From Dehalococcoidia bacterium (GTDB lineage Bacteria > Chloroflexota > Dehalococcoidia > JAUSIH01): a stretch of DNA of 64,000 nucleotides. How positions within the stretch are numbered: position 1 is the first letter of the stretch; each line of letters opens with the position of its first letter. The position numbers and the translations under genes were made by a program. The notes under the pieces are model-generated. The model was not told where the DNA came from and searched no databases. It was given only the letters and a program-made list of their open reading frames with translations. Below are positions 1 to 64,000 of the stretch, piece by piece. The stretch is from positions 1,370-65,369 of the forward strand of contig JAUSIH010000046.1 of the NCBI GenBank assembly GCA_030648205.1. The letters are read 5' to 3'.

Positions 1-844
1 ACGCCTCCGCGTCCAGCTTCACGGGGACGTCTGTCACGATGGTGGTGAGCTTCTTGCCGCGCAGCAGGGTCTCCTTGTTGGCGAGCAGCTTCTCACGCAG
101 CTTGGGCTTCAACTCGTCAATGCGCTGGTAGATGCCCTCAATGCTGCCGAACTGCTGGAGCAGCTCTGCCGCTCTCACTTCCCCTATATCGGGCACGCCG
201 GGTATGTTGTCCGAGTCGTCTCCTTTGAGCGCCTTGAAGTCCGCGATCTGAGCGGGGGAGACGCCGTAGCTCTCCCGCACGCGGGACTCGTCGTAGGTGA
301 CCATCTTGCCGGTGTAGGGCGACCACATGGAGACGCGCGCGTGCGGCCCGACGAGCTGCGTGATGTCCGAGTCGCCCGTCAGGATGATCACATCCAGATT
401 CTGCTCCACGGCCTGCCGGCTGAGCGCGCCCAGCACGTCGTCCGCCTCGAACCCCTCCGCTTCGAAGACGGGGACACCGAATGCCTCCACGATCTGCCGC
501 ACGCGCTGCATCTGCGCGCGTAGCTCGTCCGGCATGGGCGGCCTCTGGGCCTTGTACTCGGCGTAGAGGGCGTCGCGGAAGGTGGGCGTGGGAAGGTCGA
601 ACGCGATGGCCCAGTAGGCGGGGCGCACCTCCTCAAGGGCCTTGAGAAGGGTCTGCGTGAAGCCGTATGTGGCCCCCGTCGGCTCTCCGGTGCGTCGCAC
701 GGACAGCCCCTTGTCCTTCAGGGCGTGGTACGCGCGGTGCACCAGCGCGTGTCCGTCAATGAGCAGCACGACGGGCTGAGCCTTGGACGGGGCCGACTCT
801 CTGGCTGCGGCTTCGGCTTCGGCTTTGTCGCCGGTGGAAGACAT
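1..844 (-). CDS. polA: DNA polymerase I, N-terminal 5'-3' exonuclease domain (partial; the gene continues beyond the window start)
   Basis: Reverse-strand translation from the ATG at 842-844 gives MSSTGDKAEAEAAARE...PVVLLIDGHALVHRAYHAL...GEPTGATYGF...FDLPTPTFRDALYAEYKAQRPPMPDEL, a typical 5'-3' exonuclease N-terminus. The frame stays open to the window edge. Confidence 0.8.
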   Translation of the reverse strand, partial: MSSTGDKAEAEAAARESAPSKAQPVVLLIDGHALVHRAYHALKDKGLSVRRTGEPTGATYGFTQTLLKALEEVRPAYWAIAFDLPTPTFRDALYAEYKAQRPPMPDELRAQMQRVRQIVEAFGVPVFEAEGFEADDVLGALSRQAVEQNLDVIILTGDSDITQLVGPHARVSMWSPYTGKMVTYDESRVRESYGVSPAQIADFKALKGDDSDNIPGVPDIGEVRAAELLQQFGSIEGIYQRIDELKPKLREKLLANKETLLRGKKLTTIVTDVPVKLDAEA

Positions 845-967
845 ATCTGACCTCAATACGCTGTCGCCATTATAGCAGAGGGGCCCGTTGCCGCCGTCCC
901 TCTTGACATGCCGTCCGCGCGGACGTAGTATATCGCTTACCGATATACATCGCTCAGCGAGGTATCA

Positions 968-1390
968 ATGGGCATGAGTGAACGCGCCTACTGGGAGCTT
1001 TTGATCAAGCGGGGCCTGGGGCGGCTGCTGGTGCTGGCCCGCCTCCTGGAAAGCCCGGCGCACGGCTACGCCATCGCCCGTAGCCTGAAGGACATTTACC
1101 CCGGCTGCTGCGAACCGAGCGACGCCATGATTTACCCCACGCTGAAGCAGCTTTACGAGGGCGGCTACGTCGCCTGCGAGGCGCGCTCCACGGAGGGTGG
1201 CCGCCCTCAGAAGCTCTGAACGCTCACTCCGCGGGGCCGGGACGCCCTGCGCGAGGCCGTGGCAGCCTGGAAGGCTATCCTGCCAGACATACAGCGGACT
1301 CTCGAGACGGTCGAACGGACTCTCGATGCTGGCGAACCAACACGCAAACCGGTGGCCGCGTCCTTCCCGCAGGGGAAGGGCCGGGGATAG
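968..1390 (+). CDS. PadR family transcriptional regulator carrying an in-frame TGA at 1217-1219 (possible pseudogene, sequencing error or recoding)
   Basis: The ORF 968-1219 encodes the PadR wHTH region (...YPTLKQLYEGGYVACEARSTEGGRPQKL*). The same frame continues after the TGA as TLTPRGRDALREAVAAWKAILPDIQRTLETVERTL... to the TAG at 1388-1390. This reconstitutes the canonical PadR motif (GRxRKYYxLTxxG) with the stop where a Tyr/Trp is expected. Confidence 0.55.
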
Positions 1391-1398
1391 GAGGAGGC

Positions 1399-2208
1399 AT
1401 GTCTGAGACGACAAATCCGCGGAGAGACGTGAAGGAGGTCGTTCGCGAGCGGTACGGCGCCCTGGCCCGTTCGGCGGCGAGGACCGGCGCCACCATCACG
1501 CTCACGCCGAAGGAGTCGCAAAGTTGCTGCGGCCCAGCGGCGGCCAAGGGCGACATGGTGCGCGTGAAGGGGCTGTACAGCCATGCGGAGACGGAGGGCC
1601 TGCCCGCCGGAGCGCTGGCCGCCTCCGCGGGCTGCGGCAACCCGCTGGCGCTCGCCGAGGTGAGGCCGGGCGAGACGGTGCTGGACCTCGGCTCCGGCGG
1701 CGGGATTGACTGCCTGCTGGCGGCGCGACGCGTCGGCCCGACGGGCAGGGTCATCGGCATTGACATGACGCCGGACATGATCGCGCTGGCGCGGCGTAAC
1801 GCGGCGGAGGTGAAGGCCACCAACGTGGAGTTCAGGCTGGCGGAGATGGAGAAGATGCCCGTGGACAGCGCGTCCGTGGACCTCGTCATCTCCAACTGCG
1901 TTATCAACCTCTCGCCGGACAAGGACGCCGTCTTCGGGGAGGCGTATCGCGCGCTGAAGCCTGGCGGGCGAGTGCTCATTTCTGATATCGTAACCACCGG
2001 CGAGATTCCCGCCGAGGTCCGCGCCAGCCTCGACGAGTGGTCGCACTGCATCGCGGGCGCGCTGCCGAAGGACGATTATCTGGCGAAGATGCGCGCCGCC
2101 GGCTTCCGCGACGTGGTCGTTGTGGACGAAAAGTCGGTCTCCAACCTGACGGGCTGGCGGATGAATCTGGCGAGCATCAAGGTGCGGGCGGTCAAGGCCT
2201 GCGGCTAG
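1399..2208 (+). CDS. arsM: arsenite S-adenosylmethionine methyltransferase (ArsM-like class I SAM-MTase)
   Basis: SD aggagg lies 6 nt upstream. The protein has LDLGSGGGIDC (SAM-binding motif I), conserved Cys pairs (CCGP...; SNCVINLSPDK) and a length typical of ArsM. It sits immediately downstream of the PadR regulator. Confidence 0.8.
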   Translation: MSETTNPRRDVKEVVRERYGALARSAARTGATITLTPKESQSCCGPAAAKGDMVRVKGLYSHAETEGLPAGALAASAGCGNPLALAEVRPGETVLDLGSGGGIDCLLAARRVGPTGRVIGIDMTPDMIALARRNAAEVKATNVEFRLAEMEKMPVDSASVDLVISNCVINLSPDKDAVFGEAYRALKPGGRVLISDIVTTGEIPAEVRASLDEWSHCIAGALPKDDYLAKMRAAGFRDVVVVDEKSVSNLTGWRMNLASIKVRAVKACG

Positions 2209-2465
2209 TGTCTCGTCCCTGAAATCTGTGTACAAATTGTCATTGCGAGGACTCCGGCTTGCCGGAGGACGAAGCAATCTGGAGGGGGGTGTACTCCGCA
2301 ACCAGATTGCCACGCCCCGATTTCGTCGGTGCTCGCAATGACATTAGCAACGAACTTCGGGGACGCCACACAGCGGGCTTGCCCGGAAAGCCGGTTGCTG
2401 CTACCGTGTGGCTGCCGGAACTCCAAGCCCTCCGCGCAGTCGCAGAGGGCGCATAAGGGGGTGTC

Positions 2466-3482
2466 ATGCGTCCTCAGTTCGGCATCGTCTTTACGCCCGC
2501 ACCTCACGCGGACCTTGTGCGCTGGGCCACGCTCGCCGAGGAGGGCGGCTTCGAGCGGCTGGGCATAGCGGACAGCCCGTCGCTGTACCGGGACGCGTAC
2601 GCGCTGATGGCCGTCATCCTGGCCAAAACGACCCGCATCCACGTCGGGCCGCGCGTGACGAACCCCGTGCTCGTCCACCCCGGCGTCATGGCGAGCACGC
2701 TGGCCTCGCTGTCAGAGCTGTCTGGAGGCCGCGTGTACATGGGCATAGGCACGGGCCACAGCGCGCTCCTGAACGTGGGGTTGAAGCCCGCCAGCCTGGG
2801 CACGCTCCGGAGCTTTGTCCTGGCGGTGCGCTCGCTCCTGACCACGGGCGAGGCGGAATGGCAGGGCAAACATGCGCGGATGACCTGGCGGGCGGACCAG
2901 CCCGTGCCCATCTACGTGGCCGCGGGCGGGCCGAAGTCGCTGGAGATGGCGGGCGAGATCGGGGACGGGGTGATCATCGGCAACGGCATGACGCCTGAGG
3001 TCGTCGCGCACGACATGGCGTGCATCGAGCGCGGCGCGCGGACGTCGGGGCGCGCGCTGCGTGACCTGCACTTGCAGTGGCTGATGGCGGCGTGCGTCGC
3101 CGACGACCCGGAGCAGGCCGGCCGCGAGGCGCGGGCGCAGATGTGCTCCAACGCCCACAGCGTGTTCCAGCACGGGATCGAGGGACAGTTCGTGCCCGCG
3201 CCATTGAAAGAGCGCGTCCAGGCGCTCTCGGATGGGTACATGGTCACCGAGCACGCACGCCCGGGGGAGTCCGCGCACAACGCTCAGCTTGTGGACGAGC
3301 TGGGGCTGCGCGAGTACCTGATAGACCGGTTTGGAATCGTCGGCTCGCCGGAGCGGTGCGTGGAGCGCATCAAGGAGTTGCAGCACCGGGGAATCAACGC
3401 GTTCTGGATGAGCGTGCACACCACGGAGAAGGAGAGGGTTATCCGGCTTCTGTCGGAGAAGGTGCTGCCGCACTTCCTGTAG
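2466..3482 (+). CDS. LLM-class (luciferase-like) F420/flavin-dependent oxidoreductase, paralog 1
   Basis: 338-aa TIM-barrel LLM signature (GIADSPSLYRD, GIGTGHSA, GGPKSLEMAGEIGDGVIIG). This is the same family as the genes at 6603-7664 and 14329-15369. Confidence 0.8.
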   Translation: MRPQFGIVFTPAPHADLVRWATLAEEGGFERLGIADSPSLYRDAYALMAVILAKTTRIHVGPRVTNPVLVHPGVMASTLASLSELSGGRVYMGIGTGHSALLNVGLKPASLGTLRSFVLAVRSLLTTGEAEWQGKHARMTWRADQPVPIYVAAGGPKSLEMAGEIGDGVIIGNGMTPEVVAHDMACIERGARTSGRALRDLHLQWLMAACVADDPEQAGREARAQMCSNAHSVFQHGIEGQFVPAPLKERVQALSDGYMVTEHARPGESAHNAQLVDELGLREYLIDRFGIVGSPERCVERIKELQHRGINAFWMSVHTTEKERVIRLLSEKVLPHFL

Positions 3483-3610
3483 TCAGCAGTCCTGCCTGCA
3501 TTGCTTCCGCCGCCACGGCAGGGGTGAACGTTCCAGGACCCTCACCCAGCTTTGCACAGAAAGTGCCGTCTGCACAAAAAGGCAGCAGGCTGAACAAAAA
3601 GTCCAGTCTT

Positions 3611-5308
3611 TCAAATCTTGCTAGGCCAAGTCTCGACAGCAAGTTTTGCTAGGCGATTCTGTCGCTCTTTAATTTCCTTAGCGCCCCAAGATGCGCATTG
3701 GGCTGCCTCAATCGTCAGGGTAAACGTAGAATCTTGAAGTACGGGTCCCTTTTCCTTGTACGGGCTATTCCCGATCATAGAGTTTTTCTTCGCTTGCAAA
3801 ATGACCATATTCCCAAGCCGTTTGTAATAGGCGGCGGCGGTTTCACTATCAATATCCGGCCATTCGTTTCCAGGATGTTCAGGCAGAATATGTTCAAGGT
3901 TGATTGCCTGCTCCTCATCTTGCGGAACCCACTCTGGTTCGGGTTCCTTTTTCAGATATAGTTCCATCGCACGTAGGTAGTACCGCGCCAAGTAGACGTG
4001 GGACACTCTCGCTTCCGAAAAGGCAGTCTCAAAGAGCGCATCTGTAGGAACGACATCTGACATTTTAGCCGCCAGTTCCTTCGCCGTCTTGATTTTCCTG
4101 GTTCCAACATCTTGGGCGCGAAGCGCATAGTTCCGGTCAAGAAGTCCACCACGTCCACCAACAATCAAAAATCGTACTGACCAATAGACAAAGAGTCGGA
4201 ACGCATCCTGTGCCTCTTTAATTGAGAAGTAGCGAGCGACAGCGAACATGAGTGGGCGAATCTGCTCTACGCGAAGGTCACGATTGATGGTAGAAATATG
4301 TTTCCGCGTTCTGGTTCCGTATTGGTTCCATTTGGTATGGTCAGAGTTGTACAACGCGGCGTAGTCATTTGCCGCCTCTGCAACCTCACTGAGAAAAGTA
4401 AGCGCGCGGCTCTGGCTATCCACTGTCTGCCGAACCTTGTCAAAGACCTCTTGGCCTCTAGTTGGACCAGTCTTGGTAATCATGAAATGATGCAAGAATA
4501 TGACTGTAACATCATCTTGCCCTAGCGATTCAAGGACACCCACCATCTTTGCCCAATGCTGTTGAGCCTCATTTATGCGATCCCCTGCGTAACTCAACAG
4601 GTGGTTCTTCAGCAAGTCAGCTTGGGATGCTTTGAGACCACGGTCGTTGAGGGTTTCAAACATCATGAAAGCGTTCAAATGATCGGGTACACGGAGCACG
4701 ATGACTTGCGCTCCGGTGCGCACGAACTTAACCCATTCGAGCAACCGCGTTGTTTTCGCGGAGGGAGTATAAGGGTCCAAAATTTTTTGAATGTGCTTGG
4801 CAGCTATTTCACTCGCCAACTTGATACGCTTGTGGGATTCCTTCATGGGGGCAACCCCTCGTACAGGGTCATCAGGATTCGCCAGAATGAAATTCGAGAA
4901 GAACTCGTTATCGTCAACGTTCAAGCGAAGCTTAGGGACAATTGCCGTAGTGTTGATGTCCGTTGTCTTCAGGAAGTCATTCTCAATTGATTGGGCACGG
5001 GCAGCATCCTTATTCCAGTGGAAGTAGTCCCGAATGGCTGCCAAGAGGATCGTAGATGTCGCAAGTCGTTGTTGACCATCCGAAACCTCTGGAACCTCTC
5101 CCGCTCCCTTAGTTAGAACGATGGTTCCGAGAAAATAGCTGGCCTTGTTGTTAGCTATCGCATTCGCAAAGTCTTGGAGAAGGTCAGTGACATGATCTTC
5201 CTCCCATGAGTACTCTCGCTGGTTCAACGGAACGGCAAGGCGGTTGTGGGCCAAGACCTCTCCAATCCCCTTATACTCAAATCCAATTTCTTCCGTCGTA
5301 ATATGCAT
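3611..5308 (-). CDS. DUF262 (ParB-like nuclease, DGQQR motif) / DUF1524 (His-Me finger) fusion: GmrSD-family type IV (modification-dependent) restriction endonuclease-like defence protein
   Basis: The N-terminal region has NQREYSW and DGQQRL motifs. The C-terminal region has EHILP...GNMVIL, the DUF1524 His-Me finger. The gene sits in a ~2.3-kb segment of clearly lower GC than its flanks. Confidence 0.8.
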   Translation of the reverse strand: MHITTEEIGFEYKGIGEVLAHNRLAVPLNQREYSWEEDHVTDLLQDFANAIANNKASYFLGTIVLTKGAGEVPEVSDGQQRLATSTILLAAIRDYFHWNKDAARAQSIENDFLKTTDINTTAIVPKLRLNVDDNEFFSNFILANPDDPVRGVAPMKESHKRIKLASEIAAKHIQKILDPYTPSAKTTRLLEWVKFVRTGAQVIVLRVPDHLNAFMMFETLNDRGLKASQADLLKNHLLSYAGDRINEAQQHWAKMVGVLESLGQDDVTVIFLHHFMITKTGPTRGQEVFDKVRQTVDSQSRALTFLSEVAEAANDYAALYNSDHTKWNQYGTRTRKHISTINRDLRVEQIRPLMFAVARYFSIKEAQDAFRLFVYWSVRFLIVGGRGGLLDRNYALRAQDVGTRKIKTAKELAAKMSDVVPTDALFETAFSEARVSHVYLARYYLRAMELYLKKEPEPEWVPQDEEQAINLEHILPEHPGNEWPDIDSETAAAYYKRLGNMVILQAKKNSMIGNSPYKEKGPVLQDSTFTLTIEAAQCASWGAKEIKERQNRLAKLAVETWPSKI

Positions 5309-5856
5309 GGTGACCTACCTTCAGCGTTTTAGGAACGCGATGGGAAGGGGGGCTTCCTCTAATTCCCGCACAGCAGTGCGTCGCAGGCGTTCCCTAATCC
5401 ACGTTGCTAAGGGTATTCTGGCGAGAGCAGCAGCCTTCTTGAACGCTTGCCTTTCGGCCTCCTCGAGTCTTATCTAAAGCACTTTGTCGAGGGTTGTCGA
5501 TTTTGGCGGCCTGCCAACTCGTTTGTTCATTGTCCTGTTTGTACTACTAAAAACATTACATGTCAAGCGCAACTATTGAGATATGTGGTTTTTTGTCCGT
5601 ACAATAAGTCCATCAGAAGAAAGCGGCTCGATGGGGAGGAGCGACCATTCAACGAGATTAAAGGCTTGGTCAAGAGTCAGCTCCCTATTTTCCAGAATGG
5701 GGCTGTAGACGGGTATTAGGGCTAACCTCTCCTCAAATTAGGACACGACCTATTTTTGTGCAAAGCTGATACTCCCAGACCCCCGCCAGAGAGGGGCGAA
5801 GCCCTCTCTGGACTCCCTCGCGCCAAGGTACCCCGTGACGAAACACTACGAACGCC

Positions 5857-6558
5857 CTATCCGGTGAACAAGATGCGCTGGCAGTTGGGGCACTGGACGA
5901 TCTCGTCGCCGCGGGCGGCCCTGCGGTAGTCGCTCTCCGGCAGCGAGATGCGGCAGCCCATGCACATGCGGGAGGCGATGCGCGCCACGGCCAGGCCTTG
6001 CCGCAGGGGGCGCACACGCTCGTACAGGGCCAGGGCGGGCGCCGGCGGTTGGGCCGCGGCGGCCTTGCGGCGGGAGGTCAGCCCGGCTATCTCCGTCTGG
6101 AGCCGCGCCTGCTCTGTCCTGAGGCCGTCCTGTTCCACACGCCTCGCGTGCTCCGCGGCCTCCATCTCGGCGGCCCGCGACTTCACGGCTCCCTGGGCCT
6201 GCTCGACGGTGTCCATGAGGGCGAGCAGCTTCCCGTCGGTTCCGCTCCGCTTGGCCTTGAGACGCTCCAGTTCTTCCTCCATGTTCATCAACTCTTTGGG
6301 GCTTTTCACTGAGCCGCCGTAGAGCTTCTTATCAAGCGTCCTGACCTTCTCGTCGGCGTCCTGGATGTCGGCCTCCACGCTGCGCTGCTCGCGTTGAAGG
6401 CGAGTCTGCTCCTCTTTGGCTGTGGCCAAAGCCTGGCGGGCGGCGCGCAGCGCCTCCGTTTCGCCCATCCGGGCCTCGACGGCGACGAGCGCCGCCTTCT
6501 CTCTGTCCAGCGCCAGGTCTATTTCCTGGAGCTGATAAAGCTGCTCCGCAACGGTCAT
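5857..6558 (-). CDS. zinc-ribbon domain protein (COG1579-like coiled-coil protein with a C-terminal C4 zinc ribbon)
   Basis: Long coiled-coil N-terminus followed by CMGCRISLPESDYRRAARGDEIVQCPNCQRILF. Confidence 0.65.
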   Translation of the reverse strand: MTVAEQLYQLQEIDLALDREKAALVAVEARMGETEALRAARQALATAKEEQTRLQREQRSVEADIQDADEKVRTLDKKLYGGSVKSPKELMNMEEELERLKAKRSGTDGKLLALMDTVEQAQGAVKSRAAEMEAAEHARRVEQDGLRTEQARLQTEIAGLTSRRKAAAAQPPAPALALYERVRPLRQGLAVARIASRMCMGCRISLPESDYRRAARGDEIVQCPNCQRILFTG

Positions 6559-6602
6559 GAGTCCATTCCTTTGTGCAGACGTAATCCAGGCGGCCCGACG
6601 TC

Positions 6603-7664
6603 CTATGTGCGGGCGGCCCGGGCGGTGGCCCTGGGCGGCTCCTTGATGTAGGGCAGCACCTTCTCCCCGATGCCCTTGATGAAGCCCAGCGGGTCATGGG
6701 AGTAGATGCCAAAGTGGATCTTCTTGACGCCCATGTTGACCAGGCCCTGTATCTTCTCGATGAAGTACTCGGGCGGGCCGATGATGGTGAAGCGGTCGGC
6801 CAGATAGTCGCGCAGGCCCAACTCGTCCACCAGTTCCGCGTTGCGCCTGTTGGCGCCCAGGCTCTCGTGTTCATGGAAGACGTACTGCTGCTGGAGCTTG
6901 AGGATGCGCGGCTTCACCTCCTCCGGGATCATCTTGTTCTCCAGAGTGAAGCGGAAGGCGTGATTGGCGCTGGCGGCGAGGGTCATGCGGGACTCCAGCA
7001 GGCCGTCCTCGCGCCGATTGCACAGGTTCGCCTTGACGAACCACCAGATGTCCAGGTCCTCCAGCTTGCGCCCGGCCTCCTCCGCGCCCTCCCGGATATG
7101 CCGCAGGGAGTCGGCGACGACCTCCGGCAGAATGCCCGTGCCCACCGCCACGCCGTCGGCGATGCGTCCGGCCAGGCGGAGCGCCTTCGGCCCCTCGCCG
7201 GTGACGTGGATGGGCACCGGGCGCTTGGCCCACGTGAGGCGGCATGTCCGGCCCTGCCACGTGCCCTCGCCCTTGCGGTAGAGGTCCTGCATGCAGCGCA
7301 CGTACTCTTCCAGGACGGCCAGAGTGGAGCCTTTGTACCCCAGGTTATACACGGCGCTGTCGCCCGTGGAGATGGCGAAGTAGGCCCGCCCGCCGGACAG
7401 CTCGTCAATGCTCGCCATGCCGCTGGCGGACACGGCGGGGTGCCGGGTCAGCGGGTTGCTGACGAGCGGCCCGATGAGCACCTTCTTTGTGTTGACCGCC
7501 ATGAGGGTCAGGGCCACGTACAGTTCCCGCGCCAGGGACTGGCTGTCCGCCGCGCCCACGCGGGTGAAGCCGTTGGCCTCCGCCAACTGGGCGCGCTGGA
7601 TGATGATGTCGGGGCTTTGGACGCTGACGCCGTGGGCCATGCAACCGAGCTGGACTGCTGGCAT
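6603..7664 (-). CDS. LLM-class F420/flavin-dependent oxidoreductase, paralog 2
   Basis: 353-aa LLM TIM-barrel signature (GAADSQSLARELYV, AISTGDSAV, GEGPKALRLAGRIADGVAVG). Confidence 0.8.
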   Translation of the reverse strand: MPAVQLGCMAHGVSVQSPDIIIQRAQLAEANGFTRVGAADSQSLARELYVALTLMAVNTKKVLIGPLVSNPLTRHPAVSASGMASIDELSGGRAYFAISTGDSAVYNLGYKGSTLAVLEEYVRCMQDLYRKGEGTWQGRTCRLTWAKRPVPIHVTGEGPKALRLAGRIADGVAVGTGILPEVVADSLRHIREGAEEAGRKLEDLDIWWFVKANLCNRREDGLLESRMTLAASANHAFRFTLENKMIPEEVKPRILKLQQQYVFHEHESLGANRRNAELVDELGLRDYLADRFTIIGPPEYFIEKIQGLVNMGVKKIHFGIYSHDPLGFIKGIGEKVLPYIKEPPRATARAART

Positions 7665-7687
7665 GATGTTCCTCCTTCACACAGTCG

Positions 7688-8590
7688 TTAGGACCGCAGG
7701 CGGGGGTCGAGAATATCCCGCAGCCCGTCGCCCAGCATATTGAAGGCGAAAACCGTCAGGCTGATGGCTATGCCGGGGAAGATGGCGAGCCAGGGGGCCT
7801 GAGTCACGAACTGGCCTCCCTCGCCGGCCAGCATGCTGCCCCAACTGGGGGCCGGAGGCGGAATACCCAGGCCCAGGACGCTCAACGACGCCTCCACCAG
7901 GATGGCGTGGGGGAGCTCGACGCTGGCGATGACGATGAATGGGGCCAGGGTCTGCGGCAGCACGTGGCGGAAGACGATGCGCCAGTCGTCGGCGCCGATG
8001 GCCCGTGCAGCGTCCACAAAGGCCAGGCTGCGTACGGCGATGGTGGCGGCGCGGGCCACGCGCGCTGTGCGCGGTGTCTGCACAATGGCGATGGCGAGGA
8101 TGATGTTCTCAACGCTGGGGCCCAGGGCCGCCACCAGCATGAGGCCCAGGATGAGGGTGGGGAACGCCATCAGCGCGTCCATGATCCGTTGGATGGCCAC
8201 GTCTAGCTTTCCGCCGAAGTAGCCGCTGAGGATGCCGATGATCCCTCCCGCCGTCTGTCCCAGCGCCACCGCCAGAATGCCCACGTACAGAGATATGCGC
8301 GTGCCGTAAATGACGCGGCTCATGACATCGCGTCCCAGGTGGTCGGTGCCCCAGTAGTAGGTCAGGCCGGGAGGGACGAGGCGGGCATCGTAGTGGAGAG
8401 CCAGCGGGTTGTAGGGGGAGATGAGCGAGGCGAAGATGGCGGTCAGCCCCAGCACGACGACGATGGCCGCGCCCGCGGCGGCCAGAGGTTTCGTCCGGGC
8501 GAACCGCCGCGCGAAGGCCGCGGCCTGCCCGGCGCGGGACGGCCTGTAGGCGGGGCTGGCTTGTGTTGTGAATGCCTCTTGCGCTGGCAT
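7688..8590 (-). CDS. ABC transporter permease (peptide/nickel family, DppC/OppC-like)
   Basis: Six predicted TM segments and the EAA-like loop SLAFVDAARAIGADDWRIVFRHVLP. The C-terminus has the GDGLRDILDPRLR motif. Confidence 0.85.
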   Translation of the reverse strand: MPAQEAFTTQASPAYRPSRAGQAAAFARRFARTKPLAAAGAAIVVVLGLTAIFASLISPYNPLALHYDARLVPPGLTYYWGTDHLGRDVMSRVIYGTRISLYVGILAVALGQTAGGIIGILSGYFGGKLDVAIQRIMDALMAFPTLILGLMLVAALGPSVENIILAIAIVQTPRTARVARAATIAVRSLAFVDAARAIGADDWRIVFRHVLPQTLAPFIVIASVELPHAILVEASLSVLGLGIPPPAPSWGSMLAGEGGQFVTQAPWLAIFPGIAISLTVFAFNMLGDGLRDILDPRLRS

Positions 8591-8601
8591 ACGTCACTCC
8601 G

Positions 8602-9564
8602 CTAGCGCAGGTGGACGCGCGGGTCTATGTAGCCGTACAGGATGTCCACGGCCAGGTTTATCACGATGATGATGGCGGCGAACACGACGATGATGTTTTG
8701 GACCAGCGGAAAGTCCTTGGCGGAGATGGCCTGGACAAGCGCCCGGCCAATCCCCGGCACGGAGAATATCTGCTCCATGATGACCGTGCCCCCGAGCAGC
8801 ACGGCGTATTGGAGGCCTACGACGGTGACCACGGGCAGCAGCGCGTTGCGGATGGCGTGCCGCGCCACCACCAATGTCTCGGGCAGGCCCTTGGCCCAGG
8901 CGGTGCGCACGTAGTCCTGCCGGAGCACCTCCAGCATCTGGGAGCGGGTCATGCGGCTGACGGTGGCGGTGAAGTAGTAGGCCAGCGCCAGCACGGGCCA
9001 GATGACTTGCTGGGCGTTGGTCAGCGGGTCCTGGACCAGATCGGCGTAGGCCAGGGGAGGAAGCCAGTGGAACCCGATGGACAGGACCAGGATGACGAGC
9101 GTGCCAGACCAGAAGGTGGGCATGGCCAGTCCGCCGATGCTGATGATCCGCGCGAGATAGTCAATCCACGTGTCCTGCCGGATGGCCGATATCACGCCCA
9201 GGGGAACGGCGACCAGGATAGCTATCAGCATGGTGAAAGTGGCCAGCTCAATAGTCACGGGCAGGCGTTGGGTGATTTCCTCCAGCACAGGCGTGTTGAA
9301 ACGCAGTGACGTGCCCCAGTCCAGACGCACAAGCCCCCACACCCAGTCGAAGTATTGCTTGGGCAGAGGGTCGTTCAGGCCGAGCTGTTTCCGGAGGGCG
9401 TCAATCTGCTCCTGCGGAACGGAGGCCGGGTTGTCGCTCAGGCCGGCCAGGACGATGCGCGCCACGTCTCCGGGCAGGACGCGCATGACCGCGAAGATGA
9501 TGAGGGAGACCAGGACGAGGGTCAAAACTCCGCTCAGGAGGCGTGTAATAACGTATCTATGCAT
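8602..9564 (-). CDS. ABC transporter permease (peptide/nickel family, DppB/OppB-like)
   Basis: The N-terminus is MHRYVITRLLSGVLTLVLVSLIIFAVMRVLPGD. The EAA region is YVRTAWAKGLPE and the C-terminus is YGYIDPRV. Confidence 0.85.
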   Translation of the reverse strand: MHRYVITRLLSGVLTLVLVSLIIFAVMRVLPGDVARIVLAGLSDNPASVPQEQIDALRKQLGLNDPLPKQYFDWVWGLVRLDWGTSLRFNTPVLEEITQRLPVTIELATFTMLIAILVAVPLGVISAIRQDTWIDYLARIISIGGLAMPTFWSGTLVILVLSIGFHWLPPLAYADLVQDPLTNAQQVIWPVLALAYYFTATVSRMTRSQMLEVLRQDYVRTAWAKGLPETLVVARHAIRNALLPVVTVVGLQYAVLLGGTVIMEQIFSVPGIGRALVQAISAKDFPLVQNIIVVFAAIIIVINLAVDILYGYIDPRVHLR

Positions 9565-9716
9565 GGACTAATCACCATCGGACCGCACGTGGAGAGGGGA
9601 GGTCAGAACCTCTCGTCCCCGTGTGCTTTTGTCCAGCAGCCTGTAACGGGCCGGACGGCGTGAGGCTGGAGCTGGCCTGCGCGCGATGTCCTGCACAGGC
9701 CAGTTCCAGAAGCATC

Positions 9717-11456
9717 TTACTTGGCAATCCAGAGGGTATCGTGCTGGAGGTTGTTATAGATGCTGGTCAGCGGCTGGTAGCCCTGGACGCTTGTCCGCAG
9801 AGCGCCCTGGTACGAGCCCCAGGCCAGCACGTTGTTGTACCCGTTGTTGATGAGGAAGTCCTGGATCTCCTTGAGCTTCTTGGAACGGGCCGCGAAGTCC
9901 AGCGCCAGAGCGGCCTGTTCGTTGATCATCTGGTCCAGCTTGGGGTCGTTGGTGGCCGTCGTGTTCTCCGACGGGTCGCCCGTGGAGAAATAGCTACCCA
10001 GGATGACGGACGGGTCCTTCGGGAAGGGGACCTGCCGCATCACCTGGCCCTGGAACTTGCGGTTGAACGCGGCGTCCAGGAACGTGGCGTCGTCCATCGT
10101 CTTGAGTTCGATCTTGACGCCGATCTTAGCCAACTGGTCCTGGACGAAGAGGGCGCTGTCGCGGTAGCCAGGTCCCGGCCTGTAGATGATGCTGAACGAA
10201 AGGTTGGACTGGCCCTCCTGGGCCAGGAGCTTCTTGGCCTCGTCTATGTCCTGCGCCTTGTCCTTGCGGTAGCCCGCGAACTTGCTCAGCTCGTCCACCG
10301 TGTAGCCGCCCAGGTCGGGCGGAATCGCCCCGACAGCCTGACCGGACCCGGCCAGGACGAGCTGGTTGAAGACGTTGCGGTCAACGGCCATATACAGGGC
10401 CTTGCGCACGTTCACGTTATTGAACGGCGCAACCTGAGCGTTCACCGAGAAGAACTCATAGTTCTGGTTGAGGTAGCGGAACGCGCGGGTGCCGGACGTT
10501 TTGTTCAGTTCATCCTGGTCCGTCAGGTTCATATAGACCGGGGCTGCGATATCCGCCTGGCCGGTCTTCATTGCCGCTTTGCCGGACGCCCGGTCGGGAA
10601 CGATGTAGTAGGTGACGCCGTCCACGTAGGGCTTGCCCGGCATGTAGTAGTCCGGGTTGCGCACCCACTCCATGCTCACGTCAGTCCGGTAGGACTTGAA
10701 CTTGAACGGGCCGGTGCCCACCACGTTCGTCCGGAAGTCCTTTTTCGCCTCCATAATCTGGCGGGGCGAGATGAAGGCGCGGCCTCCCGCCAGAGCCGAC
10801 AGGATGGACGGGTCAATCTGCTTCAGCGTCATGACCACGGTGCTGTCGTCGGGCGCCTGAATGCTCTTGACCGAGCCCTTGAGTTGCGTGGACAGTGACG
10901 GGGACTTGTCCTGCAAGAGCGTGAGGCCGTAGGCGGCGTCCTGCGCCGTAAATGGCATGCCGTCATGCCATTTGACGCCCTTGCGTATCTTGAACGTATA
11001 GACCGTTCCGTTTTGGCTAATCGTCCAGCCTTCGGCCAGGTCGCCTATGAGTTCGCCGGCCTTGTCAGGGTTTTCCCGCACCATTGTGCCGTATCCCAGC
11101 GACATGGGCGCGATCGCGGTCATGGACCGGACCATGTAAGGCTCCCATCTTTCAGGGGTGGCCCAGATGAGGGCCTTCAGCGTCCCGCCGCGCTGTATGC
11201 CGGTCGTCGCCGTCGGTATTGGGGTTGGCACGGCGGTCGGCGTGGGCGCGCCGACGGCGGGCCGCGGGGTCGCGGTCGCGGCGGCAGGCGGTGGAGTGGC
11301 GGGCGCCGCGGTGGGCTGCGCTGCGGGAGGAGGCGGCGCGGGCTGCGCGGCGGGGGCGCAACTCGCGGCGAGGAGGGCCACCGCCATTGTGGCCGGGAGC
11401 GCCCATCCCATTCGATGTTTGAGACCGCTGCGGGTGGTCCTGTTTACGAGTTCCAT
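9717..11456 (-). CDS. ABC transporter substrate-binding lipoprotein (family 5, peptide/nickel) with a Pro/Ala/Thr-rich N-terminal linker
   Basis: It has a signal peptide plus lipobox (LLAASCAP) and a PAT-rich low-complexity linker, followed by a ~500-aa SBP_bac_5-like body. It lies upstream of the two permeases on the same strand. Confidence 0.85.
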   Translation of the reverse strand: MELVNRTTRSGLKHRMGWALPATMAVALLAASCAPAAQPAPPPPAAQPTAAPATPPPAAATATPRPAVGAPTPTAVPTPIPTATTGIQRGGTLKALIWATPERWEPYMVRSMTAIAPMSLGYGTMVRENPDKAGELIGDLAEGWTISQNGTVYTFKIRKGVKWHDGMPFTAQDAAYGLTLLQDKSPSLSTQLKGSVKSIQAPDDSTVVMTLKQIDPSILSALAGGRAFISPRQIMEAKKDFRTNVVGTGPFKFKSYRTDVSMEWVRNPDYYMPGKPYVDGVTYYIVPDRASGKAAMKTGQADIAAPVYMNLTDQDELNKTSGTRAFRYLNQNYEFFSVNAQVAPFNNVNVRKALYMAVDRNVFNQLVLAGSGQAVGAIPPDLGGYTVDELSKFAGYRKDKAQDIDEAKKLLAQEGQSNLSFSIIYRPGPGYRDSALFVQDQLAKIGVKIELKTMDDATFLDAAFNRKFQGQVMRQVPFPKDPSVILGSYFSTGDPSENTTATNDPKLDQMINEQAALALDFAARSKKLKEIQDFLINNGYNNVLAWGSYQGALRTSVQGYQPLTSIYNNLQHDTLWIAK

Positions 11457-11562
11457 TGCGTTCCTTTCATGCCCTCAACCAGGTGCGAGGCCAGGGGGCC
11501 TTCAACTAAATGAACAGAGAAGGGTCTGTAAGAAAGGCCCTGGGCCGCTCCTAACGTCTCGC

Positions 11563-12774
11563 TTACGTTATTTTCGTCGGCTTGTCCACGGTGTGCAGCT
11601 TGCGCTCCGGCTCGTTGCCGAAGATAAGGACGTTGGACACCTGCGGAGAGCCGCCCAGGGTGTGGGCGAGTCCACGGGTCACGTTCTTCAGTTGCCGGGG
11701 GCCGCACTTGCCTTGGAGCTGCTTGTAAATCTCGTAGGTCGTGCGCAGGCCCGTGGCGCCGATGGGGTGGCCGAAGGACTTGAGGCCGCCATCGGTGTTA
11801 ATCGGCAGCTCGCCCTCCAGGGTGAACGTGCCCGCCCTGACGTCCTCAGGCGCCTTGCCCCGCGGGGAAAAGCCCAGGTCCTCGTAGATGATCATTTCGG
11901 TGATAGTGAAGCAGTCGTGGACGCTGGCCAGGCTCAGCTCCTTGCGTGGGTTCTTGATGCCCGCCTGTTCGAAGGCCTGCTTGCCGGATTCCACGGTGGC
12001 GCGGACGCTCAGGTAGTCGAACCCGGGGCGCTGCATGGGCAGCATGGCGTCGGCGGAGGCCCCGATGCCCTTGATGTAGACAGGGTCGGCGCGGAAGTTC
12101 TTGGCCAGGTCCGCGCGACAGACGATGGCGGCGGCGGCGCCGTCGGTCACGCCGCAGCAGTCGAAGAGGCCCAGGGGCCAGGAGATGATGGGCGCGTTCA
12201 TGACCTGCTCCTCGGTCACCTCGCGCCGCAGGTGCGCCTTGGGGTGCATGGCGCCGTTGTGGTGGTTCTTGACGGATATCTTCGCCAGGATGCGCTTGCC
12301 CTCCTCGCCGCTCAGACCGTAGTGATGGAAGTAGCGGGTGGCGAGCATGGAGAAGTAGCCGGGCGCCGTCTGGCGGGCCTGATAGACGGGGTGGGTGCCC
12401 CGGCCGACGCCCAGGCCCCCGAAGCCGGTGTCCTTCAGCTTCTCGAAGCCCAGGGCGAGCACTACGTCATAGGCCCCCGCGGCCACGGCGTAGGCGGCGG
12501 CGCGCAGGGCTTCATGCCCCGTGGAGCACCAGTTCTCCACGCGGGTGATGGGGATGTTCGACAGCTTCAGCGGATCGGCGAGGAGCACGCCTGCCTCACC
12601 GCTGCGCAGCGTGCCGACCCAGGCGGCCTGGATATCGCCGGGGTCTATGCCCGCGTCCTCGTAGGCCTCGTAGGCCGCCTCCACTATCATGTCCTCGGGG
12701 CTCTTGTCCCAGAGCTCGCCGAAGGTCGTGCAGCCCATTCCTATGATGGCGACCTTGTCCTTGATGCTCTCCAT
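11563..12774 (-). CDS. thiolase-like protein (SCP-x / archaeal-type acetyl-CoA acetyltransferase family)
   Basis: KVAIIGMGCTTFGE (active-site Cys), HNGAMHPKAHL and GHPIGATG motifs. The start was chosen at MESIKDKVAIIG, which abuts the upstream gene. Confidence 0.8.
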   Translation of the reverse strand: MESIKDKVAIIGMGCTTFGELWDKSPEDMIVEAAYEAYEDAGIDPGDIQAAWVGTLRSGEAGVLLADPLKLSNIPITRVENWCSTGHEALRAAAYAVAAGAYDVVLALGFEKLKDTGFGGLGVGRGTHPVYQARQTAPGYFSMLATRYFHHYGLSGEEGKRILAKISVKNHHNGAMHPKAHLRREVTEEQVMNAPIISWPLGLFDCCGVTDGAAAAIVCRADLAKNFRADPVYIKGIGASADAMLPMQRPGFDYLSVRATVESGKQAFEQAGIKNPRKELSLASVHDCFTITEMIIYEDLGFSPRGKAPEDVRAGTFTLEGELPINTDGGLKSFGHPIGATGLRTTYEIYKQLQGKCGPRQLKNVTRGLAHTLGGSPQVSNVLIFGNEPERKLHTVDKPTKIT

Positions 12775-12776
12775 GG

Positions 12777-14216
12777 TTACTTTCCTCCCTCTCGCTGGGG
12801 GCGGCACTTCCAGAAGTAATTGTGGAATCCAGCGGCCTCATGCATCCGTCGGAAAGTGAACTCCACCGGCTGGCCGATCTTGACCTCCTTGGGGTCCCCG
12901 TCGGTCATCTGGCAGTAGATGCGGCAAGCGCCGACTTCGGACTCCAGGACGGTCTCGATAACAGGCGGGTCCATGCCTCCGGCCAGGTTGTCCAGAGTGT
13001 AGTTAAAGATGGTGGCGCTCTTGTCCGAGAGGCGGACGGTTTCGTAATCGTCCTTTGAGCGGCAGGTGTAGCAGACGCGTTGGATGGGGAAGTGGTGCGT
13101 GCCGCACTTGCGGCAGCGGCTGCCGCGCATGCTTATCCAGGAAAGGCGGTCGCGGTACTCGACGGTGGCGCCGGCGAAGGCGGCGATACGCAGAGGAGGC
13201 TCCGGCTGCAGCTCGGCGATGCCCCGGAACGCCAGGTAGCGTTCGTAGGTGGGCATGGTCCTCTTGACCGCCAGGCTGTCCTTGACGCCGCGCACCCTTT
13301 TTTGGACGCTTGCGATGCCGTCCGTCGCGGTCAGAAGGAACGCGTCCGAGCCGTCGCCGTAGCTGGCGGCCAGGATGCGTGCCCCCGGCTTGGTCTCCTG
13401 AAGGGCGTCCACCAGCACCAGGAGGGCATGGGCGGCGCCCGAGTTGCCGACCACGTCGATAAGCGTTGGGTGAAGCTGTGTCTTGGGGTCCAATCCCAGT
13501 TCGCGTGCAACGCCCTGGACGCTGCGGCTGTCCGGGCTGTACAGGGCCGCCCGCGTGATTGCCTTGGGGTCCTGTTTGCTCTGCTTCAAAAGGGTGCGCG
13601 CGGCGCCCACCATGCTCTGGGTGTACCCGTACGTGACGGCAAAGCGGTCTTCCCATGACTTCACGTACGTGTCGGTGTCCGTCCGCCAGACATCCAGAAT
13701 CTCGTCGGCCAGAGAGACCGCGCCGTCAATGCGGACCGCGCCGTCGTTCGCGGAGACCAGGACCGCGGCGGCGGCGTCGCCGAATAGCTGCTCAAGGTCG
13801 GTCTTCGGATAGCCCATGCGGCTGTCAGAGGCCACTACCAGCACGTTCGTGAGCGCTCCCGCCTTGACCGCGTCCATGGCCGCGAGCAGGGCGGATGTCC
13901 CGGCGCGGAGGCTGTGGCCGAAGTCCGCCGTGCGGACGGTCTTCGGCAAGTCCAGAGCCATGGCAATCAGGGCGGCGGACTGCTTCTCTTTGTACGAGGG
14001 TGTGGTGCTTGCGAAGAAGACGCCGTCCACCTCCTCGCGGGGGATGCCGCGCAGGCAGTCCGTGGCGGCTTCCACAGCCATGGTGAGAGTGTCTTCGTCG
14101 TAGTTAGCGACGCTGCGTTCCCCGCCGAGGGAGCCGCGGCCCCAGGCCTTGGCGATCATATCTCGGGGCATGCGAAGGGTGGGGATGTAGGCCCCGAAGG
14201 ACCGGAGACCAGCCAT
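12777..14216 (-). CDS. HMG-CoA synthase-like / KAS-III-like condensing enzyme fused to a C-terminal DUF35 OB-fold/zinc-ribbon domain
   Basis: N-terminal condensing-enzyme fold (MAGLRSFGAYIP...ASDSRMGYP...GNSGAAHALL). The C-terminal part has CRKCGTHHFPIQRVCYTC plus an OB-fold (DUF35). The start was chosen at MAGLRS with the SD aggagga. Confidence 0.7.
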   Translation of the reverse strand: MAGLRSFGAYIPTLRMPRDMIAKAWGRGSLGGERSVANYDEDTLTMAVEAATDCLRGIPREEVDGVFFASTTPSYKEKQSAALIAMALDLPKTVRTADFGHSLRAGTSALLAAMDAVKAGALTNVLVVASDSRMGYPKTDLEQLFGDAAAAVLVSANDGAVRIDGAVSLADEILDVWRTDTDTYVKSWEDRFAVTYGYTQSMVGAARTLLKQSKQDPKAITRAALYSPDSRSVQGVARELGLDPKTQLHPTLIDVVGNSGAAHALLVLVDALQETKPGARILAASYGDGSDAFLLTATDGIASVQKRVRGVKDSLAVKRTMPTYERYLAFRGIAELQPEPPLRIAAFAGATVEYRDRLSWISMRGSRCRKCGTHHFPIQRVCYTCRSKDDYETVRLSDKSATIFNYTLDNLAGGMDPPVIETVLESEVGACRIYCQMTDGDPKEVKIGQPVEFTFRRMHEAAGFHNYFWKCRPQREGGK

Positions 14217-14328
14217 CACAAGTCCTCCTGGATATAGAATCTGGTTGGCTATAGGCCATGATACACGCCGCAGGAGGGCGAGACAAGGGCCGCGCATGGT
14301 GGCCGCGAACCCCGCCTTGCGGGGCGGG

Positions 14329-15369
14329 CTACCTGGCGACCGCGGGGTTCTTGACGCGCTGGATGACCTTGCCCATGGCCTCCAGGAACTGGGGACGCCG
14401 CGCCACGGCCACCGGGCAGCGGAAGAACATCTGGGTGGCGCCCGCCTTGATGCCGCGCTGTATCTGCTCGACGCACTGGTCCGGCGCGCCGGCCACGGCG
14501 AAACGGTTTGCGAGCCACTCCTTCATGCCGGACTGCTCCACCAGCATGGCGTTGTTGTCCACGCCGGCGCTGATGATATTGTGCTCGTGGGCGGCGTACG
14601 CGCTCTGTATCTTCGTGATGGCCGCGTGGAATTCCTTCGGCACGAACTTGCCCTCCAGGGTGAAGCGGAACCCGTGGTTGACGCTTGAGCAGAGGGAGGC
14701 GCGGATTTCGTTGACGGCGGCCTCGCGGCTCTCATGCACGTTGCCTTTGACCAGCCACCAGATGTCCACGTCCTCTATCCGGCGACCCGCCTCTTTCGCG
14801 CCCGCCGCCACCTGCTCACGGAAGTGATGGACCACCTCCGGCGTGATGCCCGCGCCGATGACGACGCCGTCGGCAATCTTGCCGGCGAGCCGCGCCGTCT
14901 TGGGGCCGTCCGCCGCCAGGTAGATGGGCATTTGCTCCTTGGACCAGGCGACGCGGCCCGTGCTGCTCTGCCATTCGACCGCTTCGCCGCGGAAGAGGGC
15001 GCGCAGGGCGTGCACGTAGCGCTCCATGTCGGCCAGGCTCGCGGGGCGCATCTTGAGGTTCTGCAGGGCGCTGTCGCCGGAGCCGAAGCCGAGCGCGACG
15101 CGGTTCCCGAACATACGCCGCAGGGTGCCCACGGCGCTGACGGTCACCGCGGGGTGCCGCGTCCACGGGTTGGTGACCCAGGGCGCGACCATCTTGCCCT
15201 TGGTGTTCAAAAGGCAGTGGGTCATGAGGACGTACAGCTCGCCGTAGACGGACTGCGAGTCCGGCACGCCAACGAAGTCGAAGGGCTGCTGGTCAATGAT
15301 GCGGACGGTGTGGACGTAGTCCTCCGGTGTGTCCCCCCAGGAGATGATGCCGAACTTCGCGTTTGCCAC
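14329..15369 (-). CDS. LLM-class F420/flavin-dependent oxidoreductase, paralog 3
   Basis: 346-aa LLM signature (GVPDSQSVYGELYV, GFGSGDSAL, ADGPKTARLAGKIADGVVIG). Confidence 0.8.
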   Translation of the reverse strand: MANAKFGIISWGDTPEDYVHTVRIIDQQPFDFVGVPDSQSVYGELYVLMTHCLLNTKGKMVAPWVTNPWTRHPAVTVSAVGTLRRMFGNRVALGFGSGDSALQNLKMRPASLADMERYVHALRALFRGEAVEWQSSTGRVAWSKEQMPIYLAADGPKTARLAGKIADGVVIGAGITPEVVHHFREQVAAGAKEAGRRIEDVDIWWLVKGNVHESREAAVNEIRASLCSSVNHGFRFTLEGKFVPKEFHAAITKIQSAYAAHEHNIISAGVDNNAMLVEQSGMKEWLANRFAVAGAPDQCVEQIQRGIKAGATQMFFRCPVAVARRPQFLEAMGKVIQRVKNPAVAR

Positions 15370-15686
15370 GATGTCCTCCTTGGTGAATGCAGGTTTCGTG
15401 TCTCGGTGTGCGGGCCCGGCCCAGTGTCGCCGAACTGCCTGGCCGCGTCAAGGGCGGGACCGCGAAGACGGGGCCGCCGTAGTTGCGCGAGGGCAACCGT
15501 TCAGCCGCAATCTGCACTCTCCGGAGAAGTCGTGTGGGGAAGACGCTCGCGCCGGCATTAACGCCAAGCCAGTCTGAGGCCTGGGCTGTCTTGCGCGCAG
15601 CGGCCTCCACCACTCCGCGCATGGTGTCCTCCTATCCAAGACGATGCGGTGTTGCGTCCCAGGCTGCCGTGATGGACATCCTTTGT

Positions 15687-16907
15687 TTAATTCCCCCAGC
15701 TCGGATTGTTGTCTTCCTTGGGATTATTGGTGAGGCGTGTCTGGGCGGAACCGTCGGCGTTCATGACGTAAATCTCGTAGTTCCCGTCCCGAATGGAAGT
15801 GAAGACAATCTTGCTCCCGTCCGGGGACCAGGCACAGTAGTCGTCCCGGTTGAAGTTGGGCATGAGTGTGGTCTGGCCAGTGCCGTCTGCGTTCATGACG
15901 CTAACCCCCTCGTTGTTAATGAAGGCAATCTTCCTGCCATCGGGCGACCAGGAGGGCCACGAAGACCCGCTGCGAGTCTGGGTGAGGGCGGTCTGGCTGG
16001 AGCCGTCGGCGTTCATGACGTAAATCTGGGCGTTCCCGCCCCGATCGGAGGTGAAGGCGATTTTGCTCCCGTCCGGGGACCAGGCCGCTTTGTAGTCATT
16101 GGCGCTATTGAAGGTGAGCCTAGTTTGGTTGGAGCCGTCGGCGTTCATCACGTATATCTCGTTGTTGCCGTCACGGTTGGACTGGAAGGCGATCTTGCTG
16201 CCGTTGGGCGACCAGGCTGGGTTGTTGTCATTGGCGCTATTGAAGGTGAGCCTAGTTTGGTTGGAGCCATCGGCGTTCATCACGTACATCTCGTAGTTGC
16301 CTTCACGGTTGGACGCAAACAGAATGCGGCCAGCCAGAGGTGCGGGCGTTGGGGTGGGAGTAACCGTTGGCGTTGGTGTGGTGGTCGGTGTGGGCGTCAT
16401 GGTCGGCGTTGGCGTGACCGTGGGCGTAGCCGTAGGCGTCCACGTTGGCGTCACCGTCGGCGTATAGGTCGGCGTCGGCGTGGGTGTCGGGGTAGGGGTA
16501 AGTGTGGCCGTCGCCGTGGGCGTCAAAGTCGGCGTTGGGGTATAGGTTGGCGTGGGTGTAATGGTCGGGGTTGGCGTGGGCGTAATGGTAGGCGTTGGTG
16601 TTGGAGTATAAGTTGGCGTGGACGTGATGGTTGGAGTAGGCGTCCACGTGGGCGTAACCGTGGGCGTGGACGTTGGCGTCGCTGTCGCCGGCGTAGGGGG
16701 TATCGGCGTCGCTGTGGGTGCAGGCGTGTGTGTGGCTGTGGGCGCTTGTGTTGGCGTGGGCGGAGGCATTAGCGTAAAAGTGGAACTGGGTGTAACGGTG
16801 GGCACTGGCGTCACCGCAGGAGAGAACCGAGATGTCAATACTATCCCGATCAGAGCTACAATGATGCCTACTCCCGCCCAACCTTTCCAACCCAACCAAT
16901 TGGACAA
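15687..16907 (-). CDS. membrane-anchored TolB-like beta-propeller (PD40 repeat) protein with a long Pro-Thr repeat linker
   Basis: N-terminal TM anchor, a ~150-aa PT-rich linker (PTPTxT repeats), then repeated blades of the form [15 protein letters not shown]...[11 protein letters not shown]. Confidence 0.75.
16096..16322. repeat. intragenic duplication: two ~95-bp near-identical copies (3-4 mismatches) 132 bp apart within the beta-propeller coding region
   Basis: tcattggcgctattgaaggtgagcctagtttggttggagcc[g/a]tcggcgttcatcacgta[t/c]atctcg... begins at both 16096 and 16228. The protein shows two identical blade segments [21 protein letters not shown]. Confidence 0.7.
16322..16790. repeat. degenerate short tandem repeats (6-18 nt units, GGCGTxGGxGTx) encoding the Pro-Thr linker
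   Basis: Visible periodic ggcgtgggcgt / ggtgtgggcgt units on the + strand. They correspond to the PTPTxT repeats of the minus-strand protein. Confidence 0.7.
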
Positions 16908-17127
16908 CTGGGACCAGATGCTTTACCTCAAAAGACTGGAGACAGCGTTGTAATTAGACACCCGGTTAACCCACAACGAGCGCGAAGTTATTGTGACCTA
17001 CAAACCTGCGGGGCATTCCATCTTCCCGCCAATTTATCGCCAATGGCCGCTCCATGCTCCCGGTCGCATTACGCCGGCAATCGTTCAGCCGCAATACACA
17101 GCCACCTTGAAGGTTCCGCTCGTGCTG

Positions 17128-17457
17128 TCATTCAGCGCATCCCGTTATGGCGAGCCAACTACCTTCGGGGAGTATATCAGGAAGGCGAGGCTGGAGATAA
17201 GCTCTCCGCAGCTTTATCACCCCATCCCTCGTGGCCTGCACTGCAGCGCCTCCGCCAGGCCTGCCGTGATCCTTCCGGTACCGGAAGGACGAACGATGCG
17301 CGGCCTGGATTGCCTCCGCGCCGGACAGGTCGGCGATTGGGATGGTTGTACGAGTGTGGGTTGATAGATTGATCCAGATCTCGTGGTCGCCTTTCGCTTT
17401 GCGGTCAAGCTCGCACCCCAGCCCTCGCAACCTCCGCGTAAGCTCTCGGTAGTTCAC
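17128..17457 (-). CDS. HicA-family toxin (mRNA interferase) with an atypical C-terminus that reads into a duplicated comM 3' fragment
   Basis: The first 40 aa (MNYRELTRRLRGLGCELDRKAKGDHEIWINLSTHTRTTIP) match the HicA/YcfA-like fold. The following IADLSGAEAIQAAH... is encoded by DNA near-identical to the 3' end of comM (18305-18390). Confidence 0.55.
   Translation of the reverse strand: MNYRELTRRLRGLGCELDRKAKGDHEIWINLSTHTRTTIPIADLSGAEAIQAAHRSSFRYRKDHGRPGGGAAVQATRDGVIKLRRAYLQPRLPDILPEGSWLAITGCAE
17205..17345. repeat. degenerate duplicate of the last ~85 bp of comM (two matching blocks of 41 bp and 26 bp separated by a 54-bp substitution)
   Basis: tcaccccatccctc[gt]ggcctg[c]actgcagcgcctccgcca ... 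gcctccgcgccgga[c]aggtcggc[g]at matches 18308-18390. The alternative frame ends in ...AEALQCRPRGMG*, compared with comM ...AEALQYRPRGMG*. Confidence 0.65.
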
Positions 17458-17717
17458 GCCGCGACAAGCACCTCGCTCGGGATGCCTTTACCGCCCACGT
17501 CAACAGACGTGTCTTCAATCTCCCTGGGAAGGGGGTCCCCTTTGGACTTGTACGACTCGATGAAGGCCGTAGCCACGCTTTGCAAGTTGCCCAGAGCGTC
17601 GGCGGCGGTATCCCCCCACGCGCGGCAGCCGGGGAGTAGGGGGACTTCAGCCAGGTATTTGCCCTCGGTCTCCCTGGTAGGTTCGTGCATTATGATGGGC
17701 AATTTGTACAGCTTCAT
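17454..17717 (-). CDS. HicB-family antitoxin (UPF0150, RNase H-like fold)
   Basis: YLAEVPLLPGCRAWGDTAADALGNLQSVATAFIE matches the HicB N-domain signature. It overlaps hicA by 4 bp. Confidence 0.7.
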   Translation of the reverse strand: MKLYKLPIIMHEPTRETEGKYLAEVPLLPGCRAWGDTAADALGNLQSVATAFIESYKSKGDPLPREIEDTSVDVGGKGIPSEVLVAA

Positions 17718-17724
17718 ACTGGTC

Positions 17725-17943
17725 TCACGCCTCTACAGCAACATACTCAGCCCTGGTGCGTGGCTCGGGTACGGGTAGCTTGTCCTCGATAAGACTTTGC
17801 ACATGGAACTCAATGGCTTCACGCATGTTTCGTAGCACTTCTTTCGGCGTGTCCCCAACCGCCACGCATCCAGGGATATCCGGCGAGTAGGCAGAGTAGT
17901 TTCCGTCTGCCTTCTCAGCAACAATCAAATACCGACGTGTCAT
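17725..17943 (-). CDS. second HicB-like antitoxin paralog (UPF0150)
   Basis: YSAYSPDIPGCVAVGDTPKEVLRNMREAIEFHVQSL; 72 aa. Confidence 0.65.
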   Translation of the reverse strand: MTRRYLIVAEKADGNYSAYSPDIPGCVAVGDTPKEVLRNMREAIEFHVQSLIEDKLPVPEPRTRAEYVAVEA

Positions 17944-18304
17944 TTCTTGTACCCCCTTATCTGCGCCTGTTTGAATATGCTGTGGAGGGTCCCCGACGCC
18001 AAGTCCTTGCCCAGGCTCCCTGGAACGGTAACAAGGCCGGGTATAACAGGGTGTTTGTATTGCCGGTGGCTGCCTCTGGTCCGAGCTAGTACCTACTTGC
18101 GAAAAAGGGCGGTATCATCAACCGCTCGTGGTGAGCTTGTCGAACCATGAGCGGCTCGCCCTTCGACAAGCTCAGGGTGAGCGGGGCTGGGTTCGGCTGT
18201 GTGTACGCTGATTTCTGCAACTAAGTACTAGATACCAGCCATCGGCCTCCAGCATAGCTATGACCTCGCGCACTTTCATTATAGCTTACGAACCATCAGT
18301 CTAT

Positions 18305-19831
18305 TCACCCCATCCCTCTCGGCCTGTACTGCAGCGCCTCCGCCACGTGGACGACACCAATCGCCTCCGCGCCGGAGAGGTCGGCTATCGTCCGCGCCAG
18401 CTTAAGGATGCGGTGGAAGGCCCGCGCCGACAGGTGCAGTTGCTTCATGGCCGCCTGCAGCAGTCCCTTGGTCGGCGTGTCCATCTGGCAGTGCTGGCGC
18501 ACCTCCATCGCCGTCATATCCGCGTTCGCCAGGACGCTCCGCGAGGTGGAGTAGCGCCGCCTCTGGACCTCCCGCGCCGCCTCGACCCGCGCCCGCACCG
18601 TCGCCGAGCCTTCGCCGGAGCGGTCGTCCACCAGCTTCTCGTACTCGACGCGCGGCACCTCGACGAACATGTCTATGCGGTCGAGGAGCGGCCCGCTGAT
18701 GCGCTTCTGGTAGCGCGAGACCAGGCTGGCGGCGCAGGTGCAGGGCTTGAGGGGGTCGCCGTAGTAGCCGCAGGGGCAGGGGTTCATCGCCGCCACCAGC
18801 ATGAAGCTCGCGGGGAACGTGACCGTGCCCTGGGCGCGGCTGATGGTCACCACGCGGTCCTCCATCGGCTGGCGCAGCACCTCCAGCACGTTGTGCCCGA
18901 ACTCCGGCAGCTCGTCCAAGAACAGCACGCCGCGATGGGCCAGGCTGATCTCACCCGGATGGGGCTGCCGTCCGCCGCCGACGAGTCCCGCGTGCGAGAT
19001 GGTGTAGTGCGGCGAGCGGAAGGGGCGCTGCGTCACGAGGGGCGTGTCCGAGGGCAGAAGGCCGCTGACGCTGTAAATTTTGGTGACCTCCAGCGCCTCG
19101 TCCATCGTCATCTTGGGCAGGACGGCGGCAAGGGCGCGCGCAAGGAGGGTCTTGCCACTGCCCGGCGGGCCGCTCATCAGGAGGTTGTGCCCGCCCGCCG
19201 CCGCGATCTCCAGCGCCCGCTTGGCGTGCTCCTGCCCCTTGATGTGCGCCAGGTCCGCTCCGCTCGGCCCGTCGTCCACGGCTGGCGGCGGTCCTTCCGC
19301 GGAAGAATAGGGCGCGATGGACGCCTCTCCCCGAAGGTGCGCCACCAACTCGGTCAGCGCGCCCACGGGCAGAATTGTCAGGTGGTCCACCAGAGATGCC
19401 TCTCTGGCGTCGGATGCGGGGGCGTACACGGTTCGGATGCCCTGCTGGCGGGCCAGCGCCACCATAGGCAGAATGCCTTGTGTATGACGCACGCCGCCGT
19501 CCAGCGACAGCTCACCCAGGAACAGCGTCTCCGTCGCGTCGAACGCCACCTGCCCGGAGCTGAGCAGAATGCCGATGGCGATTGGCAGGTCATAGGCGGG
19601 GCCTTCCTTCTTGAGGTCGGCGGGGGCCAGGTTGACCGTGATGCGCTTGAGGGGGAACTCGCAGCCGGAGTTGCGGATGGCGGCGCGGACGCGCTCCTTG
19701 GCCTCCTGCACCGCCATATCCGGCAGGCCGACGATGGTGAAGCTGGGCAGCCCCGGCGAGATGTCCACCTCCACCTCGACGATGGCGCCGTCCATCCCCA
19801 CGATGGCGCAACTCCGGACCTTTGCAAGCAT
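18305..19831 (-). CDS. comM: YifB/ComM family Mg-chelatase-like AAA+ ATPase
   Basis: N-terminal Lon-like domain, Walker A LLMSGPPGSGKT, the CPCGYYGDPLKPCTC zinc motif and a C-terminal ...RILKLARTIADLSGAEAIGVVHVAEALQYRPRG. Confidence 0.9.
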   Translation of the reverse strand: MLAKVRSCAIVGMDGAIVEVEVDISPGLPSFTIVGLPDMAVQEAKERVRAAIRNSGCEFPLKRITVNLAPADLKKEGPAYDLPIAIGILLSSGQVAFDATETLFLGELSLDGGVRHTQGILPMVALARQQGIRTVYAPASDAREASLVDHLTILPVGALTELVAHLRGEASIAPYSSAEGPPPAVDDGPSGADLAHIKGQEHAKRALEIAAAGGHNLLMSGPPGSGKTLLARALAAVLPKMTMDEALEVTKIYSVSGLLPSDTPLVTQRPFRSPHYTISHAGLVGGGRQPHPGEISLAHRGVLFLDELPEFGHNVLEVLRQPMEDRVVTISRAQGTVTFPASFMLVAAMNPCPCGYYGDPLKPCTCAASLVSRYQKRISGPLLDRIDMFVEVPRVEYEKLVDDRSGEGSATVRARVEAAREVQRRRYSTSRSVLANADMTAMEVRQHCQMDTPTKGLLQAAMKQLHLSARAFHRILKLARTIADLSGAEAIGVVHVAEALQYRPRGMG

Positions 19832-19856
19832 AAGGACTCCAGACGGAAGGATAAGC

Positions 19857-20318
19857 TCAGGCTATCTGGACGACGGCTTCGACCTCGACGGGCGTGTTGT
19901 GGTACAGAGTGTACACGCCCACCGCCGAGCGCGTATGGCGGCCCGCCTCGCCGAACGCCTGGGTGATGAGATCGGAGAACCCGTGCAGGACCGCGGGCGT
20001 ATTGTGGAACCCGGGGGCGCAGTTGATGAAGCCCAGGACCTTGACCCAGCGATGGATTCTGTCCAGGTCGCCCAGGTAGCCCTTGAGCGTGCCCAGCATG
20101 GCGACTCCCGTCAGCCGCGCTGCCTCGTAGCCCTGCTCCAGGGTCAGCTCGCCGCCAACCTTGCCCGTGACCAGCGGCTTGATGTTCGCGTCGAAGGGGC
20201 CGTGGCCGCTGACGTACACCAGCTTGTCCACGGTGACGCACCGCACCCGGTTCGGCGCGTCCTGCCACGCTGAGGGAAGGACGATGCCCATCTCGCGCAA
20301 ACGCTCTTCGACAACCAT
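19857..20318 (-). CDS. ridA: RidA/YjgF/TdcF family reactive-intermediate (enamine/imine) deaminase
   Basis: YVSGHGPF...GELTLEQGYEAARLTGVAMLGTLK...SAVGVYTLYHNTPVEVEAVVQI. The start was chosen at MVVEER. Confidence 0.8.
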   Translation of the reverse strand: MVVEERLREMGIVLPSAWQDAPNRVRCVTVDKLVYVSGHGPFDANIKPLVTGKVGGELTLEQGYEAARLTGVAMLGTLKGYLGDLDRIHRWVKVLGFINCAPGFHNTPAVLHGFSDLITQAFGEAGRHTRSAVGVYTLYHNTPVEVEAVVQIA

Positions 20319-20331
20319 GCGACACACCTCC

Positions 20332-20371
20332 GCGGACTGCGACCCGCCCCATTATAGCCGCGACGCCGCCT
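20332..20371 (-). promoter_or_regulatory. 40-bp direct-repeat copy 1, carrying a perfect TATAAT -10 hexamer on the minus strand ~35 bp upstream of the ridA start
   Basis: cgcggactgcgacccgccccattatagccgcgacgccgcc. Its reverse complement contains ggcTATAATgg. Confidence 0.45.
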
Positions 20372-20446
20372 GATGCAGGACATTGCGGCTGTACCGAGTG
20401 CTAACGGAGCATACTCGTTTAGTTTCCTTTTCTTCCTAACACGCCA

Positions 20447-20677
20447 CTAAGACCTCGGACGTTTGAGGTACAGCTCACAGCGTATTGCTGTGCGAGTTAT
20501 CAAGCTTAGTGTGCCAGTTAGCTCCCATCCTTGCTCGCCCAGGGTATTCAATAAGGGGCCGGGGTTGTACCAGTCACCGCCGGGACCTCTTACTTTTTCG
20601 AACTTCCCCGAACGCCCGTTGCTATCAACCCAATTAGATTCGTAGACCACGATGACCAAGTACTCCCACTTTTGCAT
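20447..20677 (-). CDS. DUF4177-like small protein
   Basis: 76 aa beginning MQKWEYLVIVVYESNW..., typical of DUF4177 (MxKWEYKVV...). The coding region is markedly lower in GC than its flanks. Confidence 0.55.
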   Translation of the reverse strand: MQKWEYLVIVVYESNWVDSNGRSGKFEKVRGPGGDWYNPGPLLNTLGEQGWELTGTLSLITRTAIRCELYLKRPRS

Positions 20678-20713
20678 AGTACTCCTCTCTCGTCACCTAC
20701 CCTTTAGCCAAAG

Positions 20714-20753
20714 CGCGGACTGCGGCCCGCCCCATTATAGCCGCGACGCCGCC
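20714..20753 (-). promoter_or_regulatory. 40-bp direct-repeat copy 2 (1 mismatch to copy 1), carrying a TATAAT box ~58 bp upstream of the DUF4177 gene start
   Basis: cgcggactgcggcccgccccattatagccgcgacgccgcc. Confidence 0.45.
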
Positions 20754-20804
20754 ACTTCTCCATCGGGCGCAGGCGCTATACTCAAGGTGCGGGAAAGGAG
20801 CGCA

Positions 20805-21545
20805 ATGCCGTTCACCACGGATGTCCAGACGATGACCAGAACGGGCATGGAGCGCCTTCTGGACCAGATGGAGGGCCCCGGCCTTGGACGGGTGACACTC
20901 TACCTTCCGCCCGCGTCTCTCCTCGCTATCCGGACGCTGCTCGCCGGGGCGGACCCCGAACTGGCCGACGAGGTGGCGCGCAAGGCCGACGACACGTGGT
21001 CGGGCGCGGCGGTGTTCCTGTCCGCCGACCAGGCGTATATCGTCGCGCCTCCATTCCCCATCCGTGCCGAGAGTCGCAGCGACGGCTGGGACGGCGCGCC
21101 GCTGCGCGCGCTCTTCGCTCGGCGCTATCTCCTGGGCGTGGTGCTCCTGAGGCTGGGGGCGTACGCCGTCGGCGTGCTGGACGGCGACGAGATGGTCGTC
21201 TCCAAGGCGGACACGCGCTACGTGAAGGGCAAGCACCACGCGGGCGGGTGGTCGCAGCAGCGCTTCGCGCGTAGACGTGAGAAGCAGATGCGCGAGCTGT
21301 TTGACGAGGCGTGCGAGGTGGCGCGTGACTGTCTGGCGCCCTACGAGCGGCGGCTGGACTACATATTCCTCGGCGGTGAGAGGTTGACGCTGCTGGCTTT
21401 CCGCAAGCGGTGTCCCTATCTGGAGAGGCTCGCCGAGAAGATAGCGCCGCGCATTCTTGAGGTGGAGCGGCCCAACCGCGGGGCGCTGGAAGGCATCCCC
21501 CGCGAGGTCTGGAAGTGCCGCGTCACCCTGTTCCGGCGGGCGTGA
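20805..21545 (+). CDS. putative Vms1/ANKZF1-like (VLRF1 family) release-factor-fold peptidyl-tRNA hydrolase domain protein; hypothesis, otherwise a conserved hypothetical protein
   Basis: SD aaggag is 7 nt upstream of the ATG at 20805. Basic motif KGKHHAGGWSQQRFARRREKQMRELF (a GxxQ followed by RFxRRRE), which I recall as the VLRF1 catalytic loop. No other recognisable domain. Confidence 0.4.
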   Translation: MPFTTDVQTMTRTGMERLLDQMEGPGLGRVTLYLPPASLLAIRTLLAGADPELADEVARKADDTWSGAAVFLSADQAYIVAPPFPIRAESRSDGWDGAPLRALFARRYLLGVVLLRLGAYAVGVLDGDEMVVSKADTRYVKGKHHAGGWSQQRFARRREKQMRELFDEACEVARDCLAPYERRLDYIFLGGERLTLLAFRKRCPYLERLAEKIAPRILEVERPNRGALEGIPREVWKCRVTLFRRA

Positions 21546-21560
21546 CGGGCGAGGACGCCG

Positions 21561-24500
21561 CTACCTGCGGGAACCGCGCGACTCCACGGGCTCCGGGGCC
21601 TCTCCAAAGTGCCCGGGCGCTGCCCGACCTTGCCCGTGGCCGCGCAGTCGCTCCAGGAATTCATCCATGATGGAGTAGACCACAGGTACGACTATCAGGG
21701 TCAGGATGGTGGACGTGATAAGCCCGCCGATCACGGCCAGGCCCATGGGCTGACGCAACTCCGAGCCCGCGCCAAGGCCGAGCGCCAGAGGCAACATGCC
21801 CATGATCATGGCGGCCGTCGTCATGAGGATGGGCCGGAGCCGGATAGGGCCTGCGGTGAGCAGGGCTTCCCCGCGGGGCATTCCTCGACTTCGCAGCGTG
21901 TTCGTGTAGTCCACGAGCAGGATGGAGTTCTTCGCCACGAGGCCCATGAGCAGGATGATGCCGATCATCGCCATCATGCTGATGGGGAATCCCGCGGCGA
22001 ACAGAAGGCCCAGCGCGCCCACGCCCGCCAGCGGCAGGGCTGCCATGATGACCAGGGGCTGGGTGAAGGAGCCGAACTCGGACGCCAGGATCATGTACAC
22101 GAAGAGGACGGAGAGGCCCAGAGCCATGAGCAGGCTGCTGAACGTTTCGCCGAGCTGCTCTGACTGGCCGAATGGGACAATGCGCACGCCGGCGGGCAGA
22201 GGCATCTCCCGAAGCGCCTGCTGAAGGTCGCTGACGGCCTCGCTCAGCGACTGGCTGCCAAAGTTGGCGGATATGACGACCTGACGCTCGCGGTTTTCCC
22301 TGTCTATGCGGCCGGGGCCTGTGGCCGGCGCGATGGTGGCGACGCTCGCAAGGCGGACCGTGCCGCCCCCGGGAGTGGCGACGGGAATAGCCAGGATGGC
22401 GTCCTCTTGCTGCCTGTCCTGGGCGCGCAACTGGACGGTTATATCTATATCTTCGTCCGGACCGCGGAGCTTGGAGATGGCGTCTCCATTGACCAGCGTA
22501 CGCAGCGTTGTGGCTACGGCGGCCGGGGAGAGGCCCACTTCCGACGCGCGGTCCTGGTCCACCAGCACTCGCAGTTCCGGCTTCCCGAGCCGGAGGCTGG
22601 AGGCGACGTCAGTGAAGCCTCGCCCGTTCTCCTTCAGCCGAGCCATGACGGTGTCGGCAGCGCGGCTCAGGTCGTTCACGTCGCTGCCGCGCAGGGCCAC
22701 CTGGACGACCTTGCTGCCAAATGTGCTCAGACTGCTGGACCCGGCGCCCAGGGACTCCTCCCCCAGCGGAGAGATGTTGGTGCGCGCGTTCGCCAGATCG
22801 GGCCACGTCGCAAACTCCTTGCGGAGGCGGTTCAAAGGCGGGAAGGCGTGGCCGATGCCGGTCGTGACGAAGAAGTTTGCTTTCTCCCCCTCCGTGCTCG
22901 ACGAGCCGCTCGCGAACGCGCCGCCGCCGACAGTGGTGTAGACCACCTTGACCTCGGGTTGCGCCCTGATCACGGACTCCATCTTCCGGGCCACGGTGTC
23001 AGTCTGGGCAAGGGCTGTGCCCGAGGGCAACTCCACGGACACGTAGAAGAAGCCCCTGTCTATCTGCGGCTGGAGCTCGCTGCCCATGAGGGGTATCAGG
23101 ACGATCGCCATGACGAACGACGCGAGTCCGATGCCGAGCACGAGCGGCCGGTGGCCGAGCGCCCAGCGCAGGACGGGCTTGTAGAGGCCTTCGGCTCGGT
23201 CGTACACTCTGCCCCAGGCCGCCAGCAGCGGGGCCTCCCGGCGCTTGCCCTCGATCCGGCGGAAGAAGAACGTGGAGAGCATGGGCGCAAGGGTCAACGC
23301 CTCCAGCAAGGACAGGAGGACGGCCACGGCCACCACCAGCCCGAACTGGTTCAGGAACCGGCCCACCAGGCCCGTGGTCAGGGTGATGGGGAAGAAGACC
23401 GCCACGATGACCAGGGATACCGCTATCACGGCACGGGCTATCTCCGCCGTGCCGAGTTTTGCGGCGGTCCGCGGGTCCTCGCCCTGCTCCATGTGGCGGA
23501 AGATGTTCTCGCGGACGACGATGGCGTCGTCAATGAGGAGGCCGACCACCAGGGAGAGGGCCAGGAGGGTCACCATGTTCAGGGTGAAGCCCATCAGGTA
23601 GATCGCGCCGAAGGTGGCCACGATGACGATGGGGAGGCCGATCACTGTAATCAGTGTGTTGCGCAGGTCTCGGAAGAACAGGAAGACGACAAAGGCGGCG
23701 GCTAGCCCTCCGATAATCAGGCTGCGGTAGAGGTCGTCATTGAAGGTGCGGACGTTCGTGGACTGGTCGAAGACCGAGAAGACGTCCATGTCCGTTCGGT
23801 CTTGCTGAATGCGGGCCATTTCCTTGAGGGCGGCGTCTGCCACACGGACGGTGTTGGTCCCTGACTGTTTGTGGATGGCAAGGCTGACGGCTTCCTGCCC
23901 GTTGATGCGGGTTATACTCCGCGCTTCTTTGACGCCCTCGCGCACATCCGCTATGTCGCCAAGCCGGACGGGAGCGCCCTCGGCGCCGCCTGCCACGACC
24001 AGGGCGCGCAGGTCGTCCACGCTGTGGAACTCGCTGGCGGTCCGCAGCAACAACTCGCGCTGGCCCTGGGTGACGCGCCCGGCGGGCAGGCTCAGGTTGT
24101 TGGCCTGGATGGCGCGGACCACCTGCTCCACGGGGATGTTGTACGCGGCCAGCTTGGTCGCGTACAGGTCGACCAGCACCTGCTTCTCGCGCCCGCCGGA
24201 GATGGTCGCGGCGGCCACGCCGGGCACGCGCTCAAAGCGAGGCTTGATGTCGTCGTCCACCAGCTTTCGGAGGTCCGCCGGATTGCGGCCCTGCCTGTCC
24301 CGGATGCCGACGGTCATGATGGGCAGGGATGCCAGGTCGAACCGCTTGATGACCGGCTCCTGGACGCCATCCGGGAGGCTGCGCCGGACCGTGGCCAGCC
24401 GCTCGCGCACGTCCGCGGAGGCCTGACGCGCGGCGTAGTCCATGTTGAACTCAAGGGTGACCACGGATACGCCTTCCTGGGATGTCGACCGGATGGCCTC

Positions 24501-24725
24501 GATATAGTTCAGGGAGGCGAAGGCGTCCTCAAGCGGCTTGGACACGTCCCGCTCAACGTCCTCGGCGGAGGCGCCCGGGTAAACCGTCTGGACGACGACC
24601 ACGGGGACGGAGATGTCCGGCAGTAGGTCAAGGCCTGTTTGAAAGAAAAACACCGTACCCATGACGAGCACGGTGAGGACGCACATGGTGATGAAAACCG
24701 GCGCGCGTATTGCCAGGTTCCACAT
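21561..24725 (-). CDS. efflux RND transporter permease subunit (HAE1/AcrB family)
   Basis: 1054 aa with 12 TM segments and two large periplasmic loops. AcrB-like motifs include the PFFFRRIEG region and LLMGLVAKNSILLVDY. Confidence 0.9.
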   Translation of the reverse strand: MWNLAIRAPVFITMCVLTVLVMGTVFFFQTGLDLLPDISVPVVVVQTVYPGASAEDVERDVSKPLEDAFASLNYIEAIRSTSQEGVSVVTLEFNMDYAARQASADVRERLATVRRSLPDGVQEPVIKRFDLASLPIMTVGIRDRQGRNPADLRKLVDDDIKPRFERVPGVAAATISGGREKQVLVDLYATKLAAYNIPVEQVVRAIQANNLSLPAGRVTQGQRELLLRTASEFHSVDDLRALVVAGGAEGAPVRLGDIADVREGVKEARSITRINGQEAVSLAIHKQSGTNTVRVADAALKEMARIQQDRTDMDVFSVFDQSTNVRTFNDDLYRSLIIGGLAAAFVVFLFFRDLRNTLITVIGLPIVIVATFGAIYLMGFTLNMVTLLALSLVVGLLIDDAIVVRENIFRHMEQGEDPRTAAKLGTAEIARAVIAVSLVIVAVFFPITLTTGLVGRFLNQFGLVVAVAVLLSLLEALTLAPMLSTFFFRRIEGKRREAPLLAAWGRVYDRAEGLYKPVLRWALGHRPLVLGIGLASFVMAIVLIPLMGSELQPQIDRGFFYVSVELPSGTALAQTDTVARKMESVIRAQPEVKVVYTTVGGGAFASGSSSTEGEKANFFVTTGIGHAFPPLNRLRKEFATWPDLANARTNISPLGEESLGAGSSSLSTFGSKVVQVALRGSDVNDLSRAADTVMARLKENGRGFTDVASSLRLGKPELRVLVDQDRASEVGLSPAAVATTLRTLVNGDAISKLRGPDEDIDITVQLRAQDRQQEDAILAIPVATPGGGTVRLASVATIAPATGPGRIDRENRERQVVISANFGSQSLSEAVSDLQQALREMPLPAGVRIVPFGQSEQLGETFSSLLMALGLSVLFVYMILASEFGSFTQPLVIMAALPLAGVGALGLLFAAGFPISMMAMIGIILLMGLVAKNSILLVDYTNTLRSRGMPRGEALLTAGPIRLRPILMTTAAMIMGMLPLALGLGAGSELRQPMGLAVIGGLITSTILTLIVVPVVYSIMDEFLERLRGHGQGRAAPGHFGEAPEPVESRGSRR

Positions 24726-25161
24726 AGGTTACAGCACTCTTTCGGGGCTGCACCCCGCGTTGCGGCGGACGGTCGCGTGTTGGAGGTCGGTTGTCATAGC
24801 TGTTGCAACGTATCCTGTCCAGTATAGCACAGATAAGGCGCTATCAGCTTGTTAGGGAAATCACGAATGCGCGACGGAGGCGGGGCGCCAGCCTGCCCCA
24901 GGGCGGCGCAGGCCGTATCTGGCGCAGATGCGCCTTGCTTTTGCCCTCTTGACGTAGTAAAATGTCGTTCGAGGTCTCGGAGCAGGCCGATCCCTTGGAA
25001 GGTTCTCCGAATTGTCTAGGCTATATGCTCCTCCTCAGGCCTATTTCGTTGCATCGTCGTCCTAAGGGAAAGAGGCCACGGTTGACGTGCGCAGGCGGTG
25101 CTTCCCTAACAGCGTAGCCTCGTGATTCCTTGCTGGCGTAGGACCAAAGGAGAGTGGTCAT

Positions 25162-25344
25162 ATGTCTGTAGTAAGCCTTCGCGACGGAGAGACTCAAGAG
25201 AGTCTGCTCAAGCGTTTCACCAGCATGATCCAGCGCTCCGGCATCCTGCGCGAGGCGAAACGGAAGCGCTACTTTGTATCCAAGGGTGAGACGGCCCGCG
25301 AGAAGCACCGCCGCGCCGCCCGCCGTCGCCGCCTGCGCGTCTAG
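25162..25344 (+). CDS. rpsU: 30S ribosomal protein S21
   Basis: MSVVSLRDGETQESLLKRFTSMIQRSGILREAKRKRYFVSKGETAREKHRRAARRRRLR: the full-length S21 signature with its basic C-terminal tail. Confidence 0.9.
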   Translation: MSVVSLRDGETQESLLKRFTSMIQRSGILREAKRKRYFVSKGETAREKHRRAARRRRLRV

Positions 25345-25575
25345 CGTCGCCCCGCGCTTGTATCACACGCCTTCTCCCTGATACCCGCGCTCACCCCCGG
25401 AGACGCTTGCCCTGTCGGTGCCTCTCGCGACGGACCAGTAAGCTGGCTTGCTGGCAAAGGTCTGTAAGGTCTCGTTGGCAGGTGTTGCTGACCTCCTCAG
25501 TTGCACTTGTGTTGCCTCGGCCAATCCCGTAGAATCCGCAAGGAAACTCACGTAAACGTCGCATGCGGAGGAGCC

Positions 25576-26376
25576 ATGTCGTTTTCCACAATCCTTCTGG
25601 ACAAAGAGGGCGCGGTCGCCACGCTGACGCTCAACGTGCCGGACAAGCTGAACACCTACTCGCCGGAAATGGCGAAGGACCTGATGGCGGCGTGGACGGA
25701 TGTGAACAACGACCCGCAAGTACGCGTCATGATTCTGACGGGGGCGGGCCGGGCTTTCAGCGCGGGGGCAAACGTCAACCTGTTCCGGGAGGCCGCGGAG
25801 CACCGGCGTAAGACCGGGGAGCGCCGCGCGGTGCAGGACAACTGGTTCCCGGAGCACGGCCCGCAGTTCCTGACCCGCATGGACAAGGTGACGATCGCGG
25901 CTATCAACGGCCCGGCGGTGGGCATCGGCTTCACAATACCGCTCGCCTGCGACATCCGCATCATGGCGGACACGGCGACAACGGGCGCGGTGTTCGGCCG
26001 TGTTGGTCTGGTCCCCGAGTTTGGCAGCACCTACCTGCTGCCGCGCGTCGTCGGCCTGCCCAAGGCGCTGGAGCTTGTCCTCACCGCCAGGATAATCGGC
26101 GCGGCCGAGGCCAAGGAGATTGGCTTGGTGCACAAGGTCGTGCCCGCCGCGCAGTTGATGGACGAGGCCCGCTCCTGGGCGACGACCATCGCCGCGAACG
26201 CCCCCCTGACGCTCAAGCTGGGCAAGCATGGCCTCTACAGGGCGCTGGACGCCACCTTCCAGGAGCAGTGCGATTGGGAGAACATCGCCCAGGACTTCAT
26301 AATGGGCACCGCGGACCACCTGGAGGGCGTGACTGCCTTTCTGGAGAAGCGGGCGCCGCGCTGGACGGGGAAGTAG
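25576..26376 (+). CDS. enoyl-CoA hydratase/isomerase (crotonase superfamily)
   Basis: The start was chosen at MSFSTILLDKEGAVATLTLN. The protein carries ILTGAGRAFSAGANV, the oxyanion-hole motif, and AAINGPAVGIGFTIPLACDIRIMAD. Confidence 0.85.
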   Translation: MSFSTILLDKEGAVATLTLNVPDKLNTYSPEMAKDLMAAWTDVNNDPQVRVMILTGAGRAFSAGANVNLFREAAEHRRKTGERRAVQDNWFPEHGPQFLTRMDKVTIAAINGPAVGIGFTIPLACDIRIMADTATTGAVFGRVGLVPEFGSTYLLPRVVGLPKALELVLTARIIGAAEAKEIGLVHKVVPAAQLMDEARSWATTIAANAPLTLKLGKHGLYRALDATFQEQCDWENIAQDFIMGTADHLEGVTAFLEKRAPRWTGK

Positions 26377-26458
26377 CGGCGTCTTGCGGGCGCGGAGCCG
26401 TCCGGCGGCTTGTGCTATCATGGACGGGTGTAGCCGTCCGCGGCTTCGGGTGTAACGA

Positions 26459-26533
26459 GCGGGGGTAATTCAGTGGTAGAATGCCACCCCTCCAAGGTGG
26501 ACGTCGCGGGTTCGAATCCCGTCCCCCGCTCCA
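26459..26533 (+). tRNA. tRNA-Gly (anticodon UCC)
   Basis: Manual cloverleaf: acceptor stem GCGGGGG/CCCCCGC, D-arm attc-agtggta-gaat, anticodon arm ccacc-cctccaa-ggtgg (anticodon TCC), T-arm gcggg-ttcgaat-cccgt, discriminator U73 and an encoded CCA. G1-C72, C2-G71, G3-C70 and U73 are Gly identity elements. Confidence 0.8.
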
Positions 26534-26703
26534 GCATGCCTGTTGTCAGCTTCGGTCCCGGGTGCGACATGGTTTCAGGCCTCGTCTTCTTGCATCTCTT
26601 ATCGGACGCGAGTTTTGATTGGCAAGGCTTGGATCGTTTCTTGGGATAGCTGCTTGAGACACTCTCTGGTGGGTCGTACGGCGCTTGAGGAGGGTGCACG
26701 AAC

Positions 26704-26946
26704 ATGGTAAAAACCGCAACGACGAAGCCCCAAGCGAAGTTTACGGCGGTGTTCCTGCGTGACGGCAAGTGGTGGATTGGGTACGCGGAGGAGCTGCCGG
26801 GAGCGAACGCCCAGGGCAAGACGCTTGAGGAGGCCCGCGAGAGCCTGCGCGAGGCCGTCGTCCTGATTCTTGAAGCCAACCGCGAGCTGACGCGCCGCGA
26901 GACCCTTGGAAAGGATGTCCTGAGAGAAGAGCTTTCGGTCGCCTAA
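26704..26946 (+). CDS. HicB-family antitoxin (UPF0150)
   Basis: FTAVFLRDGKWWIGYAEELPGANAQGKTLEEARESLREAVVLILE. Confidence 0.7.
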   Translation: MVKTATTKPQAKFTAVFLRDGKWWIGYAEELPGANAQGKTLEEARESLREAVVLILEANRELTRRETLGKDVLREELSVA

Positions 26947-26947
26947 C

Positions 26948-27133
26948 ATGACGCGCCGCGCCTTGCTTCGCCACCTCCACGGGCATGGTTGCGCGCTACT
27001 CCGCGAGGGCAGGAGACACTCCGTCTATTGGAACCAAGGCGCCCGCAGGACATCCACGGTGCCGCGCCATGTGGAGATATCCGAGAAGATGGTGCAGAAG
27101 ATATGCCAGGACTTGGGGATTCCACGGCCATGA
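26948..27133 (+). CDS. HicA-family toxin (YcfA-like mRNA interferase)
   Basis: MTRRALLRHLHGHGCALLREGRRHSVYWNQGARRTSTVPRHVEISEKMVQKICQDLGI matches the PF07927 pattern (GSH..Y, TVP.H, I..DLG). It starts 1 bp after the hicB stop. Confidence 0.7.
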   Translation: MTRRALLRHLHGHGCALLREGRRHSVYWNQGARRTSTVPRHVEISEKMVQKICQDLGIPRP

Positions 27134-27340
27134 GCCGCGCGGGGCGCGGTAAGAGGCGCTGACGCTGGTCTAACCCTTTCGTAAGCCCCCCGCTTGCCCT
27201 TTCTCCCCTCAATCGTCCACAATGGATGCACCGGAGACATCGGAGCACTCACGCCATCCAGGTCTCGGACATCGCCTGCCGCCAGGTCGCGACGCCGCGC
27301 ATGAGCGGCCCGGATTGAGCACGAGCACCAAAGGAGCGCC

Positions 27341-29389
27341 ATGCCGAACCGTCTGGTGAACGAGACAAGCCCTTACCTGCGCCAGCACGCGCATAACCCG
27401 GTGGACTGGTACCCGTGGGGCGAGGAGGCGCTGCAAAAGGCGCGGGCGGAGGACAAGCCCATCCTGCTGAGCATCGGGTACTCCGCGTGCCACTGGTGCC
27501 ACGTGATGGAGCGGGAGTCCTTCGAGGACCCGGCCATCGCGCGCCAGATGAACGAAGGCTTCGTCTCCATCAAGGTGGACAGGGAGGAGCGTCCCGACCT
27601 GGACGCGGTCTATATGCAGGCAGTCCAGGCCATGACCGGCCGGGGCGGCTGGCCGCTCACGGCTTTCCTGACGCCGGACTGCAAGCCCTTCTATGGCGGC
27701 ACCTACTTCCCGCCGGAGGACCGCCACGGCGGCCCCGGCTTCCCGCGCGTGCTGGCGGCGGTGGTCGAGGCCTACCATACGAAGCGGGCCGACCTGACGC
27801 GCGCCGCCGATCAGCTCGTGTCCAAGCTCCGAGAGAGCACGGACGTGCGCACCGACGGCGCGGCGCTTACCGCGGACCTCTCGCAACGGGCCTACAGCAC
27901 CATTTACGCCGGTTTTAATCGGCAGTCGGGCGGCTTCGGCGCGGCACCCAAGTTCCCCCAACCGATGACGCACGAGTTCGTGCTGCGTTCCTGGGCCCGC
28001 ACCCGCGACCCGGAGGCCCTGGAGATGGTGGAGTTCACGCTGGCCGTGATGGCGATGGGCGGCATCTACGACCACCTCGGCGGCGGGTTCCATCGCTACT
28101 CCACGGACGACATTTGGCTGGTCCCGCACTTCGAGAAGATGCTCTACGACAACGCCCTCCTTGCGCGGCTGTACCTGCACGCCTACCAGGCGACGGGCAG
28201 GCCGTTCTATCGGCGCGTCGCTGAGGAGACGCTGGACTACGTGCTGCGCGAGATGACCAGCCCGGAGGGCGGGTTCTATTCCAGCCAGGATGCGGACAGC
28301 GAGGACGTGGAGGGCAAGTTTTACGTCTGGACACCCCGGCAGGTCAGGGACATCCTGGGCAAGGACGGCGACGTCTTTTGCCGCTACTTCGACGTCACGG
28401 AACAGGGCAACTTCGAGGGGCAGAACATCCTGCACGTGCTCACGCCGCCGGACGCGCTGGCGCGGGAGATGGGCGTGCCGGAGGACGAGATGGCCCGCGT
28501 CGTGGGCGAAGGACGTCGCAAGCTGCTGGAGGCCCGCCGGAAGCGCGTGCCCCCAGCCCGCGACGACAAGGTGCTGACCGCGTGGAACGCCATGACTCTT
28601 CGAAGCCTCGCGGAGGCGGCGGCCGTGCTGGGTCGCGACGACTATCGCCGGGCGGCGGTCGCTAACGCCTCTCTCCTCCTGACCGCGCTGCGTCCCCAGG
28701 GCCGCCTGCTGCGCTCGTACAAGGACGGCCAGGCGCGCGGCAAGGGCTACCTGGAGGACTACGCGTGCCTTGTGGACGGGCTGCTCGCCCTCTACGAGGC
28801 CACCTTCGAGCGGCGGTGGTTCGACGAGGCGCGCTCGCTGGCGGACCAGATGCTTGAGCTGTTCTGGGAGCCGGCGCAGGGCGTCTTCTACGACACGGGC
28901 CGCGACCATGAGGCGCTCGTGTTCCGTCCCCGCGACGTCTTCGACAACGCGACGCCTTGCGGCGGGTCGGTGGCCGCGGACGTCCTGCTCCGCCTGGCGA
29001 CGCTGACCGGCGAGGAGAGCTACGCCAGCCGCGCCGTGGCGGCCCTCGACTCCGTGCACGGCCATATGACTCAGTACCCGCTGGGCCTCGGACACTGGCT
29101 CTGCGCGCTCAGCTACCATCTGGCGACGCCCAAAGAGATCGCCATCATCGGCCCGCGCGACCATCCGGCCACCCGCGCCCTGGCGCACGCCGCGCACCGG
29201 CCCTTCGTTCCGCACAAGGTTATCGCCGGGTGCGCCCCGGACGACTCTTCCGCGGAAGGGGATGGCATCCCGCTGCTCAAGGGCAGGGGCATGGTCAACG
29301 GGCGTCCCACGGCCTATGTCTGCGAGCGGAACACCTGTAAGCTCCCCGTCACCGATCCGGATGCGCTGCTCAAGCAGATGGGGGAGTAG
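27341..29389 (+). CDS. thioredoxin-domain protein YyaL-like (DUF255 N-terminal Trx-like domain plus six-hairpin glycosidase-like C-terminal domain)
   Basis: [45 protein letters not shown] is the signature N-terminus of the family; 682 aa. Confidence 0.85.
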
Positions 29390-30124
29390 ATGGAGCGTCC
29401 CGTCCAGTTTGCAAGCGACGGCCTGCGCGTCAGGGGCGACATGCATATTGTCGGCCCCGCTGCTCCGTGGGTGGTCATGTCGCATGGGCTGGAGAGCAGC
29501 AAAGACGGGGACAAGTGGCCCGTGCTGGCGGGCGCGCTCGTCCAGGTGGGCATCAGCGCGCTGCGGTTTAACCATCGCGGCTGCGGCCAGGGCCCACAGG
29601 CCAGCGAGGGTGCGTTCCAGGACACGACGCTGACCGGACGCATCGCCGATTTCCGCGCCGCGCTGGACATGGCGGCCTCAACGGCAGGAGACGGCCCCGA
29701 TCGTATCGGGGCGGTAGGATCCAGCTTCGGCGGGATGGTCGTCGCGGCGGCGCGCGACCCGCGGGTGCGTGTACTGGCCCTGCTGGCGACGCCCGTGGCG
29801 ATACCCGCGCCCGCCGCGCAGGAGATCGTGGACGGCTACCACTACCTCCAGTCGGGCAGCCGCCTCTGCGCGGGGTTCTTCCGGGACGTGGCGCGGTACG
29901 ATATACTGGCGGCGGTGCGGGACTTCCGTGGGCCTGTCCTGGTGGTGCACGGCGACAGGGACGACGTGGTGCCGGTGGAGCATGCGGTGCGTCTGCACGA
30001 CGCCGCTCGCGGCCCGAAGCGGCTTGAGGTCATCCCAGGCGCCGACCACGTCTTCAGTGCGCCGGAGCACCGTGAGCGGGCCGTCGCGCTGTGCGTGGAG
30101 TGGTTCAAGACTCATCTTGCCTGA
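29390..30124 (+). CDS. alpha/beta-fold hydrolase
   Basis: VVMSHGLES...GSSFGGMVV (nucleophile elbow GxSxG)...VVHGDRDDVVP...GADHVF (catalytic His). It abuts the yyaL-like gene. Confidence 0.75.
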   Translation: MERPVQFASDGLRVRGDMHIVGPAAPWVVMSHGLESSKDGDKWPVLAGALVQVGISALRFNHRGCGQGPQASEGAFQDTTLTGRIADFRAALDMAASTAGDGPDRIGAVGSSFGGMVVAAARDPRVRVLALLATPVAIPAPAAQEIVDGYHYLQSGSRLCAGFFRDVARYDILAAVRDFRGPVLVVHGDRDDVVPVEHAVRLHDAARGPKRLEVIPGADHVFSAPEHRERAVALCVEWFKTHLA

Positions 30125-30138
30125 GCAAGGAGACGTCC

Positions 30139-30660
30139 GTGACTCTACAGTCGTTCCTGTCCACGTCCCTGAAGGAGCTGCATCAGTGTCTGGACGACGC
30201 CACCAGAGGGCTGACGTCGGAGCAGCTCCACTGGCGGCCCGGGGGTCGGGTGAACCACATCGGATTCACGCTCTGGCACTACGCACGCACGCAGGACAAC
30301 GTCATCCGATTCGTCGTTCAACGCCGGCCCACCATCTGGATGGAGGGCGGATGGGACAAGCGGTTCGGCCTGGACTCCAAGTCCCAAGGAACGGGCATGA
30401 GCCAGGAGGACGCCTTCAAGCTCCGCATCAACTCGCTCGACGACTTCCGTACGTATATGCGCCAGGTCTTCAAGGAGACCGAGGCCTACGTCGCGAACGT
30501 CCAGGAGGCGGAGCTGGAGCGCATGCTGCTGGTCAAGCCGCTCGGGGAGATGCCTGTGCGACAGGTGCTGGGCAGGCCCGTTGTGACCCACGGCTTCGGC
30601 CACCTGGGGGAGATATACACCATCCGCAGTGCGATGGGCATGCCGGGGAACCCCATCTAG
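30139..30660 (+). CDS. DinB/YfiT-like (DinB_2) four-helix-bundle metal-dependent protein
   Basis: A GTG start at 30139 with the SD aaggagacg avoids overlap with the upstream gene. The protein has HIGFTLWHYARTQD and a C-terminal HGFGHLGEIYTIR, both DinB_2-type His motifs. Confidence 0.65.
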   Translation: MTLQSFLSTSLKELHQCLDDATRGLTSEQLHWRPGGRVNHIGFTLWHYARTQDNVIRFVVQRRPTIWMEGGWDKRFGLDSKSQGTGMSQEDAFKLRINSLDDFRTYMRQVFKETEAYVANVQEAELERMLLVKPLGEMPVRQVLGRPVVTHGFGHLGEIYTIRSAMGMPGNPI

Positions 30661-30768
30661 CGGGGCGCGCCGGGCTGCTCAGACGCTTGACGGAAGTCTG
30701 TTGCCGCGCTAGAGTCTGAAACGTTGGAAGGGACAGCCGTCCGCTTCCACGGGTGAAAGGAGGCTCCT

Positions 30769-31380
30769 ATGGCCGTAGCCACAACCATCCGCATGAAGTC
30801 GCCCGTCGCCAGTGCGCCGGACACCAGGAACCGCCTCGCGCCGCTCGTGGACGACGTGCGCGGCAAGGCAGCCGGTTTCCGCGTCCAGTGGAGCAGCTTC
30901 GACGTGTTCATGAAACGCTTTGAGGAGCTGCTGATGGAGCGCAAGCAGCCGCGGTCCGTCCATATCATGGACCAGAACTGGGAGTCTCCCGCCGTCATCA
31001 AGAAGGGCCTCAAGATGAATTACGCGGACCCGGGCTGGGCCAAAGAGTGGGACGAGTTCGCCAAGAACGCGGACTGGGCGGTGGTTGGGTTGGCGGCCTG
31101 AGGCGGCTGCACCTCGTGGAGTATCCACGACACGGTCGAAGCCCAGAAGCGCGGCATCCCGACTGTGACCATCGTCACCGAGCAGTTCGTCAGCCTCGCC
31201 AAGAGCGTCGCGAAGTCCATGGGCTATCCCGACCTGCCGATGGTGGTCGTCCCGCACCCGTTCGAGACCCTTTCTCACGACACGATCCGCAAGATCGCGG
31301 AAGAGAAGTACGACGAGATTCTCTCCAAGGTGCAGAAGGCCAAGGAAGTGCGCGTGCCCGCCCAGGGCGCGGCCTCGTAG
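30769..31380 (+). CDS. putative selenoprotein with a UxxC redox motif (UGSC-family-like); in-frame TGA at 31099-31101 read as Sec
   Basis: ORFs 30769-31101 and 31165-31380 are in the same frame, joined only by the TGA. The joined product reads ...WAVVGLAA-U-GGCTSWSIHDTVEAQKRGIPTVTIVTEQ.... A hairpin tcgtgga-gta-tccacga begins 13 nt after the TGA. Confidence 0.6.
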
Positions 31381-31390
31381 CTCGAACGTC

Positions 31391-32452
31391 ATGACTACTG
31401 AGTACATCGAGGTCGAAAACGACATAGACAAGGCGTTTCAGGCCGCGTACGAGCAGGGCTGGACGGACGGTCTGCCCGTCATTCCGCCCACGGAGCAGCG
31501 CGTGGCGGCCATGCTGGCGACGGTGGACCGTAAGCCGAGCGACGTCATCGGCCTGCTACCGCCCCGGAACGGGCAGGCTATCGTCGAGAAGGTGGCGGTC
31601 AGCGCGGTCATGGCGGGATGTCTGCCGTCCTATTTCCCCGTGGTGGTGGCGGCCATCGAAGCCGCCGCCGACCCCGCGGTCTATCTGCGCGGCATCAACT
31701 CCACCACGAACCCGGTGGCGCCTTTGCTGATCATCAACGGGCCTATCCGCAAGGAGATTGAGGTCAACTGTAGCTGGAGCGTGATGGGGCCGGGGCCACG
31801 CGCCAACGCCACCATCGGGCGCGCGTTCAGCCTGTGCATGATCAACATCGCGGGGCGCATCCCCGGCGAGGTCACGAAGTCCACGCACGCATCGCCGGGG
31901 CGCTACACGTGGTGCATCGGCGAGTACGAGGAGAAAAGCCCGTGGGAGCCGCTGCACGTGGAGCGCGGCTTCAAGAAGGAGGACAGCACAGTCACGCTGC
32001 TCGCTCCGACGGGCCACATCAACGCGCTGGACATGCTGGGCCAGACCGGCGACGAAATCCTGACCATGATCACGTCGTGCCTCAGCCTGATGGCGAGCAA
32101 CAACTTCTTCAACCGCTACGGCGAGGGCGACATGGGCGTCATCCTCTGCCCGGCGCACGCGGACATCATCAAACGCGACATCGGCGGCAAGCAGAAGGCG
32201 AAGGAAGCGCTGCTGGAGAAGACGAGCCGATGGATTCGGATGGCGGACATTCCGCCGCATCTCAAGGCGGCCGTTGAAGGGCTGAACCCTGGCTCGAAGC
32301 AGATCGAGGGCGAGTTCGCCCGGCTGGCGGCCCGCGCCGACCAGTTCGTGCTGGTGGTCGCGGGCGGCCTCGGCGGGTATCACTCCGTGGCGCTGCCCAC
32401 GTTCGGCGGGCCGCAGACCATCACGTGGGCCATCAAGGCGAAGAAGCGGTAG
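31391..32452 (+). CDS. conserved hypothetical protein (353 aa), probably co-transcribed with the upstream UxxC selenoprotein; its 3' end is duplicated ~1.2 kb downstream
   Basis: The ATG lies 11 bp after the selenoprotein stop. No confident family assignment from sequence. The C-terminal ...ARLAARADQFVLVVAGGLGGYHSVALPTFGGPQTITWAIKAKKR is duplicated at 33492-33638. Confidence 0.55.
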   Translation: MTTEYIEVENDIDKAFQAAYEQGWTDGLPVIPPTEQRVAAMLATVDRKPSDVIGLLPPRNGQAIVEKVAVSAVMAGCLPSYFPVVVAAIEAAADPAVYLRGINSTTNPVAPLLIINGPIRKEIEVNCSWSVMGPGPRANATIGRAFSLCMINIAGRIPGEVTKSTHASPGRYTWCIGEYEEKSPWEPLHVERGFKKEDSTVTLLAPTGHINALDMLGQTGDEILTMITSCLSLMASNNFFNRYGEGDMGVILCPAHADIIKRDIGGKQKAKEALLEKTSRWIRMADIPPHLKAAVEGLNPGSKQIEGEFARLAARADQFVLVVAGGLGGYHSVALPTFGGPQTITWAIKAKKR

Positions 32453-32690
32453 GGCCGTCCGGTCAGAGCGGCCTGACTCCAGAGGCGCCAGCACCAAAAC
32501 GGGGTGGCCCGAACTAGAAGGGGCCACCCCGTTTCTCTTTGACATGGCGGAACGATTGCCTATTGGGAGTCGCCTTGCGGCTTGAGGCCCCTGTGGTGGG
32601 TTCTCTGGACAGCACTCGAACCTGCTACGGCCTGACCTTGTGCCGCAGGCTGAGGCGACTGCTAAACATGAAGTAAGAGCTCACGCACCG
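32302..32690. repeat. direct repeat copy A (~380 bp): the 3' end of gene 31391-32452 plus ~240 bp downstream
   Basis: ggctggcggcccgcgccgaccagttcgtgct...aaggcgaagaagcggtag...ggtcagagcggcctgactccaga[g]gcgccagcaccaaaacgggg... is repeated at 33492-33850 at ~85-90% identity. Confidence 0.7.
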
Positions 32691-32740
32691 TGGCGTTGAT
32701 GCAACGGCCTACCATGTGGTTGCCACGCGCCGACAGCCCT

Positions 32741-33208
32741 CTACGCCAGTTGCAGTCCGAGAAAATACGTTCGGTAGTACCCACGGTCTCTGGTCAGCAG
32801 TCGGTCAGCATGGAGGGTAGCATGGGCACCGATGAGGAAATCGGCCACGACGTGTTGGCGTGGGATGAGATGTGCTCCACACCTCGCGCAGTGAATGTCC
32901 TGTGAAGTTCCACAGGAAGGGCAAACCAGGGAATCTGGCCGCCGGCGCAGGTACTCGCGCCATGCCTTGCCTGCCAGGTAGAGGGCCTCGGTGCCCGAGG
33001 GCTGTAGTCGGATACCGGTATCTTCCAGGAACCGGTCCAGTTCCTCACGAGCGGGGAAATGGGGAGACAGCTCCGCGTAAACGGCTTCGGAGACGACCGT
33101 CGCGCCAGCTCTAAGGGACTCGGTCAGGGCCTGCTCTGAGGCGTCTCCGTGCGGAGCACCAGGGACAAGGACGTCCAGGAGGATGTTCGTGTCCACCGCA
33201 GTGATCAC
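32741..33208 (-). CDS. VapC-family PIN-domain toxin with an inserted CxxC...CxxC zinc-ribbon
   Basis: MITAVDTNILLDVL (PIN acidic residues) and a C-terminal ...DFLIGAHA. The inserted segment is CPSCGTSQDIHCARCG. It overlaps vapB by 4 bp. Confidence 0.7.
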   Translation of the reverse strand: MITAVDTNILLDVLVPGAPHGDASEQALTESLRAGATVVSEAVYAELSPHFPAREELDRFLEDTGIRLQPSGTEALYLAGKAWREYLRRRPDSLVCPSCGTSQDIHCARCGAHLIPRQHVVADFLIGAHATLHADRLLTRDRGYYRTYFLGLQLA

Positions 33209-33444
33209 TGCCCGCGCATCTCCTTGACAAGCTCGTCGGGATCCTGCTCCGTCAGGTTTTTCAGGTAGCCCCTATACTTTTTGAGCGGAGCGGGAGGGAG
33301 GCGCTTCCTGAGGCGGAACACGCCATCTTCCTCCATGAATTCCAGTTTGTCTCCTGGCCGGAGCCCCATGCGCTCGCGGACCTCTTTGGGGATGGTCACC
33401 TGTCCTTTGGTGGTAATCCTCGTCATAGCCATGTCTGCCCTCAC
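33205..33444 (-). CDS. AbrB/MazE/SpoVT-family antitoxin (VapB-like)
   Basis: RITTKGQVTIPKEVRERMGLRPGDKLEFMEEDGVFRLRK matches the swapped-hairpin beta-barrel signature. Confidence 0.7.
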   Translation of the reverse strand: MRADMAMTRITTKGQVTIPKEVRERMGLRPGDKLEFMEEDGVFRLRKRLPPAPLKKYRGYLKNLTEQDPDELVKEMRGQ

Positions 33445-33491
33445 GGTAAGGAATTAATTCCTTACTCTATTGTAAGGGAAGGCGCGCATTG

Positions 33492-33850
33492 ATGCAACTG
33501 GCATCGAGGCTGGCGGCCCGCGCCGACCAGTTCGTGCTCGTGGTCGCGGGCGGCCTCGGCGGGTATCACTCCGTGGCGCTGCCGACGTTCGGCGGGCCGC
33601 AGACCATCACGCGGGTGATCAAGGCGAAGAAGCGGTAGTGCCATCTGGTCAGAGCGGCCTGACTCCAGAGTCGCCAGCACCAAAACGGGGGGCCTATTTA
33701 GCTTAGGCCGCCCCGTTTCTCGTTGCCGTGTCGGAAAGATTGGCTATTGGGAATCGCCTCGCGGCTCGAGTCCCCTGTGGTGGGCGTCAGGGGACAGTGC
33801 TCGAACTTTCTGCAGTCTGAGTTGGCGGCTGGGGGCGGCTGCTGGCTACA
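33492..33850. repeat. direct repeat copy B (~360 bp), a diverged duplicate of 32302-32690 that includes a 3' fragment of gene 31391-32452
   Basis: It encodes ...QLASRLAARADQFVLVVAGGLGGYHSVALPTFGGPQTITRVIKAKKR* in the + frame. It carries a 13-bp deletion relative to copy A and ends 2 bp before the stop of the low-GC gene at 33853. Confidence 0.7.
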
Positions 33851-33852
33851 TC

Positions 33853-35130
33853 CTACGGCACAGGCTTCATTCGGAGTCGGCTGTCGATATTTCTCACACC
33901 GCAGGCAATCTGATCACATAGCCATTCTAGACTCAAGAACTCAGCGAACAATCTGCCAAAGAACCCGCGACTAACTCTGCAGTCCGTTTCCTTCGATCCA
34001 GACATTTGCCAACCAAGATTGCGTAGTCTCAGTACACAATTGTCTTCATCTAGCAGCTCCGCCGATAATCCTAGGGAGTTGAACCGCTCCTCAAGTACCT
34101 TGGTGTCAACGACGATCGCGATAAACAGTTTCCCAAGGTAGAACTCCCACAGTGCGTCCAGATTGTGGATGGACAACGTGAAAGGATAGTAGGCGGAATT
34201 CTGCCATTTGAAATCGTTAACAATTGCCAGCATTGGCTGCCCCTTACACCTCTGTCTGACCGAGGCCATCCAATCCAGTCTGGATTCGCACATCACCACA
34301 TAGAAAAGGCCCTTTTCCACTTCTTCCCAGTTAAGGCCACATTCCTTAGCCCGTCGAATGATACCGTCTAGCCTCTTTCTATGGTTCACCTCTTCGCTAC
34401 ACACGGCGAATCTATTGAACTCGCCGTGTATTCCATATAGGTCGTGTGTCACGTCGGTCTTCAAGTAGTCCACTACTCTCTTGATATTTGCAGACTGCCT
34501 CCTTGCTCTCTGGTTCCTATGCGTTCCTGACTTCACTTCAACAATGGCGAACAGCTTGTCTCCTTGCCCCGCAGTGATGTCGCCATAACGGAGGCAATGA
34601 GTGACGTCATTCAATATGCCAACGCCACCCAGCTTAAATATCTTTTGCAATACACGCCATTCTTTTCGCAAGCCGGCCTTCCCGGATACGAAACCAGATG
34701 CCTCCTTAAAACGCATAGGCTTGATGTCGTACTTGTCGCCATATGTGAACGCGAGGGCGTCTCCGATATCCTTCAGAATATGCAGCACTCGCTTGTACCC
34801 TTCTAGCTTGCTGCTTCGAGCTTTGATAGCGCTCTTGATCTGACGCTGGTGGATTCTGTCTGCGTCCGAACCTGCGTATCCACTCAAGACCGCCTTGGCA
34901 CTCTTGATCTGTAATCTGGTGACGCGTATCTGAGTTTCGACATGCTTGATTCTTTCCAAGAGCGTTCTCTGCAAACTCAGGCATGTTATTCTCGCCGATG
35001 ATGGGTCCGCATTTAGACGATGGACGAGAGCCATCATATCCATCACCGACCGTTTGTAACGACTCACAATTGGGGGCAGAGATGAGACTAAGTCGCGTTC
35101 GCGCCGTCTATCCCCTACTGCTTGGATCAT
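33853..35130 (-). CDS. hypothetical protein (425 aa) with an N-terminal coiled coil and a putative PD-(D/E)xK nuclease motif; encoded in a low-GC (~47%) insertion
   Basis: YGDITAGQGDKLFAIVEVKSG fits the D...(D/E)xK restriction-endonuclease-fold core. Composition (K/I/N-rich) and GC differ sharply from the ~68% GC flanks. The N-terminal start is uncertain (alternative M30). Confidence 0.5.
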   Translation of the reverse strand: MIQAVGDRRRERDLVSSLPPIVSRYKRSVMDMMALVHRLNADPSSARITCLSLQRTLLERIKHVETQIRVTRLQIKSAKAVLSGYAGSDADRIHQRQIKSAIKARSSKLEGYKRVLHILKDIGDALAFTYGDKYDIKPMRFKEASGFVSGKAGLRKEWRVLQKIFKLGGVGILNDVTHCLRYGDITAGQGDKLFAIVEVKSGTHRNQRARRQSANIKRVVDYLKTDVTHDLYGIHGEFNRFAVCSEEVNHRKRLDGIIRRAKECGLNWEEVEKGLFYVVMCESRLDWMASVRQRCKGQPMLAIVNDFKWQNSAYYPFTLSIHNLDALWEFYLGKLFIAIVVDTKVLEERFNSLGLSAELLDEDNCVLRLRNLGWQMSGSKETDCRVSRGFFGRLFAEFLSLEWLCDQIACGVRNIDSRLRMKPVP

Positions 35131-35338
35131 CGTCTCTCTGCCTAGGTGCGGTGTTGCAATAATCCTTCACATTATGGGCGTTGTGATTCTCAACTGCTAC
35201 GACTGCCCTCGGAAGCATCCGCCCCGCGCCAATTCTAGCCCTGCAGAGCCTGCCCCGTCCACCGCCAACGCATGTTAGAGCGCGGTGCCTCACTATCGGT
35301 GTTTCACGCCCGCCCGGACGTCGCGCTGCTCGTCCGCG

Positions 35339-35581
35339 CTAAGGGCCGGAGCGTGGATCGGGCCGTCGCCCGTGGCTTTGGTCAGTCCTTCGATGGCTGC
35401 TACTCAGAATGCCGAGAAGGGGAGAGCCGGTCCCGACCAGGAACCCGAAGTCATACCAGTTGCCGCTTCTGGCGACGCTGTACAGAGGAAACTCGCCCCA
35501 GCCGCCGAAGACGTGGACGATGAGGACGATCCAGGCCGTGAGGCCGTTCCAGAGTCCCCACAGGACGTCTTGCCACCACAT
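35339..35581 (-). CDS. possible small membrane protein (80 aa)
   Basis: MWWQDVLWGLWNGLTAWIVLIVHVFGGW: one hydrophobic helix. It lies downstream of the cytochrome c gene on the same strand. Weak support. Confidence 0.3.
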   Translation of the reverse strand: MWWQDVLWGLWNGLTAWIVLIVHVFGGWGEFPLYSVARSGNWYDFGFLVGTGSPLLGILSSSHRRTDQSHGRRPDPRSGP

Positions 35582-35674
35582 GATGCTCCTCTCCTTCCGA
35601 TGGAATCAGGACATCCACTTCGCCAACTTTGTAGAACCAAACAGCGGGTCTTCGCGTTTGGCGCGCCCGCGCCT

Positions 35675-36112
35675 CTACCGCATCCCGCCGAAGCCCGTGA
35701 CCGTCACGCGCGTCTGGAAGTCGCGCTGGTCGTCCGTCCACAGGGTCTTCAGATAGCCTATGACCTGGCGCACCTCGTTCGGCGAGAGGCCGTCCCGCCA
35801 CGAGGGCATCCCCGCCGCTGTCCCGCGCGTGATGGTGCGGAACAGGTTGTCGTCCGTGTGCTCGTAGGCGTGGCCGGTCGCGTTCAGCGGCGGGCCGATC
35901 AGACCGCGTCCCTCGACGCCGTGGCATATCTGGCAGCGCTCCACGAAAACCAACTGTCCCGCTGAGGGCGCTTCCGGAGCGGAGGGGGCCATCGCCTGGG
36001 CGGGCGCGGCGCAGCCCGACAGCAGGAGCAGGGCGAGGGCCGCGCCCCTTCCACGGAAGGGCCAGGTCGTGGCGCTAGGCCGCCGGGCCGGACTGCACGG
36101 ACGCGGGGACAT
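35675..36112 (-). CDS. c-type cytochrome (class I, single CxxCH) lipoprotein
   Basis: Lipobox LLLSGCAAP and haem-binding CQICHG...GMPSW (distal Met). The start overlaps the upstream rSAM gene by 37 bp, so the true start may be later. Confidence 0.75.
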   Translation of the reverse strand: MSPRPCSPARRPSATTWPFRGRGAALALLLLSGCAAPAQAMAPSAPEAPSAGQLVFVERCQICHGVEGRGLIGPPLNATGHAYEHTDDNLFRTITRGTAAGMPSWRDGLSPNEVRQVIGYLKTLWTDDQRDFQTRVTVTGFGGMR

Positions 36113-37211
36113 AGACGCAGGATGGGTCGGATTCCAGGTAGTCGCCGGTGAGGCCGTAGGCGCGGGCGCGGGAGCCGCCGCAGACGCCGCGGAACTCGCA
36201 GGCGCCGCACCTGCCCTTGAGCAGCACCGGGTTGCGCAGCGCGGTGAAGAGCGCGGAGTGGCGATAGACCTCGGCGACGGGCTGCTCGCGCACGTTGCCC
36301 GCGGAGAGCTGCAGGAACCCGCTGGGATAGATGTCCCCCGTGTGGGAGATGAAGCAGAAGCCCTTGCCGTCGTTGACGCCCTGGTCGCGGGGCGCCCGCC
36401 CCTCGCGGAAGGCGTAGCCCGCGCCGGTCAGCTCCCACTCCACGCCGCCGCTCGGCTGCGCCTGCCGCGTGCGCTGGATGACCACGCGCCGGTAGTGCGG
36501 CGCCGCCGTGGTGCGGACGGCGAAGGAGGCCGTGCGCGAGAGGTCGTAGAGCCAGTTGAAGGTCGCTTCGTGCTCCCGCGCCGTCACCATGTCCGACATC
36601 TGGCCGCGTCCCGTCGGCACCAGGAAGAAGACGCTCCAGACGCGCGCGCCCACGGACGCCACGTGCTCTGCGATGGCCGGCAGGTCGCCGATGTTGTAGC
36701 GGCTGACCGTCGTGCCGACTTGCAGGGGGATGCCCAGCTCCTTGATGCTGTTCAGGACATCCAGGGTGCGCTGAAAAGAGCCGCGCACCCCGCGAAAGGC
36801 GTCGTGCACCTCTGGACGGGAGCCGTCCAGGCTGATGTGCACCATGTCTACGCCCGACTCTCTGGCCCGCGCCAGGTTCTGGGACGTCGCCAGTGCGGTG
36901 GCGCTGGGCGACAGGCCGACGCGCAGGCCCTTGCCGGATGCGTAGCGGATGATATCGAAGACGTCGCGCCGCATCAGGGGGTCGCCGCCGGTGACGATAA
37001 GGATGGGCTTGCCCATCTCCACGATCTGGTCAACGACGCGGAGGGCCTCCTCCGACGACAGCTCGCGCGGGTCGCGCTTGGGCTGGGCCGTGGCGCGGCA
37101 GTGCACGCACGCCAGAGCGCAGGCGCGGGTCACCTCCCACGCCAGTGTGAACGGCGTGACGTTGAAGTCCACGTCGAAGTAGTGGGGGCGTGGCGGAACG
37201 CGGTCAGGCAT
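36075..37211 (-). CDS. radical SAM/SPASM-domain enzyme (AhbC/AhbD/NirJ-like haem-modifying family candidate)
   Basis: CALACVHCRA (CxxxCxxC), GGDPLMRRD and a C-terminal SPASM Cys cluster (CGACEFRGVCGGSRARAY...SCVY). Confidence 0.8.
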   Translation of the reverse strand: MPDRVPPRPHYFDVDFNVTPFTLAWEVTRACALACVHCRATAQPKRDPRELSSEEALRVVDQIVEMGKPILIVTGGDPLMRRDVFDIIRYASGKGLRVGLSPSATALATSQNLARARESGVDMVHISLDGSRPEVHDAFRGVRGSFQRTLDVLNSIKELGIPLQVGTTVSRYNIGDLPAIAEHVASVGARVWSVFFLVPTGRGQMSDMVTAREHEATFNWLYDLSRTASFAVRTTAAPHYRRVVIQRTRQAQPSGGVEWELTGAGYAFREGRAPRDQGVNDGKGFCFISHTGDIYPSGFLQLSAGNVREQPVAEVYRHSALFTALRNPVLLKGRCGACEFRGVCGGSRARAYGLTGDYLESDPSCVYVPASVQSGPAA

Positions 37212-38391
37212 TGGTCGAAGCCCCGGCTGCCTGGACGATACGGTCGGGCGCGATGCCCAACTCGGCGTCCGTCAGGTAGCAGGCGGGGTCCTCCGCCCAC
37301 ATGTCGCCGAAGGTGGACTCGGCGCGCACGCGCAGATTGCCGTTGCAGATGTCGAAGTAGGGGCACGCGCCGCACCGCCCGTGGATGCGCCCCTTGCGGT
37401 GGCGCAGGCCCTGAAGCAACGGGTTGGACGCATCCTCCCAGATCTGGCTGAAGGGCCGCTCTCGGACGTTGCCCAGGGTGAGGTGCCACGAGAACTGGTC
37501 CGGGTGGACGTTGCCCATGTAGTCAATGCAGCCGATGCCTGACCCGGCGCTGTTCCCGCCGTTGCGGCGGAGCAGGGCCAGCACCTCGGCGGCGCGCGTC
37601 GGCTGGTCGCGCAGAAGGCGCAGGTAGAGGTACACGGCGTCCGTGTGGTTGTCCACGGTCAGGAACTCCAGGCCGGGGCGCACGTTGGCCCGCGCGTGCG
37701 CGAAGATGGTGTCCACCGCGTCCCGCGTCTCCTGGTGCGTGAGGTCGTAGTTGACGATGCGCTGCCCGCGCCCGGCGTACGCCAGGTGATAGACACAGCA
37801 GCGGTCCGCCCCTTCGCTCTCGGCGAGGCGCAGGACGGCCTCAAGCTGGTCGTAGTTAAGGCGCGTGAGAGTGAAGCGGACGCCGACGCGGACGCCCGCG
37901 GCGCGCGCGTGGCGCAGCCCCGCCATGGACGCCTGGAACGCGCCCTTGGAGCCGCGGAACTTGTCGTGCGCGCCCTCCAGCCCGTCGAAGCTGATGCCAA
38001 TGTAGCTCAGTCCTGCTCCGGCCAGTTCCCGCGCGGCGTCGGGCGTGAGCAGCGTGCCGTTGGTGGAGAGGACGGGGACCATGCCTTTGCTCGCGGCATG
38101 TCGCACCAGGGACAGCAGGTCAGGGCGCAGGAGCGGCTCGCCGCCGGAGAGGAGGAGCACGGGAGCGCCGTACGCGGCCAGGTCGTTAATGACGCCGAGC
38201 GCCTCGTCCGTGGTCAGTTCGCCGGGGAAAGGACGGTCGGCGGCGCCCGCATAGCAGTGCGCGCAGTGCAGGTTGCAGCGCCGGGTGATGTTCCATACGA
38301 CCACGGGCCGGTGGTGGACACGCTCGCCCGTATAGCGCAGGTGGTCTCCCCGCGCCGGCATGCCGCCGAGGAGACGGGTAACGTTAAGCAT
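37204..38391 (-). CDS. radical SAM/SPASM-domain enzyme, second paralog (AhbC/AhbD/NirJ-like candidate)
   Basis: CNLHCAHCYA, SGGEPLLRPD and a SPASM region (GRCGACPYFDICNGNLRVRA...DPACY). It overlaps the neighbouring rSAM gene by 8 bp. Confidence 0.8.
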   Translation of the reverse strand: MLNVTRLLGGMPARGDHLRYTGERVHHRPVVVWNITRRCNLHCAHCYAGAADRPFPGELTTDEALGVINDLAAYGAPVLLLSGGEPLLRPDLLSLVRHAASKGMVPVLSTNGTLLTPDAARELAGAGLSYIGISFDGLEGAHDKFRGSKGAFQASMAGLRHARAAGVRVGVRFTLTRLNYDQLEAVLRLAESEGADRCCVYHLAYAGRGQRIVNYDLTHQETRDAVDTIFAHARANVRPGLEFLTVDNHTDAVYLYLRLLRDQPTRAAEVLALLRRNGGNSAGSGIGCIDYMGNVHPDQFSWHLTLGNVRERPFSQIWEDASNPLLQGLRHRKGRIHGRCGACPYFDICNGNLRVRAESTFGDMWAEDPACYLTDAELGIAPDRIVQAAGASTNA

Positions 38392-38442
38392 ATTGCCCTC
38401 GTCGACAGGGAGTCGCGGTGGAGTCGGGACGCGCCGAGGGGT

Positions 38443-38682
38443 CTAGAGAGACGCCGTCGGGACCATCCGGCCGGATATTATCTGGAATTCGGAGGTGCGG
38501 CGCGGGTCCAGCAGGACCTTGACCAGCTTCTCCACGTCGTCCCGAACGTAGCGGCGCCGCCCGCCGAGCGTAAGGACGAACGGAAGCCGTCCCTCTCGTG
38601 CCCAGCGTGTGACGGTGTTCGGGGAGACCTCCATCAGCCGGGCTACGTCCGCGCGGGAGAGGAAATGCCGTTTCATCTGCAA
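38443..38682 (-). CDS. helix-turn-helix DNA-binding protein (excisionase/MerR-type HTH_17-like)
   Basis: LSRADVARLMEVSPNTVTRWAREGRLPFVLTLGGRRRYVRDDVEKL. Confidence 0.6.
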   Translation of the reverse strand: MQMKRHFLSRADVARLMEVSPNTVTRWAREGRLPFVLTLGGRRRYVRDDVEKLVKVLLDPRRTSEFQIISGRMVPTASL

Positions 38683-38842
38683 GCCTCCTCAGGTGAATAG
38701 CGCGCGTTTCCGCTGCGCTGTGCAAAGGTACTTACAGAAAGCTTAGAAGGCTGTGAGCGCTCTTGCATGATGCAGGCGCACCATTCGCTGTGGTGTATTT
38801 GCGTCACGCCGGAATTCGGCGGGCGCGCCCAAGGCGCGATGG

Positions 38843-39577
38843 CTAGAGGGGTGGGCTGTCGAGGAGGCGGTTCTGATAGGCGTGAGCGATAGCTTGCGAG
38901 GTGGAGTGGACGCCCATCTTCGCAAGGATGCTTTGGACGTGGTTGCGGACGGTGAAGTGGCTGATCTGGAGCTCTTTGGCGATGTCCTTGGCGCCCAGTC
39001 CGGCCGCCAGGAGCTGCAGGACCTGGTGCTCTCGCGTTGAAAGGGTGGGGTGGGGAGGGGTGGGCGGCGAAGCGTCGGTGGGCTCCTGACTGGGCGTGAG
39101 GGTGATGTGGCCGTCCAGCCGCTTCAGGATGTCGTTCAGGACCTGCTCCGAACGGTGCTGCTCTGTGACGTCGCGGAGGATGTGCACCGTGTACCGTGGC
39201 ACGCCTTTCACGTCAGGGACACCGATGACGCTCACGTTGACCCAGACGTCGTGTCCATCCTTGTGAGCGGTCAGCAGGTCGTAATTCCGCACTTGCTGGC
39301 TCTTGAGGACGGACGCCTTCGCGGAGCAACCGGGGCCGCAGAAGTGGTGGCACGAGTTGTCTCTACCCCCCACAACTTCGTGGCAGTAGCGGCCCACGAC
39401 CTCCTTGGCGGGGTAGCCCAGCAGTTCCTCCGCCGCAGCGTTCCAGAGCACGATAAGCCCGTTTGCGTCCACCGCGAAGGTGGGGTCACCTGCTCCGGCG
39501 AAGGTGTTGAGCACTGACGGATGCGATGAAGGCATCGCTTTCTCCCCTTTGGCGTCAATGCGTTCTTTCGTTCTCAT
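38843..39577 (-). CDS. PAS-sensor LuxR-family transcriptional regulator
   Basis: The start was chosen at MRTKERID with the SD aggagt. It has a PAS core (FAVDANGLIVLWNAAAEELLGYPAKEVVGRYCHEVV) and a C-terminal LuxR HTH (LSTREHQVLQLLAAGLGAKDIAKELQISHFTVRNHVQSILAKMGV). Confidence 0.75.
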   Translation of the reverse strand: MRTKERIDAKGEKAMPSSHPSVLNTFAGAGDPTFAVDANGLIVLWNAAAEELLGYPAKEVVGRYCHEVVGGRDNSCHHFCGPGCSAKASVLKSQQVRNYDLLTAHKDGHDVWVNVSVIGVPDVKGVPRYTVHILRDVTEQHRSEQVLNDILKRLDGHITLTPSQEPTDASPPTPPHPTLSTREHQVLQLLAAGLGAKDIAKELQISHFTVRNHVQSILAKMGVHSTSQAIAHAYQNRLLDSPPL

Positions 39578-39826
39578 GTTACTCCTGTCGCGTGCGTCCT
39601 GCAAGGGGTGAGACGGTGACACCGTCATCAACGGAGGCTGGGTGTGCAAAAGATGGCCTCGGTGACTCCGGTGGAGACGCGCCCTCCTGCGCCGCCGCAG
39701 CGCTCGGCGCATGGCGCAGGACACGAAGGCGGTCGGGGCCGTCCGCGTGCATCAGACGCATCCGGGGCCGTCGAGGAGAAACGCTGGGGGAGCGACCGCT
39801 CGGCTTCGCACTGTATCCGTTCTCTA

Positions 39827-40057
39827 TTACCCGCGGTGCTCGCGGTCGCACCGACCGCACATGAATATCAGGCCGAGGGACAGGGTGTCCACCTGGACGC
39901 GCCCGCAGGTTGGAGTGTTTGTCTCTTTGGACGTGTCCCAGACCATGTGGAAGCCCTTGCCGCAGAAGCGGCATGTGGAGGAGTTCTCGTCCTCCAGAGG
40001 CTCGCCACAGACCGCGCAGTTCTCGCCTATCCTGTCAACTACGTTGCTATCGCTCAT
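39827..40057 (-). CDS. small Cys-rich zinc-ribbon protein (76 aa, 7 Cys)
   Basis: CAVCGEP...CRFCGKGFH...CGR...CGRCDREH: two CxxC...CxxC pairs. Confidence 0.45.
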   Translation of the reverse strand: MSDSNVVDRIGENCAVCGEPLEDENSSTCRFCGKGFHMVWDTSKETNTPTCGRVQVDTLSLGLIFMCGRCDREHRG

Positions 40058-40062
40058 CGGCG

Positions 40063-41349
40063 CTACTCCTCGGACGCCGGCTGCGTCAGCCAGCGGCGCA
40101 CCCGCGCTTCCTCGTCCTCGCGGCTGCGCACCTCTCCGTCCAGCCGCGCGTCCCGTAGGGCTTTGAGCATCTGCCCCATGCGCGGCCCCTGCTTGACGCC
40201 CAGACGCGCCAGGTCGTGCCCGTCCAGCGCGGACTTGACGTAACGCAACTCGGCGAGGTAGCGGCGCAGGCGCTCGCGCGCGGCCTTATTGTCGCACGCG
40301 AAGGCGCAGGTCTGCAGAGCGGCGGGCTGGAAGCGTTCGAGCATGTGGACCACGGCGCTCGCTTGCAGATCAGGCCGCGTCAGGTCGGCGAGCGTCGCCT
40401 TGAGCGGCCCCACGTCCCGCAGCGCCTGGTCCGTGGCGCGGGGAAAGTTCAGGCGCCGCAGGGCGGCGGATGCCTCCTCCGGCGACAGGGTGTACATCAG
40501 CAGGCCCAGGTATATTTCGGGCAGGAGCGCGCCGGGCGGAGCGGCCCGCCGGGCCTGCGCGAACTTCCGCGACAGCCACGGCGCGTCATGCCAGGGCAGG
40601 CCCACGCGTTCAAGCGCGCCTATCTCGGCGAGGCGGGCAAGCCCCCTCTCGGGCGCGTCCTCCCTCAGCAGGAGGTCAAGCTCGTTGCGCACACGGTCGC
40701 CGCTGATGGCGTCCAGATACGCGATGTCGCGGCGCGCCAGGGCCTCCGTTTGCGGCTCCATGCGAAAGCCCAGCCGTTGCTCGTAGCGCACGGAGCGGAA
40801 GATGCGCGTGGCGTCGTCAACAAAGCTCTTGTCGTGGAGCACCCGCACCAGGCCCGCCGCCATGTCCTTTTGCCCGGCGAAGGGGTCCAGCAGGACGCCC
40901 TCGTTCGGAGGCGTGAGGCCCAGCGCGATGGCGTTGATGGTGAAGTCGCGGCGGGCGAGGTCTTGCGCGAGCGTGCCGGGCTGGACGGTGGGCAGCGCGC
41001 CAGGGCGGACGTACTTCTCGGTGCGCGCCGTGGCCAGGTCCAGGGACTGGCCGTGTCCCGTGCCCACGGGGCCGTTATGCATGACCTTGGCCGTGCCGAA
41101 GCGATCGTGCGCCTCCACGCGCCCGCCTGTCTGCTGGGCCACGCGCCGCGCCAGAGATGCGGCGTCGCCTTCCACCACGATGTCCACGTCCACCAGCGGT
41201 CGGCCAAGGAGCAGGTCGCGGACGGCGCCGCCGACCACGTAGAGACGGACGTTCTCCGCCGCGGCGGCGTCGCGGGCGGCGTGCACAAGGGGGCGCAGGT
41301 CGGCGGACAGGGCGCCGTCCAGGCGCGGAAGCAGGTCTCTGACGGCCAT
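40063..41349 (-). CDS. cca: CCA tRNA nucleotidyltransferase / poly(A) polymerase family protein
   Basis: LYVVGGAVRDLLLGRPLVDVDIVV is the Pol-beta-type NTase GG...D.D motif. It is followed by the RDFTINA motif and a C-terminal HD-less head/neck/tail region. Confidence 0.85.
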   Translation of the reverse strand: MAVRDLLPRLDGALSADLRPLVHAARDAAAAENVRLYVVGGAVRDLLLGRPLVDVDIVVEGDAASLARRVAQQTGGRVEAHDRFGTAKVMHNGPVGTGHGQSLDLATARTEKYVRPGALPTVQPGTLAQDLARRDFTINAIALGLTPPNEGVLLDPFAGQKDMAAGLVRVLHDKSFVDDATRIFRSVRYEQRLGFRMEPQTEALARRDIAYLDAISGDRVRNELDLLLREDAPERGLARLAEIGALERVGLPWHDAPWLSRKFAQARRAAPPGALLPEIYLGLLMYTLSPEEASAALRRLNFPRATDQALRDVGPLKATLADLTRPDLQASAVVHMLERFQPAALQTCAFACDNKAARERLRRYLAELRYVKSALDGHDLARLGVKQGPRMGQMLKALRDARLDGEVRSREDEEARVRRWLTQPASEE

Positions 41350-41473
41350 GCAACCTCCGGGCGCAACGTGCGCATTATAGCACAGGCGTAGCTATCCGCA
41401 GCCACTTGAGCCTTATGCACAATTCAGACACGAGGAAGACTGGATGTTGAAAAAAGGGCGCTTTAATTTACAC

Positions 41474-41518
41474 ACACATATCTGCTAGCTAGAGCTTGCA
41501 AAGCTAGCAGATATGTGT
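41474..41518. repeat. perfect 17-bp inverted repeat (acacatatctgctagct / agctagcagatatgtgt) with an 11-bp spacer, in an AT-rich intergenic region
   Basis: The arms at 41474-41490 and 41502-41518 are exact reverse complements, and each arm contains the palindrome GCTAGC. Confidence 0.6.
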
Positions 41519-41651
41519 TATAGTGACAGCGGGAAAGTGGCTATGCCCCTTGCGGGGCATACCTCATATTAACGGCCCCTGGATTCTCAACCAGGGCGTC
41601 GCCTGACCACCGATAGACCAGGGGTGTGTCATTGGACATGCCTCCTTTCCA

Positions 41652-41697
41652 GGCCCTAGAGGACGTCCGCAAAACAGACTCTAGGGCCTCTTTTTTA
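41652..41697 (+). terminator. intrinsic terminator-like hairpin (ggccctagag...ctctagggcc followed by TCTTTTTT), functional in + orientation; it overlaps the stop codon of the minus-strand gene 41695-42243
   Basis: 10-bp GC-rich stem, 16-nt loop and a T6 tract on the + strand. No + strand CDS lies upstream. Confidence 0.4.
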
Positions 41698-42243
41698 TCC
41701 CAAACGGGCCGTCTGCCCCGGTGTTTGGCTAAGATAAGAACGTTGAGCCTCAGCTTTGGAAGTCTTCCTGTGATATTTGTTTCTGGGTAGACCTTCCCAA
41801 AGCTCGTTTCTCGCTCCGGCTCTGAGTGTTCCGACGAGAGAATGCTTAGCGCGAAGCCTGTCTCTGTCATTGTCAATCTCATAAATCCGTTCAACCAGCG
41901 CATTTGCATGCATGACCTCATCGGTCTCGCCCAAGATGGAAGACACGATTTGGGTTAGCGACATGCCTTCCCACTCTGCACGTCTTACCGGCATATCCTT
42001 CGACCTATTTCCAGGTTTTCCAACGCCCCCCTTGGGCGTCAGTTCGTGCAACTGGATCGGCGACAGATTATGAGCTACCAACAGACTATTCAATTGCTGA
42101 ACATACGCCTTGCACTTTTCAAGACGAAGCGTCACCCTTTTAGCTTCGTGAACAAGCTGCGAGTACTCGCGTTGCTTTTCTGCCGCCTGCTGCAGCAAAG
42201 CTTCTTCAAAGGTCGTTTGTCTCTCGCTGCTGTTCTGATTCAT
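41695..42243 (-). CDS. hypothetical protein (182 aa; N-terminal coiled coil) in a low-GC segment
   Basis: An uninterrupted ORF with AT-rich codon usage that contrasts with its flanks. No recognisable catalytic motifs. Confidence 0.45.
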   Translation of the reverse strand: MNQNSSERQTTFEEALLQQAAEKQREYSQLVHEAKRVTLRLEKCKAYVQQLNSLLVAHNLSPIQLHELTPKGGVGKPGNRSKDMPVRRAEWEGMSLTQIVSSILGETDEVMHANALVERIYEIDNDRDRLRAKHSLVGTLRAGARNELWEGLPRNKYHRKTSKAEAQRSYLSQTPGQTARLG

Positions 42244-42379
42244 GACGTTCTCCTATGAGCGGTACACTTGAGAGTATAACAGGTCGATGAAATTAACGCA
42301 AGAGGAAATGTGCGACAGCCATCGCCAGCGAAAAAAAACAGGTATTTCTGAACATGCATATTTGGCATAGTGTTGGTAG

Positions 42380-42600
42380 TGGTAGACGCGGTGGACGGCA
42401 CTAGACGGCACTAGGCAATACTAGACGATGCGAGACAGTGGTAGACAGTGATACACAGTGATGCATGGTGATATACGGTGATACATGGTGATACACGGTG
42501 ATGCATGGTGATGCACGGTAAGGCACCGAGACGCACAGCGGTAGACAGTGCAATAGTCGCGAATCTGGTGAACGGGGTCACGACAGCGGCAATGGCGGGG
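42380..42600. repeat. array of ~20 degenerate 10-bp tandem units (RGTGATRYAY / ctagacggca-like), i.e. helical-period repeats
   Basis: ...agtgatacac agtgatgcat ggtgatatac ggtgatacat ggtgatacac ggtgatgcat ggtgatgcac ggtaaggcac... Confidence 0.6.
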
Positions 42601-42816
42601 AAATCTGCTATGCAGCTTTCTGGGCCAGGCTGGTGAGTGTGTTGCCACTGTTTGCGCATGATGGTGATGGCGGACTAGGGACAGCGAATGTAGGTCTTCC
42701 AATTGCCACGTATGCGGCATGGAGTTCAATTTCCGGTGGCCCCTTCGGGCGAGAAAGTACACTACCCCCTTGCCACGTCTTCTCGCGTCTGCCACAATGC
42801 CTGCAGGAGGATACCT

Positions 42817-43443
42817 ATGTCTGAGACTATCGCGTTCGACGTGTACTGCGACTACACCTGACCCTACGTGCACACGGCGGCCGTCTGGCTCGCCGATGTC
42901 CGGAAGGCGCTGGGCGACCGTTTGGTGGTCACCTGGCGCTACTTCTCGCTGGAGCAGGTGAACAGCCAGGAGGGGCCTGAGTGGAAGCTGTGGGATCAGC
43001 CGGACTCGTACCATAGCAAGGGTCGCCTGGCGTTCCACGCCGCGGAGTCGGCCCGCCGTCAGGGGCCGGACGCCTTTGAGCGTCTGCACATGGGGCTTCT
43101 GAAGGCGAGGCACGAGGATGGCAAGAGCCTGGCGGAGCGCGCGGTGGTGCTGGACGTGGCGCAGCGCGCGGGGCTGGACACGGCCCGCCTGGAGAGAGAC
43201 CTGGGCGACCGCTTGCTGCTGCGACGCCTGGGGGAGGACCACACGCACGCGGTGGAGAAGTACGGCGTCTTTGGTACGCCCACGCTGGTCTTCGCCAACG
43301 GCGGCGCCGCGTACCTGAAACTGCGGCCCGCGCCGCCGGCCCAGGACGCGTTGCGCGTGTTTGAGAACCTTCACCAGTTCATCGCCGGATGGCCCTTCAT
43401 CGTCGAGGTGAAGCGGCCCACGCCGGGCGCACGGCCTCGGTAA
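42817..43443 (+). CDS. DsbA / kappa-GST / HCCA-isomerase-like thioredoxin-fold protein with an in-frame TGA (42859-42861) at the active-site nucleophile position: putative selenoprotein
   Basis: ATG at 42817 with a strong SD aggagg 6 nt upstream. The product reads MSETIAFDVYCDYT-U-PYVHTAAVWLADV..., continuous with ORF 42868-43443. U-P-Y aligns with the C-P-W-C / S-P-Y-S catalytic motif of the family. A hairpin acgg-cgg-ccgt begins 13 nt after the TGA. Confidence 0.6.
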
Positions 43444-43448
43444 GCGGA

Positions 43449-44147
43449 ATGGCAGCATCGCACGACCTGGAGAAACTGGAGCGCGCGTTAGGGGTGGCCT
43501 TCCACGACCGCAGGTTCCTGGACGAGGCGCTTGTGCACCGCTCCTATGTCCACGAGCGGACGGCGCCGCTCTCCTCCAATGAACGTCTTGAGTTTCTGGG
43601 CGACGCTTTTCTGGGCTTCGTGGTCGCGGACGAGTTGATGCGCGCCTTTCCCGGCGTCTCGGAAGGCGACCTGACCCAGCTACGCACGGCGCTGGTGCGC
43701 GGAGAGACGCTGGCGGAGCTGGCCGCGTCGCTCAATCTGGGTGACTTCCTGTACTTGGGACGTGGCGAGGCGCAGGCCGGAGGACGTAAACGGACAACGA
43801 ATCTGGCACGGGTGATGGAGGCGGTGATGGGCGCCGTTCTGGTGGACCAGGGCTACGAGGCGGCGCGAAGCTGGCTCCTCAGGCTTCTGGCGCCCGCCAT
43901 GCAGCGGCTGGCGCGGGAAGGCCCTCCGCGGGACGAGAAGTCCGTCCTCCAGGAGATGGTGCAGGCGCGGGGCATGCCATCGCCGGAGTACCGGGTGGTG
44001 GAGGCCAGCGGGCCTGCCCACAAGCGGACGTTCGATGTGGAGGTGGAGGCGGGCGATGTGCGGGGCAGAGGCGCGGGGCGCAGCAAGCGTGCCGCGGAGC
44101 AGGCGGCCGCCCGGTCGGCGCTGGCGGCGCTGCGGGGGCGTGTCTAG
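43449..44147 (+). CDS. rnc: ribonuclease III
   Basis: ERLEFLGDAFLGFVVADEL (RNase III signature), the catalytic region MEAVMGAVLVDQG and a C-terminal dsRBD (PEYRVVEASGPAHKRTFDVEVEAG...RSKRAAEQAAARSAL). Confidence 0.9.
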   Translation: MAASHDLEKLERALGVAFHDRRFLDEALVHRSYVHERTAPLSSNERLEFLGDAFLGFVVADELMRAFPGVSEGDLTQLRTALVRGETLAELAASLNLGDFLYLGRGEAQAGGRKRTTNLARVMEAVMGAVLVDQGYEAARSWLLRLLAPAMQRLAREGPPRDEKSVLQEMVQARGMPSPEYRVVEASGPAHKRTFDVEVEAGDVRGRGAGRSKRAAEQAAARSALAALRGRV

Positions 44148-44308
44148 GTTGCTCGGCGCTCTCCATGCGTTCCGTGGCGAGGACATTCGCGGGGGACGGA
44201 GAGAGCGCCTCCGAGGCTGGTTTCGAGGCGGGGGGCGCGGGTCAATCGGATCCCCTGCCGCTGGATGTCGCTCCCGCTACGTCGCGTCGGTATAGCTCGT
44301 GCGCAAAG

Positions 44309-45292
44309 TTACACGATCGCCCGGGGCGCTTCGGCAGCCGTGGGCTTCTTCCGGCCCTCTCGAATCGTGTAAACCTGGGCCGCCACCCCCAGCAGGAGGA
44401 CCGCTGCGAAGGTTACGTAGACCTGGGGCGTGAGCTCCAGCAGGTCCTTTTGCTTGTTCATCTGCGTGTGGATGAAGAGGAAGAGCGCCAGCGCAAAGGG
44501 AATCCCCCAGACAAGCAGGTTTCTTCGCATAATCTCCTGGCCGGTGCTCTTGGGCAATGGAAGGAGCTCGGCAAACACGCGCTGCACCGCCATTGCGAAG
44601 GCTACAAGGCACCAGTCCTGAATCCAGGAGGTTAAGCCCTGTGCCGTACGGAAGAATCCCTGCGCCCACTGCTGTTGGCTGACAATGGGCAAGACAAAGG
44701 CCACTCCCCACGCCGCCGTTCCCAGACCGGCGACTGACACCAGACTGACCACGTCGAGAGTCAGTTTCTGCTTCGACGTAGGTCCTTGTTCCGGCATCGC
44801 CAACCCGCCCAGCTTCCCGAGCATCAGTCCGGGAGTGAAAGAAAACAGTCGAGATATCGCGACGGAGACGAAAGCGACGGCTATCTGCCCCGGGTAGAGC
44901 GCGACTTTAGCGGCCATCTTCATTCGTCGCGCGGCGAATGAACGGATCCACGGCTCGTATAAAGCGAAAAAACCGGTGGTCAGGCTGAGAGTCAGGAAAA
45001 TCGTCAGCCCCCCGGGACCGAACAGGCCGGCGCCACTGGATAGGAACGAATAAAGAAGTCCGAAGAGAAACATCATCAGTACCGCGCGGGTGAAACGCGC
45101 ACCGGATATCCAGGATATTGCCCGGCCTTCCAGTCCTCTCCAGCCAGCTACTTGCACCACCGCCCGCGCGACGCGGTCCACGTGACCGACCAGGTGCGTT
45201 TCTCTCTTCTTGACGAAGGTATTGGCAAATCCTGAGAACACGCTGATCAGATATGTTATCAATGCCGCCAGGAACACATTGCTTCCCACCAC
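44309..45292 (-). CDS. polytopic integral membrane protein, function unknown
   Basis: 327 aa with ~8 hydrophobic segments and moderately lower GC. Confidence 0.5.
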   Translation of the reverse strand: MVGSNVFLAALITYLISVFSGFANTFVKKRETHLVGHVDRVARAVVQVAGWRGLEGRAISWISGARFTRAVLMMFLFGLLYSFLSSGAGLFGPGGLTIFLTLSLTTGFFALYEPWIRSFAARRMKMAAKVALYPGQIAVAFVSVAISRLFSFTPGLMLGKLGGLAMPEQGPTSKQKLTLDVVSLVSVAGLGTAAWGVAFVLPIVSQQQWAQGFFRTAQGLTSWIQDWCLVAFAMAVQRVFAELLPLPKSTGQEIMRRNLLVWGIPFALALFLFIHTQMNKQKDLLELTPQVYVTFAAVLLLGVAAQVYTIREGRKKPTAAEAPRAIV

Positions 45293-45424
45293 TTTCCAGT
45301 CCGTGGATACCTCTCGCGGCGTCGGGATAGTCTTGAAATACTCCGTGGTGTGGGGAAGGCTTGGCGGCGCCTCCGCAGGCTGGACGCCGCTGACACCCGT
45401 TTGTTGAGTGACAACGTCTGTTGC

Positions 45425-46642
45425 CTACGTGAAAGTCAGCCGCCCCGGCTCCGAGCTTACGGAAAGAAATGGCGGCGGCGTCTGACTACCGGCGCCCATG
45501 CGTTCAACAAGAGCCTGCGACACTTGGGCTGGGTTCACATCCAGCGGCATACCCCTGATGTCCAGGCGACCGTCCACCGCCGATACGGTTGCCACGACAG
45601 TCAGGTCCCCTGTCTCCACCTTCACGGCATTTCCCGCCAGGATGTGGATTTTCGTGCCGGGTGGGAACGGTGGCGGCAGATTGCTCCCGATATCGCGGTC
45701 CGTCAAGACGAACGTCTTGCTGCCGGGGACCGTTGTTTTGGCTTCGACGGCAGCGGCCGTCTGCGGCTGCGAAGGGCGGGAAGCGAAGGCGCGAAGCTGA
45801 GCAGTATCGCTGCGCTCGCCGACAAGATAGGGTATGTCGCCGGAGCGTACTTCGCGGAAGCCTATCACGCCCACACTGATTGGGCCCGACGCGCCGTCGA
45901 GACGCGGGAGGGTGGCCTCCAGGGAGGACAGGACGTTGAGGACCTCGGACGGCGTGGCCGCGCCAGACGCCAGGGCGGGTATGACCACGCCCTGGCGGGA
46001 AGCGAGTTGTGGGATGATCACGGGGGTCAGCGCGGGTCCGCTGGCGGAGACCATCGCAATACGGACGGTACCCTGGCTCACCTCGACACTCGTCTCTCCG
46101 TCATCGCGCACCGCCATGATGAAACTTGTGCTTCCACCGACGACGATCGTCGTCGGCGCCTTCAGCTCGAAGAGAGAATTCCTGGAAGAGGGTGGAGCGA
46201 CTTTGTTGATAACCTCTCCCCGCAGTACCCTGGCTTTCACAACAACGTTCACTTCGTCCGGAGGAGGGGGCGCCGACCCGCGGACCATCGCCAGCATGCG
46301 GGTGAGAACCGCGGGCTTGTTGAGGGTGCGCGTGGATTCCTCGAGGACCATGTCGACCGGGCCGGTAACGCGACTGACAGTTCCATCGGCGTAAAGGAGG
46401 AAAGCATCACCCCCGGCCGGAACGCGCAGCCTCGCGTCTGGGCTCAGCGATGCCAGACTCCCGACGATTTGCTCCTTCTGACCTCCAGGCGTCAGCACGG
46501 AGGCTTTCCCCTGGACGACTCGAAGTGTGGTGGGCACTTCCTCGCGGCTTTCTGTCGGCAGGAGTCCCCACAAGGCAATAATTCCGAGTACGACCGCGCT
46601 CAGGAGCAGGATGTCCGCCAGAGTTCCGACTACTCGTCGCAT
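45425..46642 (-). CDS. membrane-anchored hypothetical protein (single N-terminal TM; beta-rich, FecR-like extracytoplasmic region)
   Basis: N-terminal LADILLLSAVVLGIIALWGLL is followed by Val/Thr/Ser-rich repeats. The opposite-strand ORF is Arg-rich nonsense. Confidence 0.45.
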   Translation of the reverse strand: MRRVVGTLADILLLSAVVLGIIALWGLLPTESREEVPTTLRVVQGKASVLTPGGQKEQIVGSLASLSPDARLRVPAGGDAFLLYADGTVSRVTGPVDMVLEESTRTLNKPAVLTRMLAMVRGSAPPPPDEVNVVVKARVLRGEVINKVAPPSSRNSLFELKAPTTIVVGGSTSFIMAVRDDGETSVEVSQGTVRIAMVSASGPALTPVIIPQLASRQGVVIPALASGAATPSEVLNVLSSLEATLPRLDGASGPISVGVIGFREVRSGDIPYLVGERSDTAQLRAFASRPSQPQTAAAVEAKTTVPGSKTFVLTDRDIGSNLPPPFPPGTKIHILAGNAVKVETGDLTVVATVSAVDGRLDIRGMPLDVNPAQVSQALVERMGAGSQTPPPFLSVSSEPGRLTFT

Positions 46643-46824
46643 TGCCGCTTTCCTCCGACATAAACCACAAGAACGGGTAGGTCATACCACATCCCGCCGC
46701 GAACGTCAACTTTCGTGGGTTCTCTCGCAACTCATGGTACAGGTGCTCACGAGCGGACACGTCGCGGACCGAGTTGTCTCTCCCTCTTCTTCCGAGAGAG
46801 GGGTGGGGGAATGAGGCGTCCGCG

Positions 46825-47793
46825 CTAAATCCACCGCCTCCACCGGAAGTAGACCGTGATGCCGATGGCTACGACCGCCATGAAGCCCAGCACGCCGAAG
46901 TAGCCGAACGGCCACTCCAACTCCGGCATGTTTCGGAAGTTCATGCCGTAGATACTGGCGATCAGCGTGAGCGGCATGAAAATCGTAGCCACCGTGGACA
47001 GCACCTTCATAACTTCGTTGGAGGTGCTGGTCGCCGCCGACAGGTAAACGGCCAGAGCGCCCTCGGCCAGGCTGACCTGTGACTCGATGGTGCGCGCCGT
47101 GCGGGCCATGAGGTCGTGCACGTCCGCGAAGTACACCCGCGTCTCCGGACGGATGAAGAAGAGCGGTTCACGGGCGAAGCGGAGGAGGACGTCGCGCTGG
47201 GGCGAGGCGACGCGGCGCACGTGCAGGATGCTGCGCTTCACCTGCAGGATGCGCAGCAGGACGCGACGGTTTGGCCTGTCCAGGGCTTCACGTTCCAATA
47301 TGTCCAGTGTCTCCCCTAGCTTGTCCAGCACGGGCGTGTAGTTGCTGGCCATCTTGTCCAGAATGGCGTGAAGCAGGAAATCCAGCCCTTTGCCAAGGCG
47401 TTCCGGCTGTTCCTGGCAGCGCTCCCATGTCTCGGCGATGGAGGGGAGGGGGTCAAGGTGGAAGGTCAGCAGGTAGTTGGCGCCCACGTAGAAGTCCAGC
47501 TCCACGGTCTGGACCTGGTCCGCGGCGCCGTCCATGCGGATGCCATGCACTGCCGCGAAGATGTAACTGTCGTAGTCGTCAATCTTCGGGTACTGCACGA
47601 CGTTGTAGCAGTCCTCGATGGTCAGAGGATGGAACTGGAAGACCTCCTTGAGGATGCTTCCCTCCTCCGTGCTGGGACTGTCCAGGTCAACCCACAGAAG
47701 CCCTCGGCGGCTGGCGACGGCCTCCGCAATCTGCTGGGGCGTCAGGTCCCTGGTCAGCGCTCCTTGCTCGTCTCGGTACATGGAACGGATCAT
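46825..47793 (-). CDS. corA: magnesium/cobalt transporter CorA
   Basis: C-terminal YGMNFRNMPELEWPFGYF (GMN motif) plus two TM helices. The N-terminal cytoplasmic domain is typical of CorA. Confidence 0.9.
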   Translation of the reverse strand: MIRSMYRDEQGALTRDLTPQQIAEAVASRRGLLWVDLDSPSTEEGSILKEVFQFHPLTIEDCYNVVQYPKIDDYDSYIFAAVHGIRMDGAADQVQTVELDFYVGANYLLTFHLDPLPSIAETWERCQEQPERLGKGLDFLLHAILDKMASNYTPVLDKLGETLDILEREALDRPNRRVLLRILQVKRSILHVRRVASPQRDVLLRFAREPLFFIRPETRVYFADVHDLMARTARTIESQVSLAEGALAVYLSAATSTSNEVMKVLSTVATIFMPLTLIASIYGMNFRNMPELEWPFGYFGVLGFMAVVAIGITVYFRWRRWI

Positions 47794-47828
47794 CGTCGCG
47801 CGAACCTCCTGCGTGGCCGTTTCCCCTA

Positions 47829-48860
47829 TTGTACGCGCCTTTCCAAGCGGTGTTTACGCCCTACCTGGGGCCATGCTATGATGACCGTGAACACCTTCCC
47901 AAGGAGTCCGCTCTGTTCAAGCTGTTCCGCCGCTCCGAGAAGACCGAGCAGGGGATCAAAAAGACCCGCGACACGCTCTTTGGGCGTGTGCTGGGCCTGT
48001 TGAAGGGCTCCAGCATTGACGAGACGCTCTGGGACGAGTTGGAGGAGGCCCTGATAGCGGCTGACGTAGGGGCCGCCACGGCGGCGCGGCTCGTCCAGAA
48101 CGTGCGGGAGCGGGTGCGCCGCGAGGGCATCACCACCCCGGAGGGGGTGCGCGGCGCCCTCCAGTCCGAGGTGGTGGCGGCGCTGACCGTGCCGTACAAA
48201 GGCGCGCTGCGGCCCGCCGAGAACGGCGGTCAGGCGGTGCTGCCCAGGCCCCTGGTGGTCCTGGTGGTCGGCGTGAACGGCACAGGCAAAACGACCAGCA
48301 TCGCCAAGCTGGCGCGCTACTTCCATGACCAGGGCAAGTCGTTGGTGCTGGCCGCGGCGGATACGTTCCGCGCCGCCGCCATTGACCAGCTCAAAGTGTG
48401 GGGCGAGCGCGTCGAAGCGCCCGTCATCGCGCACCAGCCGGGCGCCGACCCCGGCGCCGTTGCTTTCGACGCGCTCCAGGCGGCCCGCAATCGCAACGCG
48501 GATGTGCTGCTCATTGATACGGCGGGCCGGTTGCACACCAAGACAAACCTCATGGAGGAGCTGAAGAAGATTCGCCGCGTGCTCGCGCGGCTGGACCCCG
48601 CCGCTCCCCACGAGGTGCTGCTGGTTTTGGATGCCACCACCGGCCAGAACGCGGTGGCGCAGGGGCGCGTGTTCGCCGAGGCGGTAGGTATCACGGGCCT
48701 TGTGCTGACCAAGCTGGACGGCACGGCGAAGGGAGGCGTGGTGATCCCACTTTGCCAGGAGTTGAAGGTGCCCATCCTGTTCATCGGCACGGGGGAGCAG
48801 GCGGACGACTTCGCGCCGTTTCAGCCGGCGGAGTTCGCCGCGGCCCTCTTTGCTCCGTAA
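47829..48860 (+). CDS. ftsY: signal recognition particle receptor FtsY
   Basis: NG domain with LVVGVNGTGKTTSIAKLA (G1), DTFRAAA, DTAGRLH and TKLDGTAKGG. The true start may be the non-canonical codon at 47877-47879 (..aaggagTCCGCT CTG TTC AAG..), which would give the typical M-LFKLFRRSEKTEQGIKKTR N-terminus. Confidence 0.85.
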   Translation: MYAPFQAVFTPYLGPCYDDREHLPKESALFKLFRRSEKTEQGIKKTRDTLFGRVLGLLKGSSIDETLWDELEEALIAADVGAATAARLVQNVRERVRREGITTPEGVRGALQSEVVAALTVPYKGALRPAENGGQAVLPRPLVVLVVGVNGTGKTTSIAKLARYFHDQGKSLVLAAADTFRAAAIDQLKVWGERVEAPVIAHQPGADPGAVAFDALQAARNRNADVLLIDTAGRLHTKTNLMEELKKIRRVLARLDPAAPHEVLLVLDATTGQNAVAQGRVFAEAVGITGLVLTKLDGTAKGGVVIPLCQELKVPILFIGTGEQADDFAPFQPAEFAAALFAP

Positions 48861-48905
48861 CTTGCACACAGGCAGAAGACGCGGCCCGCCAGTGAGCTTT
48901 CCGTC

Positions 48906-51272
48906 GTGACCTCCCTCGCAGTCTGGTGGCTTACCGCCCTGCTCCTGGGGCTTGCCGCCTTTCCGCTCGCCTTCGCCCTGTTCGCCCGCCTGCACGACCG
49001 AGGGTACGGGTTGTCCAAGGCGCTGTCCCTCCTCCTCGTCGGGTACGCGGTGTGGCTGATGGGCTACTCCGGCGTGCCCATGCTCCGTCTCACCATCGTC
49101 CTGATGGTGGGCGTCCTCGTCATGGCGGGCGGCTACGCGGCGTACCGGCAGAGGCGGGAGCTGCGCGCCTTTCTGACCGCCGAGTGGCCGTCGCTCCTGG
49201 CGATGGAGGGAGTCTTCCTCCTGACCTTCGCTCTGTGGGGCGCGGTGCGGTTCTACGATCCGCACATCAGCGGCACCGAGAAGCCCATGGACTTCGGCTT
49301 CATGAACGCGGCGCTCCGCAGCGAGCGCTTCCCGCCCCAGGACATGTGGCTGTCCGGCTTCTCCATCAGCTACTACTACTTCGGCTACGTCATCATGGCG
49401 ATGGTGACGCGGCTGACGGATGTGCCTTCCGCGGAGGGCTACAACCTCGCGCTGGCGCTCATACCGGCGCTGGTGGCCAGTGGGACGTGCGGCATCGTGT
49501 TCAGCCTGGTGCGCGGGAGCGGCGGCAGCCGGCGTCGCGCGATAGCCTTCGGCGCGCTGGGCGTCGTCCTTTTCATATTCATCAGCAACCTGGCCGGGGC
49601 GCTGGAGTTTGTGCGCGCTCGCGGTCTGGGCGCCGTGGAGTTCTGGCGCTGGATCGGCATCAAGGGGCTTGAGGTCCCCGCTGCAACCCCTTTGTGGGCG
49701 CCGCGCGACTTCTGGTGGTGGTGGCGCTCCACGCGGCTGATAGACACCGTGGCGAACGGCCAGAGCCTGGACTACACCATCACCGAGTTCCCGTCCTTCA
49801 GCTTCCTGCTCGGCGACATGCACCCGCACGTGATGGCGTTGCCCTTCGGGCTGCTCGTGGTGGGCCTTGCGCTGAATCTGCTGCGAGGTGGCATTGGACC
49901 CCGATGCATCGGGGCGGGCGAGGCGACGCTCAGTGTGGACGGGCTGGCGCGGCGGCCCTTCGTGCTGCTGGCGATGTGCCTGGCGATCGGCGCGATGGGC
50001 TTTCTGAATAGCTGGGACATGCCGGCTTACGGCGCCGTCTTCGCGATAGCCGCCCTGCTGCACGGCCACCTGCTCCGCGATACGCCGGGTGTGGCGCTGC
50101 CACGCATCATCGGGGGCGTGGCGCTGGTCTTTCTGGGGGCCATCGTCCTGTACCTGCCGTTCTATCTGCACTTCAGCAGCCAGGCGTCCGGCATTCTTCC
50201 TGTGCGCGGCCCGGGCACCCGGCTCCTGCATTACATGCTGTTCTGGGGCGTCCTTCTGTTCTTGGGCGCGAGCCTGCTTGCCCGACGCGCGTGGGAGGCG
50301 TGGCGCGAGAGGCCGGCCCCGTGGCGCGAGCTGCGGCTTTACCTGCTGGCCGCCTTCGGTCTCTTTCTCGTGTGGATTCCCGTGGAGTTCGTGCTGTCCG
50401 TGCTGGACAGCCGCACCAACTCGGGGATATGGGGCGCCATCCTCTCGCGTTTTATCAACGTCCTGCCCATGTCGCTGCTCGTGGCGGCGGGCATCTTCGC
50501 CCTCGTGCCCCGCACGGCGGGGCGGCGGGAGCGGCGCGACGACCTCTTTGCGCTGACGCTGGTCACTCTGGGTTTCGGCCTGACGCTTGTCCCGGAGCTG
50601 TTCTTCCTGAAGGACTTCTTCGGGTCGCGCATGAACACCATGTTCAAGGTGTACTATCAGGCCTGGGCGCTGCTGGCCGTCGGGTCGGCGTACGCGCTCC
50701 ACACGCTGACCGGGCCGCATGGCTTCCGCGGGCCCGCAACGAAATACGTGTGGACGGGCGCCGGCATCCTGCTGCTGGCGGCCAGTCTCTACTACCCGGC
50801 CACGGCCATTCCGGACAAAACGCGCAGCTTCAGCGGCGCGCCTACGCTGGACGGCATCGCCTTCGTCCGCGACCGGCAGCCCGCGGAGTACGAGGCCATC
50901 GCCTGGCTGCAGCGCAACGTCCAGGGCACGCCCGTCATCCTGGAGGCGGTGGGGGATGACTACACCGAGTTCGGACGCATCTCGGGGCGCACCGGCCTGC
51001 CGACTCTTCTGGCCTGGCCCGGCCATGAGCTTCAGTGGCGCGGGTCGGCGGCCCCGCAGACGGGTCGGCGTGAGGCCGTGGATGAGATTTACAAGACGCA
51101 GGACCCGGCGCGGGCGCGGGAGTTGCTGGCGCAATATAACGTGCAGTACGTTTACGTCGGCGCGCCGGAGCGCCGCGTGTACGGAGAAACAGGCCTCGCC
51201 AAGTTCGATACCTTCATGGACCGCGCATGGGAAAAAGACGAGGTGGTCATCTACCGTGCGCGAGGTAGATAG
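48906..51272 (+). CDS. Chlor_Arch_YYY / DUF2298 family large polytopic membrane protein (GT-C-like glycosyltransferase candidate)
   Basis: 788 aa with 20+ TM segments and a literal SISYYYFGY motif, the TIGR03662-type signature restricted to Chloroflexi and Archaea. A large C-terminal extracytoplasmic domain follows. Confidence 0.8.
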   Translation: MTSLAVWWLTALLLGLAAFPLAFALFARLHDRGYGLSKALSLLLVGYAVWLMGYSGVPMLRLTIVLMVGVLVMAGGYAAYRQRRELRAFLTAEWPSLLAMEGVFLLTFALWGAVRFYDPHISGTEKPMDFGFMNAALRSERFPPQDMWLSGFSISYYYFGYVIMAMVTRLTDVPSAEGYNLALALIPALVASGTCGIVFSLVRGSGGSRRRAIAFGALGVVLFIFISNLAGALEFVRARGLGAVEFWRWIGIKGLEVPAATPLWAPRDFWWWWRSTRLIDTVANGQSLDYTITEFPSFSFLLGDMHPHVMALPFGLLVVGLALNLLRGGIGPRCIGAGEATLSVDGLARRPFVLLAMCLAIGAMGFLNSWDMPAYGAVFAIAALLHGHLLRDTPGVALPRIIGGVALVFLGAIVLYLPFYLHFSSQASGILPVRGPGTRLLHYMLFWGVLLFLGASLLARRAWEAWRERPAPWRELRLYLLAAFGLFLVWIPVEFVLSVLDSRTNSGIWGAILSRFINVLPMSLLVAAGIFALVPRTAGRRERRDDLFALTLVTLGFGLTLVPELFFLKDFFGSRMNTMFKVYYQAWALLAVGSAYALHTLTGPHGFRGPATKYVWTGAGILLLAASLYYPATAIPDKTRSFSGAPTLDGIAFVRDRQPAEYEAIAWLQRNVQGTPVILEAVGDDYTEFGRISGRTGLPTLLAWPGHELQWRGSAAPQTGRREAVDEIYKTQDPARARELLAQYNVQYVYVGAPERRVYGETGLAKFDTFMDRAWEKDEVVIYRARGR

Positions 51273-51352
51273 CGCGGTTTGCCCCGATTCTCGGGGCTTT
51301 TCTGATATGATATGCTCGCCATCCTAACGAACCGCATGGTGGTGCGTCCCTC

Positions 51353-53542
51353 ATGGCCAAAATAGTCAGTCGGCCCTTGGAGATAGCCGAACGGGCGCGG
51401 CAGCGTCAGCAAGCGCCGCCTGCGCCCCTGCCCGCCGCGATGCCCCTGCTCCGATGGGAATTGGTCCTGTACGTCGCGTTGCTGGCGGTGGCCGCGGGCA
51501 TGCGCTTTTGGGACCTGGGCAGCCGCGCCTACCACCACGACGAGAGCCTTCACGCCGTCTATAGCTGGTATCTCTACGTGGGCCGGGGCTACGAGCACAA
51601 CCCCATGATGCACGGCCCCTTCCAGTTCATCGCCAACACGCTGGTCTTCACGCTCTTCGGCGCGAGCGACTACACCGGACGTATCTTCTACGCCCTTTTC
51701 GGCACCGCGCTCGTCGGCATGGCCTTCTTCCTGCGGTCCTACCTGGGCCGCGCCGGCGCGTTGTGCGCCGCGGGACTGCTGGCTCTCTCGCCGACGCTGC
51801 TGTACTTCAGCCGGTTCGCGCGCAACGACATTCTGATAGCTGTGTGGACGCTCGGACTGGTCATCTGCATGTGGCGGTACATGGATGAGCGGCGCACGGG
51901 CTACCTGTACGGATTTGCCGCCATCCTTGCCCTGAGCTTCAGCACGCAAGAGAACACGTACCTCCACGCAGTCATGCTGGGGCTGTTCCTGGGGATTGTG
52001 TCGCTGGCGCAGCTTCTGGCGACGGTCCGGCGCGTGGGCGTCGGCGGGCTGGTCCGTATCCACAAGCGCTTCGGCCTCCGGCGGCTGTCGCCCCCCGCGA
52101 CGTTGCTGGTGTTGCTCGTGACGCTGACCCTGCCGTTGTGGGCCGCGGGCGTGAGCGTTCTCCAGAAGCCGTTAGGGCTCGTCCTGGCGAGCGACGCGTT
52201 CAACGTCGGCCCCATCGGTCTTCCCGATGGTCGTGGAGTGGCCGTGGCCCTGGTCGCCACCGGCTTGGCGCTGGTCCTGGGGGCCTACGCGGGCACCCTC
52301 TGGCACAGGCGCCGGTGGTTCATCTGCGCCGGCATCTACTGGGCCATCTTTGTCACACTCTTCAGCACCGTGTTCACCTACCCGACCGGCGTCGCGACGG
52401 GCGTCTGGCAGTCGCTGGGGTACTGGCTGGTGCAGCAGGATGTGGCCCGCGGCGGACAGCCCTGGTACTACTACTTCGTCCTCCTGCCCATCTACGAGTT
52501 CCTGCCTTTCCTCTTCGCGCTGGCGGGGATGGTGTACTACTGGTTCAAGGGAGACGCCTTTAGCTGGTTCCTGACATTCTGGATTATCGTTGCTTTTGCG
52601 CTCTACGCGTGGGCCGCGGAGAAGATGCCCTGGATTTCGGTGCACCTGGCGTTGCCTCTGGCCCTGATGGCGGGCAAGCTCCTGGGCGACGTGGCGGAGC
52701 GCATCCCCTGGCGGCGCGCGGCCTCCACTGGCGCGGCGTGGCTCCTCGTGCTGCTGCCCCTCGCGCTTGTCGCCCTCGGCTCTATCGTCGCAATCCGCCA
52801 GTGGTCCCCCGACCTCAACGTAGTGCTGCGGAACACTCTGCCGTACGTGGCGCTGACTGTCCTGGCGTACCTGGGCTACAGAATCGTCGAGCGGGCGGGC
52901 CGCAAGCTGGCCGGGCAGGTGGTGGTCATAGGGCTGGCGGGCGTGCTCGCGGTCTTTTCTGTGCGGGCGGCGGTCCAGGTCAGCTACAAGAACGGCGACG
53001 TGCCGGTGGAGATGCTGGTGTACACGCAGACGTCGCCGGACGTGCCCAAGCTCATGCGCGACATTGAGCGTGTGGCATGGGCTACGGGCGAGGGCAAGGA
53101 CATGCGCATCACGGTTGACGGCTCGGACGGCTACGTGTGGCCGTGGGCCTGGTACCTGCGCGACTACAAGAATGTGGCCTACCAGGACCTGGCGCCGGGC
53201 GTGGAGCCTCAGGGCAGGGTGGTGCTGGCGAACGCATCCAACGAGTCCCGCATGCAGCCTTACCTGGACAAATTCCGGCGCGGGCAGCGCTACAGCCTCC
53301 GGTGGTGGTTCCCGGAGGACTACCGTGGCCTCACTCCGGAGCGACTGTGGACGGAGTTCGCCGACAAGGACAAGTTCATGGACATGTGGCGCTACTGGAT
53401 GTTCCGCGATTTGAAGAGCAAGCTCGGCTCGGCGGACGCCGTCGCCTACTTCGCCAAAGATGTGCCCGGCCTTGCGCTGGCGCCTTCGGACGCGCCCTCC
53501 GAGCGTGCCTTCGCCCACCTGAACGCGGGCGTCAGTCCGTAG
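51353..53542 (+). CDS. TIGR03663-type membrane protein, the usual partner of Chlor_Arch_YYY (ArnT/PMT-like GT-C glycosyltransferase candidate)
   Basis: 729 aa with the N-terminal RFWDLGSRAYHHDESLHA (the DE motif region of GT-C enzymes) and many TM segments. It lies immediately downstream of the YYY gene. Confidence 0.7.
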   Translation: MAKIVSRPLEIAERARQRQQAPPAPLPAAMPLLRWELVLYVALLAVAAGMRFWDLGSRAYHHDESLHAVYSWYLYVGRGYEHNPMMHGPFQFIANTLVFTLFGASDYTGRIFYALFGTALVGMAFFLRSYLGRAGALCAAGLLALSPTLLYFSRFARNDILIAVWTLGLVICMWRYMDERRTGYLYGFAAILALSFSTQENTYLHAVMLGLFLGIVSLAQLLATVRRVGVGGLVRIHKRFGLRRLSPPATLLVLLVTLTLPLWAAGVSVLQKPLGLVLASDAFNVGPIGLPDGRGVAVALVATGLALVLGAYAGTLWHRRRWFICAGIYWAIFVTLFSTVFTYPTGVATGVWQSLGYWLVQQDVARGGQPWYYYFVLLPIYEFLPFLFALAGMVYYWFKGDAFSWFLTFWIIVAFALYAWAAEKMPWISVHLALPLALMAGKLLGDVAERIPWRRAASTGAAWLLVLLPLALVALGSIVAIRQWSPDLNVVLRNTLPYVALTVLAYLGYRIVERAGRKLAGQVVVIGLAGVLAVFSVRAAVQVSYKNGDVPVEMLVYTQTSPDVPKLMRDIERVAWATGEGKDMRITVDGSDGYVWPWAWYLRDYKNVAYQDLAPGVEPQGRVVLANASNESRMQPYLDKFRRGQRYSLRWWFPEDYRGLTPERLWTEFADKDKFMDMWRYWMFRDLKSKLGSADAVAYFAKDVPGLALAPSDAPSERAFAHLNAGVSP

Positions 53543-53638
53543 GCGCGGCCTGGTGTTGCGCCGCCTTCTCCCGCTCAACTATACTGGGCTGCTGGCCCTG
53601 CCCCGATGGATCGGGGCGGTCTCTAGGGAGTTGGCCTT

Positions 53639-54730
53639 TTGCTGAAGCAGCGTCGTTTCTGGCTCGGCCTGGTGGTCAGCCTCGCCTTCCTCTACCTTTT
53701 CCTCCAACGCGTGGACTTCGCGGCCACAGGCCGGGCGCTGGCCCAGGCCAGCTACATCTATCTCATCCCCGCGGTGGCTGTGTACTTTGGCGCGGTATGG
53801 TTCCGCGCGCTGCGCTGGCGCTTCCTGCTGCAACCGCTGAAAGAAACCTCGACGCGCCGCCTGTACCCCGTAGTGGTCATCGGCTACATGGCGAACAACC
53901 TGCTGCCCGTCCGGCTGGGCGAGCTTGTGCGGGCGTACTTTTTGGGTACGAAGGAGAACATCAGCAAGACGGCGGCCCTAGCGACCATCGCGGTGGAGCG
54001 CGTCTTTGACGGCATCGTGTTGCTGTTCTTCCTGGCGGCCGTAACGCCGTTCATCTCCCTGGGGAGCTTTCTGAACGCCTTCGCCGGTGGAAGTGGGATT
54101 CCGGCGGGATGGTTCGTGGCGCTCCTGGTCGCCCCCTTCGCGGTCGTGCTGACGGCGCTTCTGGTGGTGGCCGCGTCGCCGAAGGTGCGCCAGAAACTGG
54201 TCGGCCTGGCGCGACGGTTGCCCGCGCGCGTGGCGGACCGGGCGGCGGGGCTGGTGGACCTGTTCATCGCGGGGCTGGCGGTCCTCCGCAGCCCGTGGCG
54301 GCTTTTGGGCATCTTTGTCCTGTCGCTGCCGGTCTGGCTGGCGGAGGCGGCCATGTACCTGTTGATTGGGTACTCCTTCGGGCTGGAGGCGTCGCTGGGC
54401 TATCCGCTGGCCCTGGTCGTCTTCCTGCTGGTGACAGCGGCGGCGAACTTGGCGCTCATCGTGCCGTCGTCACAGGGGGGCGTCGGGCCGTTCGAGTGGG
54501 CGACGAAGACCGCTCTGGTCTTCTTCGGCGTGGCGGACGCCTCCGCGACGGCGTACGCCATCGTGCTGCACGCGGCGCTGCTTATCCCGGTCATCGCGAT
54601 GGGCCTTCTGTTCCTGTGGACGGAGAATCTCTCCCTGGCGGATTTAACCCGCGAGCGCCTGACACTCAAAGGCGCGCAGTCTCAGGCGGCCCTTCCACGG
54701 AAAGACGCGCCGGATGAGGTGCAGCCGTGA
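53639..54730 (+). CDS. flippase-like / lysylphosphatidylglycerol-synthase-TM-region (UPF0104) family membrane protein
   Basis: 8 TM segments with RALRWRFLL and a GYMANNLLPVRLGELVRAYFL signature. Confidence 0.75.
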   Translation: MLKQRRFWLGLVVSLAFLYLFLQRVDFAATGRALAQASYIYLIPAVAVYFGAVWFRALRWRFLLQPLKETSTRRLYPVVVIGYMANNLLPVRLGELVRAYFLGTKENISKTAALATIAVERVFDGIVLLFFLAAVTPFISLGSFLNAFAGGSGIPAGWFVALLVAPFAVVLTALLVVAASPKVRQKLVGLARRLPARVADRAAGLVDLFIAGLAVLRSPWRLLGIFVLSLPVWLAEAAMYLLIGYSFGLEASLGYPLALVVFLLVTAAANLALIVPSSQGGVGPFEWATKTALVFFGVADASATAYAIVLHAALLIPVIAMGLLFLWTENLSLADLTRERLTLKGAQSQAALPRKDAPDEVQP

Positions 54731-56112
54731 AGATAGCGGTGATTGGCGGCGGTGTCCTGGGGATGGCTGCCGCGTACGAGCTCCTGAAGCGGGGCCAGCA
54801 GGTGGCCCTGTACGAGCGCGCGCCCGTCCTAGGCGGGCAGGTCCGGACGTTCAACGTGGGCGGCGGGCGTCTGGAGTGCTTCTACCACCACCTCTTCACC
54901 TCCGACGTGGACATGATTGACCTCATCCACGACCTGGGCCTTGGTGATAACCTGACGTGGATTCCCTCCCGTATGGGTTTCTTTCATGGGGGGCGGATAC
55001 ACAACTTCGTAACGCCCATGGACCTGCTGCGGTTCAGCCCCATCAGTATTGTGGACCGCGTGCGGCTGGGGTTGCTCGCTCTCTACCTGGGGCGGTTCTC
55101 CAACTGGGAGAAGCTGGAGGGCATCCCAGCGCAGGAATGGATTAATCGGTACGCGGGCAAGCGCATCTCCGACGTGGTGTGGGGGCCGCTGCTGCGCGGC
55201 AAGTTCGGCGACGCCGCCCGCGAGGTTGGCATGGTGTGGTTCTGGGGCAAGGTGTACCTGCGTTTTTCCTCCCGCAAGGGAGGCCGCGAGACGCTGGGCT
55301 ACCCGCTGGGGAGCTTCGGGACAATTATCGAGGCGCTGGAGCAGCGCATCCGCGCAATGGGCGGAGAGGTCCACGCGCCCGCACAAATCAACCGGATTGT
55401 GGTGGAGGACGGGCGAGCCGTCGGACTTGAGCTGGGCGGCGACGGCGGGCCGACGGTGCGCCGCTTTGACCGGGTGCTCGCCACCGTGCCGTCGTACGTC
55501 TTCCCCCGGCTTGCGCCGGACCTACCCCCGGCCTACCTGGACAAGCTCCAGCGCGTGCGCTACCACACGGCGTTCTGCCTCATCCTTGTCATGAAACGGC
55601 CCCTGAGTCACATCTACTGGCTGAACGTGGCCGACAGGACGATTCCCTTCGTGGCGGCCATTGAGCAGACAAACTTCATCCCGCCGGAGCAGTACGGGGG
55701 CAAGCACATCGTGTACCTGTCCAACTACCTGCCCAAGACGCACCCTCTGTACGCCAAGAACGCGGACGAGATGTTCCAGGAGTTCCTCCCGCACTTGCGG
55801 CGCATCAACCCCCAGTTCGACCCGTCGTGGGTGGAGGAGAAGCACTTGTTCAAGGACGAGGCCGGGCAGCCCATCATCACCACCAATTACCTGAAGCAGA
55901 TTCCGGAGCACAAGACGCCGTTCCGCGACCTGTGGCTCGCCAACACGACGCAGGTGTACCCGGAGGACAGGGGGACCAACTACAGCGTCCGGCTGGCGCG
56001 CAAGGTGGTCATCCTGATGCTGCGCGACGCGGGCCTGGACGTGCCCGCCAAGATGCTCCCCGGCCGGGTGCCGCGCTCCCTCGTGGGCCTGGAGCGGGAG
56101 GGCCTCTCCTGA
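54727..56112 (+). CDS. NAD(P)/FAD-dependent oxidoreductase (amine-oxidase / phytoene-desaturase-like fold)
   Basis: MKIAVIGGGVLGMAAAYEL (GxGxxG Rossmann) ...LYERAPVLGG. It overlaps the upstream gene by 4 bp. Confidence 0.8.
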   Translation: MKIAVIGGGVLGMAAAYELLKRGQQVALYERAPVLGGQVRTFNVGGGRLECFYHHLFTSDVDMIDLIHDLGLGDNLTWIPSRMGFFHGGRIHNFVTPMDLLRFSPISIVDRVRLGLLALYLGRFSNWEKLEGIPAQEWINRYAGKRISDVVWGPLLRGKFGDAAREVGMVWFWGKVYLRFSSRKGGRETLGYPLGSFGTIIEALEQRIRAMGGEVHAPAQINRIVVEDGRAVGLELGGDGGPTVRRFDRVLATVPSYVFPRLAPDLPPAYLDKLQRVRYHTAFCLILVMKRPLSHIYWLNVADRTIPFVAAIEQTNFIPPEQYGGKHIVYLSNYLPKTHPLYAKNADEMFQEFLPHLRRINPQFDPSWVEEKHLFKDEAGQPIITTNYLKQIPEHKTPFRDLWLANTTQVYPEDRGTNYSVRLARKVVILMLRDAGLDVPAKMLPGRVPRSLVGLEREGLS

Positions 56113-57770
<1,658 letters not shown>

Positions 57771-58244
57771 ATGGCGACTGCCCTGGCGGATGTCATCGCC
57801 GCTTTGAAGAAAGAGTCTGAAGTCACCGTCCTCTCCGCCCTCATCGAAGTCCAGGAGCAGCTTCACTACCTGCCGCCCGAGTCCATCCCCGCCGTCGCTG
57901 AGCTGACCGGCCTTTCCGTCAACGACGTGTACACGGTCGCCACGTTCTATACCCACTTCCGCTTCAGTCCACCCGGAGAGCACGTCGTCGAGGCGTGCTG
58001 GGGCCCGTCCTGCCACCTGCGCGGCGCTTCGGAGGTGATGGCCGCCATCGAGAAGGCGGTGGGCGCGACGTTCGACAGCGATACGCCCGACGGCAAGTTC
58101 ACGCTGCGCAGGCTCTCGTGCGCGGGCGCCTGCGGCCACGGGCCGGTGGTCGTGCTGGACCACAAGATGCGCGGCAACATAGGCCCGGCGGACGTGACCG
58201 CCTTTGTTGAGCAGGCACGGAAGTCCGGCGGCGAGCATCATTAG
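57771..58244 (+). CDS. NuoE-like [2Fe-2S] thioredoxin-fold subunit (formate dehydrogenase gamma / HoxE-like)
   Basis: CWGPSCHLRG...CAGACGHGPVVV: the four-Cys 2Fe-2S motif of NuoE/FdsG. Confidence 0.85.
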   Translation: MATALADVIAALKKESEVTVLSALIEVQEQLHYLPPESIPAVAELTGLSVNDVYTVATFYTHFRFSPPGEHVVEACWGPSCHLRGASEVMAAIEKAVGATFDSDTPDGKFTLRRLSCAGACGHGPVVVLDHKMRGNIGPADVTAFVEQARKSGGEHH

Positions 58245-58261
58245 GCGAGGGTGAGGAAGCG

Positions 58262-59992
58262 ATGCCGAGCACATACGATGAGTTGAAGCGACGCGCCCTC
58301 GCCGAAGCGCAGGTAGCGGGCCTGGGCGGCAGGCCCGTCATCACGGTGGGCATGGGCATCTGCGGCGTCTCCGCGGGCGCCCGCGAGGTGTACGCCGCCC
58401 TCCAGGATGAGCTGAAGAAGCAGGGCGTTGACGCCGTGCTGCATCCGGTGGGCTGCGTCGGGTTCTGCTACGCGGAAACGCTGGTGGACATCGCCCGGCC
58501 CGGACAGCCGCGCATATCGTACAAGAACATCACGCCGGAGCGCGTGCCGGAGCTGGTCCGCGACGCCGTCACGGGCGCCAACCTCCGCTCCGACCTGGCC
58601 CTGGGCGCATGGGGCGCATCGCCGTCGCCGGCCATTCCGAACATCCATGAGTTCCCGGAGTGGAAGCACCAGGTCCGCATCGCCACGCGCAACTGCGGCG
58701 TCGTGGACCCGGAGAACACACTGGACTACATCGCACGGGGCGGGTATGCCGCGCTGAACAAGGCGCTGTTCGACATGAAGCCCGACCAGGTCATTGACGA
58801 GGTCATCAAGTCGAACCTGCGTGGTCGCGGCGGCGCGGCCTTCCCGACGGGCCAGAAGTGGAAGTTCCTGGCGGGCTCGCCCGGCCCGGTCAAGTACATC
58901 CTCTGCAACGGGGAAGAGGGCGACGCCGGCGCGTTCAACGACAAGGCGCTGCTGGAGAGCGACCCGAACACCGTGCTTGAGGGAATAATCCTGGCCGGTT
59001 ACGCCACACGGGCCACCAAGGGGTACATCTTCATCCGCTGCGAACACTGGCTCCCCATCCAGCGGGCGCGTCGCGCCATCAAGCAGGCGTATGATCTGGG
59101 TATCCTGGGCAAGAACATCATGGGCTCTGAGTTCAGCTTTGACGCCGCGGTAGCCCAGACGGGGGAGTCCTACGTCTCTGGTGAGGAGACAGCCCTGATG
59201 GAGGCCATCGAGGGCAGGCGCGCCATGCCGCGCCCGCGACCGCCGTTCCCCGCGGCGGTCGGACTTTGGGGCAAGCCCAGCAACATCAACAACGTGAAGA
59301 CATACTCGTATGTGCCAGAGATAGTGGCCAGGGGCGGCGCGTGGTACGCCTCCGTTGGCAGTGAGCGCAGCAAAGGCACGGGCCTGGTCTGCCTCTCCGG
59401 CGATATTCGCAAGCCCGGCCTATATGAGCTGCCCTTCGGTCTGCCGCTGACCGCCGTCATCCGGGACGTCGGCGGAGGCTGTCCGGACGGCAAGAAGGTC
59501 AAGTTTCTCCAGACCGGCGGCCCGCTGGGCGGCTTCCTGCCCGCCTCGCTGATGGAAAAGACGCCCATGGACTTCGATGCCATGAACGCCACGGGCGCCA
59601 TGTTCGGCTCCGGCGGCATCATCGTCGGCAGCGAGGACGCGTGCGTGGTGGATGTGACCAGGGTGCTGACCGAGTTCAACGCGGACGAGTCCTGCGGCAA
59701 GTGTTTCCCGTGCCGCCTGGGCACGCACCACATCAACCAGATCATGAGCCGCATCGCCGAGGGCAAGGGCAGGCCCCAGGATATGCAGACGGCGCTGGGC
59801 CTGGCGCCGAGCCTGGCGGCGTCGCTGTGCGCCCACGGCCAACTGGCCACGAATCCCATACGCACCGCCTATCAATACTTCAAGGATGAGATCGAAGCGC
59901 ACATCAAGGAAAGACGCTGTCCCGCGGGCCGGTGCGCCGCCATGCGGTCCCACGGGTCGGGAGCGCTCGCGGGCGCCGGCAACAAGCGGTAG
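58262..59992 (+). CDS. NuoF-like NAD(H)- and FMN-binding subunit (formate dehydrogenase beta / HoxF-like) with an N-terminal Trx-like extension
   Basis: GRGGAAFPTGQKWKF (FMN site), ILCNGEEGDAGAF (NADH site) and a C-terminal 4Fe-4S motif ESCGKCFPCRLG. Confidence 0.85.
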   Translation: MPSTYDELKRRALAEAQVAGLGGRPVITVGMGICGVSAGAREVYAALQDELKKQGVDAVLHPVGCVGFCYAETLVDIARPGQPRISYKNITPERVPELVRDAVTGANLRSDLALGAWGASPSPAIPNIHEFPEWKHQVRIATRNCGVVDPENTLDYIARGGYAALNKALFDMKPDQVIDEVIKSNLRGRGGAAFPTGQKWKFLAGSPGPVKYILCNGEEGDAGAFNDKALLESDPNTVLEGIILAGYATRATKGYIFIRCEHWLPIQRARRAIKQAYDLGILGKNIMGSEFSFDAAVAQTGESYVSGEETALMEAIEGRRAMPRPRPPFPAAVGLWGKPSNINNVKTYSYVPEIVARGGAWYASVGSERSKGTGLVCLSGDIRKPGLYELPFGLPLTAVIRDVGGGCPDGKKVKFLQTGGPLGGFLPASLMEKTPMDFDAMNATGAMFGSGGIIVGSEDACVVDVTRVLTEFNADESCGKCFPCRLGTHHINQIMSRIAEGKGRPQDMQTALGLAPSLAASLCAHGQLATNPIRTAYQYFKDEIEAHIKERRCPAGRCAAMRSHGSGALAGAGNKR

Positions 59993-60010
59993 AGATAGGA
60001 GACGGCGACC

Positions 60011-62761
60011 ATGACCCAGCAGCAGAGCAAGCTGGTTACCCTCACCGTTGACGGTGTCGAGGTCAAGGTGCCGCCGGGGACCACTATCCTGGAAGCGGCC
60101 AAGCAGGTGGGCATCAACATACCGTACCTGTGCTACCACCCCATGCTCAAGCCCTACGGCGCTTGTCGCATGTGCGTGGTGGAGGTGGAGAAGCAGCGCG
60201 GTCAGCCTGCCTCCTGCACCTCGCCTGTCTCCGAGGGCATGATGGTCAAGACCAACACTCCGGACGTGCAAAAGACGCGCAATGACATCATGGACCTTGT
60301 CCTGTCCGAGCACCCCCACGGCTGTCTCACATGCTGGCGCGTGATTCACTGCGGGCCGGAGGACATCTGCCTGCGCAACGTCAGCGTCATTGATCGGTGC
60401 GTCATCTGCCCCAAGAACTATCGCTGCGAGCTTCAGTTCATGGCCTGGGACTTCAAGGCGAAGGACACGCCCCTGGGCTATCACTACCGCAACATCCCGC
60501 TGTGGAACAAGAATCCCCTCATCGACCACGACATGAACCTGTGCATCGTCTGCGGGCGCTGCGTCCGCGCCTGCAACGAGATAGAGGGCGTGGACGCCAT
60601 CGTCTTCATCCAGCGGGGCGGCAGGACCATCGTGGGCACGTCGCAGGCCGGCAGTCTGGCGGAGTCCGGCTGCACCTTCTGCGGCGCGTGCGTGGACGTC
60701 TGTCCCGTGGGCGCTATCGTGGAGAAGGACAGCAAGTGGGCCGGCCCGGCGCGGCGCACCGCCACGACGATATGTCCGCATTGCCCTGTGGGCTGCCAGC
60801 TCGGCGTGGGCCTGGACAAGGACGGCAAGATCATCCGTGTCATGCCTGACCTGGACGGCCCCGTGAACCGGGGCCACGCCTGCGCTTGGGGGAAGTTCGG
60901 CATCGTGGACTACGTGCACAGCAAAGATCGGCTGACGACTCCGCTTGTCCGCAAGGACGGTCAGCTTGTGCCCGCCACATGGGACGAGGCGCTGGAGGCC
61001 GCGGCCAGGGCCTTCGCCTCCCACACGGGAAGCGAGGTCGGAGTCGTCGCTTCGCCGCGCTCCACCAACGAGGACCTGTTCGTCCTGCAGAAGTGGGCGC
61101 GGGTCGTCGCGCTGACTAACAACATTGACCATACTGACCACATGTTCCTGCCCAGCTCGCCGCAGGGCATCTCCAGGGCCCTCGGCGGCGCGCAGATGAC
61201 GGGGAACTGGCAGGACATTGAGAAAGCAACCTGCCTCCTGGCCGTGGGCGCGGACCTGATGGCGGACCAGCCGGTCATCGGGGCGCGTGTGCGCAAGGCG
61301 GTCCAGCGTGGCCAGAAGCTCATCGTCGTGGACCCGCGCCGCACCGAGTCGGCGCTGCTCTCCACTGTGTGGCTCCGGAACAGGCCCGGCACAGAGGTGG
61401 CCGTCCTGGGCGGCATCATGCGCGTCCTCCTGGACGAGCGCCTGTGGAACGCGGCGTACGTGGAGCAGAGGTGCGAGGACTTCGCTGTCGTGCAGAAGGC
61501 GGTCGCCGCTTTCGACCTGGACACCGTCGAGAAGACAACGGGCGTGCCGAAGGCCCACATTGAGCTGGCGGCGCGCCTGCTGGCGAAAGCCAGCCCTCCG
61601 TGCATCGTCTATTCCGCGCGCACGAATTTGCCCGGTCACGACACGGACATAGCGGCGGCGCTGGCGGACATGGCCCTGCTCACCGGCGCCATCGGCCGGC
61701 CGGGCGGAGGGCTGAACATCATGCGCCGCGAGGCGAACGGACAGGGCGCCACGGACATGGGATGCGTGCCTATCGCCCTGCCCGGCTCCGGGCATCTGGA
61801 CGACGTGGCTGCGCGCACTCCGTTCGAGCGGGTGTGGGGCAAGGCCCTGCCCAGTCAGCCGGGGTTTTTCGTTCGGGATATGCTGGCCGCCGCGCGCCAG
61901 GGTAGCCTGAAGGCCATGCTCGTCGTGGGGAACGGCGACCTGGCGGCCCGCTACGCCGCCTACGGAGCGGAGGAAGCGCTGCGGTCGCTGAAGGCGCTGG
62001 TGGTGGTGGACATGGCGATGACGGATATGGCCCGGCGGGCGGACGTCGTTCTGCCCGCGGCCTCGTTCGCCGAAGCGGACGGCAGCTATACCAACGTGGA
62101 ACGGCGTATCCAGCGGCTGCGCAAGGTCCTGGACGCGCCCGGGCAGGCCAAGCCTGCCTGGTGGATTATCGCCAAGCTGGCGGAGAAGGCCGGCGCTCAG
62201 GGGTTCGACTATCACGCGCCCGTTGATGTGCTGAAGGAGATCACCGGCCTGGTCCCCACCTACGAGGGCGTCACCTACGCGGGCATCGAGCGGGGCGGCC
62301 TCCAGTGGCCGGTCGCCGGAGCGCGACACGCAGGCACACCCATCCTCCATACCGAGACGTTCTCGCGCGGCAAGGGCCGCTTCCAGCCGTTCCAGCACAA
62401 GGCGCCGCAAGCGCCGCTCGCGGACGGACGCCTGACCGTGATGACGGCGCTCATGCGTGAGATTGCGGGCGTGCGGGAGCTGAAGCACAGGAACCTGGCG
62501 GAGGTGCACCCGGAGGACGCCGCGGCCCTTAAGCTTGTGGAAGGGGACCTGGTGGCTGTTCAGACCCCCGCGGGCGTCGTTGAGGCCCATATCAGGGTGA
62601 CGGCCGAGGCGGCCAGAGGCTATGTGATGCTGAGCCTCTCCATGGGCGATGTGGAGCCGCCAGCCATCCTCTCCCAGCCCGTCGGCAACCCTGCCGCGGC
62701 TCTTGCGGATATCGTCGTTGCGCACGTGGCGCTGGAAAAAGCGGCGGCGCCCGTGGTATAA
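60011..62761 (+). CDS. NAD-dependent formate dehydrogenase alpha subunit-like molybdopterin oxidoreductase (NuoG-type N-terminal Fe-S domains plus Mo-bisPGD catalytic domain; Cys-type, not Sec-type)
   Basis: N-terminal 2Fe-2S (CYHPMLKPYGACRMC), 4Fe-4S clusters (CIVCGRCVRAC; CTFCGACVDVCP) and CPHCPVGCQ. The catalytic region RGHACAWGKFG has Cys at the Sec/Cys position, and the MopB and C-terminal molybdopterin-binding domains complete the protein. Confidence 0.85.
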   Translation: MTQQQSKLVTLTVDGVEVKVPPGTTILEAAKQVGINIPYLCYHPMLKPYGACRMCVVEVEKQRGQPASCTSPVSEGMMVKTNTPDVQKTRNDIMDLVLSEHPHGCLTCWRVIHCGPEDICLRNVSVIDRCVICPKNYRCELQFMAWDFKAKDTPLGYHYRNIPLWNKNPLIDHDMNLCIVCGRCVRACNEIEGVDAIVFIQRGGRTIVGTSQAGSLAESGCTFCGACVDVCPVGAIVEKDSKWAGPARRTATTICPHCPVGCQLGVGLDKDGKIIRVMPDLDGPVNRGHACAWGKFGIVDYVHSKDRLTTPLVRKDGQLVPATWDEALEAAARAFASHTGSEVGVVASPRSTNEDLFVLQKWARVVALTNNIDHTDHMFLPSSPQGISRALGGAQMTGNWQDIEKATCLLAVGADLMADQPVIGARVRKAVQRGQKLIVVDPRRTESALLSTVWLRNRPGTEVAVLGGIMRVLLDERLWNAAYVEQRCEDFAVVQKAVAAFDLDTVEKTTGVPKAHIELAARLLAKASPPCIVYSARTNLPGHDTDIAAALADMALLTGAIGRPGGGLNIMRREANGQGATDMGCVPIALPGSGHLDDVAARTPFERVWGKALPSQPGFFVRDMLAAARQGSLKAMLVVGNGDLAARYAAYGAEEALRSLKALVVVDMAMTDMARRADVVLPAASFAEADGSYTNVERRIQRLRKVLDAPGQAKPAWWIIAKLAEKAGAQGFDYHAPVDVLKEITGLVPTYEGVTYAGIERGGLQWPVAGARHAGTPILHTETFSRGKGRFQPFQHKAPQAPLADGRLTVMTALMREIAGVRELKHRNLAEVHPEDAAALKLVEGDLVAVQTPAGVVEAHIRVTAEAARGYVMLSLSMGDVEPPAILSQPVGNPAAALADIVVAHVALEKAAAPVV

Positions 62762-62841
62762 TGAGCCATGATATGAGTGGAGTGAACCACATCTCCGCGC
62801 CTGACAAAGTATCCAGCAGGCCCATTACGACTGCCGGAGGA

Positions 62842-62876
62842 AGGGTAGTTTGACCGCAACCGCGAGGGTGCGGTCG
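62842..62876 (+). terminator. rho-independent terminator downstream of the formate dehydrogenase alpha gene
   Basis: gaccgcaaccgcgagggtgcggtc is a 7-bp stem with a 10-nt loop, followed by gtttcttttgt. Confidence 0.6.
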
Positions 62877-62886
62877 TTTCTTTTGT

Positions 62887-64000
62887 ATGACCACTATAGC
62901 GACTGAGGCGCCCAAGAAGAAAGCACAAATTCGCCTTGTAGCTCCGTGCACACGCGACTGCCCCGCGGGCATTGACATCCCGCGGTACATAGGCTACGTG
63001 CTGCAGGGCCGTTACTCGGAGGCGATGGCTGTCGTACGTGAGCGGATGCCGTTTCCCTCGGTGTGCGCGCACGTCTGCTACCGCCCCTGCGAGACCGGAT
63101 GCCGTCGCAGCAAGCTGGACGAGCCGGTGGCCATTAACGCGCTCAAACGCGTGGCCGCGGACAACGACGTGAAGAAGGTCTGGCGGCGTGACTGGAAGCT
63201 CGCCCCGCCCACGGGCCGGCGCGTTGCCATTGTCGGCTCGGGGCCCGCGGGGCTCACCGCCGCGTACTACCTGTCGAAGGTGAAGGGACACGGCGTCACC
63301 ATCTTCGAGGCGCTGCCGGAGCTGGGCGGGCAACTGCGCATCGGCATACCGGCGTACCGCCTGCCACGCACGCTGTTGGACGAAGAGATCGACATCATCG
63401 TGGAGGCGGGCGTCAAGGTCGTCCGCAACACGCGGCTGGAGCGCCCGACCGACCTGCTGGACATGGGGTTCAACGCCGTGCTCATTGCCTGCGGCACGAT
63501 GAAGCCGAACACGATGGGCATCCCCGGCGAGGACCTGTCGGAGGTCATTGACGGCGTGCGCTTCCTGGCTGACGCCAACTTGGGCCGCCGCACATCCGTC
63601 GGCGCGCGTGTCGCGATCATCGGCGGCGGCAACGTCGCCCTCGACTGCGCGCGGGTGGCGCTGCGCCTGGGTGCCCAACACGCCGTCATCATCTACCGGC
63701 GCACCCGGCAGGAGATGCCCGCGTATGACTTCGAGGTTGAGGAGGCGGTGCGCGAGGGCGTGGACCTGATGTACCTGGCGTCGCCGCAGAAGATTGAGCA
63801 GGTGGGCGGCGCGCTGCGGCTCCATCTCCAGCGGATGCAACTCGGTGAGCCGGACGCGTCGGGCCGTCGCCGCCCCGTGGCCGTCCCGGGTGAGACGTTT
63901 ACCATGGATGTGGACAACGTTCTTGCGGCCATCGGGCAGTCGGCGGACACCGCGCCGTTCGGCCTGGATGTGAACAAGGACGGCACGATCAAGGCGGAAA
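62887..64000 (+). CDS. GltD-like NAD(P)H-dependent FAD/Fe-S oxidoreductase (glutamate synthase small-subunit family), partial at the window end
   Basis: N-terminal Fe-S region (CTRDCPAGIDIPRYI...CAHVCYRPCETGC), then VAIVGSGPAGLTAAYYL (FAD) and VAIIGGGNVALDCA (NAD(P)H). The ORF runs off the window end. Confidence 0.8.
   Translation, partial: MTTIATEAPKKKAQIRLVAPCTRDCPAGIDIPRYIGYVLQGRYSEAMAVVRERMPFPSVCAHVCYRPCETGCRRSKLDEPVAINALKRVAADNDVKKVWRRDWKLAPPTGRRVAIVGSGPAGLTAAYYLSKVKGHGVTIFEALPELGGQLRIGIPAYRLPRTLLDEEIDIIVEAGVKVVRNTRLERPTDLLDMGFNAVLIACGTMKPNTMGIPGEDLSEVIDGVRFLADANLGRRTSVGARVAIIGGGNVALDCARVALRLGAQHAVIIYRRTRQEMPAYDFEVEEAVREGVDLMYLASPQKIEQVGGALRLHLQRMQLGEPDASGRRRPVAVPGETFTMDVDNVLAAIGQSADTAPFGLDVNKDGTIKAE

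Follow-up and report, generated by a model that had tools for sequence, protein, structure and literature searches.

We suggest that the segment 3547-5768 of the Dehalococcoidia window (the whole 64-kb stretch of DNA that was analysed) is very probably the remnant of an IS5-like transporter insertion sequence of the SWIM + DDE_Tnp_1 type, now without a transposase and with a defence gene as cargo. The segment carries inverted repeats that match IS5-like ends and is therefore read as a transposase-less transporter IS with a nuclease passenger (Table 1). The insert is another example of already known kinds; the nuclease itself is ordinary, and the instructive part is its vehicle. The result for this window is modest: it explains how and where a foreign anti-phage nuclease came into the genome, with its regulator and vehicle decayed since.

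Table 1. Features of the insert and of the adjoining host DNA (positions in the window)
Feature	Position	Strand	Basis
Additional 20 nt between the end of sister-lineage homology and the element	3527-3546		Empty-site comparison with L004-L007
Terminal inverted repeat, cargo side, CAGCTTTGCACAGAAA (16 nt)	3547-3562		94% complementary to 5753-5768
Two subterminal repeats (3565-3581 and 3585-3601)	3565-3601		Similar to the inner terminal-repeat sequence
HEC-06-type GmrSD-like nuclease gene (565 aa)	3611-5308	-	Pfam, PADLOC, motifs, AlphaFold model
Spacer from the RHH stop to the nuclease start codon, AGGTAGGTCACC (12 nt, Shine-Dalgarno-like)	5309-5320	-	Direct reading
Putative ribbon-helix-helix (RHH) regulator pseudogene (69 codons)	5321-5530	-	Translation, intact homologues
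Predicted promoter of the RHH-nuclease operon	5538-5566	-	Direct reading, conservation in homologues
Predicted mirror-image divergent promoter	5576-5605	+	Consensus scan, homologous regions
Unrecognisable DNA (~147 bp) in place of the 1.27-kb transposase gene of intact elements	5606-5752		Similarity searches
Terminal inverted repeat, transposase side, TTTTTGTGCAAAGCTG (16 nt)	5753-5768		Repeat search, empty-site breakpoint
Host target region	5769-5811		Aligns with the empty site of L004-L007

The segment is 2,222 bp long and its GC content is 0.492 (49%), versus 0.643 for the whole window. The low-GC stretch described in the original prediction is real, the 300-nt windows across 3601-5700 having a GC content of 0.47-0.52 throughout and both flanks 0.60-0.73. 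Its limits had been placed wrongly, at 3480 and 5740; the true ends are 3547 (or 3527, if the 20 additional nucleotides on the left are counted) and 5768. The nuclease gene has a GC3 of 0.53 and the RHH pseudogene one of 0.56, compared with 0.86-0.93 for four flanking host genes.

As had been stated, the neighbours in the host are arsM (NF008823, 312 bits, above the cut-off) and the genes for an LLM oxidoreductase and a Zn-ribbon protein. The synteny check proposed along with the prediction was run, and we detected the empty site in four contigs of a sister lineage (L004-L007), in which the gene order is arsM-(MFS)-LLM, a 247-bp intergenic gap, and Zn-ribbon-LLM-permease. These contigs share 94% identity with the window in the LLM protein and 87-93% in DNA, and their homology picks up again at 5769, directly past the right end of the insert. 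The insertion site is polymorphic for presence and absence, being occupied in the window and empty in the sister-lineage contigs; no relative was found with the gene at the same locus and native GC. The segment was horizontally acquired and breaks the native gene neighbourhood, as had been proposed. Next to its left end, the 20 additional nucleotides form an imperfect direct repeat (13/19) of the target sequence 5769-5787. Where the LLM and Zn-ribbon genes converge, 5786-5811 forms a perfect hairpin with an 11-bp stem, unique within the window.

Regulator pseudogene and predicted promoters of the cargo operon

The nuclease gene had been regarded as the only gene of the segment, preceded by 420 bp of non-coding DNA with a possible promoter or small regulator. 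The guess of a promoter or a small regulator was right, whereas the region is not non-coding and the nuclease is not alone, the RHH pseudogene being located upstream of it. Its frame is broken by a TAG stop at codon 19 (5474-5476); the intact 80-aa homologue in locus L002 reads GAG there, and the independent assembly L001 has the same stop. Two nearly invariant positions are altered as well (G38R and K27R). Intact homologues in the same position identify the frame, by sequence comparison, as a dead gene of a putative RHH family: an intact RHH gene lies immediately upstream of the nuclease gene in 39 of the 82 homologous loci, at a distance of -57 to +14 nt, and is absent from the other 43.

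In the RHH family alignment (30 members), Pfam matches were found to the NikA-like family for 29 members (best 1.2e-7), to DUF6290 for 21 and to TacA1 for 11, all below the gathering scores, and the comparison with PDB profiles gave weak matches to NikA and DUF1778 (E 0.15-0.22). The RHH core is followed by a conserved C-terminal tail, P-I-x-F-L. Members of this RHH family are also found in front of unrelated partners, among them ParA and a basic protein of 50 aa.

The predicted promoter of the RHH-nuclease operon consists of the -35 box TTGACA (5561-5566), a 17-nt spacer and the -10 box TACAAA (5538-5543), with 7 nt to the ATG, and an operator-like palindrome, O2 (5540-5560), occupies the spacer and the -10 box. 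Of 87 non-redundant upstream regions from homologous loci, 49 show this architecture (0.25 expected from shuffles), and the -10 box is separated from the ATG by 6-7 nt in 53 of 62 loci. Because this distance is very short, the operon mRNA is probably leaderless. The sole sigma-70-like match of the consensus scan is the predicted divergent promoter (TTGAGA, 18 nt, TACAAT; 10 of 12 positions matched), for which the operator-like palindrome O1 (5582-5604) is decayed in its right half. The reverse promoter recurs in 41 of the 87 homologous regions (2.6 expected from shuffles) and the ATG of the transposase adjoins O1 in other loci; in the window element, the divergent promoter would have driven the lost transposase gene.

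The RHH protein potentially binds both O1 and O2 and represses both promoters, in which case transposase and nuclease would be expressed in a short burst once the element reaches a new cell and kept low later. In the window both operators look degraded and the -10 box reads TACAAA; the nuclease may now be constitutively expressed in this genome, or the operon promoter may be non-functional by now. The predicted unit would work like the C proteins of restriction-modification systems and the autoregulated RHH repressors of the CopG/Arc/Mnt type, and the resemblance is limited to this: a small DNA-binding protein appears to be encoded first in the operon, with putative palindromic operators over its own promoter and a -10 box very close to the ATG. 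C proteins are helix-turn-helix proteins, while the window regulator is putatively of the RHH type and its element has no methyltransferase. Leaderless transcripts of the C gene have reportedly been found for PvuII.

The tight coupling or overlap of the RHH and nuclease genes, the conserved tail after the RHH core, and sub-threshold matches of the RHH family to the antitoxin families TacA1, RelB and BrnA would also fit a type II toxin-antitoxin-like pair, in which the RHH protein neutralises the nuclease by binding it directly through the P-I-x-F-L tail and in addition represses the operon. We consider such a pair unlikely. The RHH gene is dead in the window, yet the nuclease gene is unbroken and every invariant residue is kept; the supposed antitoxin is not always retained, an RHH gene being absent beside about half of the homologous nucleases; the RHH family serves unrelated partners too; and HEC-06 acts as a single gene in E. 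coli (10.1101/2024.01.29.577857).

Ends of the element and its transposase

The two terminal repeats are the sole copies of this sequence in the 64-kb window and both coincide exactly with the homology breakpoints against the empty site. Ends of the same type, (G/A)GCTTTGCA(A)CA.., a type defined by five loci only, recur in L032, L122, L176 and L002. With two errors allowed, such ends adjoin SWIM/DDE transposases in the first three loci, and in L002 the end is present twice, together with the same subterminal repeat. The reverse complement of 3547-3582 matches the L002 end at 6396-6428 with 91% identity over 34 nt, whereas one indel and two or three substitutions separate the window repeat from that of L032. 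The subterminal repeats are probably transposase-binding sites.

According to these data, the defence islet of the original prediction is already largely refuted in a generic form, in which a single GmrSD-like gene would have come by some route such as recombination or a phage or plasmid remnant, with the repeats due to chance and the upstream ORF meaningless: the repeats lie at the breakpoints, the same ends are found beside transposases, and the upstream ORF has its same-position homologues. We still allow it a small probability, given that the exact 12-mer of the terminal repeat is missing from 93 other loci, that 8 of 100 shuffles also reached the window's count of two 12-mer copies, that similar-score flanking inverted repeats (<=800 nt) of unrelated sequence were seen in 3 of ~80 other nuclease loci, and that the window element has no target duplication.

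The DNA at 5606-5752 contains a 36-codon ORF fragment (5612-5719, plus strand), and no similarity to SWIM/DDE, IS1-like or IS1595 transposases was found in it; likewise, tblastn of four SWIM/DDE transposases against the whole window gave no match at E <= 1e-3. With no transposase between the repeats, the window element is therefore a non-autonomous derivative and not a full member of the family. Since a transposase remnant is not detectable in 5606-5752, we infer the deletion of the gene rather than observe it; alternatively, the element could have been mobilised already as a short derivative. A 9-bp target duplication was looked for at the window element and was absent, the flanks, read in gene orientation, being CTGGGAGTAT ahead of one end and GGTGAGGGT past the other, which do not match; only the loose 13/19 direct repeat of 19-20 nt is present.

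The element shares with transporter IS (tIS) of the IS5, IS1 and IS1595 families the terminal inverted repeats bracketing passenger genes. Complete tIS relatives have a transposase and 8-9-bp target duplications, whereas the window copy has neither. IS903, of the IS5 family, has ends starting with GGCTTTG and makes 9-bp duplications. Compared with the IS5 family, the transposase of the window's relatives carries an extra N-terminal SWIM zinc finger, and it scores 93 bits versus the NCBIfam IS5 cut-off of 140.

Intact relatives are ordered as follows: an inverted repeat, the DDE transposase gene on one strand, predicted back-to-back mirror-image promoters, each with a palindromic operator, the RHH and HEC-06-type nuclease genes on the other strand, the subterminal repeats and the second inverted repeat. 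After the split from its sister lineage, this Dehalococcoidia lineage probably received such an IS5-like element, which inserted where the LLM and Zn-ribbon genes converge. Later, the transposase gene would have been lost and the RHH gene would have gained its nonsense codon, which would leave an intact nuclease gene with a promoter beyond repression by its own regulator.

The nuclease and its known relatives

The predicted 565-aa DUF262-DUF1524 protein was confirmed by Pfam matches to GmrSD_N (1.5e-27, residues 17-238) and GmrSD_C (1.6e-21, residues 422-555), with DGQQR at 77-81 and EH at 472-473. A helical linker joins its two domains, a DUF262 NTPase domain at the N terminus and a DUF1524 His-Me finger at the C terminus. 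The earlier assignment to relatives of GmrSD, SspE and BrxU was correct in that the protein is GmrSD-like; its exact family is another one. Over its full length the nuclease belongs to the HEC-06 family and not to GmrSD proper, BrxU or SspE, matching the PADLOC profile PDLC04157 at 4e-172 (571.7 bits; residues 5-562 aligned with 4-556 of the 558 profile positions). In the 29-sequence alignment D77, G78, Q79, Q80, R81, E472, H473, N500, N509 and N514 are invariant, and the window nuclease keeps every invariant column.

The window protein has the same length and domain order as HEC-06 (10.1101/2024.01.29.577857; PADLOC PDLC04154-04157), in addition to the full-length profile match. DGQQR and EH(I/L)xP are needed for defence in HEC-06, in which the residue numbers are offset by one, and defence was abolished by Q79A, R80A, E471A and H472A (10.1101/2024.01.29.577857). 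In its original description (Payne et al., 10.1101/2024.01.29.577857), HEC-06 is a single gene located inside Hma systems, unlike the window gene, which is the cargo of an IS remnant behind a dead RHH gene.

By analogy, the DUF262 NTPase domain would be the sensor or switch, and the His-Me finger would cut phage DNA with modified bases. The modification dependence of the window nuclease is suggested by two other members of the HEC-06 family; HEC-06 blocked T4, and the homologue HEC-06Bact provided defence in E. coli against modified T-even phages and none against T4-GT7 (PMC12366544). The combination of a DUF262 NTPase with a DUF1524 His-Me domain is common to the window nuclease and to GmrSD (E. 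coli CT596), BrxU and further modification-dependent enzymes of type IV. In fold the nuclease matches BrxU (7p9k; E 4.6e-4), but only distantly, with a whole-chain TM of 0.35. HEC-06 and BrxU share 23.7% identity over 11% alignment coverage, and the RLFDS motif of BrxU was reported missing from HEC-06 (10.1101/2024.01.29.577857).

Only chains of DndI, SspE and BrxU matched the AlphaFold model of the nuclease (pLDDT 83.7) at E <= 0.001. The best solved fold is DndI (9jfl; TM 0.64/0.61, E 2e-17), followed by SspE and BrxU, and 9jfl is also the best PDB match by sequence (2e-15). These matches, together with the coupling of DndI to IscS-DndBCDE (PMC11662687), would fit a DndI/SspE-type phosphorothioate-sensing effector, which would need the dnd/ssp genes of the host and attack unmodified DNA. 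We find this very improbable for the window nuclease. The DndI/SspE nickases (PDB 9jfl, 6jiv, 7drr) have the same domain order, but sequence identity to them is 15-17% (only 17% to DndI), and the PADLOC SspE models give <=68 bits over the first ~90-110 N-terminal residues only, against 572 bits over the full length for HEC-06. Furthermore, the RHH pseudogene and the nuclease gene are all that the element contains, and its neighbours are arsM, LLM and Zn-ribbon genes, with no dnd/ssp partner inside or adjoining, unlike DndI/SspE. HEC-06-type homologues occur as solitary IS cargo across more than 10 phyla, which is at odds with dependence on a host modification system.

An assembly chimera is hardly credible, although the window comes from a Dehalococcoidia metagenome-assembled genome and sharp composition breaks are typical of mis-joins: a separate Logan assembly (L001, run SRR13727527, 4,726 bp) crosses both junctions and is identical to the window over 2,501 compared bases (window 3400-5900), junctions included, and the host sequence on both sides is in perfect synteny.

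Related elements and their cargo

HEC-06-family single-gene type IV enzymes appear to spread as passengers of small IS, and the accompanying self-contained promoter/regulator unit looks built for very different hosts. Such a concrete route would let defence genes spread quickly and across wide phylogenetic distances, with no need of phages, plasmids or large islands. 'Non-coding' DNA beside such nuclease genes is worth reading for small regulators and IS ends.

Tentatively, and with somewhat less than even confidence, we propose that the RHH gene and two mirror-image, operator-bearing, near-leaderless promoters form a portable cargo expression module of at least three unrelated IS families (IS1-like, IS1595 and IS5-like SWIM/DDE). 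The module would tie the expression of transposase and cargo to arrival in a naive cell, and single-gene defence nucleases (HEC-06, NYN, Schlafen-like and others) would travel with it between bacterial phyla and as far as Bathyarchaeia; the window would hold a decayed copy, of which the defence gene alone survives. In the literature searched, we found no description of a defence nuclease with an RHH gene as the passenger of a transporter IS, and the wider pattern of one RHH/promoter module with cargo in three IS families, many phyla and Bathyarchaeia may be new.

Complete cargo-bearing IS copies with target duplications were detected in four genomes. Intact relatives of the window element are 3.2-3.4 kb long; L032 is a complete copy of 3,389 bp with the repeat GGCTTTGCAACAGAAC and the 9-bp duplication GTAGCCAGG, encoding a 422-aa SWIM + DDE_Tnp_1 transposase, the RHH protein and the nuclease. 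The closest cassette, in L002 (77% aa identity), has a SWIM/DDE transposase upstream (tblastn 4e-81). In L021, L041 and L063 the same cargo is found in IS1-like elements, whose 18-19-nt repeats are perfect and whose target duplications are 8 bp long. A divergent transposase gene was found in 21 of 36 nuclease loci with the RHH gene, compared with 1 of 43 loci without it.

A foreign element between two convergent host genes

A tIS-derived element (tIS, transporter insertion sequence with passenger genes, a recognised class; PMC7986276) was inserted between two convergent host genes, bringing with it an operon of a probable ribbon-helix-helix (RHH) regulator and a nuclease. The sliding profile detected a GC content of 0.47-0.52 across ~3600 to 5700 vs 0.60-0.73 on either side, and segment 3547-5768 has 49.2% GC vs 64.3% for the whole window. 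GC3 of the large gene is 0.53, compared with 0.86-0.93 for four neighbouring host genes. The flanking genes are arsM (arsenite methyltransferase; 312 bits to NF008823, over the cut-off) and those for an LLM oxidoreductase of the F420 type and a CT398/Zn-ribbon protein. A NuoF-like protein encoded in the window has 100% identity to an NCBI MAG protein, which places the window in a Dehalococcoidia MAG.

Features of the insert and its junctions in the window
Feature	Position	Strand	Details
Left terminal inverted repeat	3547-3562		16 nt
Inner motif of terminal repeat	3565-3601		two further copies
Nuclease gene, sole long ORF of the insert	3611-5308	minus	565 aa
Translated RHH region	5309-5740	minus	TAG at 5474-5476
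Forward promoter	5566-5528	minus	TTGACA, 17 nt, TACAAA, 7 nt, ATG
Reverse promoter	5576-5605	plus	TTGAGA, 18 nt, TACAAT
Rejected transposase ORF	5612-5719	plus	
Right terminal inverted repeat	5753-5768		16 nt
Hairpin	5786-5811		perfect 11-bp stem (CCAGAGAGGGGCGAAGCCCTCTCTGG)

A scan of genome contigs with the LLM protein as the query gave no relative, and the empty site was located via protein homologues and their contigs. A 94% identical LLM homologue is encoded on four sister-lineage contigs (L004-L007), each from a separate sample; one carries the label groundwater metagenome. Gene order is kept on both sides in these contigs, with just 247 bp between the LLM and Zn-ribbon genes. In blastn against a sister contig, window 2453-3526 aligned at 93% and 5857-12000 at 88%, while 3527-5856 had no counterpart; the alignment, read by eye, restarts at 5769. 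Over both junctions the window agrees base for base with an independent Logan assembly (L001), so the join is not chimeric. The low-GC insertion of the original prediction is thus borne out by the GC profile, the GC3 contrast and the empty site found by synteny with the sister contigs; a copy of the gene with native GC at the corresponding locus was looked for, and the opposite was seen.

A terminator-like hairpin stands 17 nt from the insertion point, in the space between the convergent genes for LLM and the Zn-ribbon protein; the window has no second copy of it, and its conservation in the sister lineage is imperfect. Rfam detected no RNA family in 3300-6000 (E <= 1). On the other side, the sister lineage has an MFS transporter gene (402 aa) between arsM and LLM that the window is without, and window 2194-2371 instead matches, inverted and at 81%, a part of the sister contig ~8 kb distant (L004 415-595). 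Window 2195-2465 looks like a second local rearrangement beside the insertion.

The HEC-06 nuclease

Pfam detected GmrSD_N and GmrSD_C in the 565-aa protein, and PADLOC matched it over its full length to HEC-06, a family of GmrSD-like single-gene anti-phage nucleases (PDLC04157, 4e-172). The PADLOC SspE models gave N-terminal matches only, and the models labelled 'Orf5', a label for which we traced no described system, matched the full length more weakly than HEC-06 (best 446 bits). DGQQR (77-81), E472-H473, N500, N509 and N514 are invariant in 29 homologues (61-79% identity). The AlphaFold model (pLDDT 83.7) matched only GmrSD-like PDB structures at E <= 0.001, with DndI (9jfl, TM 0.64) ranked before SspE and BrxU. 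HEC-06 membership is therefore well supported by Pfam, PADLOC, the invariant motifs and the fold, and the GmrSD-like (DUF262-DUF1524) assignment made from the sequence agrees with all four.

HEC-06 is a single-gene defence validated by experiment, which is lost in the Q79A, R80A, E471A and H472A mutants (10.1101/2024.01.29.577857). T4 is blocked by HEC-06, and T-even phages whose cytosine is modified are countered by a distant homologue, which gives no protection from T4-GT7 (PMC12366544). By analogy, the window protein would be modification-dependent. The closest solved fold is that of DndI, a phosphorothioate sensor (PMC11662687), and we therefore keep a small possibility that the target logic of the window nuclease differs from that of GmrSD.

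The GC content of the HEC-06 nuclease gene is below that of its flanks in 81/82 loci (L002, L003, L015-L094), whatever the host GC, so that the family looks foreign almost everywhere. Only 16 records of the plasmid collection match, all at <60% identity (best 40%), and only 12 contigs of the viral collection; a role as main carrier looks unlikely for plasmids and phages alike.

The RHH gene and its mirror-image promoters

Minus-strand translation of the DNA upstream of the nuclease gene gives MNKRVGRPPKSTTLDKVL*IRLEEAERQAFKKAAALARIPLATWIRERLRRTAVRELEEAPLPIAFLKR*. Upstream of the closest nuclease homologue with retrieved flanking DNA (L002, 77% identity) is an intact gene whose 80-aa product aligns to this frame, with GAG in place of the TAG stop codon of the window. 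The original prediction was partly right: the foreign nuclease insertion stands, and so does the suggestion of a promoter or small regulator upstream, where we detected an RHH pseudogene and recognisable promoters; the description of this DNA as non-coding does not stand.

An RHH homologue is found directly upstream and on the same strand in 39/82 nuclease-seeded loci, with an RHH-to-nuclease start gap of -57 to +14 nt in these 39; the nuclease-seeded loci come from >10 bacterial phyla and Bathyarchaeia (nuclease identity 41-77%). An RHH-nuclease fusion in L021 was rejected as an ORF-extension artefact, with a stop codon between the two genes. Thirty RHH family members gave a good alignment, and their Pfam matches (NikA-like in 29/30, DUF6290 in 21, TacA1 in 11) are all below gathering thresholds. 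Two near-invariant positions of the window RHH are also changed (G38R, K27R), which fits the expectation for a decaying gene. A degenerate RHH frame was detected also in a Gammaproteobacteria MAG (L015, 986-1180; nuclease 73% identical), where the C-terminal 41 residues alone align; RHH decay beside an intact nuclease has thus occurred more than once.

Loci seeded with RHH came from a collection scan with the narrower alignment A4 (A3 was too variable). Where enough downstream DNA was present, the nuclease followed RHH in 39/74 loci and another partner in 35/74, thus RHH is not specific to the nuclease. One such partner is a ~50-aa basic protein (MIKPKYPKRADLSQ...) without a Pfam match (L116, L117, L120, L123-L125, L130, L135, L139, L141, L144, L149, L154, L157, L159), and most of these loci have an IS1-like transposase upstream. 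Loci with other cargo (L110-L114, L173/L174, L171, L122, L150) encode a 266-aa protein of no Pfam family together with an IS1595 transposase, a Schlafen/AlbA_2 + HATPase_c_4 + MarR protein, an NYN-domain nuclease, ParA, or a DUF433/HTH_66 protein.

The RHH upstream regions of unrelated organisms have a common nucleotide-level layout. It starts with the operator-like palindrome O1 (consensus TTGTACCC-N-GGGTACA), followed by two back-to-back -35 boxes (GTCAAG..TTGAC) and a second palindrome, O2, containing the -10 box (GGTACAAT), with the ATG 6-7 nt on. On the opposite strand, O1 supplies both the -10 box and the spacer of a promoter in mirror image. The half-sites vary among loci, yet co-vary between O1 and O2 within each locus. 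Among 87 non-redundant regions the promoter pattern was detected in 49 (forward), 41 (reverse) and 29 (both), vs 0.25, 2.6 and 0 expected from shuffles; this test was clearer than the 7-nt-arm palindrome score, for which separation from shuffles was only moderate. Of 62 loci, 39 have a -10-to-ATG gap of 6 nt and 14 have one of 7 nt; a ribosome-binding site would not fit into so short a gap, which implies a leaderless transcript. The window reverse promoter was the sole match of the promoter consensus scan, and both the last base of the -10 box and the right half of O1 are off consensus in the window.

Three Bathyarchaeia MAGs (L038, L040, L043) have the RHH-nuclease pair (48-51% identity), with AT-rich palindromes (GTATATT..GATATAC) upstream replacing the bacterial promoter consensus. 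These sequences suggest transfer between domains and local adaptation.

Element ends, transposases and the proposed mechanism

In many homologous loci the gene divergent from O1 encodes a transposase of one of three types: IS1-like DDE (~274 aa), IS1595, or SWIM zinc finger + DDE_Tnp_1 (IS5-like, 422 aa). It is present in 21/36 nuclease loci with RHH, 1/43 without RHH, and 39/57 RHH-seeded loci. Complete elements, defined by inverted repeats and target duplications, were found in L021 (3,162 bp; repeat GGTAGTGTCTCAGTTTGAA, duplication GGAGGGTA), L041 and L063 (both IS1-like, 8-bp duplications), and L032 (SWIM/DDE, 3,389 bp; repeat GGCTTTGCAACAGAAC, duplication GTAGCCAGG).

The window has only two copies of the 16-nt inverted repeat CAGCTTTGCACA(G/A)AAA, exactly at the foreign-DNA edges. 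The L032 repeat is one indel apart from it, and the same end type, (G/A)GCTTTGCACA, adjoins SWIM/DDE transposases in L122 and L176. L002 has two copies of this end type, with its terminal copy and subterminal repeat 91% identical to the window end over 34 nt, and a SWIM/DDE transposase upstream of RHH (4e-81). The idea of one flanking repeat common to all nuclease loci was rejected: only the SWIM/DDE subgroup has this repeat, and the ends of IS1-like carriers read GGTAGTG.. instead.

The window element (2,222 bp) is ~1.2 kb shorter than L032, about the size of the transposase gene, and a SWIM/DDE-type transposase is encoded nowhere in the 64-kb window. The short plus-strand ORF near the right end was rejected as the lost transposase N-terminus, with no significant tblastn match and 630/2,000 shuffles scoring as high against a profile built from five SWIM-transposase N-termini. 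No match was obtained for the 147 bp that separate O1 from the transposase-side repeat. We found no clean target-site duplication at the window element and no 9-bp duplication; the left flank has an additional 20 nt (3527-3546) similar to the right-side target (13/19), which is single copy in the sister site.

The window element joins two known kinds, a nuclease of the HEC-06 family and a transporter IS, now decayed, that carries it; in the literature searched, no description was found of an IS whose cargo is a HEC-06 or GmrSD gene plus an RHH partner. In intact elements the RHH dimer would bind O1 and O2, silencing the transposase promoter and its own operon, and a new arrival would have brief transposase and nuclease expression, followed by a low level of both. 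The leaderless transcript and consensus promoter would aid expression across many hosts. The element in this genome no longer has its transposase, and RHH is cut short ahead of its predicted DNA-binding strand. The nuclease gene has its own Shine-Dalgarno-like site (AGGTAGG) and is presumably transcribed unrepressed, if the weakened promoter still fires. As in other HEC-06 proteins, DUF262 NTP hydrolysis would control the His-Me finger, which would cut invading DNA, probably with modified bases. Of wider interest, and worth following up, is the comparative pattern of an RHH/mirror-promoter module that three IS families share and that appears to move defence nucleases across phyla.

In L002, whose cassette is the closest relative, the nuclease gene is followed by an internal IS-end copy and four more ORFs, including one for a 557-aa N6_N4 methyltransferase/NA-iREase1 protein, and the region (2992-6429) is closed by the subterminal repeat and a second terminal repeat. 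It may represent a larger tIS with several cargo genes.

Follow-up and report, generated by a model that had tools for sequence, protein, structure and literature searches.

The segment between 15.6 and 18.3 kb of the window (the whole 64,000-nucleotide stretch of Dehalococcoidia DNA that we analyzed) is very likely a small hotspot behind comM, in which cassettes gained by horizontal transfer have accumulated and are now in decay. Its toxin-antitoxin block (17338-18304) lies between the working comM tail and a relic of another tail copy and holds two hic pairs, hicA1-hicB1 and then hicB2-hicA2 (Table 1). Judged from the sequence, both toxin genes are dead and both hicB genes are intact, so that the block consists of orphan antitoxin genes beside toxin pseudogenes. 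On the same grounds the 109-aa chimeric ORF at its edge is taken to be a pseudogene by-product of ordinary gene decay and not a new protein.

Table 1. Features of the comM hotspot and its surroundings (positions in the window; strand as read in the window).
Feature	Position	Strand	Support or detail
comM, YifB/ComM-family AAA+ ATPase, full length, 508 aa	18305..19831	-	TIGR00368; Pfam ChlI, Mg_chelatase, Mg_chelatase_C
Working comM tail, last 27 codons and stop (IADLSGAEAIGVVHVAEALQYRPRGMG*); upstream copy of direct repeat	18305..18388	-
hicA1 5' piece (MKVREVIAMLEADGWYL...), ending in one CTAG copy (18228-18231)	18228..18279	-
MITE-like insertion of 138 bp within hicA1	18090..18227	.	Palindromic core 18122-18184
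hicA1 3' piece (...ARTRGSHRQYKHP...FKQAQIRGYKK*)	17940..18089	-
hicB1 antitoxin gene, intact, 72 aa	17725..17943	-	PF15919 45.6 bits, cut-off 27
hicB2 antitoxin gene, intact, 87 aa	17454..17717	-	PF15919 25.5 bits, just below cut-off 27
Chimeric ORF, 109 aa: HicA2 residues 1-40, 14 in-frame ComM-tail residues, frameshifted non-coding read-through	17128..17457	-
hicA2 remnant, codons 1-40 only, GTG start overlapping hicB2 stop	17338..17457	-
Deletion joint, 100 bp missing	17336..17337	.	BLAST coordinates; multiple alignment with five full-length homologs
comM-tail relic, QAAH allele; downstream copy of direct repeat	17217..17336	-	Alignment, allele match
37-nt insertion within relic	17259..17295	.	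Hairpin at 17270-17289 (TCCTTCCGGTACCGGAAGGA, -16.3 kcal/mol)
T1, partial copy of luciferase-like gene's upstream sequence; comM side of PD40 cassette	17076..17138	-
PD40 beta-propeller protein gene with Pro/Thr-rich linker; second hotspot cassette	15687..16907	-	Pfam PD40, E = 2.2e-43
T2, syntenic copy of luciferase-like gene's upstream sequence; far side of PD40 cassette	15492..15560	-
Low-GC variable segment, comM to luciferase-like gene (whole hotspot)	15609..18304	.	GC, synteny

The segment has two features of a site-specifically integrated island: direct repeats of a target-gene end at both borders, and a break in composition and synteny relative to relatives. GC is 0.53-0.60 within it and 0.69-0.71 in comM. 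Homology to L082 (Logan SRR22387924; ~92-94% nucleotide identity to the window) resumes only at 15608, with window positions 17209-15609 having no counterpart there and a Kelch-repeat gene taking the place of the PD40 gene. The content of the comM 3' region differs among the window, L082, and a second relative, L001 (72% ComM identity). A picture of one island bounded by attL and attR is too simple for a locus with no integrase nearby and with two tail copies that are both allele mosaics. Our Pfam scan of 20 ORFs (~5.8-30.7 kb) turned up no recombinase, integrase, or transposase domain, and L082 and the L001 insert also lack one.

ComM itself matches TIGR00368 over its full length (611.5 bits, cut-off 362.4, span 2-499/499). 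Exact look-ups of ComM and of the 109-aa chimera matched no recorded protein. Its 3' end is duplicated, as had been reported: the last 84 nt (18305-18388) are also present at 17217-17336 and nowhere else in the 64-kb window. The match consists of two blocks, the first 41 nt with 3 mismatches (17217-17257 = 18305-18345, stop codon included) and the second 29 nt with 3 mismatches (17309-17337 = 18360-18388). Each block occurred exactly twice in the window, where shuffled sequences lead one to expect 0.00-0.02 matches, and neither is a repeat dispersed over many loci there. Between the blocks the copy has 51 nt and comM 14, a net gain of 37 nt. The "54-bp replacement" first proposed is rejected; the relic is a different comM tail allele (QAAH type) with a 37-nt insertion. 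Taking out 17259-17295 yields an in-frame, intact QAAH tail, IADLSGAEAIQAAHLAEALQCRPRGMG*, and the relic matches the window's working tail at 69 of 84 nt and that of L082 at 68 of 84. Because the relic of L082 has an insertion (24 nt) at the same point and with the same ends, the insertion must be older than the split between the window and L082.

The QAAH allele is the relic in the window and the working tail in L082, and a GVVH tail accompanies hicA1-hicB1 both in the window and in L001. The comM genes of the window and L082 are ~97% identical up to ~18375 (codon ~484), with divergence confined to the last ~70 nt. Divergence between the tail copies is uneven: 8 of 15 positions differ in a single short stretch that corresponds to alleles circulating in relatives, against only 7-10% elsewhere. 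The relics vary in length (45, 84, and at least 38 nt) and begin at residues ~465, 481, and 493; a single ~30-nt stretch holds three of the junctions (GCGCAC/CTGGCGGAGGCGCTGCAG, the slash marking the junction).

In L082, the comM tail is followed by a DUF4258 and MqsA-like zinc-finger gene pair, then by a second comM-tail relic whose downstream 19-nt flank is that of the window's working tail, then by a 12-codon hicA1 stub, hicB1, hicB2, and an intact 69-aa hicA2, and finally, 11 nt past hicA2, by a third comM-tail relic. The arrangement of the window is this one with exactly 100 bp removed at the border of hicA2 and the relic. In L001 an intact hicA1-hicB1 pair is bracketed by two comM-tail copies, and a third comM tail lies upstream. 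The relatives carry arrays of two or three comM-tail copies (three each in L082 and L001) between different toxin-antitoxin cassettes. Two strains that are 99.6% identical, L171 and L172, differ in that comM is empty in the former and occupied in the latter, with the break at codon 350. The earlier characterization of comM as an insertion hotspot holds both in this clade (L082, L001, L171/L172) and in the literature (PMC11472951). The site at codon 350 was ruled out as the source of the relic, the comM genes of the window and L082 being ~97% identical from codon 350 to codon ~484. Our searches returned no close relative in which the comM 3' site is empty (best genome match 72%, ComM protein; best metagenome match 67%, ComM C-terminus).

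In the reading that we favor, each cassette would have come as a circle or fragment with its own copy of the host target and would have entered by Campbell-style recombination with the resident copy, mediated either by RecA or by a trans-acting recombinase. Such recombination would leave comM intact and shift the old tail downstream, and the relic would be the displaced tail of an earlier comM. A MITE-like element split hicA1, and a 100-bp deletion joined hicA2 codon 40 to the relic, where the ComM frame happens to be kept for 14 codons. The mosaic copies (T1/T2 and the tail alleles) favor recombination with a diverged incoming copy. In a three-way alignment with the single copy in L082, the left part of T1 is identical and its middle differs; T2 matches in the middle and right and differs on the left, a mosaic reciprocal to that of T1. 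The clustering of several junctions within ~30 nt of the comM tail and the differences in relic length could instead reflect an unseen site-specific recombinase.

We consider it rather unlikely that the locus is the remnant of a single, site-specifically integrated island that brought an integrase and a surrogate comM 3' end, in which the working tail is attL, the relic is attR, the toxin-antitoxin genes lie between, and the integrase and most cargo were later lost. comM is a genuine recombinase target, as the empty and occupied alleles of L171 and L172 attest, and in six of the seven IMG/VR contigs checked a large serine recombinase gene abuts a comM 3' fragment. The clustered junctions, and the tandem ssrA islands of Dehalococcoides with their 3'-end repeats and occasional lack of integration modules (PMC3146451), point the same way. 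However, the recombinase-linked breakpoints lie at residues 215, 300-307, 330, and 349 and not at 481-495, and large serine recombinases split their target without leaving an 84-nt duplication. L082 and L001, moreover, carry not one island but several small cassettes that are independent of one another and have a tail copy apiece, and the near-identity of comM between the window and L082 up to codon ~484 puts the exchange point in the tail.

A true long target-site duplication, in which cassettes enter at widely staggered breaks, through end-joining, replication template switching, or a cDNA-like copy, and fill-in then duplicates 45-110 nt of the host target, is also improbable. It would suit the classical geometry (flank, T, insert, T, flank) found at three unrelated loci with the same cassette type, the variable repeat lengths, the lack of a recombinase in cis, and a cassette right end within ~30 nt of the hicA stop. 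It predicts copies that were identical at the start and diverged later, whereas divergence between the observed copies is uneven: relative to the single L082 copy, T1 and T2 form reciprocal mosaics, and the comM tails concentrate their differences in one allele-like segment (8 of 15 positions, against 7-10% elsewhere). This divergence pattern is better fitted by recombination between two alleles than by duplication in place.

One observation counts against the reading that we favor, since a comM-specific mechanism does not account for it. The same hicB2-hicA2 type of cassette is flanked elsewhere by duplications, 58-107 nt long, of quite different host genes: in L163 by 58 nt of the 3' end of an FAD-oxidase gene (score 91 vs. 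a shuffle maximum of 27), and in L169 by 107 nt comprising the gatC promoter and 17 codons (98 vs. 27). The right end of this cassette is always within ~30 nt of the hicA stop. No flank repeats were found around the relatives in L164, L166, L170, and L171, and the one in L081 was treated as chance (score 31, shuffle maximum 30). As tallied, the cassettes with host duplications carry toxin-antitoxin pairs and single surface-protein genes. Five units of that shape were counted: three have the comM tail, around hicA1-hicB1, hicB2-hicA2, and the DUF4258/zinc-finger pair; the FAD-oxidase tail (L163) and the gatC 5' end (L169), both around hicB2-hicA2 relatives, are counted together as the fourth; and the fifth has the luciferase-like gene's upstream sequence around the PD40 gene. 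It is conceivable, though doubtful, that small cassettes in these Chloroflexota spread by a route that does without a recombinase of their own, leaves behind a 45-110-nt duplicate of the host sequence at the landing site, keeps the host gene intact, builds arrays, and favors the comM tail. These duplications around recombinase-less cassettes are the only part of the locus that could lead somewhere new; should a single mechanism lie behind them, gene cassettes would have a distinct mode of mobility that has not been described before. An integron gene cassette array was rejected, the separators being host gene copies rather than attC-like sites and the scanned ORFs including no integrase. Our search of the literature for toxin-antitoxin cassettes with flanking host duplications, or for comM-specific integrases, returned nothing directly matching.

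Several known systems resemble the locus in part. Phage 21 and e14 in the icd gene of E. coli, and the ICESt1/CIME elements accreted at the fda 3' end of Streptococcus thermophilus, supply a substitute 3' end that keeps the gene intact and leaves the original end downstream as a fragment; remnants that lack an integrase retain the two repeats, and further elements accrete beside them. Their tyrosine integrases are defined and their crossover site is fixed; at comM neither was seen. Closer in taxonomy, being of the same phylum, are the ssrA-specific islands of Dehalococcoides (McMurdie et al., 2011; PMC3146451), which occur several in tandem behind one conserved single-copy gene, are bounded by a fixed 20 bp direct repeat of the gene 3' end, and have low GC and a synteny break. 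Sixteen of the 31 carry a serine recombinase (DsiB) module, cargo amounts to several kb, and units without an integration module have been read as accreted, cis-mobilisable, or fixed remnants (PMC3146451). The comM locus shares the tandem units, target-3'-end repeats, low GC, and synteny break but differs in its protein-gene target, its variable repeats of 45-84 nt, its units of 0.5-1.5 kb, and its lack of a recombinase. As a recurrent landing site, comM is also known from AbaR/Tn7-like and other elements in Acinetobacter baumannii (PMC11472951) and from large-serine-recombinase prophages. Those insertions interrupt and inactivate comM, whereas the cassettes described here sit behind an intact 508-aa gene and duplicate only its last 27 codons; the landing-site role of comM thereby extends to Chloroflexota, with insertions that spare the gene.

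The 109-aa ORF was correctly recognized as a HicA chimera whose C-terminus is read from comM-derived DNA, residues 42-55 (IADLSGAEAIQAAH) being a ComM tail peptide. Only residues 3-41 match Pfam HicA_toxin (PF07927; HMM positions 1-38/58, 28.7 bits), short of the complete domain seen in full-length relatives (63.6-77.4 bits, span 1-58). With P0001, the 69-aa HicA of L082, the hicA2 remnant shares 95% identity over residues 1-40. Similarity ends at residue 40 in comparison with 62 of 62 HicA homologs; nearly all of these are 69 aa and continue as NWG..DLKPGT..ILRDLGI, and none has the C-terminus of the chimera, which is without the C-terminal helix region (NWG..GT..ILRDLGI). The HicA structure in PDB 1WHZ aligns across all 69 aa. 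Window position 17337 corresponds to L082 position 1977 and 17336 to 2078, and the 100 bp missing between them comprise hicA2 codons 41-69, the stop codon, and a short spacer ahead of the relic. Because L082 has an intact hicA2 followed 11 nt on by the same relic, the fusion is explained by a deletion and not by the integration event itself: the deletion came later, where the two already lay side by side.

The 4-nt overlap between the hicB2 stop and the hicA2 GTG start (translational coupling) is kept in the window and also occurs in L082, L163, L164, L166, L169, L170, and L171. His25, within KGDHEIW (a G-x-H motif), is invariant in an alignment of 13 sequences and is retained by the chimera; following HicA studies, we take it to be the catalytic residue. 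In the AlphaFold model, pLDDT is 73-77 over residues 1-40 but under 50 over most of the remainder; helix 1, three strands, and His25 are kept, and the C-terminal helix of the double-stranded-RNA-binding-like fold is missing. Fold logic and this low-confidence model suggest that the truncated HicA2 would be non-toxic.

That the chimera is instead a working, repurposed protein, for instance an RNA-binding or HicB2-binding module derived from HicA and newly extended at its C-terminus, is highly improbable. The ORF is open for 109 codons, its coupled start is preserved along with His25, helix 1, and the three strands (pLDDT 73-77), and a second HicA, P0048 of L081, breaks off within 3 nt of the codon at which HicA2 ends. 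Yet the extension, found in none of the 62 homologs, spans the frameshifting 37-nt insertion, runs into non-coding DNA, and is absent from L082, where the gene is a normal one of 69 aa; its pLDDT is below 50, and the helix that closes the fold is gone. The sister toxin hicA1 is inactivated as well, here and independently in L082, which fits a general loss of toxins, and the suggestion of repurposing made in the preliminary description is left without support. An assembly artefact, in which the repeated comM tail caused a mis-join or collapse resembling a chimera, is hardly credible even though the close matches are all metagenome-assembled, the source seems to be an uncultured member of the Chloroflexota, and the L001 contig ends inside a comM-tail repeat (so that such repeats do break assemblies), since the independent L082 assembly has the same gene order, relic, and insertion, the 100-bp deletion is not bordered by any repeat that might have led to a collapse, and the tail copies are distinguishable (7-10% plus the divergent segment).

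Between the repeats there is more than the one HicA and two HicB genes first listed: a second hicA, running from 18279 down to 17940, and the 138-bp insert that splits it had been missed. The hicA1 ATG lies 25 nt past the comM stop, and its stop overlaps the hicB1 ATG (ATGA). Removal of the insert and one CTAG gives a 65-aa ORF matching HicA_toxin at 2-58/58 (74 bits), and hicA1 of L001, which is intact, lacks the insert. Both pairs are arranged as overlapping genes in the manner typical of type II hicAB modules (PF07927, PF15919), and the reconstructed HicA1 and the HicA2 of L082 match the whole HicA domain; unlike such modules, the window holds no intact toxin gene. hicB1 is 93% identical to its counterpart in L082 and 82% to that in L001. 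Orthologs of hicB2 are listed under PF15919 and always stand ahead of 69-aa HicA homologs, with a 4-nt overlap; no NCBIfam model matched the small Hic proteins. Both hicB genes are intact and appear to have evolved under purifying selection, with dN/dS values against L082 of 0.11 for hicB1 and 0.18 for hicB2 (0.13 for comM), each value resting on 17-24 substitutions.

The locus offers a compact, well-resolved case of toxin-antitoxin decay, in which three different lesions in two sister lineages appear to have put toxin genes out of action and the antitoxin genes have survived. In an annotation, the 109-aa ORF is best entered as a hicA pseudogene and not as a toxin of a new kind; the entries should also include another hicA pseudogene and a MITE-like element, and should label the comM-like fragment a relic.

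The insert in hicA1 resembles MITEs in being short and non-coding, with imperfect 13-bp terminal inverted repeats (TACCTACTTGCGA / TACTTAGTTGCAG) and a 4-bp CTAG target duplication (18086-18089 and 18228-18231), and in that its precise removal restores the gene. Unlike MITEs, it is represented by one full copy only in the 64-kb window plus the loci retrieved from relatives, and no parent insertion sequence came to light. An Rfam scan of 16800-18500 gave only a sub-threshold chance match inside its core, and promoter and terminator predictions were at shuffle level, the single sites falling inside the insert. Beyond the copy in the window, partial matches resembling its core are present in L081.

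The HicA-ComM fusion is real and is best read as a product of gene decay within a hotspot of cassette accretion. The tail of comM has the sequence GCGCACCTGGCGGAGGCGCTGCAGTACAGG, and a second copy of the last 84 nt of the gene lies downstream of it in two blocks, one of 41 nt with three mismatches that includes the comM stop codon (17217-17257 = 18305-18345) and one of 29 nt with three mismatches (17309-17337 = 18360-18388). The 64-kb window contains exactly two copies of either block, against an expectation of 0.00-0.02 matches from shuffled sequence. The preliminary description had reported this repeat and a HicA ORF that reads into the ComM tail peptide, and this central observation was correct: the HicA_toxin match is confined to the N-terminal part of the chimera, after which the ORF reads IADLSGAEAI..., the ComM tail peptide.

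Features of the comM region in the window
Feature	Position	Strand	Size	Remarks
PD40-repeat beta-propeller gene	15687-16907			Long Pro/Thr-rich linker; Kelch-repeat gene in the same place in L082 (2278-3360)
Chimeric ORF	17128-17457		109 aa	Pfam HicA_toxin over residues 3-41 only (HMM positions 1-38 of 58)
Insertion in relic	17259-17295		37 nt	Strong hairpin
hicB2	17454-17717			Paired with truncated hicA2
hicB1	17725-17943			Paired with split hicA1
MITE-like insert in hicA1	18090-18227		138 bp	Imperfect 13-bp terminal inverted repeats
comM	18305-19831	minus		Full-length YifB/ComM-family ATPase; TIGR00368 611 bits (cut-off 362)

All 62 database homologs matched the chimera over its first 40 residues only; the HicA homologs are nearly all 69 aa long and continue NWG..DLKPGT..ILRDLGI. 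The best of them (P0001, 95% identity over the first 40 residues) is encoded on L082, a 5-kb contig of a close relative with 92-94% DNA identity to the window and a syntenic arrangement from comM to a luciferase-like gene. In L082, hicA2 has remained intact, and 11 nt separate its stop from the start of the same comM relic (the displaced tail copy). Window position 17337 aligns with L082 position 1977 and 17336 with 2078, so that exactly 100 bp are missing from the window, namely hicA2 codons 41-69, the stop codon, and a short spacer. This deletion fused HicA codon 40 to the relic, by chance in the ComM frame. Alignment with 1WHZ and an AlphaFold model indicated that the chimera keeps helix 1 and three strands, along with the invariant His25 (pLDDT 73-77), and lacks the C-terminal helix, while its other 69 residues had AlphaFold pLDDT values mostly below 50. 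We read the chimera as a probably inactivated toxin gene. A HicA of the same subfamily, P0048 (L081 4983-5264), is cut short no more than 3 nt away from the same codon (TTIS/L...) in an unrelated context, adjoined by DUF433/DUF5615 and GmrSD/HEPN genes. The shared truncation point could be a coincidence or a fragile spot in the gene.

The one HicA and two HicB genes first listed for this block are present, but a second hicA (hicA1) and the insert that splits it had been missed. An ORF starting MKVREVIAMLEADGWYL on the minus strand, 25 nt past the comM stop, breaks off and resumes in another frame as ...ARTRGSHRQYKHP...FKQAQIRGYKK, with a stop codon that overlaps the hicB1 start. The insert was found by alignment with L001, the closest genome relative (a groundwater Chloroflexi MAG with 72% ComM identity), and has CTAG duplicated at its ends (18086-18089 and 18228-18231). 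Removal of the insert and one CTAG gives a 65-aa protein in which the whole HicA domain is matched (74 bits), so the block consists of two hic pairs, hicA1-hicB1 and hicB2-hicA2. The palindromic core of the insert (18122-18184) translates to peptides of the ...LSKGEP.../...VRQAHHER... type and has two partial matches in L081.

The relic, in turn, does not hold the 54-bp replacement proposed in the preliminary description; it is a copy of the QAAH allele of the comM tail with a 37-nt insertion, without which it reads IADLSGAEAIQAAHLAEALQCRPRGMG followed by a stop, i.e., an intact comM tail. In L082, the insertion in the relic is 24 nt long, with the same location and the same ends, and the relic and its insertion are thus older than the split between the window and L082. 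The QAAH segment is the allele of the working comM in L082, and the GVVH allele is found in the working tail of the window and in both tail copies beside hicA1-hicB1 in L001.

Three comM-tail copies are present in L082. Its working tail is directly followed by a DUF4258 and MqsA-like zinc-finger pair, and the second copy is a 45-nt relic with the same downstream flank as the working tail of the window. Behind this relic are a 12-codon hicA1 stub (1229-1268; mini-ORF MFKQAQIRGYKK followed by a stop, still overlapping the hicB1 start), hicB1, a 112-nt remnant of a zinc-finger antitoxin-like gene (1485-1596, where the window has 7 nt), hicB2, and hicA2, and then the third copy, also a relic. The order in L001 is comM, a 430-aa membrane ORF, a comM fragment (residues 349-505), intact hicA1-hicB1, and another comM-tail fragment, where the contig stops. 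In a third lineage (L171), hicB2-hicA2 and an orphan hicB1-like gene come after comM.

Toxin genes carry three independent lesions (the MITE-like insert in hicA1 and the 100-bp deletion in hicA2 of the window, and the internal deletion in hicA1 of L082), and the antitoxin genes hicB1 and hicB2 remain intact. This fits the usual path of decay, in which toxins go first. Ratios of dN/dS between the window and L082, from small counts, were 0.11 for hicB1 and 0.18 for hicB2, similar to those of comM (0.13) and the luciferase-like gene (0.21). The retained HicB proteins may have a regulatory role or guard against incoming hicA copies.

The hotspot extends beyond the hic block. GC content drops to 0.53-0.60 across 15600-18300, against 0.69-0.71 in comM, and homology between the window and L082 picks up again only at 15608. 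The PD40 gene, whose linker has 12-24-nt periodic repeats at 16300-16780, is flanked by partial copies of a ~65-nt sequence (T1, 17076-17138; T2, 15492-15560) that is single-copy in L082. T1 is L082-like in its left part and T2 in its middle and right parts, a reciprocal mosaic. Two genes upstream of comM is a gene for a release-factor-like protein of the Actinobacteria/Chloroflexi VLRF1 type (20652-21545; PF18859, E = 3e-35), adjoined by a short low-GC stretch (20400-20700).

Recombinase, integrase, and transposase domains were absent from the 20 ORFs scanned (~5.8-30.7 kb of the window). Relatives of hicB2-hicA2 occupy unrelated contexts in other Chloroflexota, two of them with long host-sequence duplicates at their flanks: a direct repeat of 58-68 nt from the 3' end of an FAD-oxidase gene, the final five codons of which are now supplied by the cassette side (L163, 4628-4695/5233-5300), and a 107-nt direct repeat of the gatC promoter and first 17 codons (L169, 2546-2652/3218-3324). 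The arrangement of an insert between two target copies is therefore not specific to comM. A cassette could arrive with a diverged copy of its target and recombine with the resident one, Campbell-type, through either RecA or a trans-acting recombinase. We favor such recombination because of the mosaic allele patterns, to which the fill-in of a staggered break, as another source of the duplicates, is a poorer fit. The comM genes of the window and L082 are ~97% identical as far as ~codon 484 and diverge only in the last ~70 nt, so exchanges take place inside the tail. The structural and evolutionary reading as a whole is probable, and the recombination route within it about an even prospect or slightly better. 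The host duplications that accompany these recombinase-less cassettes are 45-110 nt long. Three junctions cluster in one ~30-nt stretch of the comM tail (GCGCAC/CTGGCGGAGGCGCTGCAG; window 17217-17345, L082 1161-1209 and 2078-2169). One is the 37/24-nt insertion, and the others are the left end of the second L082 relic and the right end of the third. This cluster may mark a recombination core.

Mechanistic parallels are offered by phage 21 and e14 in icd and by CIME accretion at fda. The nearest precedent within the phylum is the tandem ssrA islands of Dehalococcoides, which have 20-bp repeats of the ssrA 3' end at their borders and in some cases no integration module (PMC3146451). Mobile elements of Acinetobacter and Pasteurellaceae also target comM but inactivate it (PMC11472951), whereas the cassettes in the window leave it preserved.

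A genuine insertion site lies at comM codon ~350 (NP/CPCGY motif). Two strains that are 99.6% identical differ by an element starting exactly there (L171 9170/L172 8009), with a ParB-methyltransferase and a RAMA/DUF4357 protein on the element side. Further positions are L001 8831, L011 11769, L138 1430, L139 126, and L026 8561. In L001 and L011, fragments that begin at residues 349-351 are located downstream of a full-length comM, and a fragment of this type lies upstream of comM, inverted, in L138/L139. Several conserved comM motifs appear to be prophage attachment sites. In six IMG/VR contigs (L174, L175, L176, L178, L183, L187), comM 3' fragments lie immediately beside large serine recombinase genes; these fragments start at residues ~215 (Walker A region), 300-307 (Walker B region), 330, or 349; in L187, a 38-codon comM piece is flanked by two such genes.

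Follow-up and report, generated by a model that had tools for sequence, protein, structure and literature searches.

The window, meaning the whole 64,000-nucleotide stretch of Dehalococcoidia DNA analysed here, appears from its sequence to have acquired three very small accessory units by recent insertion, each flanked by a long direct repeat of its target. In a survey of the complete 64 kb with a minimum length of 28 bp and a minimum identity of 90%, only three local direct repeats qualified: one at comM, one of 40 bp upstream of ridA, and one at a gene termed X here. The remaining repeat families in the window reach at most 84% identity or are internal to proteins. The three repeats are 84, 40 and ~315 bp long, respectively, and each flanks a unit of small ORFs with low GC3, the inserts measuring 0.34-1.0 kb. 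Empty sites for all three units were found in related metagenome contigs, and the units are therefore insertions. Their description as minimal cassettes in the preliminary description is thus borne out by the empty sites and by units without a recombinase. The same description had stated that no integrase lies between any repeat pair; the scan was widened to ~56 window ORFs, none of which matched an integrase or transposase family, and no recombinase was found within any of the three pairs or in the inserts of relatives, which sets the units apart from site-specific integrative elements that carry their own recombinase. A look-up of the exact ComM sequence of the window gave no match. Among GTDB representative genomes no close relative was found, the best ComM identity being 72%, with synteny only at comM itself, and a phmmer census of toxin-antitoxin (TA) genes in 1.46 Mb of fetched loci turned up only the query families. 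As to mechanism, homology-anchored insertion by a single crossover is tentatively favoured over a dedicated cassette recombinase.

The target of the first insertion is comM (18305-19831, minus strand), a YifB/Mg-chelatase-like ATPase gene as named from the Pfam families of its homologues. The duplicated comM 3' end previously reported beside hicAB is real: 84 bp are shared between 17217-17337 and 18305-18388, with 17217-17257 matching 18305-18345 at 93% and 17309-17337 matching 18360-18388 at 90%. The displaced copy (17217-17337, minus strand) is longer than the gene-attached copy by 37 nt, which form a palindrome-bearing insert. Two hicAB modules lie between the copies, both on the minus strand and both, judging from their reading frames, evidently defective. 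In these modules, as in the one beside tRNA-Gly described below, the HicB/UPF0150 gene adjoins hicA in an operon, and the gene pairs overlap or lie 1-7 nt apart. The toxin gene hicA1 (17940-18279), whose stop overlaps the start of hicB1 (ATGA), is split between the codons for DGWYL and ARTRG by a MITE-like palindromic insert of 142 bp (18086-18227, minus strand), of which no other copy was found in the 64-kb window and 100 fetched loci. The antitoxin gene hicB1 (17725-17943) matches HicB_lk_antitox (E=9e-12), and the products of hicA1 and hicB1 share 80% and 82% amino acid identity with the HicA and HicB encoded downstream of the comM' copy in contig L001. The second module comprises hicB2 (17454-17717), a HicB-like antitoxin gene whose Pfam score of 25.5 bits falls short of the cut-off of 27, and the truncated hicA2' (17338-17457), which spans profile positions 1-38 of 58. 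The latter forms the outer junction with the comM remnant, to which it is fused in frame (whole fusion 17128-17457) across a 2-nt microhomology (CA). Neither toxin gene encodes a complete HicA domain (PF07927), that of hicA2' being partial and that of hicA1 split. The empty site is seen in L084-L089, in which comM is not followed by hicAB.

The two comM ends differ in their affinity. When the 3' end was aligned with those of five relatives, the last ~60 bp of comM proved to carry a non-native patch, encoding IGVVH in place of IQAAH with 8 of 18 nucleotides different, while the displaced remnant is of the IQAAH type, as in the closest relatives (87-95% amino acid identity). Moreover, the junction of the functional comM end with hicA is homologous to the comM'-hicA junction of L001, where the order is comM, a 430-aa gene, comM', hicAB and comM'' (repeat 38/38). 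These alignments indicate a gene-attached copy that is foreign and a displaced copy that is native.

Gene X (31391-32452, plus strand) encodes 353 aa without a Pfam family, lies next to a UGSC-family gene, and is the target of the third insertion. It had been claimed that 380-bp repeats derived from the 3' end of the neighbouring gene flank vapBC here; the repeat is genuine and does include the 3' end of X, but its length is ~315 bp and it takes in downstream DNA as well. The gene-attached copy (32322-32635, plus strand) combines the final 131 bp of X with a terminator hairpin and ~180 bp beyond, while the displaced copy, or X' fragment (33508-33820, plus strand), continues into native downstream DNA, as in L083. 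Over 315 aligned columns the copies are 87% identical, with 95% in the first 183 bp. The gene-attached copy has four to five unique coding changes and ~20% non-coding divergence, and its protein ends in TWAIKAKKR; the displaced copy is free of unique coding changes and ends in TRVIKAKKR, as in all relatives. This pattern suggests that one of the two copies was probably imported. The empty site is preserved in L083, which passes from a single X 3' end directly into a homologue of 33508-35728, and a single X 3' end is likewise carried by L081 and L101. The junction at 33507/33508 lies within a 7-nt microhomology (GGCTGGC), and in the relatives ARAGORN detected no tRNA beyond the 3' end of X.

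The inserted vapBC unit (32607-33514, minus strand) recurs in five further genomic contexts with 78-84% conservation at the DNA level. It contains vapB (33205-33444, minus strand), with an AbrB/MazE fold (MazE_antitoxin, E=2e-12), and vapC (32741-33208, minus strand), with a PIN domain (E=7.8e-9) and a Zn ribbon. The antitoxin gene precedes the toxin gene with a 4-nt overlap (33205-33208), the arrangement of a type II VapBC operon.

At the second insertion, a 40-bp sequence directly upstream of the ridA ribosome-binding site (20331-20370), bearing TATAAT on the minus strand, recurs at 20714-20753 with 39 of 40 positions identical and is present once in relatives; L084, L085 and L087 have a single 40-mer and no inserted unit. 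Between the copies lies a unit of 343 bp (20371-20713, minus strand; GC 0.55) with one 76-aa ORF (20447-20677). The repeat agrees with the promoter duplication proposed for a DUF4177 cassette in the preliminary description; the TA identity of that cassette does not stand, because the unit holds a single ORF with weak matches below threshold (DUF4177, E=0.064; Sp36 family, 24.9 bits against a cut-off of 50) and PADLOC assigned the ORF to no system.

The fourth locus at which a scar had been proposed is a hicBA module downstream of tRNA-Gly(TCC) (26459-26533, plus strand). This module (26704-27133, plus strand) is intact: hicA3 (26948-27133) spans HicA profile positions 2-58 of 58 (PF07927, E=3e-8), and hicB3 (26704-26946) scores 27.1 bits, slightly below threshold. 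Nowhere in the 64-kb window is the tRNA-Gly 3' end repeated, local repeats of more than 12 bp with over 90% identity are lacking around the module, and orthologous hicBA genes occupy the same syntenic site in L081 and L084. From this conservation in place, the module is to be regarded as an old resident without a scar. Of the four scars proposed, three hold up, and the generalisation that every TA cassette sits on one does not hold, since this module is scarless and one of the repeat-flanked cassettes is not a TA module. A 1.36-kb insert specific to the window (41409-42766), considered as a fifth case, was set aside; it has no long repeat, microhomology of 4-5 nt only, and ORFs of no known family.

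Similar structures occur in related contigs. In L081 and L083 a parDE-like pair lies within a duplication of ~66 bp of a cytochrome c gene 3' end, for which the window provides the empty site. The hicAB genes are found at the 3' end of comM in two lineages with ComM proteins only 72% identical, the junction lying at about -84 in the window and about -125 in L001. A vapBC pair is found at the 3' end of a CoA-transferase gene in L090 (repeat 101/113), between comM and comM fragments in L059, and in a tandem array at tRNA-Ile in L097. The array has the order tRNA-Ile, ORF, tRNA 3' copy, vapBC and tRNA-like end.

Under the tentatively favoured mechanism, a cassette would first come to adjoin a conserved gene in some donor lineage. 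A segment comprising the cassette and the stretch of the gene next to it, to serve as a surrogate 3' end, would then enter a naive relative, perhaps as a circle formed by microhomology end-joining or as a one-ended fragment. A single crossover with the chromosome inside the shared stretch, of the Campbell type or by homology-facilitated illegitimate recombination, would displace the native end downstream of the cassette and leave an illegitimate outer junction. The target gene may stay intact because the imported end completes it. No recombinase encoded in cis would be necessary, and the process would rely on host recombination functions. TA cargo may be over-represented because such modules are abundant, small and hard to lose.

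The foreign patch in comM and the unequal coding changes in gene X suggest that the second copy came with the cassette and was not copied at insertion. The earlier proposal that the mechanism copies the 3' end of the target gene is thereby kept in part: the duplication is target-derived, and includes a gene 3' end in two of the three cases, but copying does not fit the foreign patch in the gene-attached comM end or the unique changes confined to one X copy. Also supporting single-crossover insertion are the microhomologies at the outer junctions, the lack of a recombinase, and the lack of a common motif; among six junction regions no shared motif was found, the fraction of shuffles scoring at or below the observed value being 0.68-0.81. 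In addition, single cassette families show differing junctions or targets, namely hicAB within comM and vapBC at X, the CoA-transferase gene and tRNA-Ile. Other observations count against it. In L101, the closest relative, the nine nucleotides after the X stop agree with the gene-attached copy and the coding sites agree with the displaced copy, so that the signals as to which copy is foreign are mixed. Near-perfect repeats such as that upstream of ridA would equally fit duplication at insertion, and the ends of the vapBC unit resemble those of defined mobile elements, not random fragment ends.

These ends bear on an alternative that is rated as less likely, in which the cassettes would be miniature integrative elements of a non-autonomous kind (CIME- or satellite-like) with att-like ends, inserted and excised by a tyrosine or serine recombinase encoded at another genomic locus; this is the mobilisation in trans considered in the preliminary description. 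The vapBC unit is discrete, ~0.9 kb long in six contexts, with a fixed end ~70 bp upstream of vapB; of the other five contexts, four share this vapB-side end to within ±6 bp, and L090 does so to within ~20 bp. At its vapC-distal end lies a conserved terminal element, M, of ~70-90 nt with a tRNA-like tail. In the window the element of the unit (M', 32606-32663, minus strand) is a hybrid, the half on the vapC side being of cassette type and the half on the X side of native type, as expected from a crossover inside M. The native copy (33779-33827, minus strand) has a counterpart downstream of X in L083, a contig that lacks vapBC. M lies on both sides of the unit in L092 and flanks a neighbouring RHH/PIN module in L093. 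In the L097 array, the 33-nt copy of the tRNA-Ile 3' end is identical at 32 positions, and the distal M ends in the exact 18-nt tRNA-Ile 3' end. The recurrence of hicAB at comM in two lineages would also suit such a recombinase. The possibility that the fixed end is itself a degenerate copy of M was rejected for want of overall significance, with p>0.05 in most of the comparisons and p≤0.015 in 2 of 25.

Several results speak against a recombinase acting in trans. None was found among the ORFs scanned in the 64-kb window, nor in the ±5-10 kb around the related cassettes. For one cassette and one target, hicAB in comM, repeat lengths and junctions vary; vapBC has entered three unrelated targets, the junctions of different targets share no motif, and a cargo gene (hicA2') is truncated at its junction. 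Rfam searches of 16800-35300 were significant only for the tRNA-Gly gene, and M is unlike the core of integron attC sites. With its fixed end and its tRNA-like terminal element, the vapBC unit is the one for which mobilisation in trans is most plausible. A wider proposal, that Chloroflexota harbour integrase-less mini-cassettes, mostly of TA genes, with one fixed end and M, M-bounded tandem arrays and an unlinked recombinase, is rated unlikely. If it were true, the system would be comparable to integrons and pdif modules, with tRNA-like sites and with long target-derived repeats tolerated.

Less probable again is a duplication made in place, in which two cuts 40-300 bp apart would open the target, a linear cassette would be joined in, and filling of the gaps would duplicate the target. 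Near-perfect repeats in the window (39/40), L001 (38/38) and L097 (32/33) are as such filling would leave them, the end of the vapBC unit directly abuts the repeat in the window, L090 and L097, and variable repeat length is a hallmark of the published pattern (PMC2853133). However, the functional comM copy carries the foreign patch and the non-functional one is native; the unique coding changes of X all fall in the copy under selection, the opposite of what divergence in place would give; and no nuclease is associated with the cargo. An assembly artefact, in which strain variants were joined as a chimera, is hardly credible: the window does come from a metagenome-assembled genome, the two X copies resemble two alleles and many vapC contigs of only ~1 kb suggest assembly breaks around the cassette, but like structures recur in assemblies made independently from different samples (L081 and L083; L090 and L091; L093-L096), the comM remnant has its own 37-nt insert and an in-frame fusion to a truncated hicA, and the 40-bp case is a clean insertion with duplication, which a graph error is not expected to produce.

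To our knowledge, TA modules located off plasmids, phages and islands are called 'mobile' without a mechanism being given for these copies. Comparison of occupied with empty sites among close relatives shows the chromosomal entry of single TA operons beside conserved genes. The HicA and PIN (VapC) toxin families are usually described as RNases. With cargo of such families, DNA cleavage by the cargo cannot underlie the long target duplication seen for restriction-modification systems, and a general host pathway is suggested. The repeats could permit later excision or amplification, and the vapBC unit with its conserved ends is a concrete substrate for the question of mobilisation in trans.

Several known systems share parts of this picture. 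Homology-facilitated illegitimate, or Campbell-type, integration has been described experimentally mainly with deletion of recipient DNA, whereas duplication is seen here. It likewise combines one homologous anchor with one microhomology junction, and the gain of foreign DNA beside a conserved gene without a dedicated recombinase is described in PMC3240628. In genomic islands at tRNA genes and other gene 3' ends (attL/attR), and in CIMEs, the cis-mobilizable derivatives that lack an integrase, an element-borne 3' end also keeps the target gene and displaces the native end, and tandem arrays are formed, as here in L001 and L097. They differ from the present units of 0.3-1 kb, which have no integrase, variable junctions and repeats, and illegitimate outer junctions. 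The comM gene is a known insertion hotspot. Integron cassettes and the pdif modules of Acinetobacter plasmids are minimal, promoter-poor or single-operon units, often of TA genes, with repeated sites and a recombinase encoded elsewhere. In the present case most repeats are target-derived and not a conserved site; the M core GTTCGAG does not, by inspection, fit the GTTRRRY of attC (RYYYAAC...GTTRRRY cores), no integron integrase IntI was found among the ORFs scanned, and no Xer-type sites were identified. As for insertion sequences and transposons, no transposase was found, the duplications are variable (40-315 bp), and the vapBC unit end is unlike the left end of M.

Sequential displacement is exemplified by the orphan arrays of rhs and cdi loci. 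In displacement of effector-immunity modules or toxin tips, as presented in PMC5361080, a new module also recombines into the conserved end of a gene upstream, and the former 3' end is driven downstream together with its cargo. In those systems the toxin itself is encoded by the displaced 3' end, whereas comM, X and the cytochrome c gene are unrelated to the cargo.

On these comparisons, the closest known case is taken to be the 'insertion with long target duplication' of restriction-modification systems, with duplications of >30 bp to ~400 bp and a mechanism described as unknown (Nobusato et al. 2000, Gene 259:99; Furuta, Abe and Kobayashi 2010, PMC2853133). In both, a small addiction-type unit missing from a related genome is bordered by a long, variable direct duplication, no mobility gene is present, and the repeats often overlap the 3' end of a neighbouring gene. 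Furuta et al. (2010) required aligned flanks in a genome without the unit, a duplication of >30 bp, an insert of <20 kb and the absence of mobility genes. All three insertions have an empty site with a single copy of the repeat, the appropriate sizes and no mobility gene; their cargo is not restriction-modification genes but hicAB, vapBC and a small unknown ORF. The DNA breakage by cargo that was proposed there cannot be the common cause. A 2014 review gives the long-target-duplication mode for restriction-modification systems only (PMC3874152). Recombinase-less insertion with target duplication, known for those genes, is little described for TA genes. The present cases extend the likeness to type II TA modules and one unrelated ORF in the phylum Chloroflexota, and they differ in that the copies at comM, and probably those at gene X, are not sisters, one of each pair having been imported.

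Three local direct repeats of at least 28 bp with at least 90% identity were the only ones found when the entire window was searched, and each of the three high-identity pairs encloses a small unit with low GC3 (third-codon-position GC). Window GC is about 66% and host genes have GC3 values of 0.83-0.93; the small ORFs studied fall below this range (hicB1, 0.55; 76-aa ORF, 0.61; vapC, 0.66). The preliminary description reported no integrase gene between the repeat pairs, and indeed no integrase or transposase family was matched among the approximately 56 ORFs spanning the window.

The comM locus lies on the minus strand and consists of comM (18305-19831), hicA1 (18279..17940), hicB1 (17725-17943, its start overlapped by the hicA1 stop), hicB2 (17454-17717), hicA2' (17338-17457, covering HicA profile positions 1-38 of 58) and a comM remnant (17217-17337) fused in frame to hicA2'. 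The remnant repeats the last 84 bp of comM with 37 extra nt, so the duplicated 3' end described earlier is real. In the three closest relatives and in the displaced remnant, the comM end reads ...AIQAAH(L)AEALQYRPRG...; functional comM ends in ...AIGVVHVAEAL..., with 8/18 nt different and the rest of the gene 91-94% identical. L001 shares the IGVVH type; there hicA comes immediately after a comM 3' end, and the joint between comM stop and hicA start is homologous to that of the window, so the gene-attached end arrived with hicAB and the native end was displaced. The earlier proposal of a mechanism that copies the 3' end of the target does not fit this locus. The outer junction interrupts hicA2' after codon 40-41, with a match of 2 nt. 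No hicAB follows comM in L084-L089, of which L084-L087 encode a ComM 93% identical to that of the window.

Several other features were observed at this locus. A MITE-like palindromic insert of 142 bp (18086-18227) splits hicA1; one of its frames translates ...LSLSKGEPLMVRQAHHER..., its terminal inverted repeats are imperfect (TACTTAGTTGC / TACCTACTTGC), its flanks show a possible CTAG/TAG target duplication, and neither the rest of the window nor 100 fetched loci hold another copy. The 37 extra nt of the remnant (17258-17308) include the perfect palindrome CCTTCCGGTACCGGAAGG and coincide exactly with the position of the non-native patch in functional comM. A plus-strand frame heading into the remnant (16993-17216) ends ...TFGEYIRKARLE; this short stretch resembles the beginning of an XRE/HigA-type helix-turn-helix protein severed at the remnant, and has no NCBIfam or Pfam match. 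The next gene (15687-16907) encodes a Pro/Thr-rich PD40 beta-propeller protein of 406 aa with internal DNA repeats of 132 bp; relatives have at this position (L085 3348-5813) an 821-aa protein without DNA similarity to it.

Gene X (31391-32452), a 353-aa gene whose protein is identical to MDO8531635.1 of a Dehalococcoidia MAG, is followed by vapC (32741-33208, PIN plus Zn ribbon) and vapB (33205-33444), both on the minus strand and both between copies of a repeat (32322-32635 and 33508-33820; 315 columns, 87% identity). The repeat starts with the final 131 bp of gene X, continues through a terminator hairpin in which changes compensate each other, and includes roughly 100 bp more; its derivation from the 3' end of the gene beside vapBC was correctly recognised before, its length of 380 bp was not. 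In L083 a single gene X 3' end leads directly into the homologue of window 33508-35728, and the end is also single in L081 and L101. Within the 131 coding bp, 4-5 changes are unique to the gene-attached copy, whose protein ends TWAIKAKKR; the displaced copy has no unique coding change and ends TRVIKAKKR, like all five relatives. Outside the coding stretch, too, it is the gene-attached copy that diverges. Divergence in place would have decayed the unconstrained fragment, and the opposite is seen, suggesting that one copy is allelic to another lineage. L101, the closest relative here, has the nine nt after the stop as in the gene-attached copy and the coding sites as in the displaced copy. At the outer junction (33507/33508), the end of the vapBC unit and gene X share a 7-nt match, GGCTGGC; the outer junctions at comM and gene X look like illegitimate joints rather than site-specific element ends.

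Downstream of gene X, a variable slot holds a 425-aa ORF of low GC (0.50; 33853-35130) common to L083, with no Pfam, NCBIfam or PADLOC match; L081 has a TIR-like protein (weak Nuc_deoxyrib_tr match) in this slot, and L082 and L101 other DNA. Upstream, a UGSC-family gene (30769-31380) forms a single 203-codon frame with an in-frame TGA (31099-31101) followed by GGC GGC TGC (A-U-G-G-C); it was called as the same two split ORFs in L090 and L101, and is probably a selenoprotein gene.

At the ridA promoter, the 40-bp duplication was confirmed (20331-20370 and 20714-20753; 39/40 identical, 343 bp between copies). The 40-mer is single between ridA and the acVLRF1 gene in L084, L085 and L087, so the window carries a clean 383-bp insertion (343 bp plus the 40-bp duplication). 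Since the 40-mer includes a TATAAT that shortly precedes the ribosome-binding site of ridA, a promoter copy is retained by ridA and by the inserted ORF alike. This one ORF, of 76 aa and without a partner gene, gives only sub-threshold matches (DUF4177, E=0.064; Sp36 family, 24.9 bits, cut-off 50), and does not bear out the TA module named a DUF4177 cassette.

The hicB3-hicA3 module (26704-27133) starts 171 bp past tRNA-Gly. The tRNA 3' end has no duplicate in the window, the module is free of any local repeat >12 bp at over 90% identity, and it occupies the same place in L081 (83% DNA identity) and in L084 (a hicB/hicA pair on the contig). It is an inherited resident and not a junction. The observation that every TA module is tied to a scar is thus confirmed in part: it fails here, and the scars at comM, the ridA promoter and gene X are real. 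The interpretation is likewise supported in part, the repeat-bracketed units being insertions, and this inherited module and the partnerless ORF do not fit it.

The relatives compared include L081 (an 89-kb metagenome contig of about 86% identity, syntenic with window 21628-44637), L089 and L101 (closest by DNA identity, at 94% and 91%), and the further relatives L082 and L083. Empty or single-copy sites in relatives show that all three repeat-bracketed units are insertions. Similar structures recur. A ParE-toxin/RHH antitoxin pair in L081 (12720-13536) and L083 (2449-3284) lies within a duplication of about 66-70 bp that repeats a cytochrome c 3' end (the last 54 bp of the gene plus 12 bp), for which window 35663-35728 is the empty site. 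In L090 and L091, a vapBC 88% aa-identical to that of the window has on both sides a copy of a convergent CoA-transferase 3' end (101/113 identical). L001 has its hicAB, with 80-82% aa identity to hicA1/hicB1, placed between a second and a third comM 3' fragment (38/38 identical at the contig end); full comM and the second fragment are separated by a 430-aa gene. An RHH/PIN pair lies between comM and comM fragments in L059, from another phylum, and comM 3' ends are also duplicated in L011 and L054. Flanking repeats were present at 9/11 distinct TA loci open to inspection, a sample that is not unbiased. Not all indels fit the pattern, since a window-specific insert of 1.36 kb (41409-42766), absent from L081, is without a long repeat. 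Its joints have 4-5-nt microhomology (CTTG), and its 52-aa and 182-aa ORFs (GC3 0.55) have no family matches; it could be an unrecognised two-gene module. Elsewhere, a GmrSD-type restriction endonuclease gene (3611-5308; PADLOC HEC-06, E=4e-172; GC3 0.53), at a site covered by none of the fetched relatives, is probably another acquired defence gene.

Homology-anchored entry of cassettes is tentatively favoured, at somewhat under even chances. The incoming segment would consist of the cassette and an adjoining part of a conserved gene; it could be a one-ended fragment or a circle that microhomology joining has closed, and would undergo a single recombination with the homologous stretch in the recipient. 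Such entry would account for the intact target gene with its native end displaced, for repeats that vary in length, for an outer joint that is illegitimate, for the truncation of a cargo gene and for the absence of a recombinase.

Mobilisation in trans by an unlinked recombinase is a less probable explanation, and vapBC is its strongest case. The unit (32607-33514) is conserved at 78-84% DNA identity in L090, L092, L093, L097, L098 and L099, in different genomic contexts; on the vapB side its edge stays within ±6 bp of the junction seen in the window in L092, L093 and L097 and within about 20 bp in L090, and the L098-L100 contigs stop short of it. About 130 bp past vapC lies M, an element of 70-90 nt with the consensus ...GCCTCAGCCTGGGCACCAGGTCAGGCCGCAGAAAGTTCGAG..CTGTCC.C...GCCCACC, which 94 other loci lack. 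Copies of M lie at 4579-4660 and 5563-5625 in L092 and at 3687-3765 and 4587-4665 in L093. In these two loci M is found upstream of the unit as well; it also flanks a neighbouring RHH/PIN module in L093, and is native downstream of gene X in L083 (~560-650, without the cassette) and in the displaced window copy (33779-33827). The copy at the vapC-distal end in the window, M' (32606-32663), is a hybrid of cassette and native types. In L097 the unit lies within an array at tRNA-Ile; the distal M (~5555-5625) terminates in the exact 18-nt tRNA-Ile 3' end, and the flanking repeat reaches about 30 nt past the tRNA end (50/63 identical). These features are those expected of a defined-end element that once recombined at a tRNA-like site. 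Three observations speak against one dedicated site: the fixed end of the unit, when compared with M, was not significantly similar overall, no motif is common to junctions at other targets, and no recombinase is within reach. Of all the parts described, the vapBC unit bounded by M has the best chance of being something new.

The M tail resembles a tRNA 3' end (GTTCGAG...GCCCACCA). A conserved palindrome upstream of vapB (33445-33507; CCTTACAATAGAGTAAGG-AATTAATT-CCTTAC), kept in all six cassette copies, is probably an autoregulatory operator. Another integrase-less mini-insert is found in L097 (4105-4657), where a retropepsin-like ORF of 124 aa (Asp_protease_2) and a 33-nt tRNA 3' copy (32/33) come after tRNA-Ile.

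Duplication in place at staggered breaks is improbable; it suits near-perfect short repeats but does not suit comM or gene X. An assembly chimera is highly improbable because the same structures occur in independent assemblies.

HicA and PIN (VapC) toxins belong to families usually described as RNases. In a 2014 review (PMC3874152), restriction-modification systems are the only ones for which insertion with long target duplication is described, and no equivalent description for TA modules was found in literature searches. The window insertions agree with the published criteria for this mode in all but cargo (PMC2853133), which here comprises HicA- and PIN-family toxins and one unrelated small ORF instead of restriction-modification genes. 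For the latter, DNA breakage by the cargo was proposed as the common cause (PMC2853133); with the cargo seen in the window, the cause is not such breakage and must lie elsewhere.
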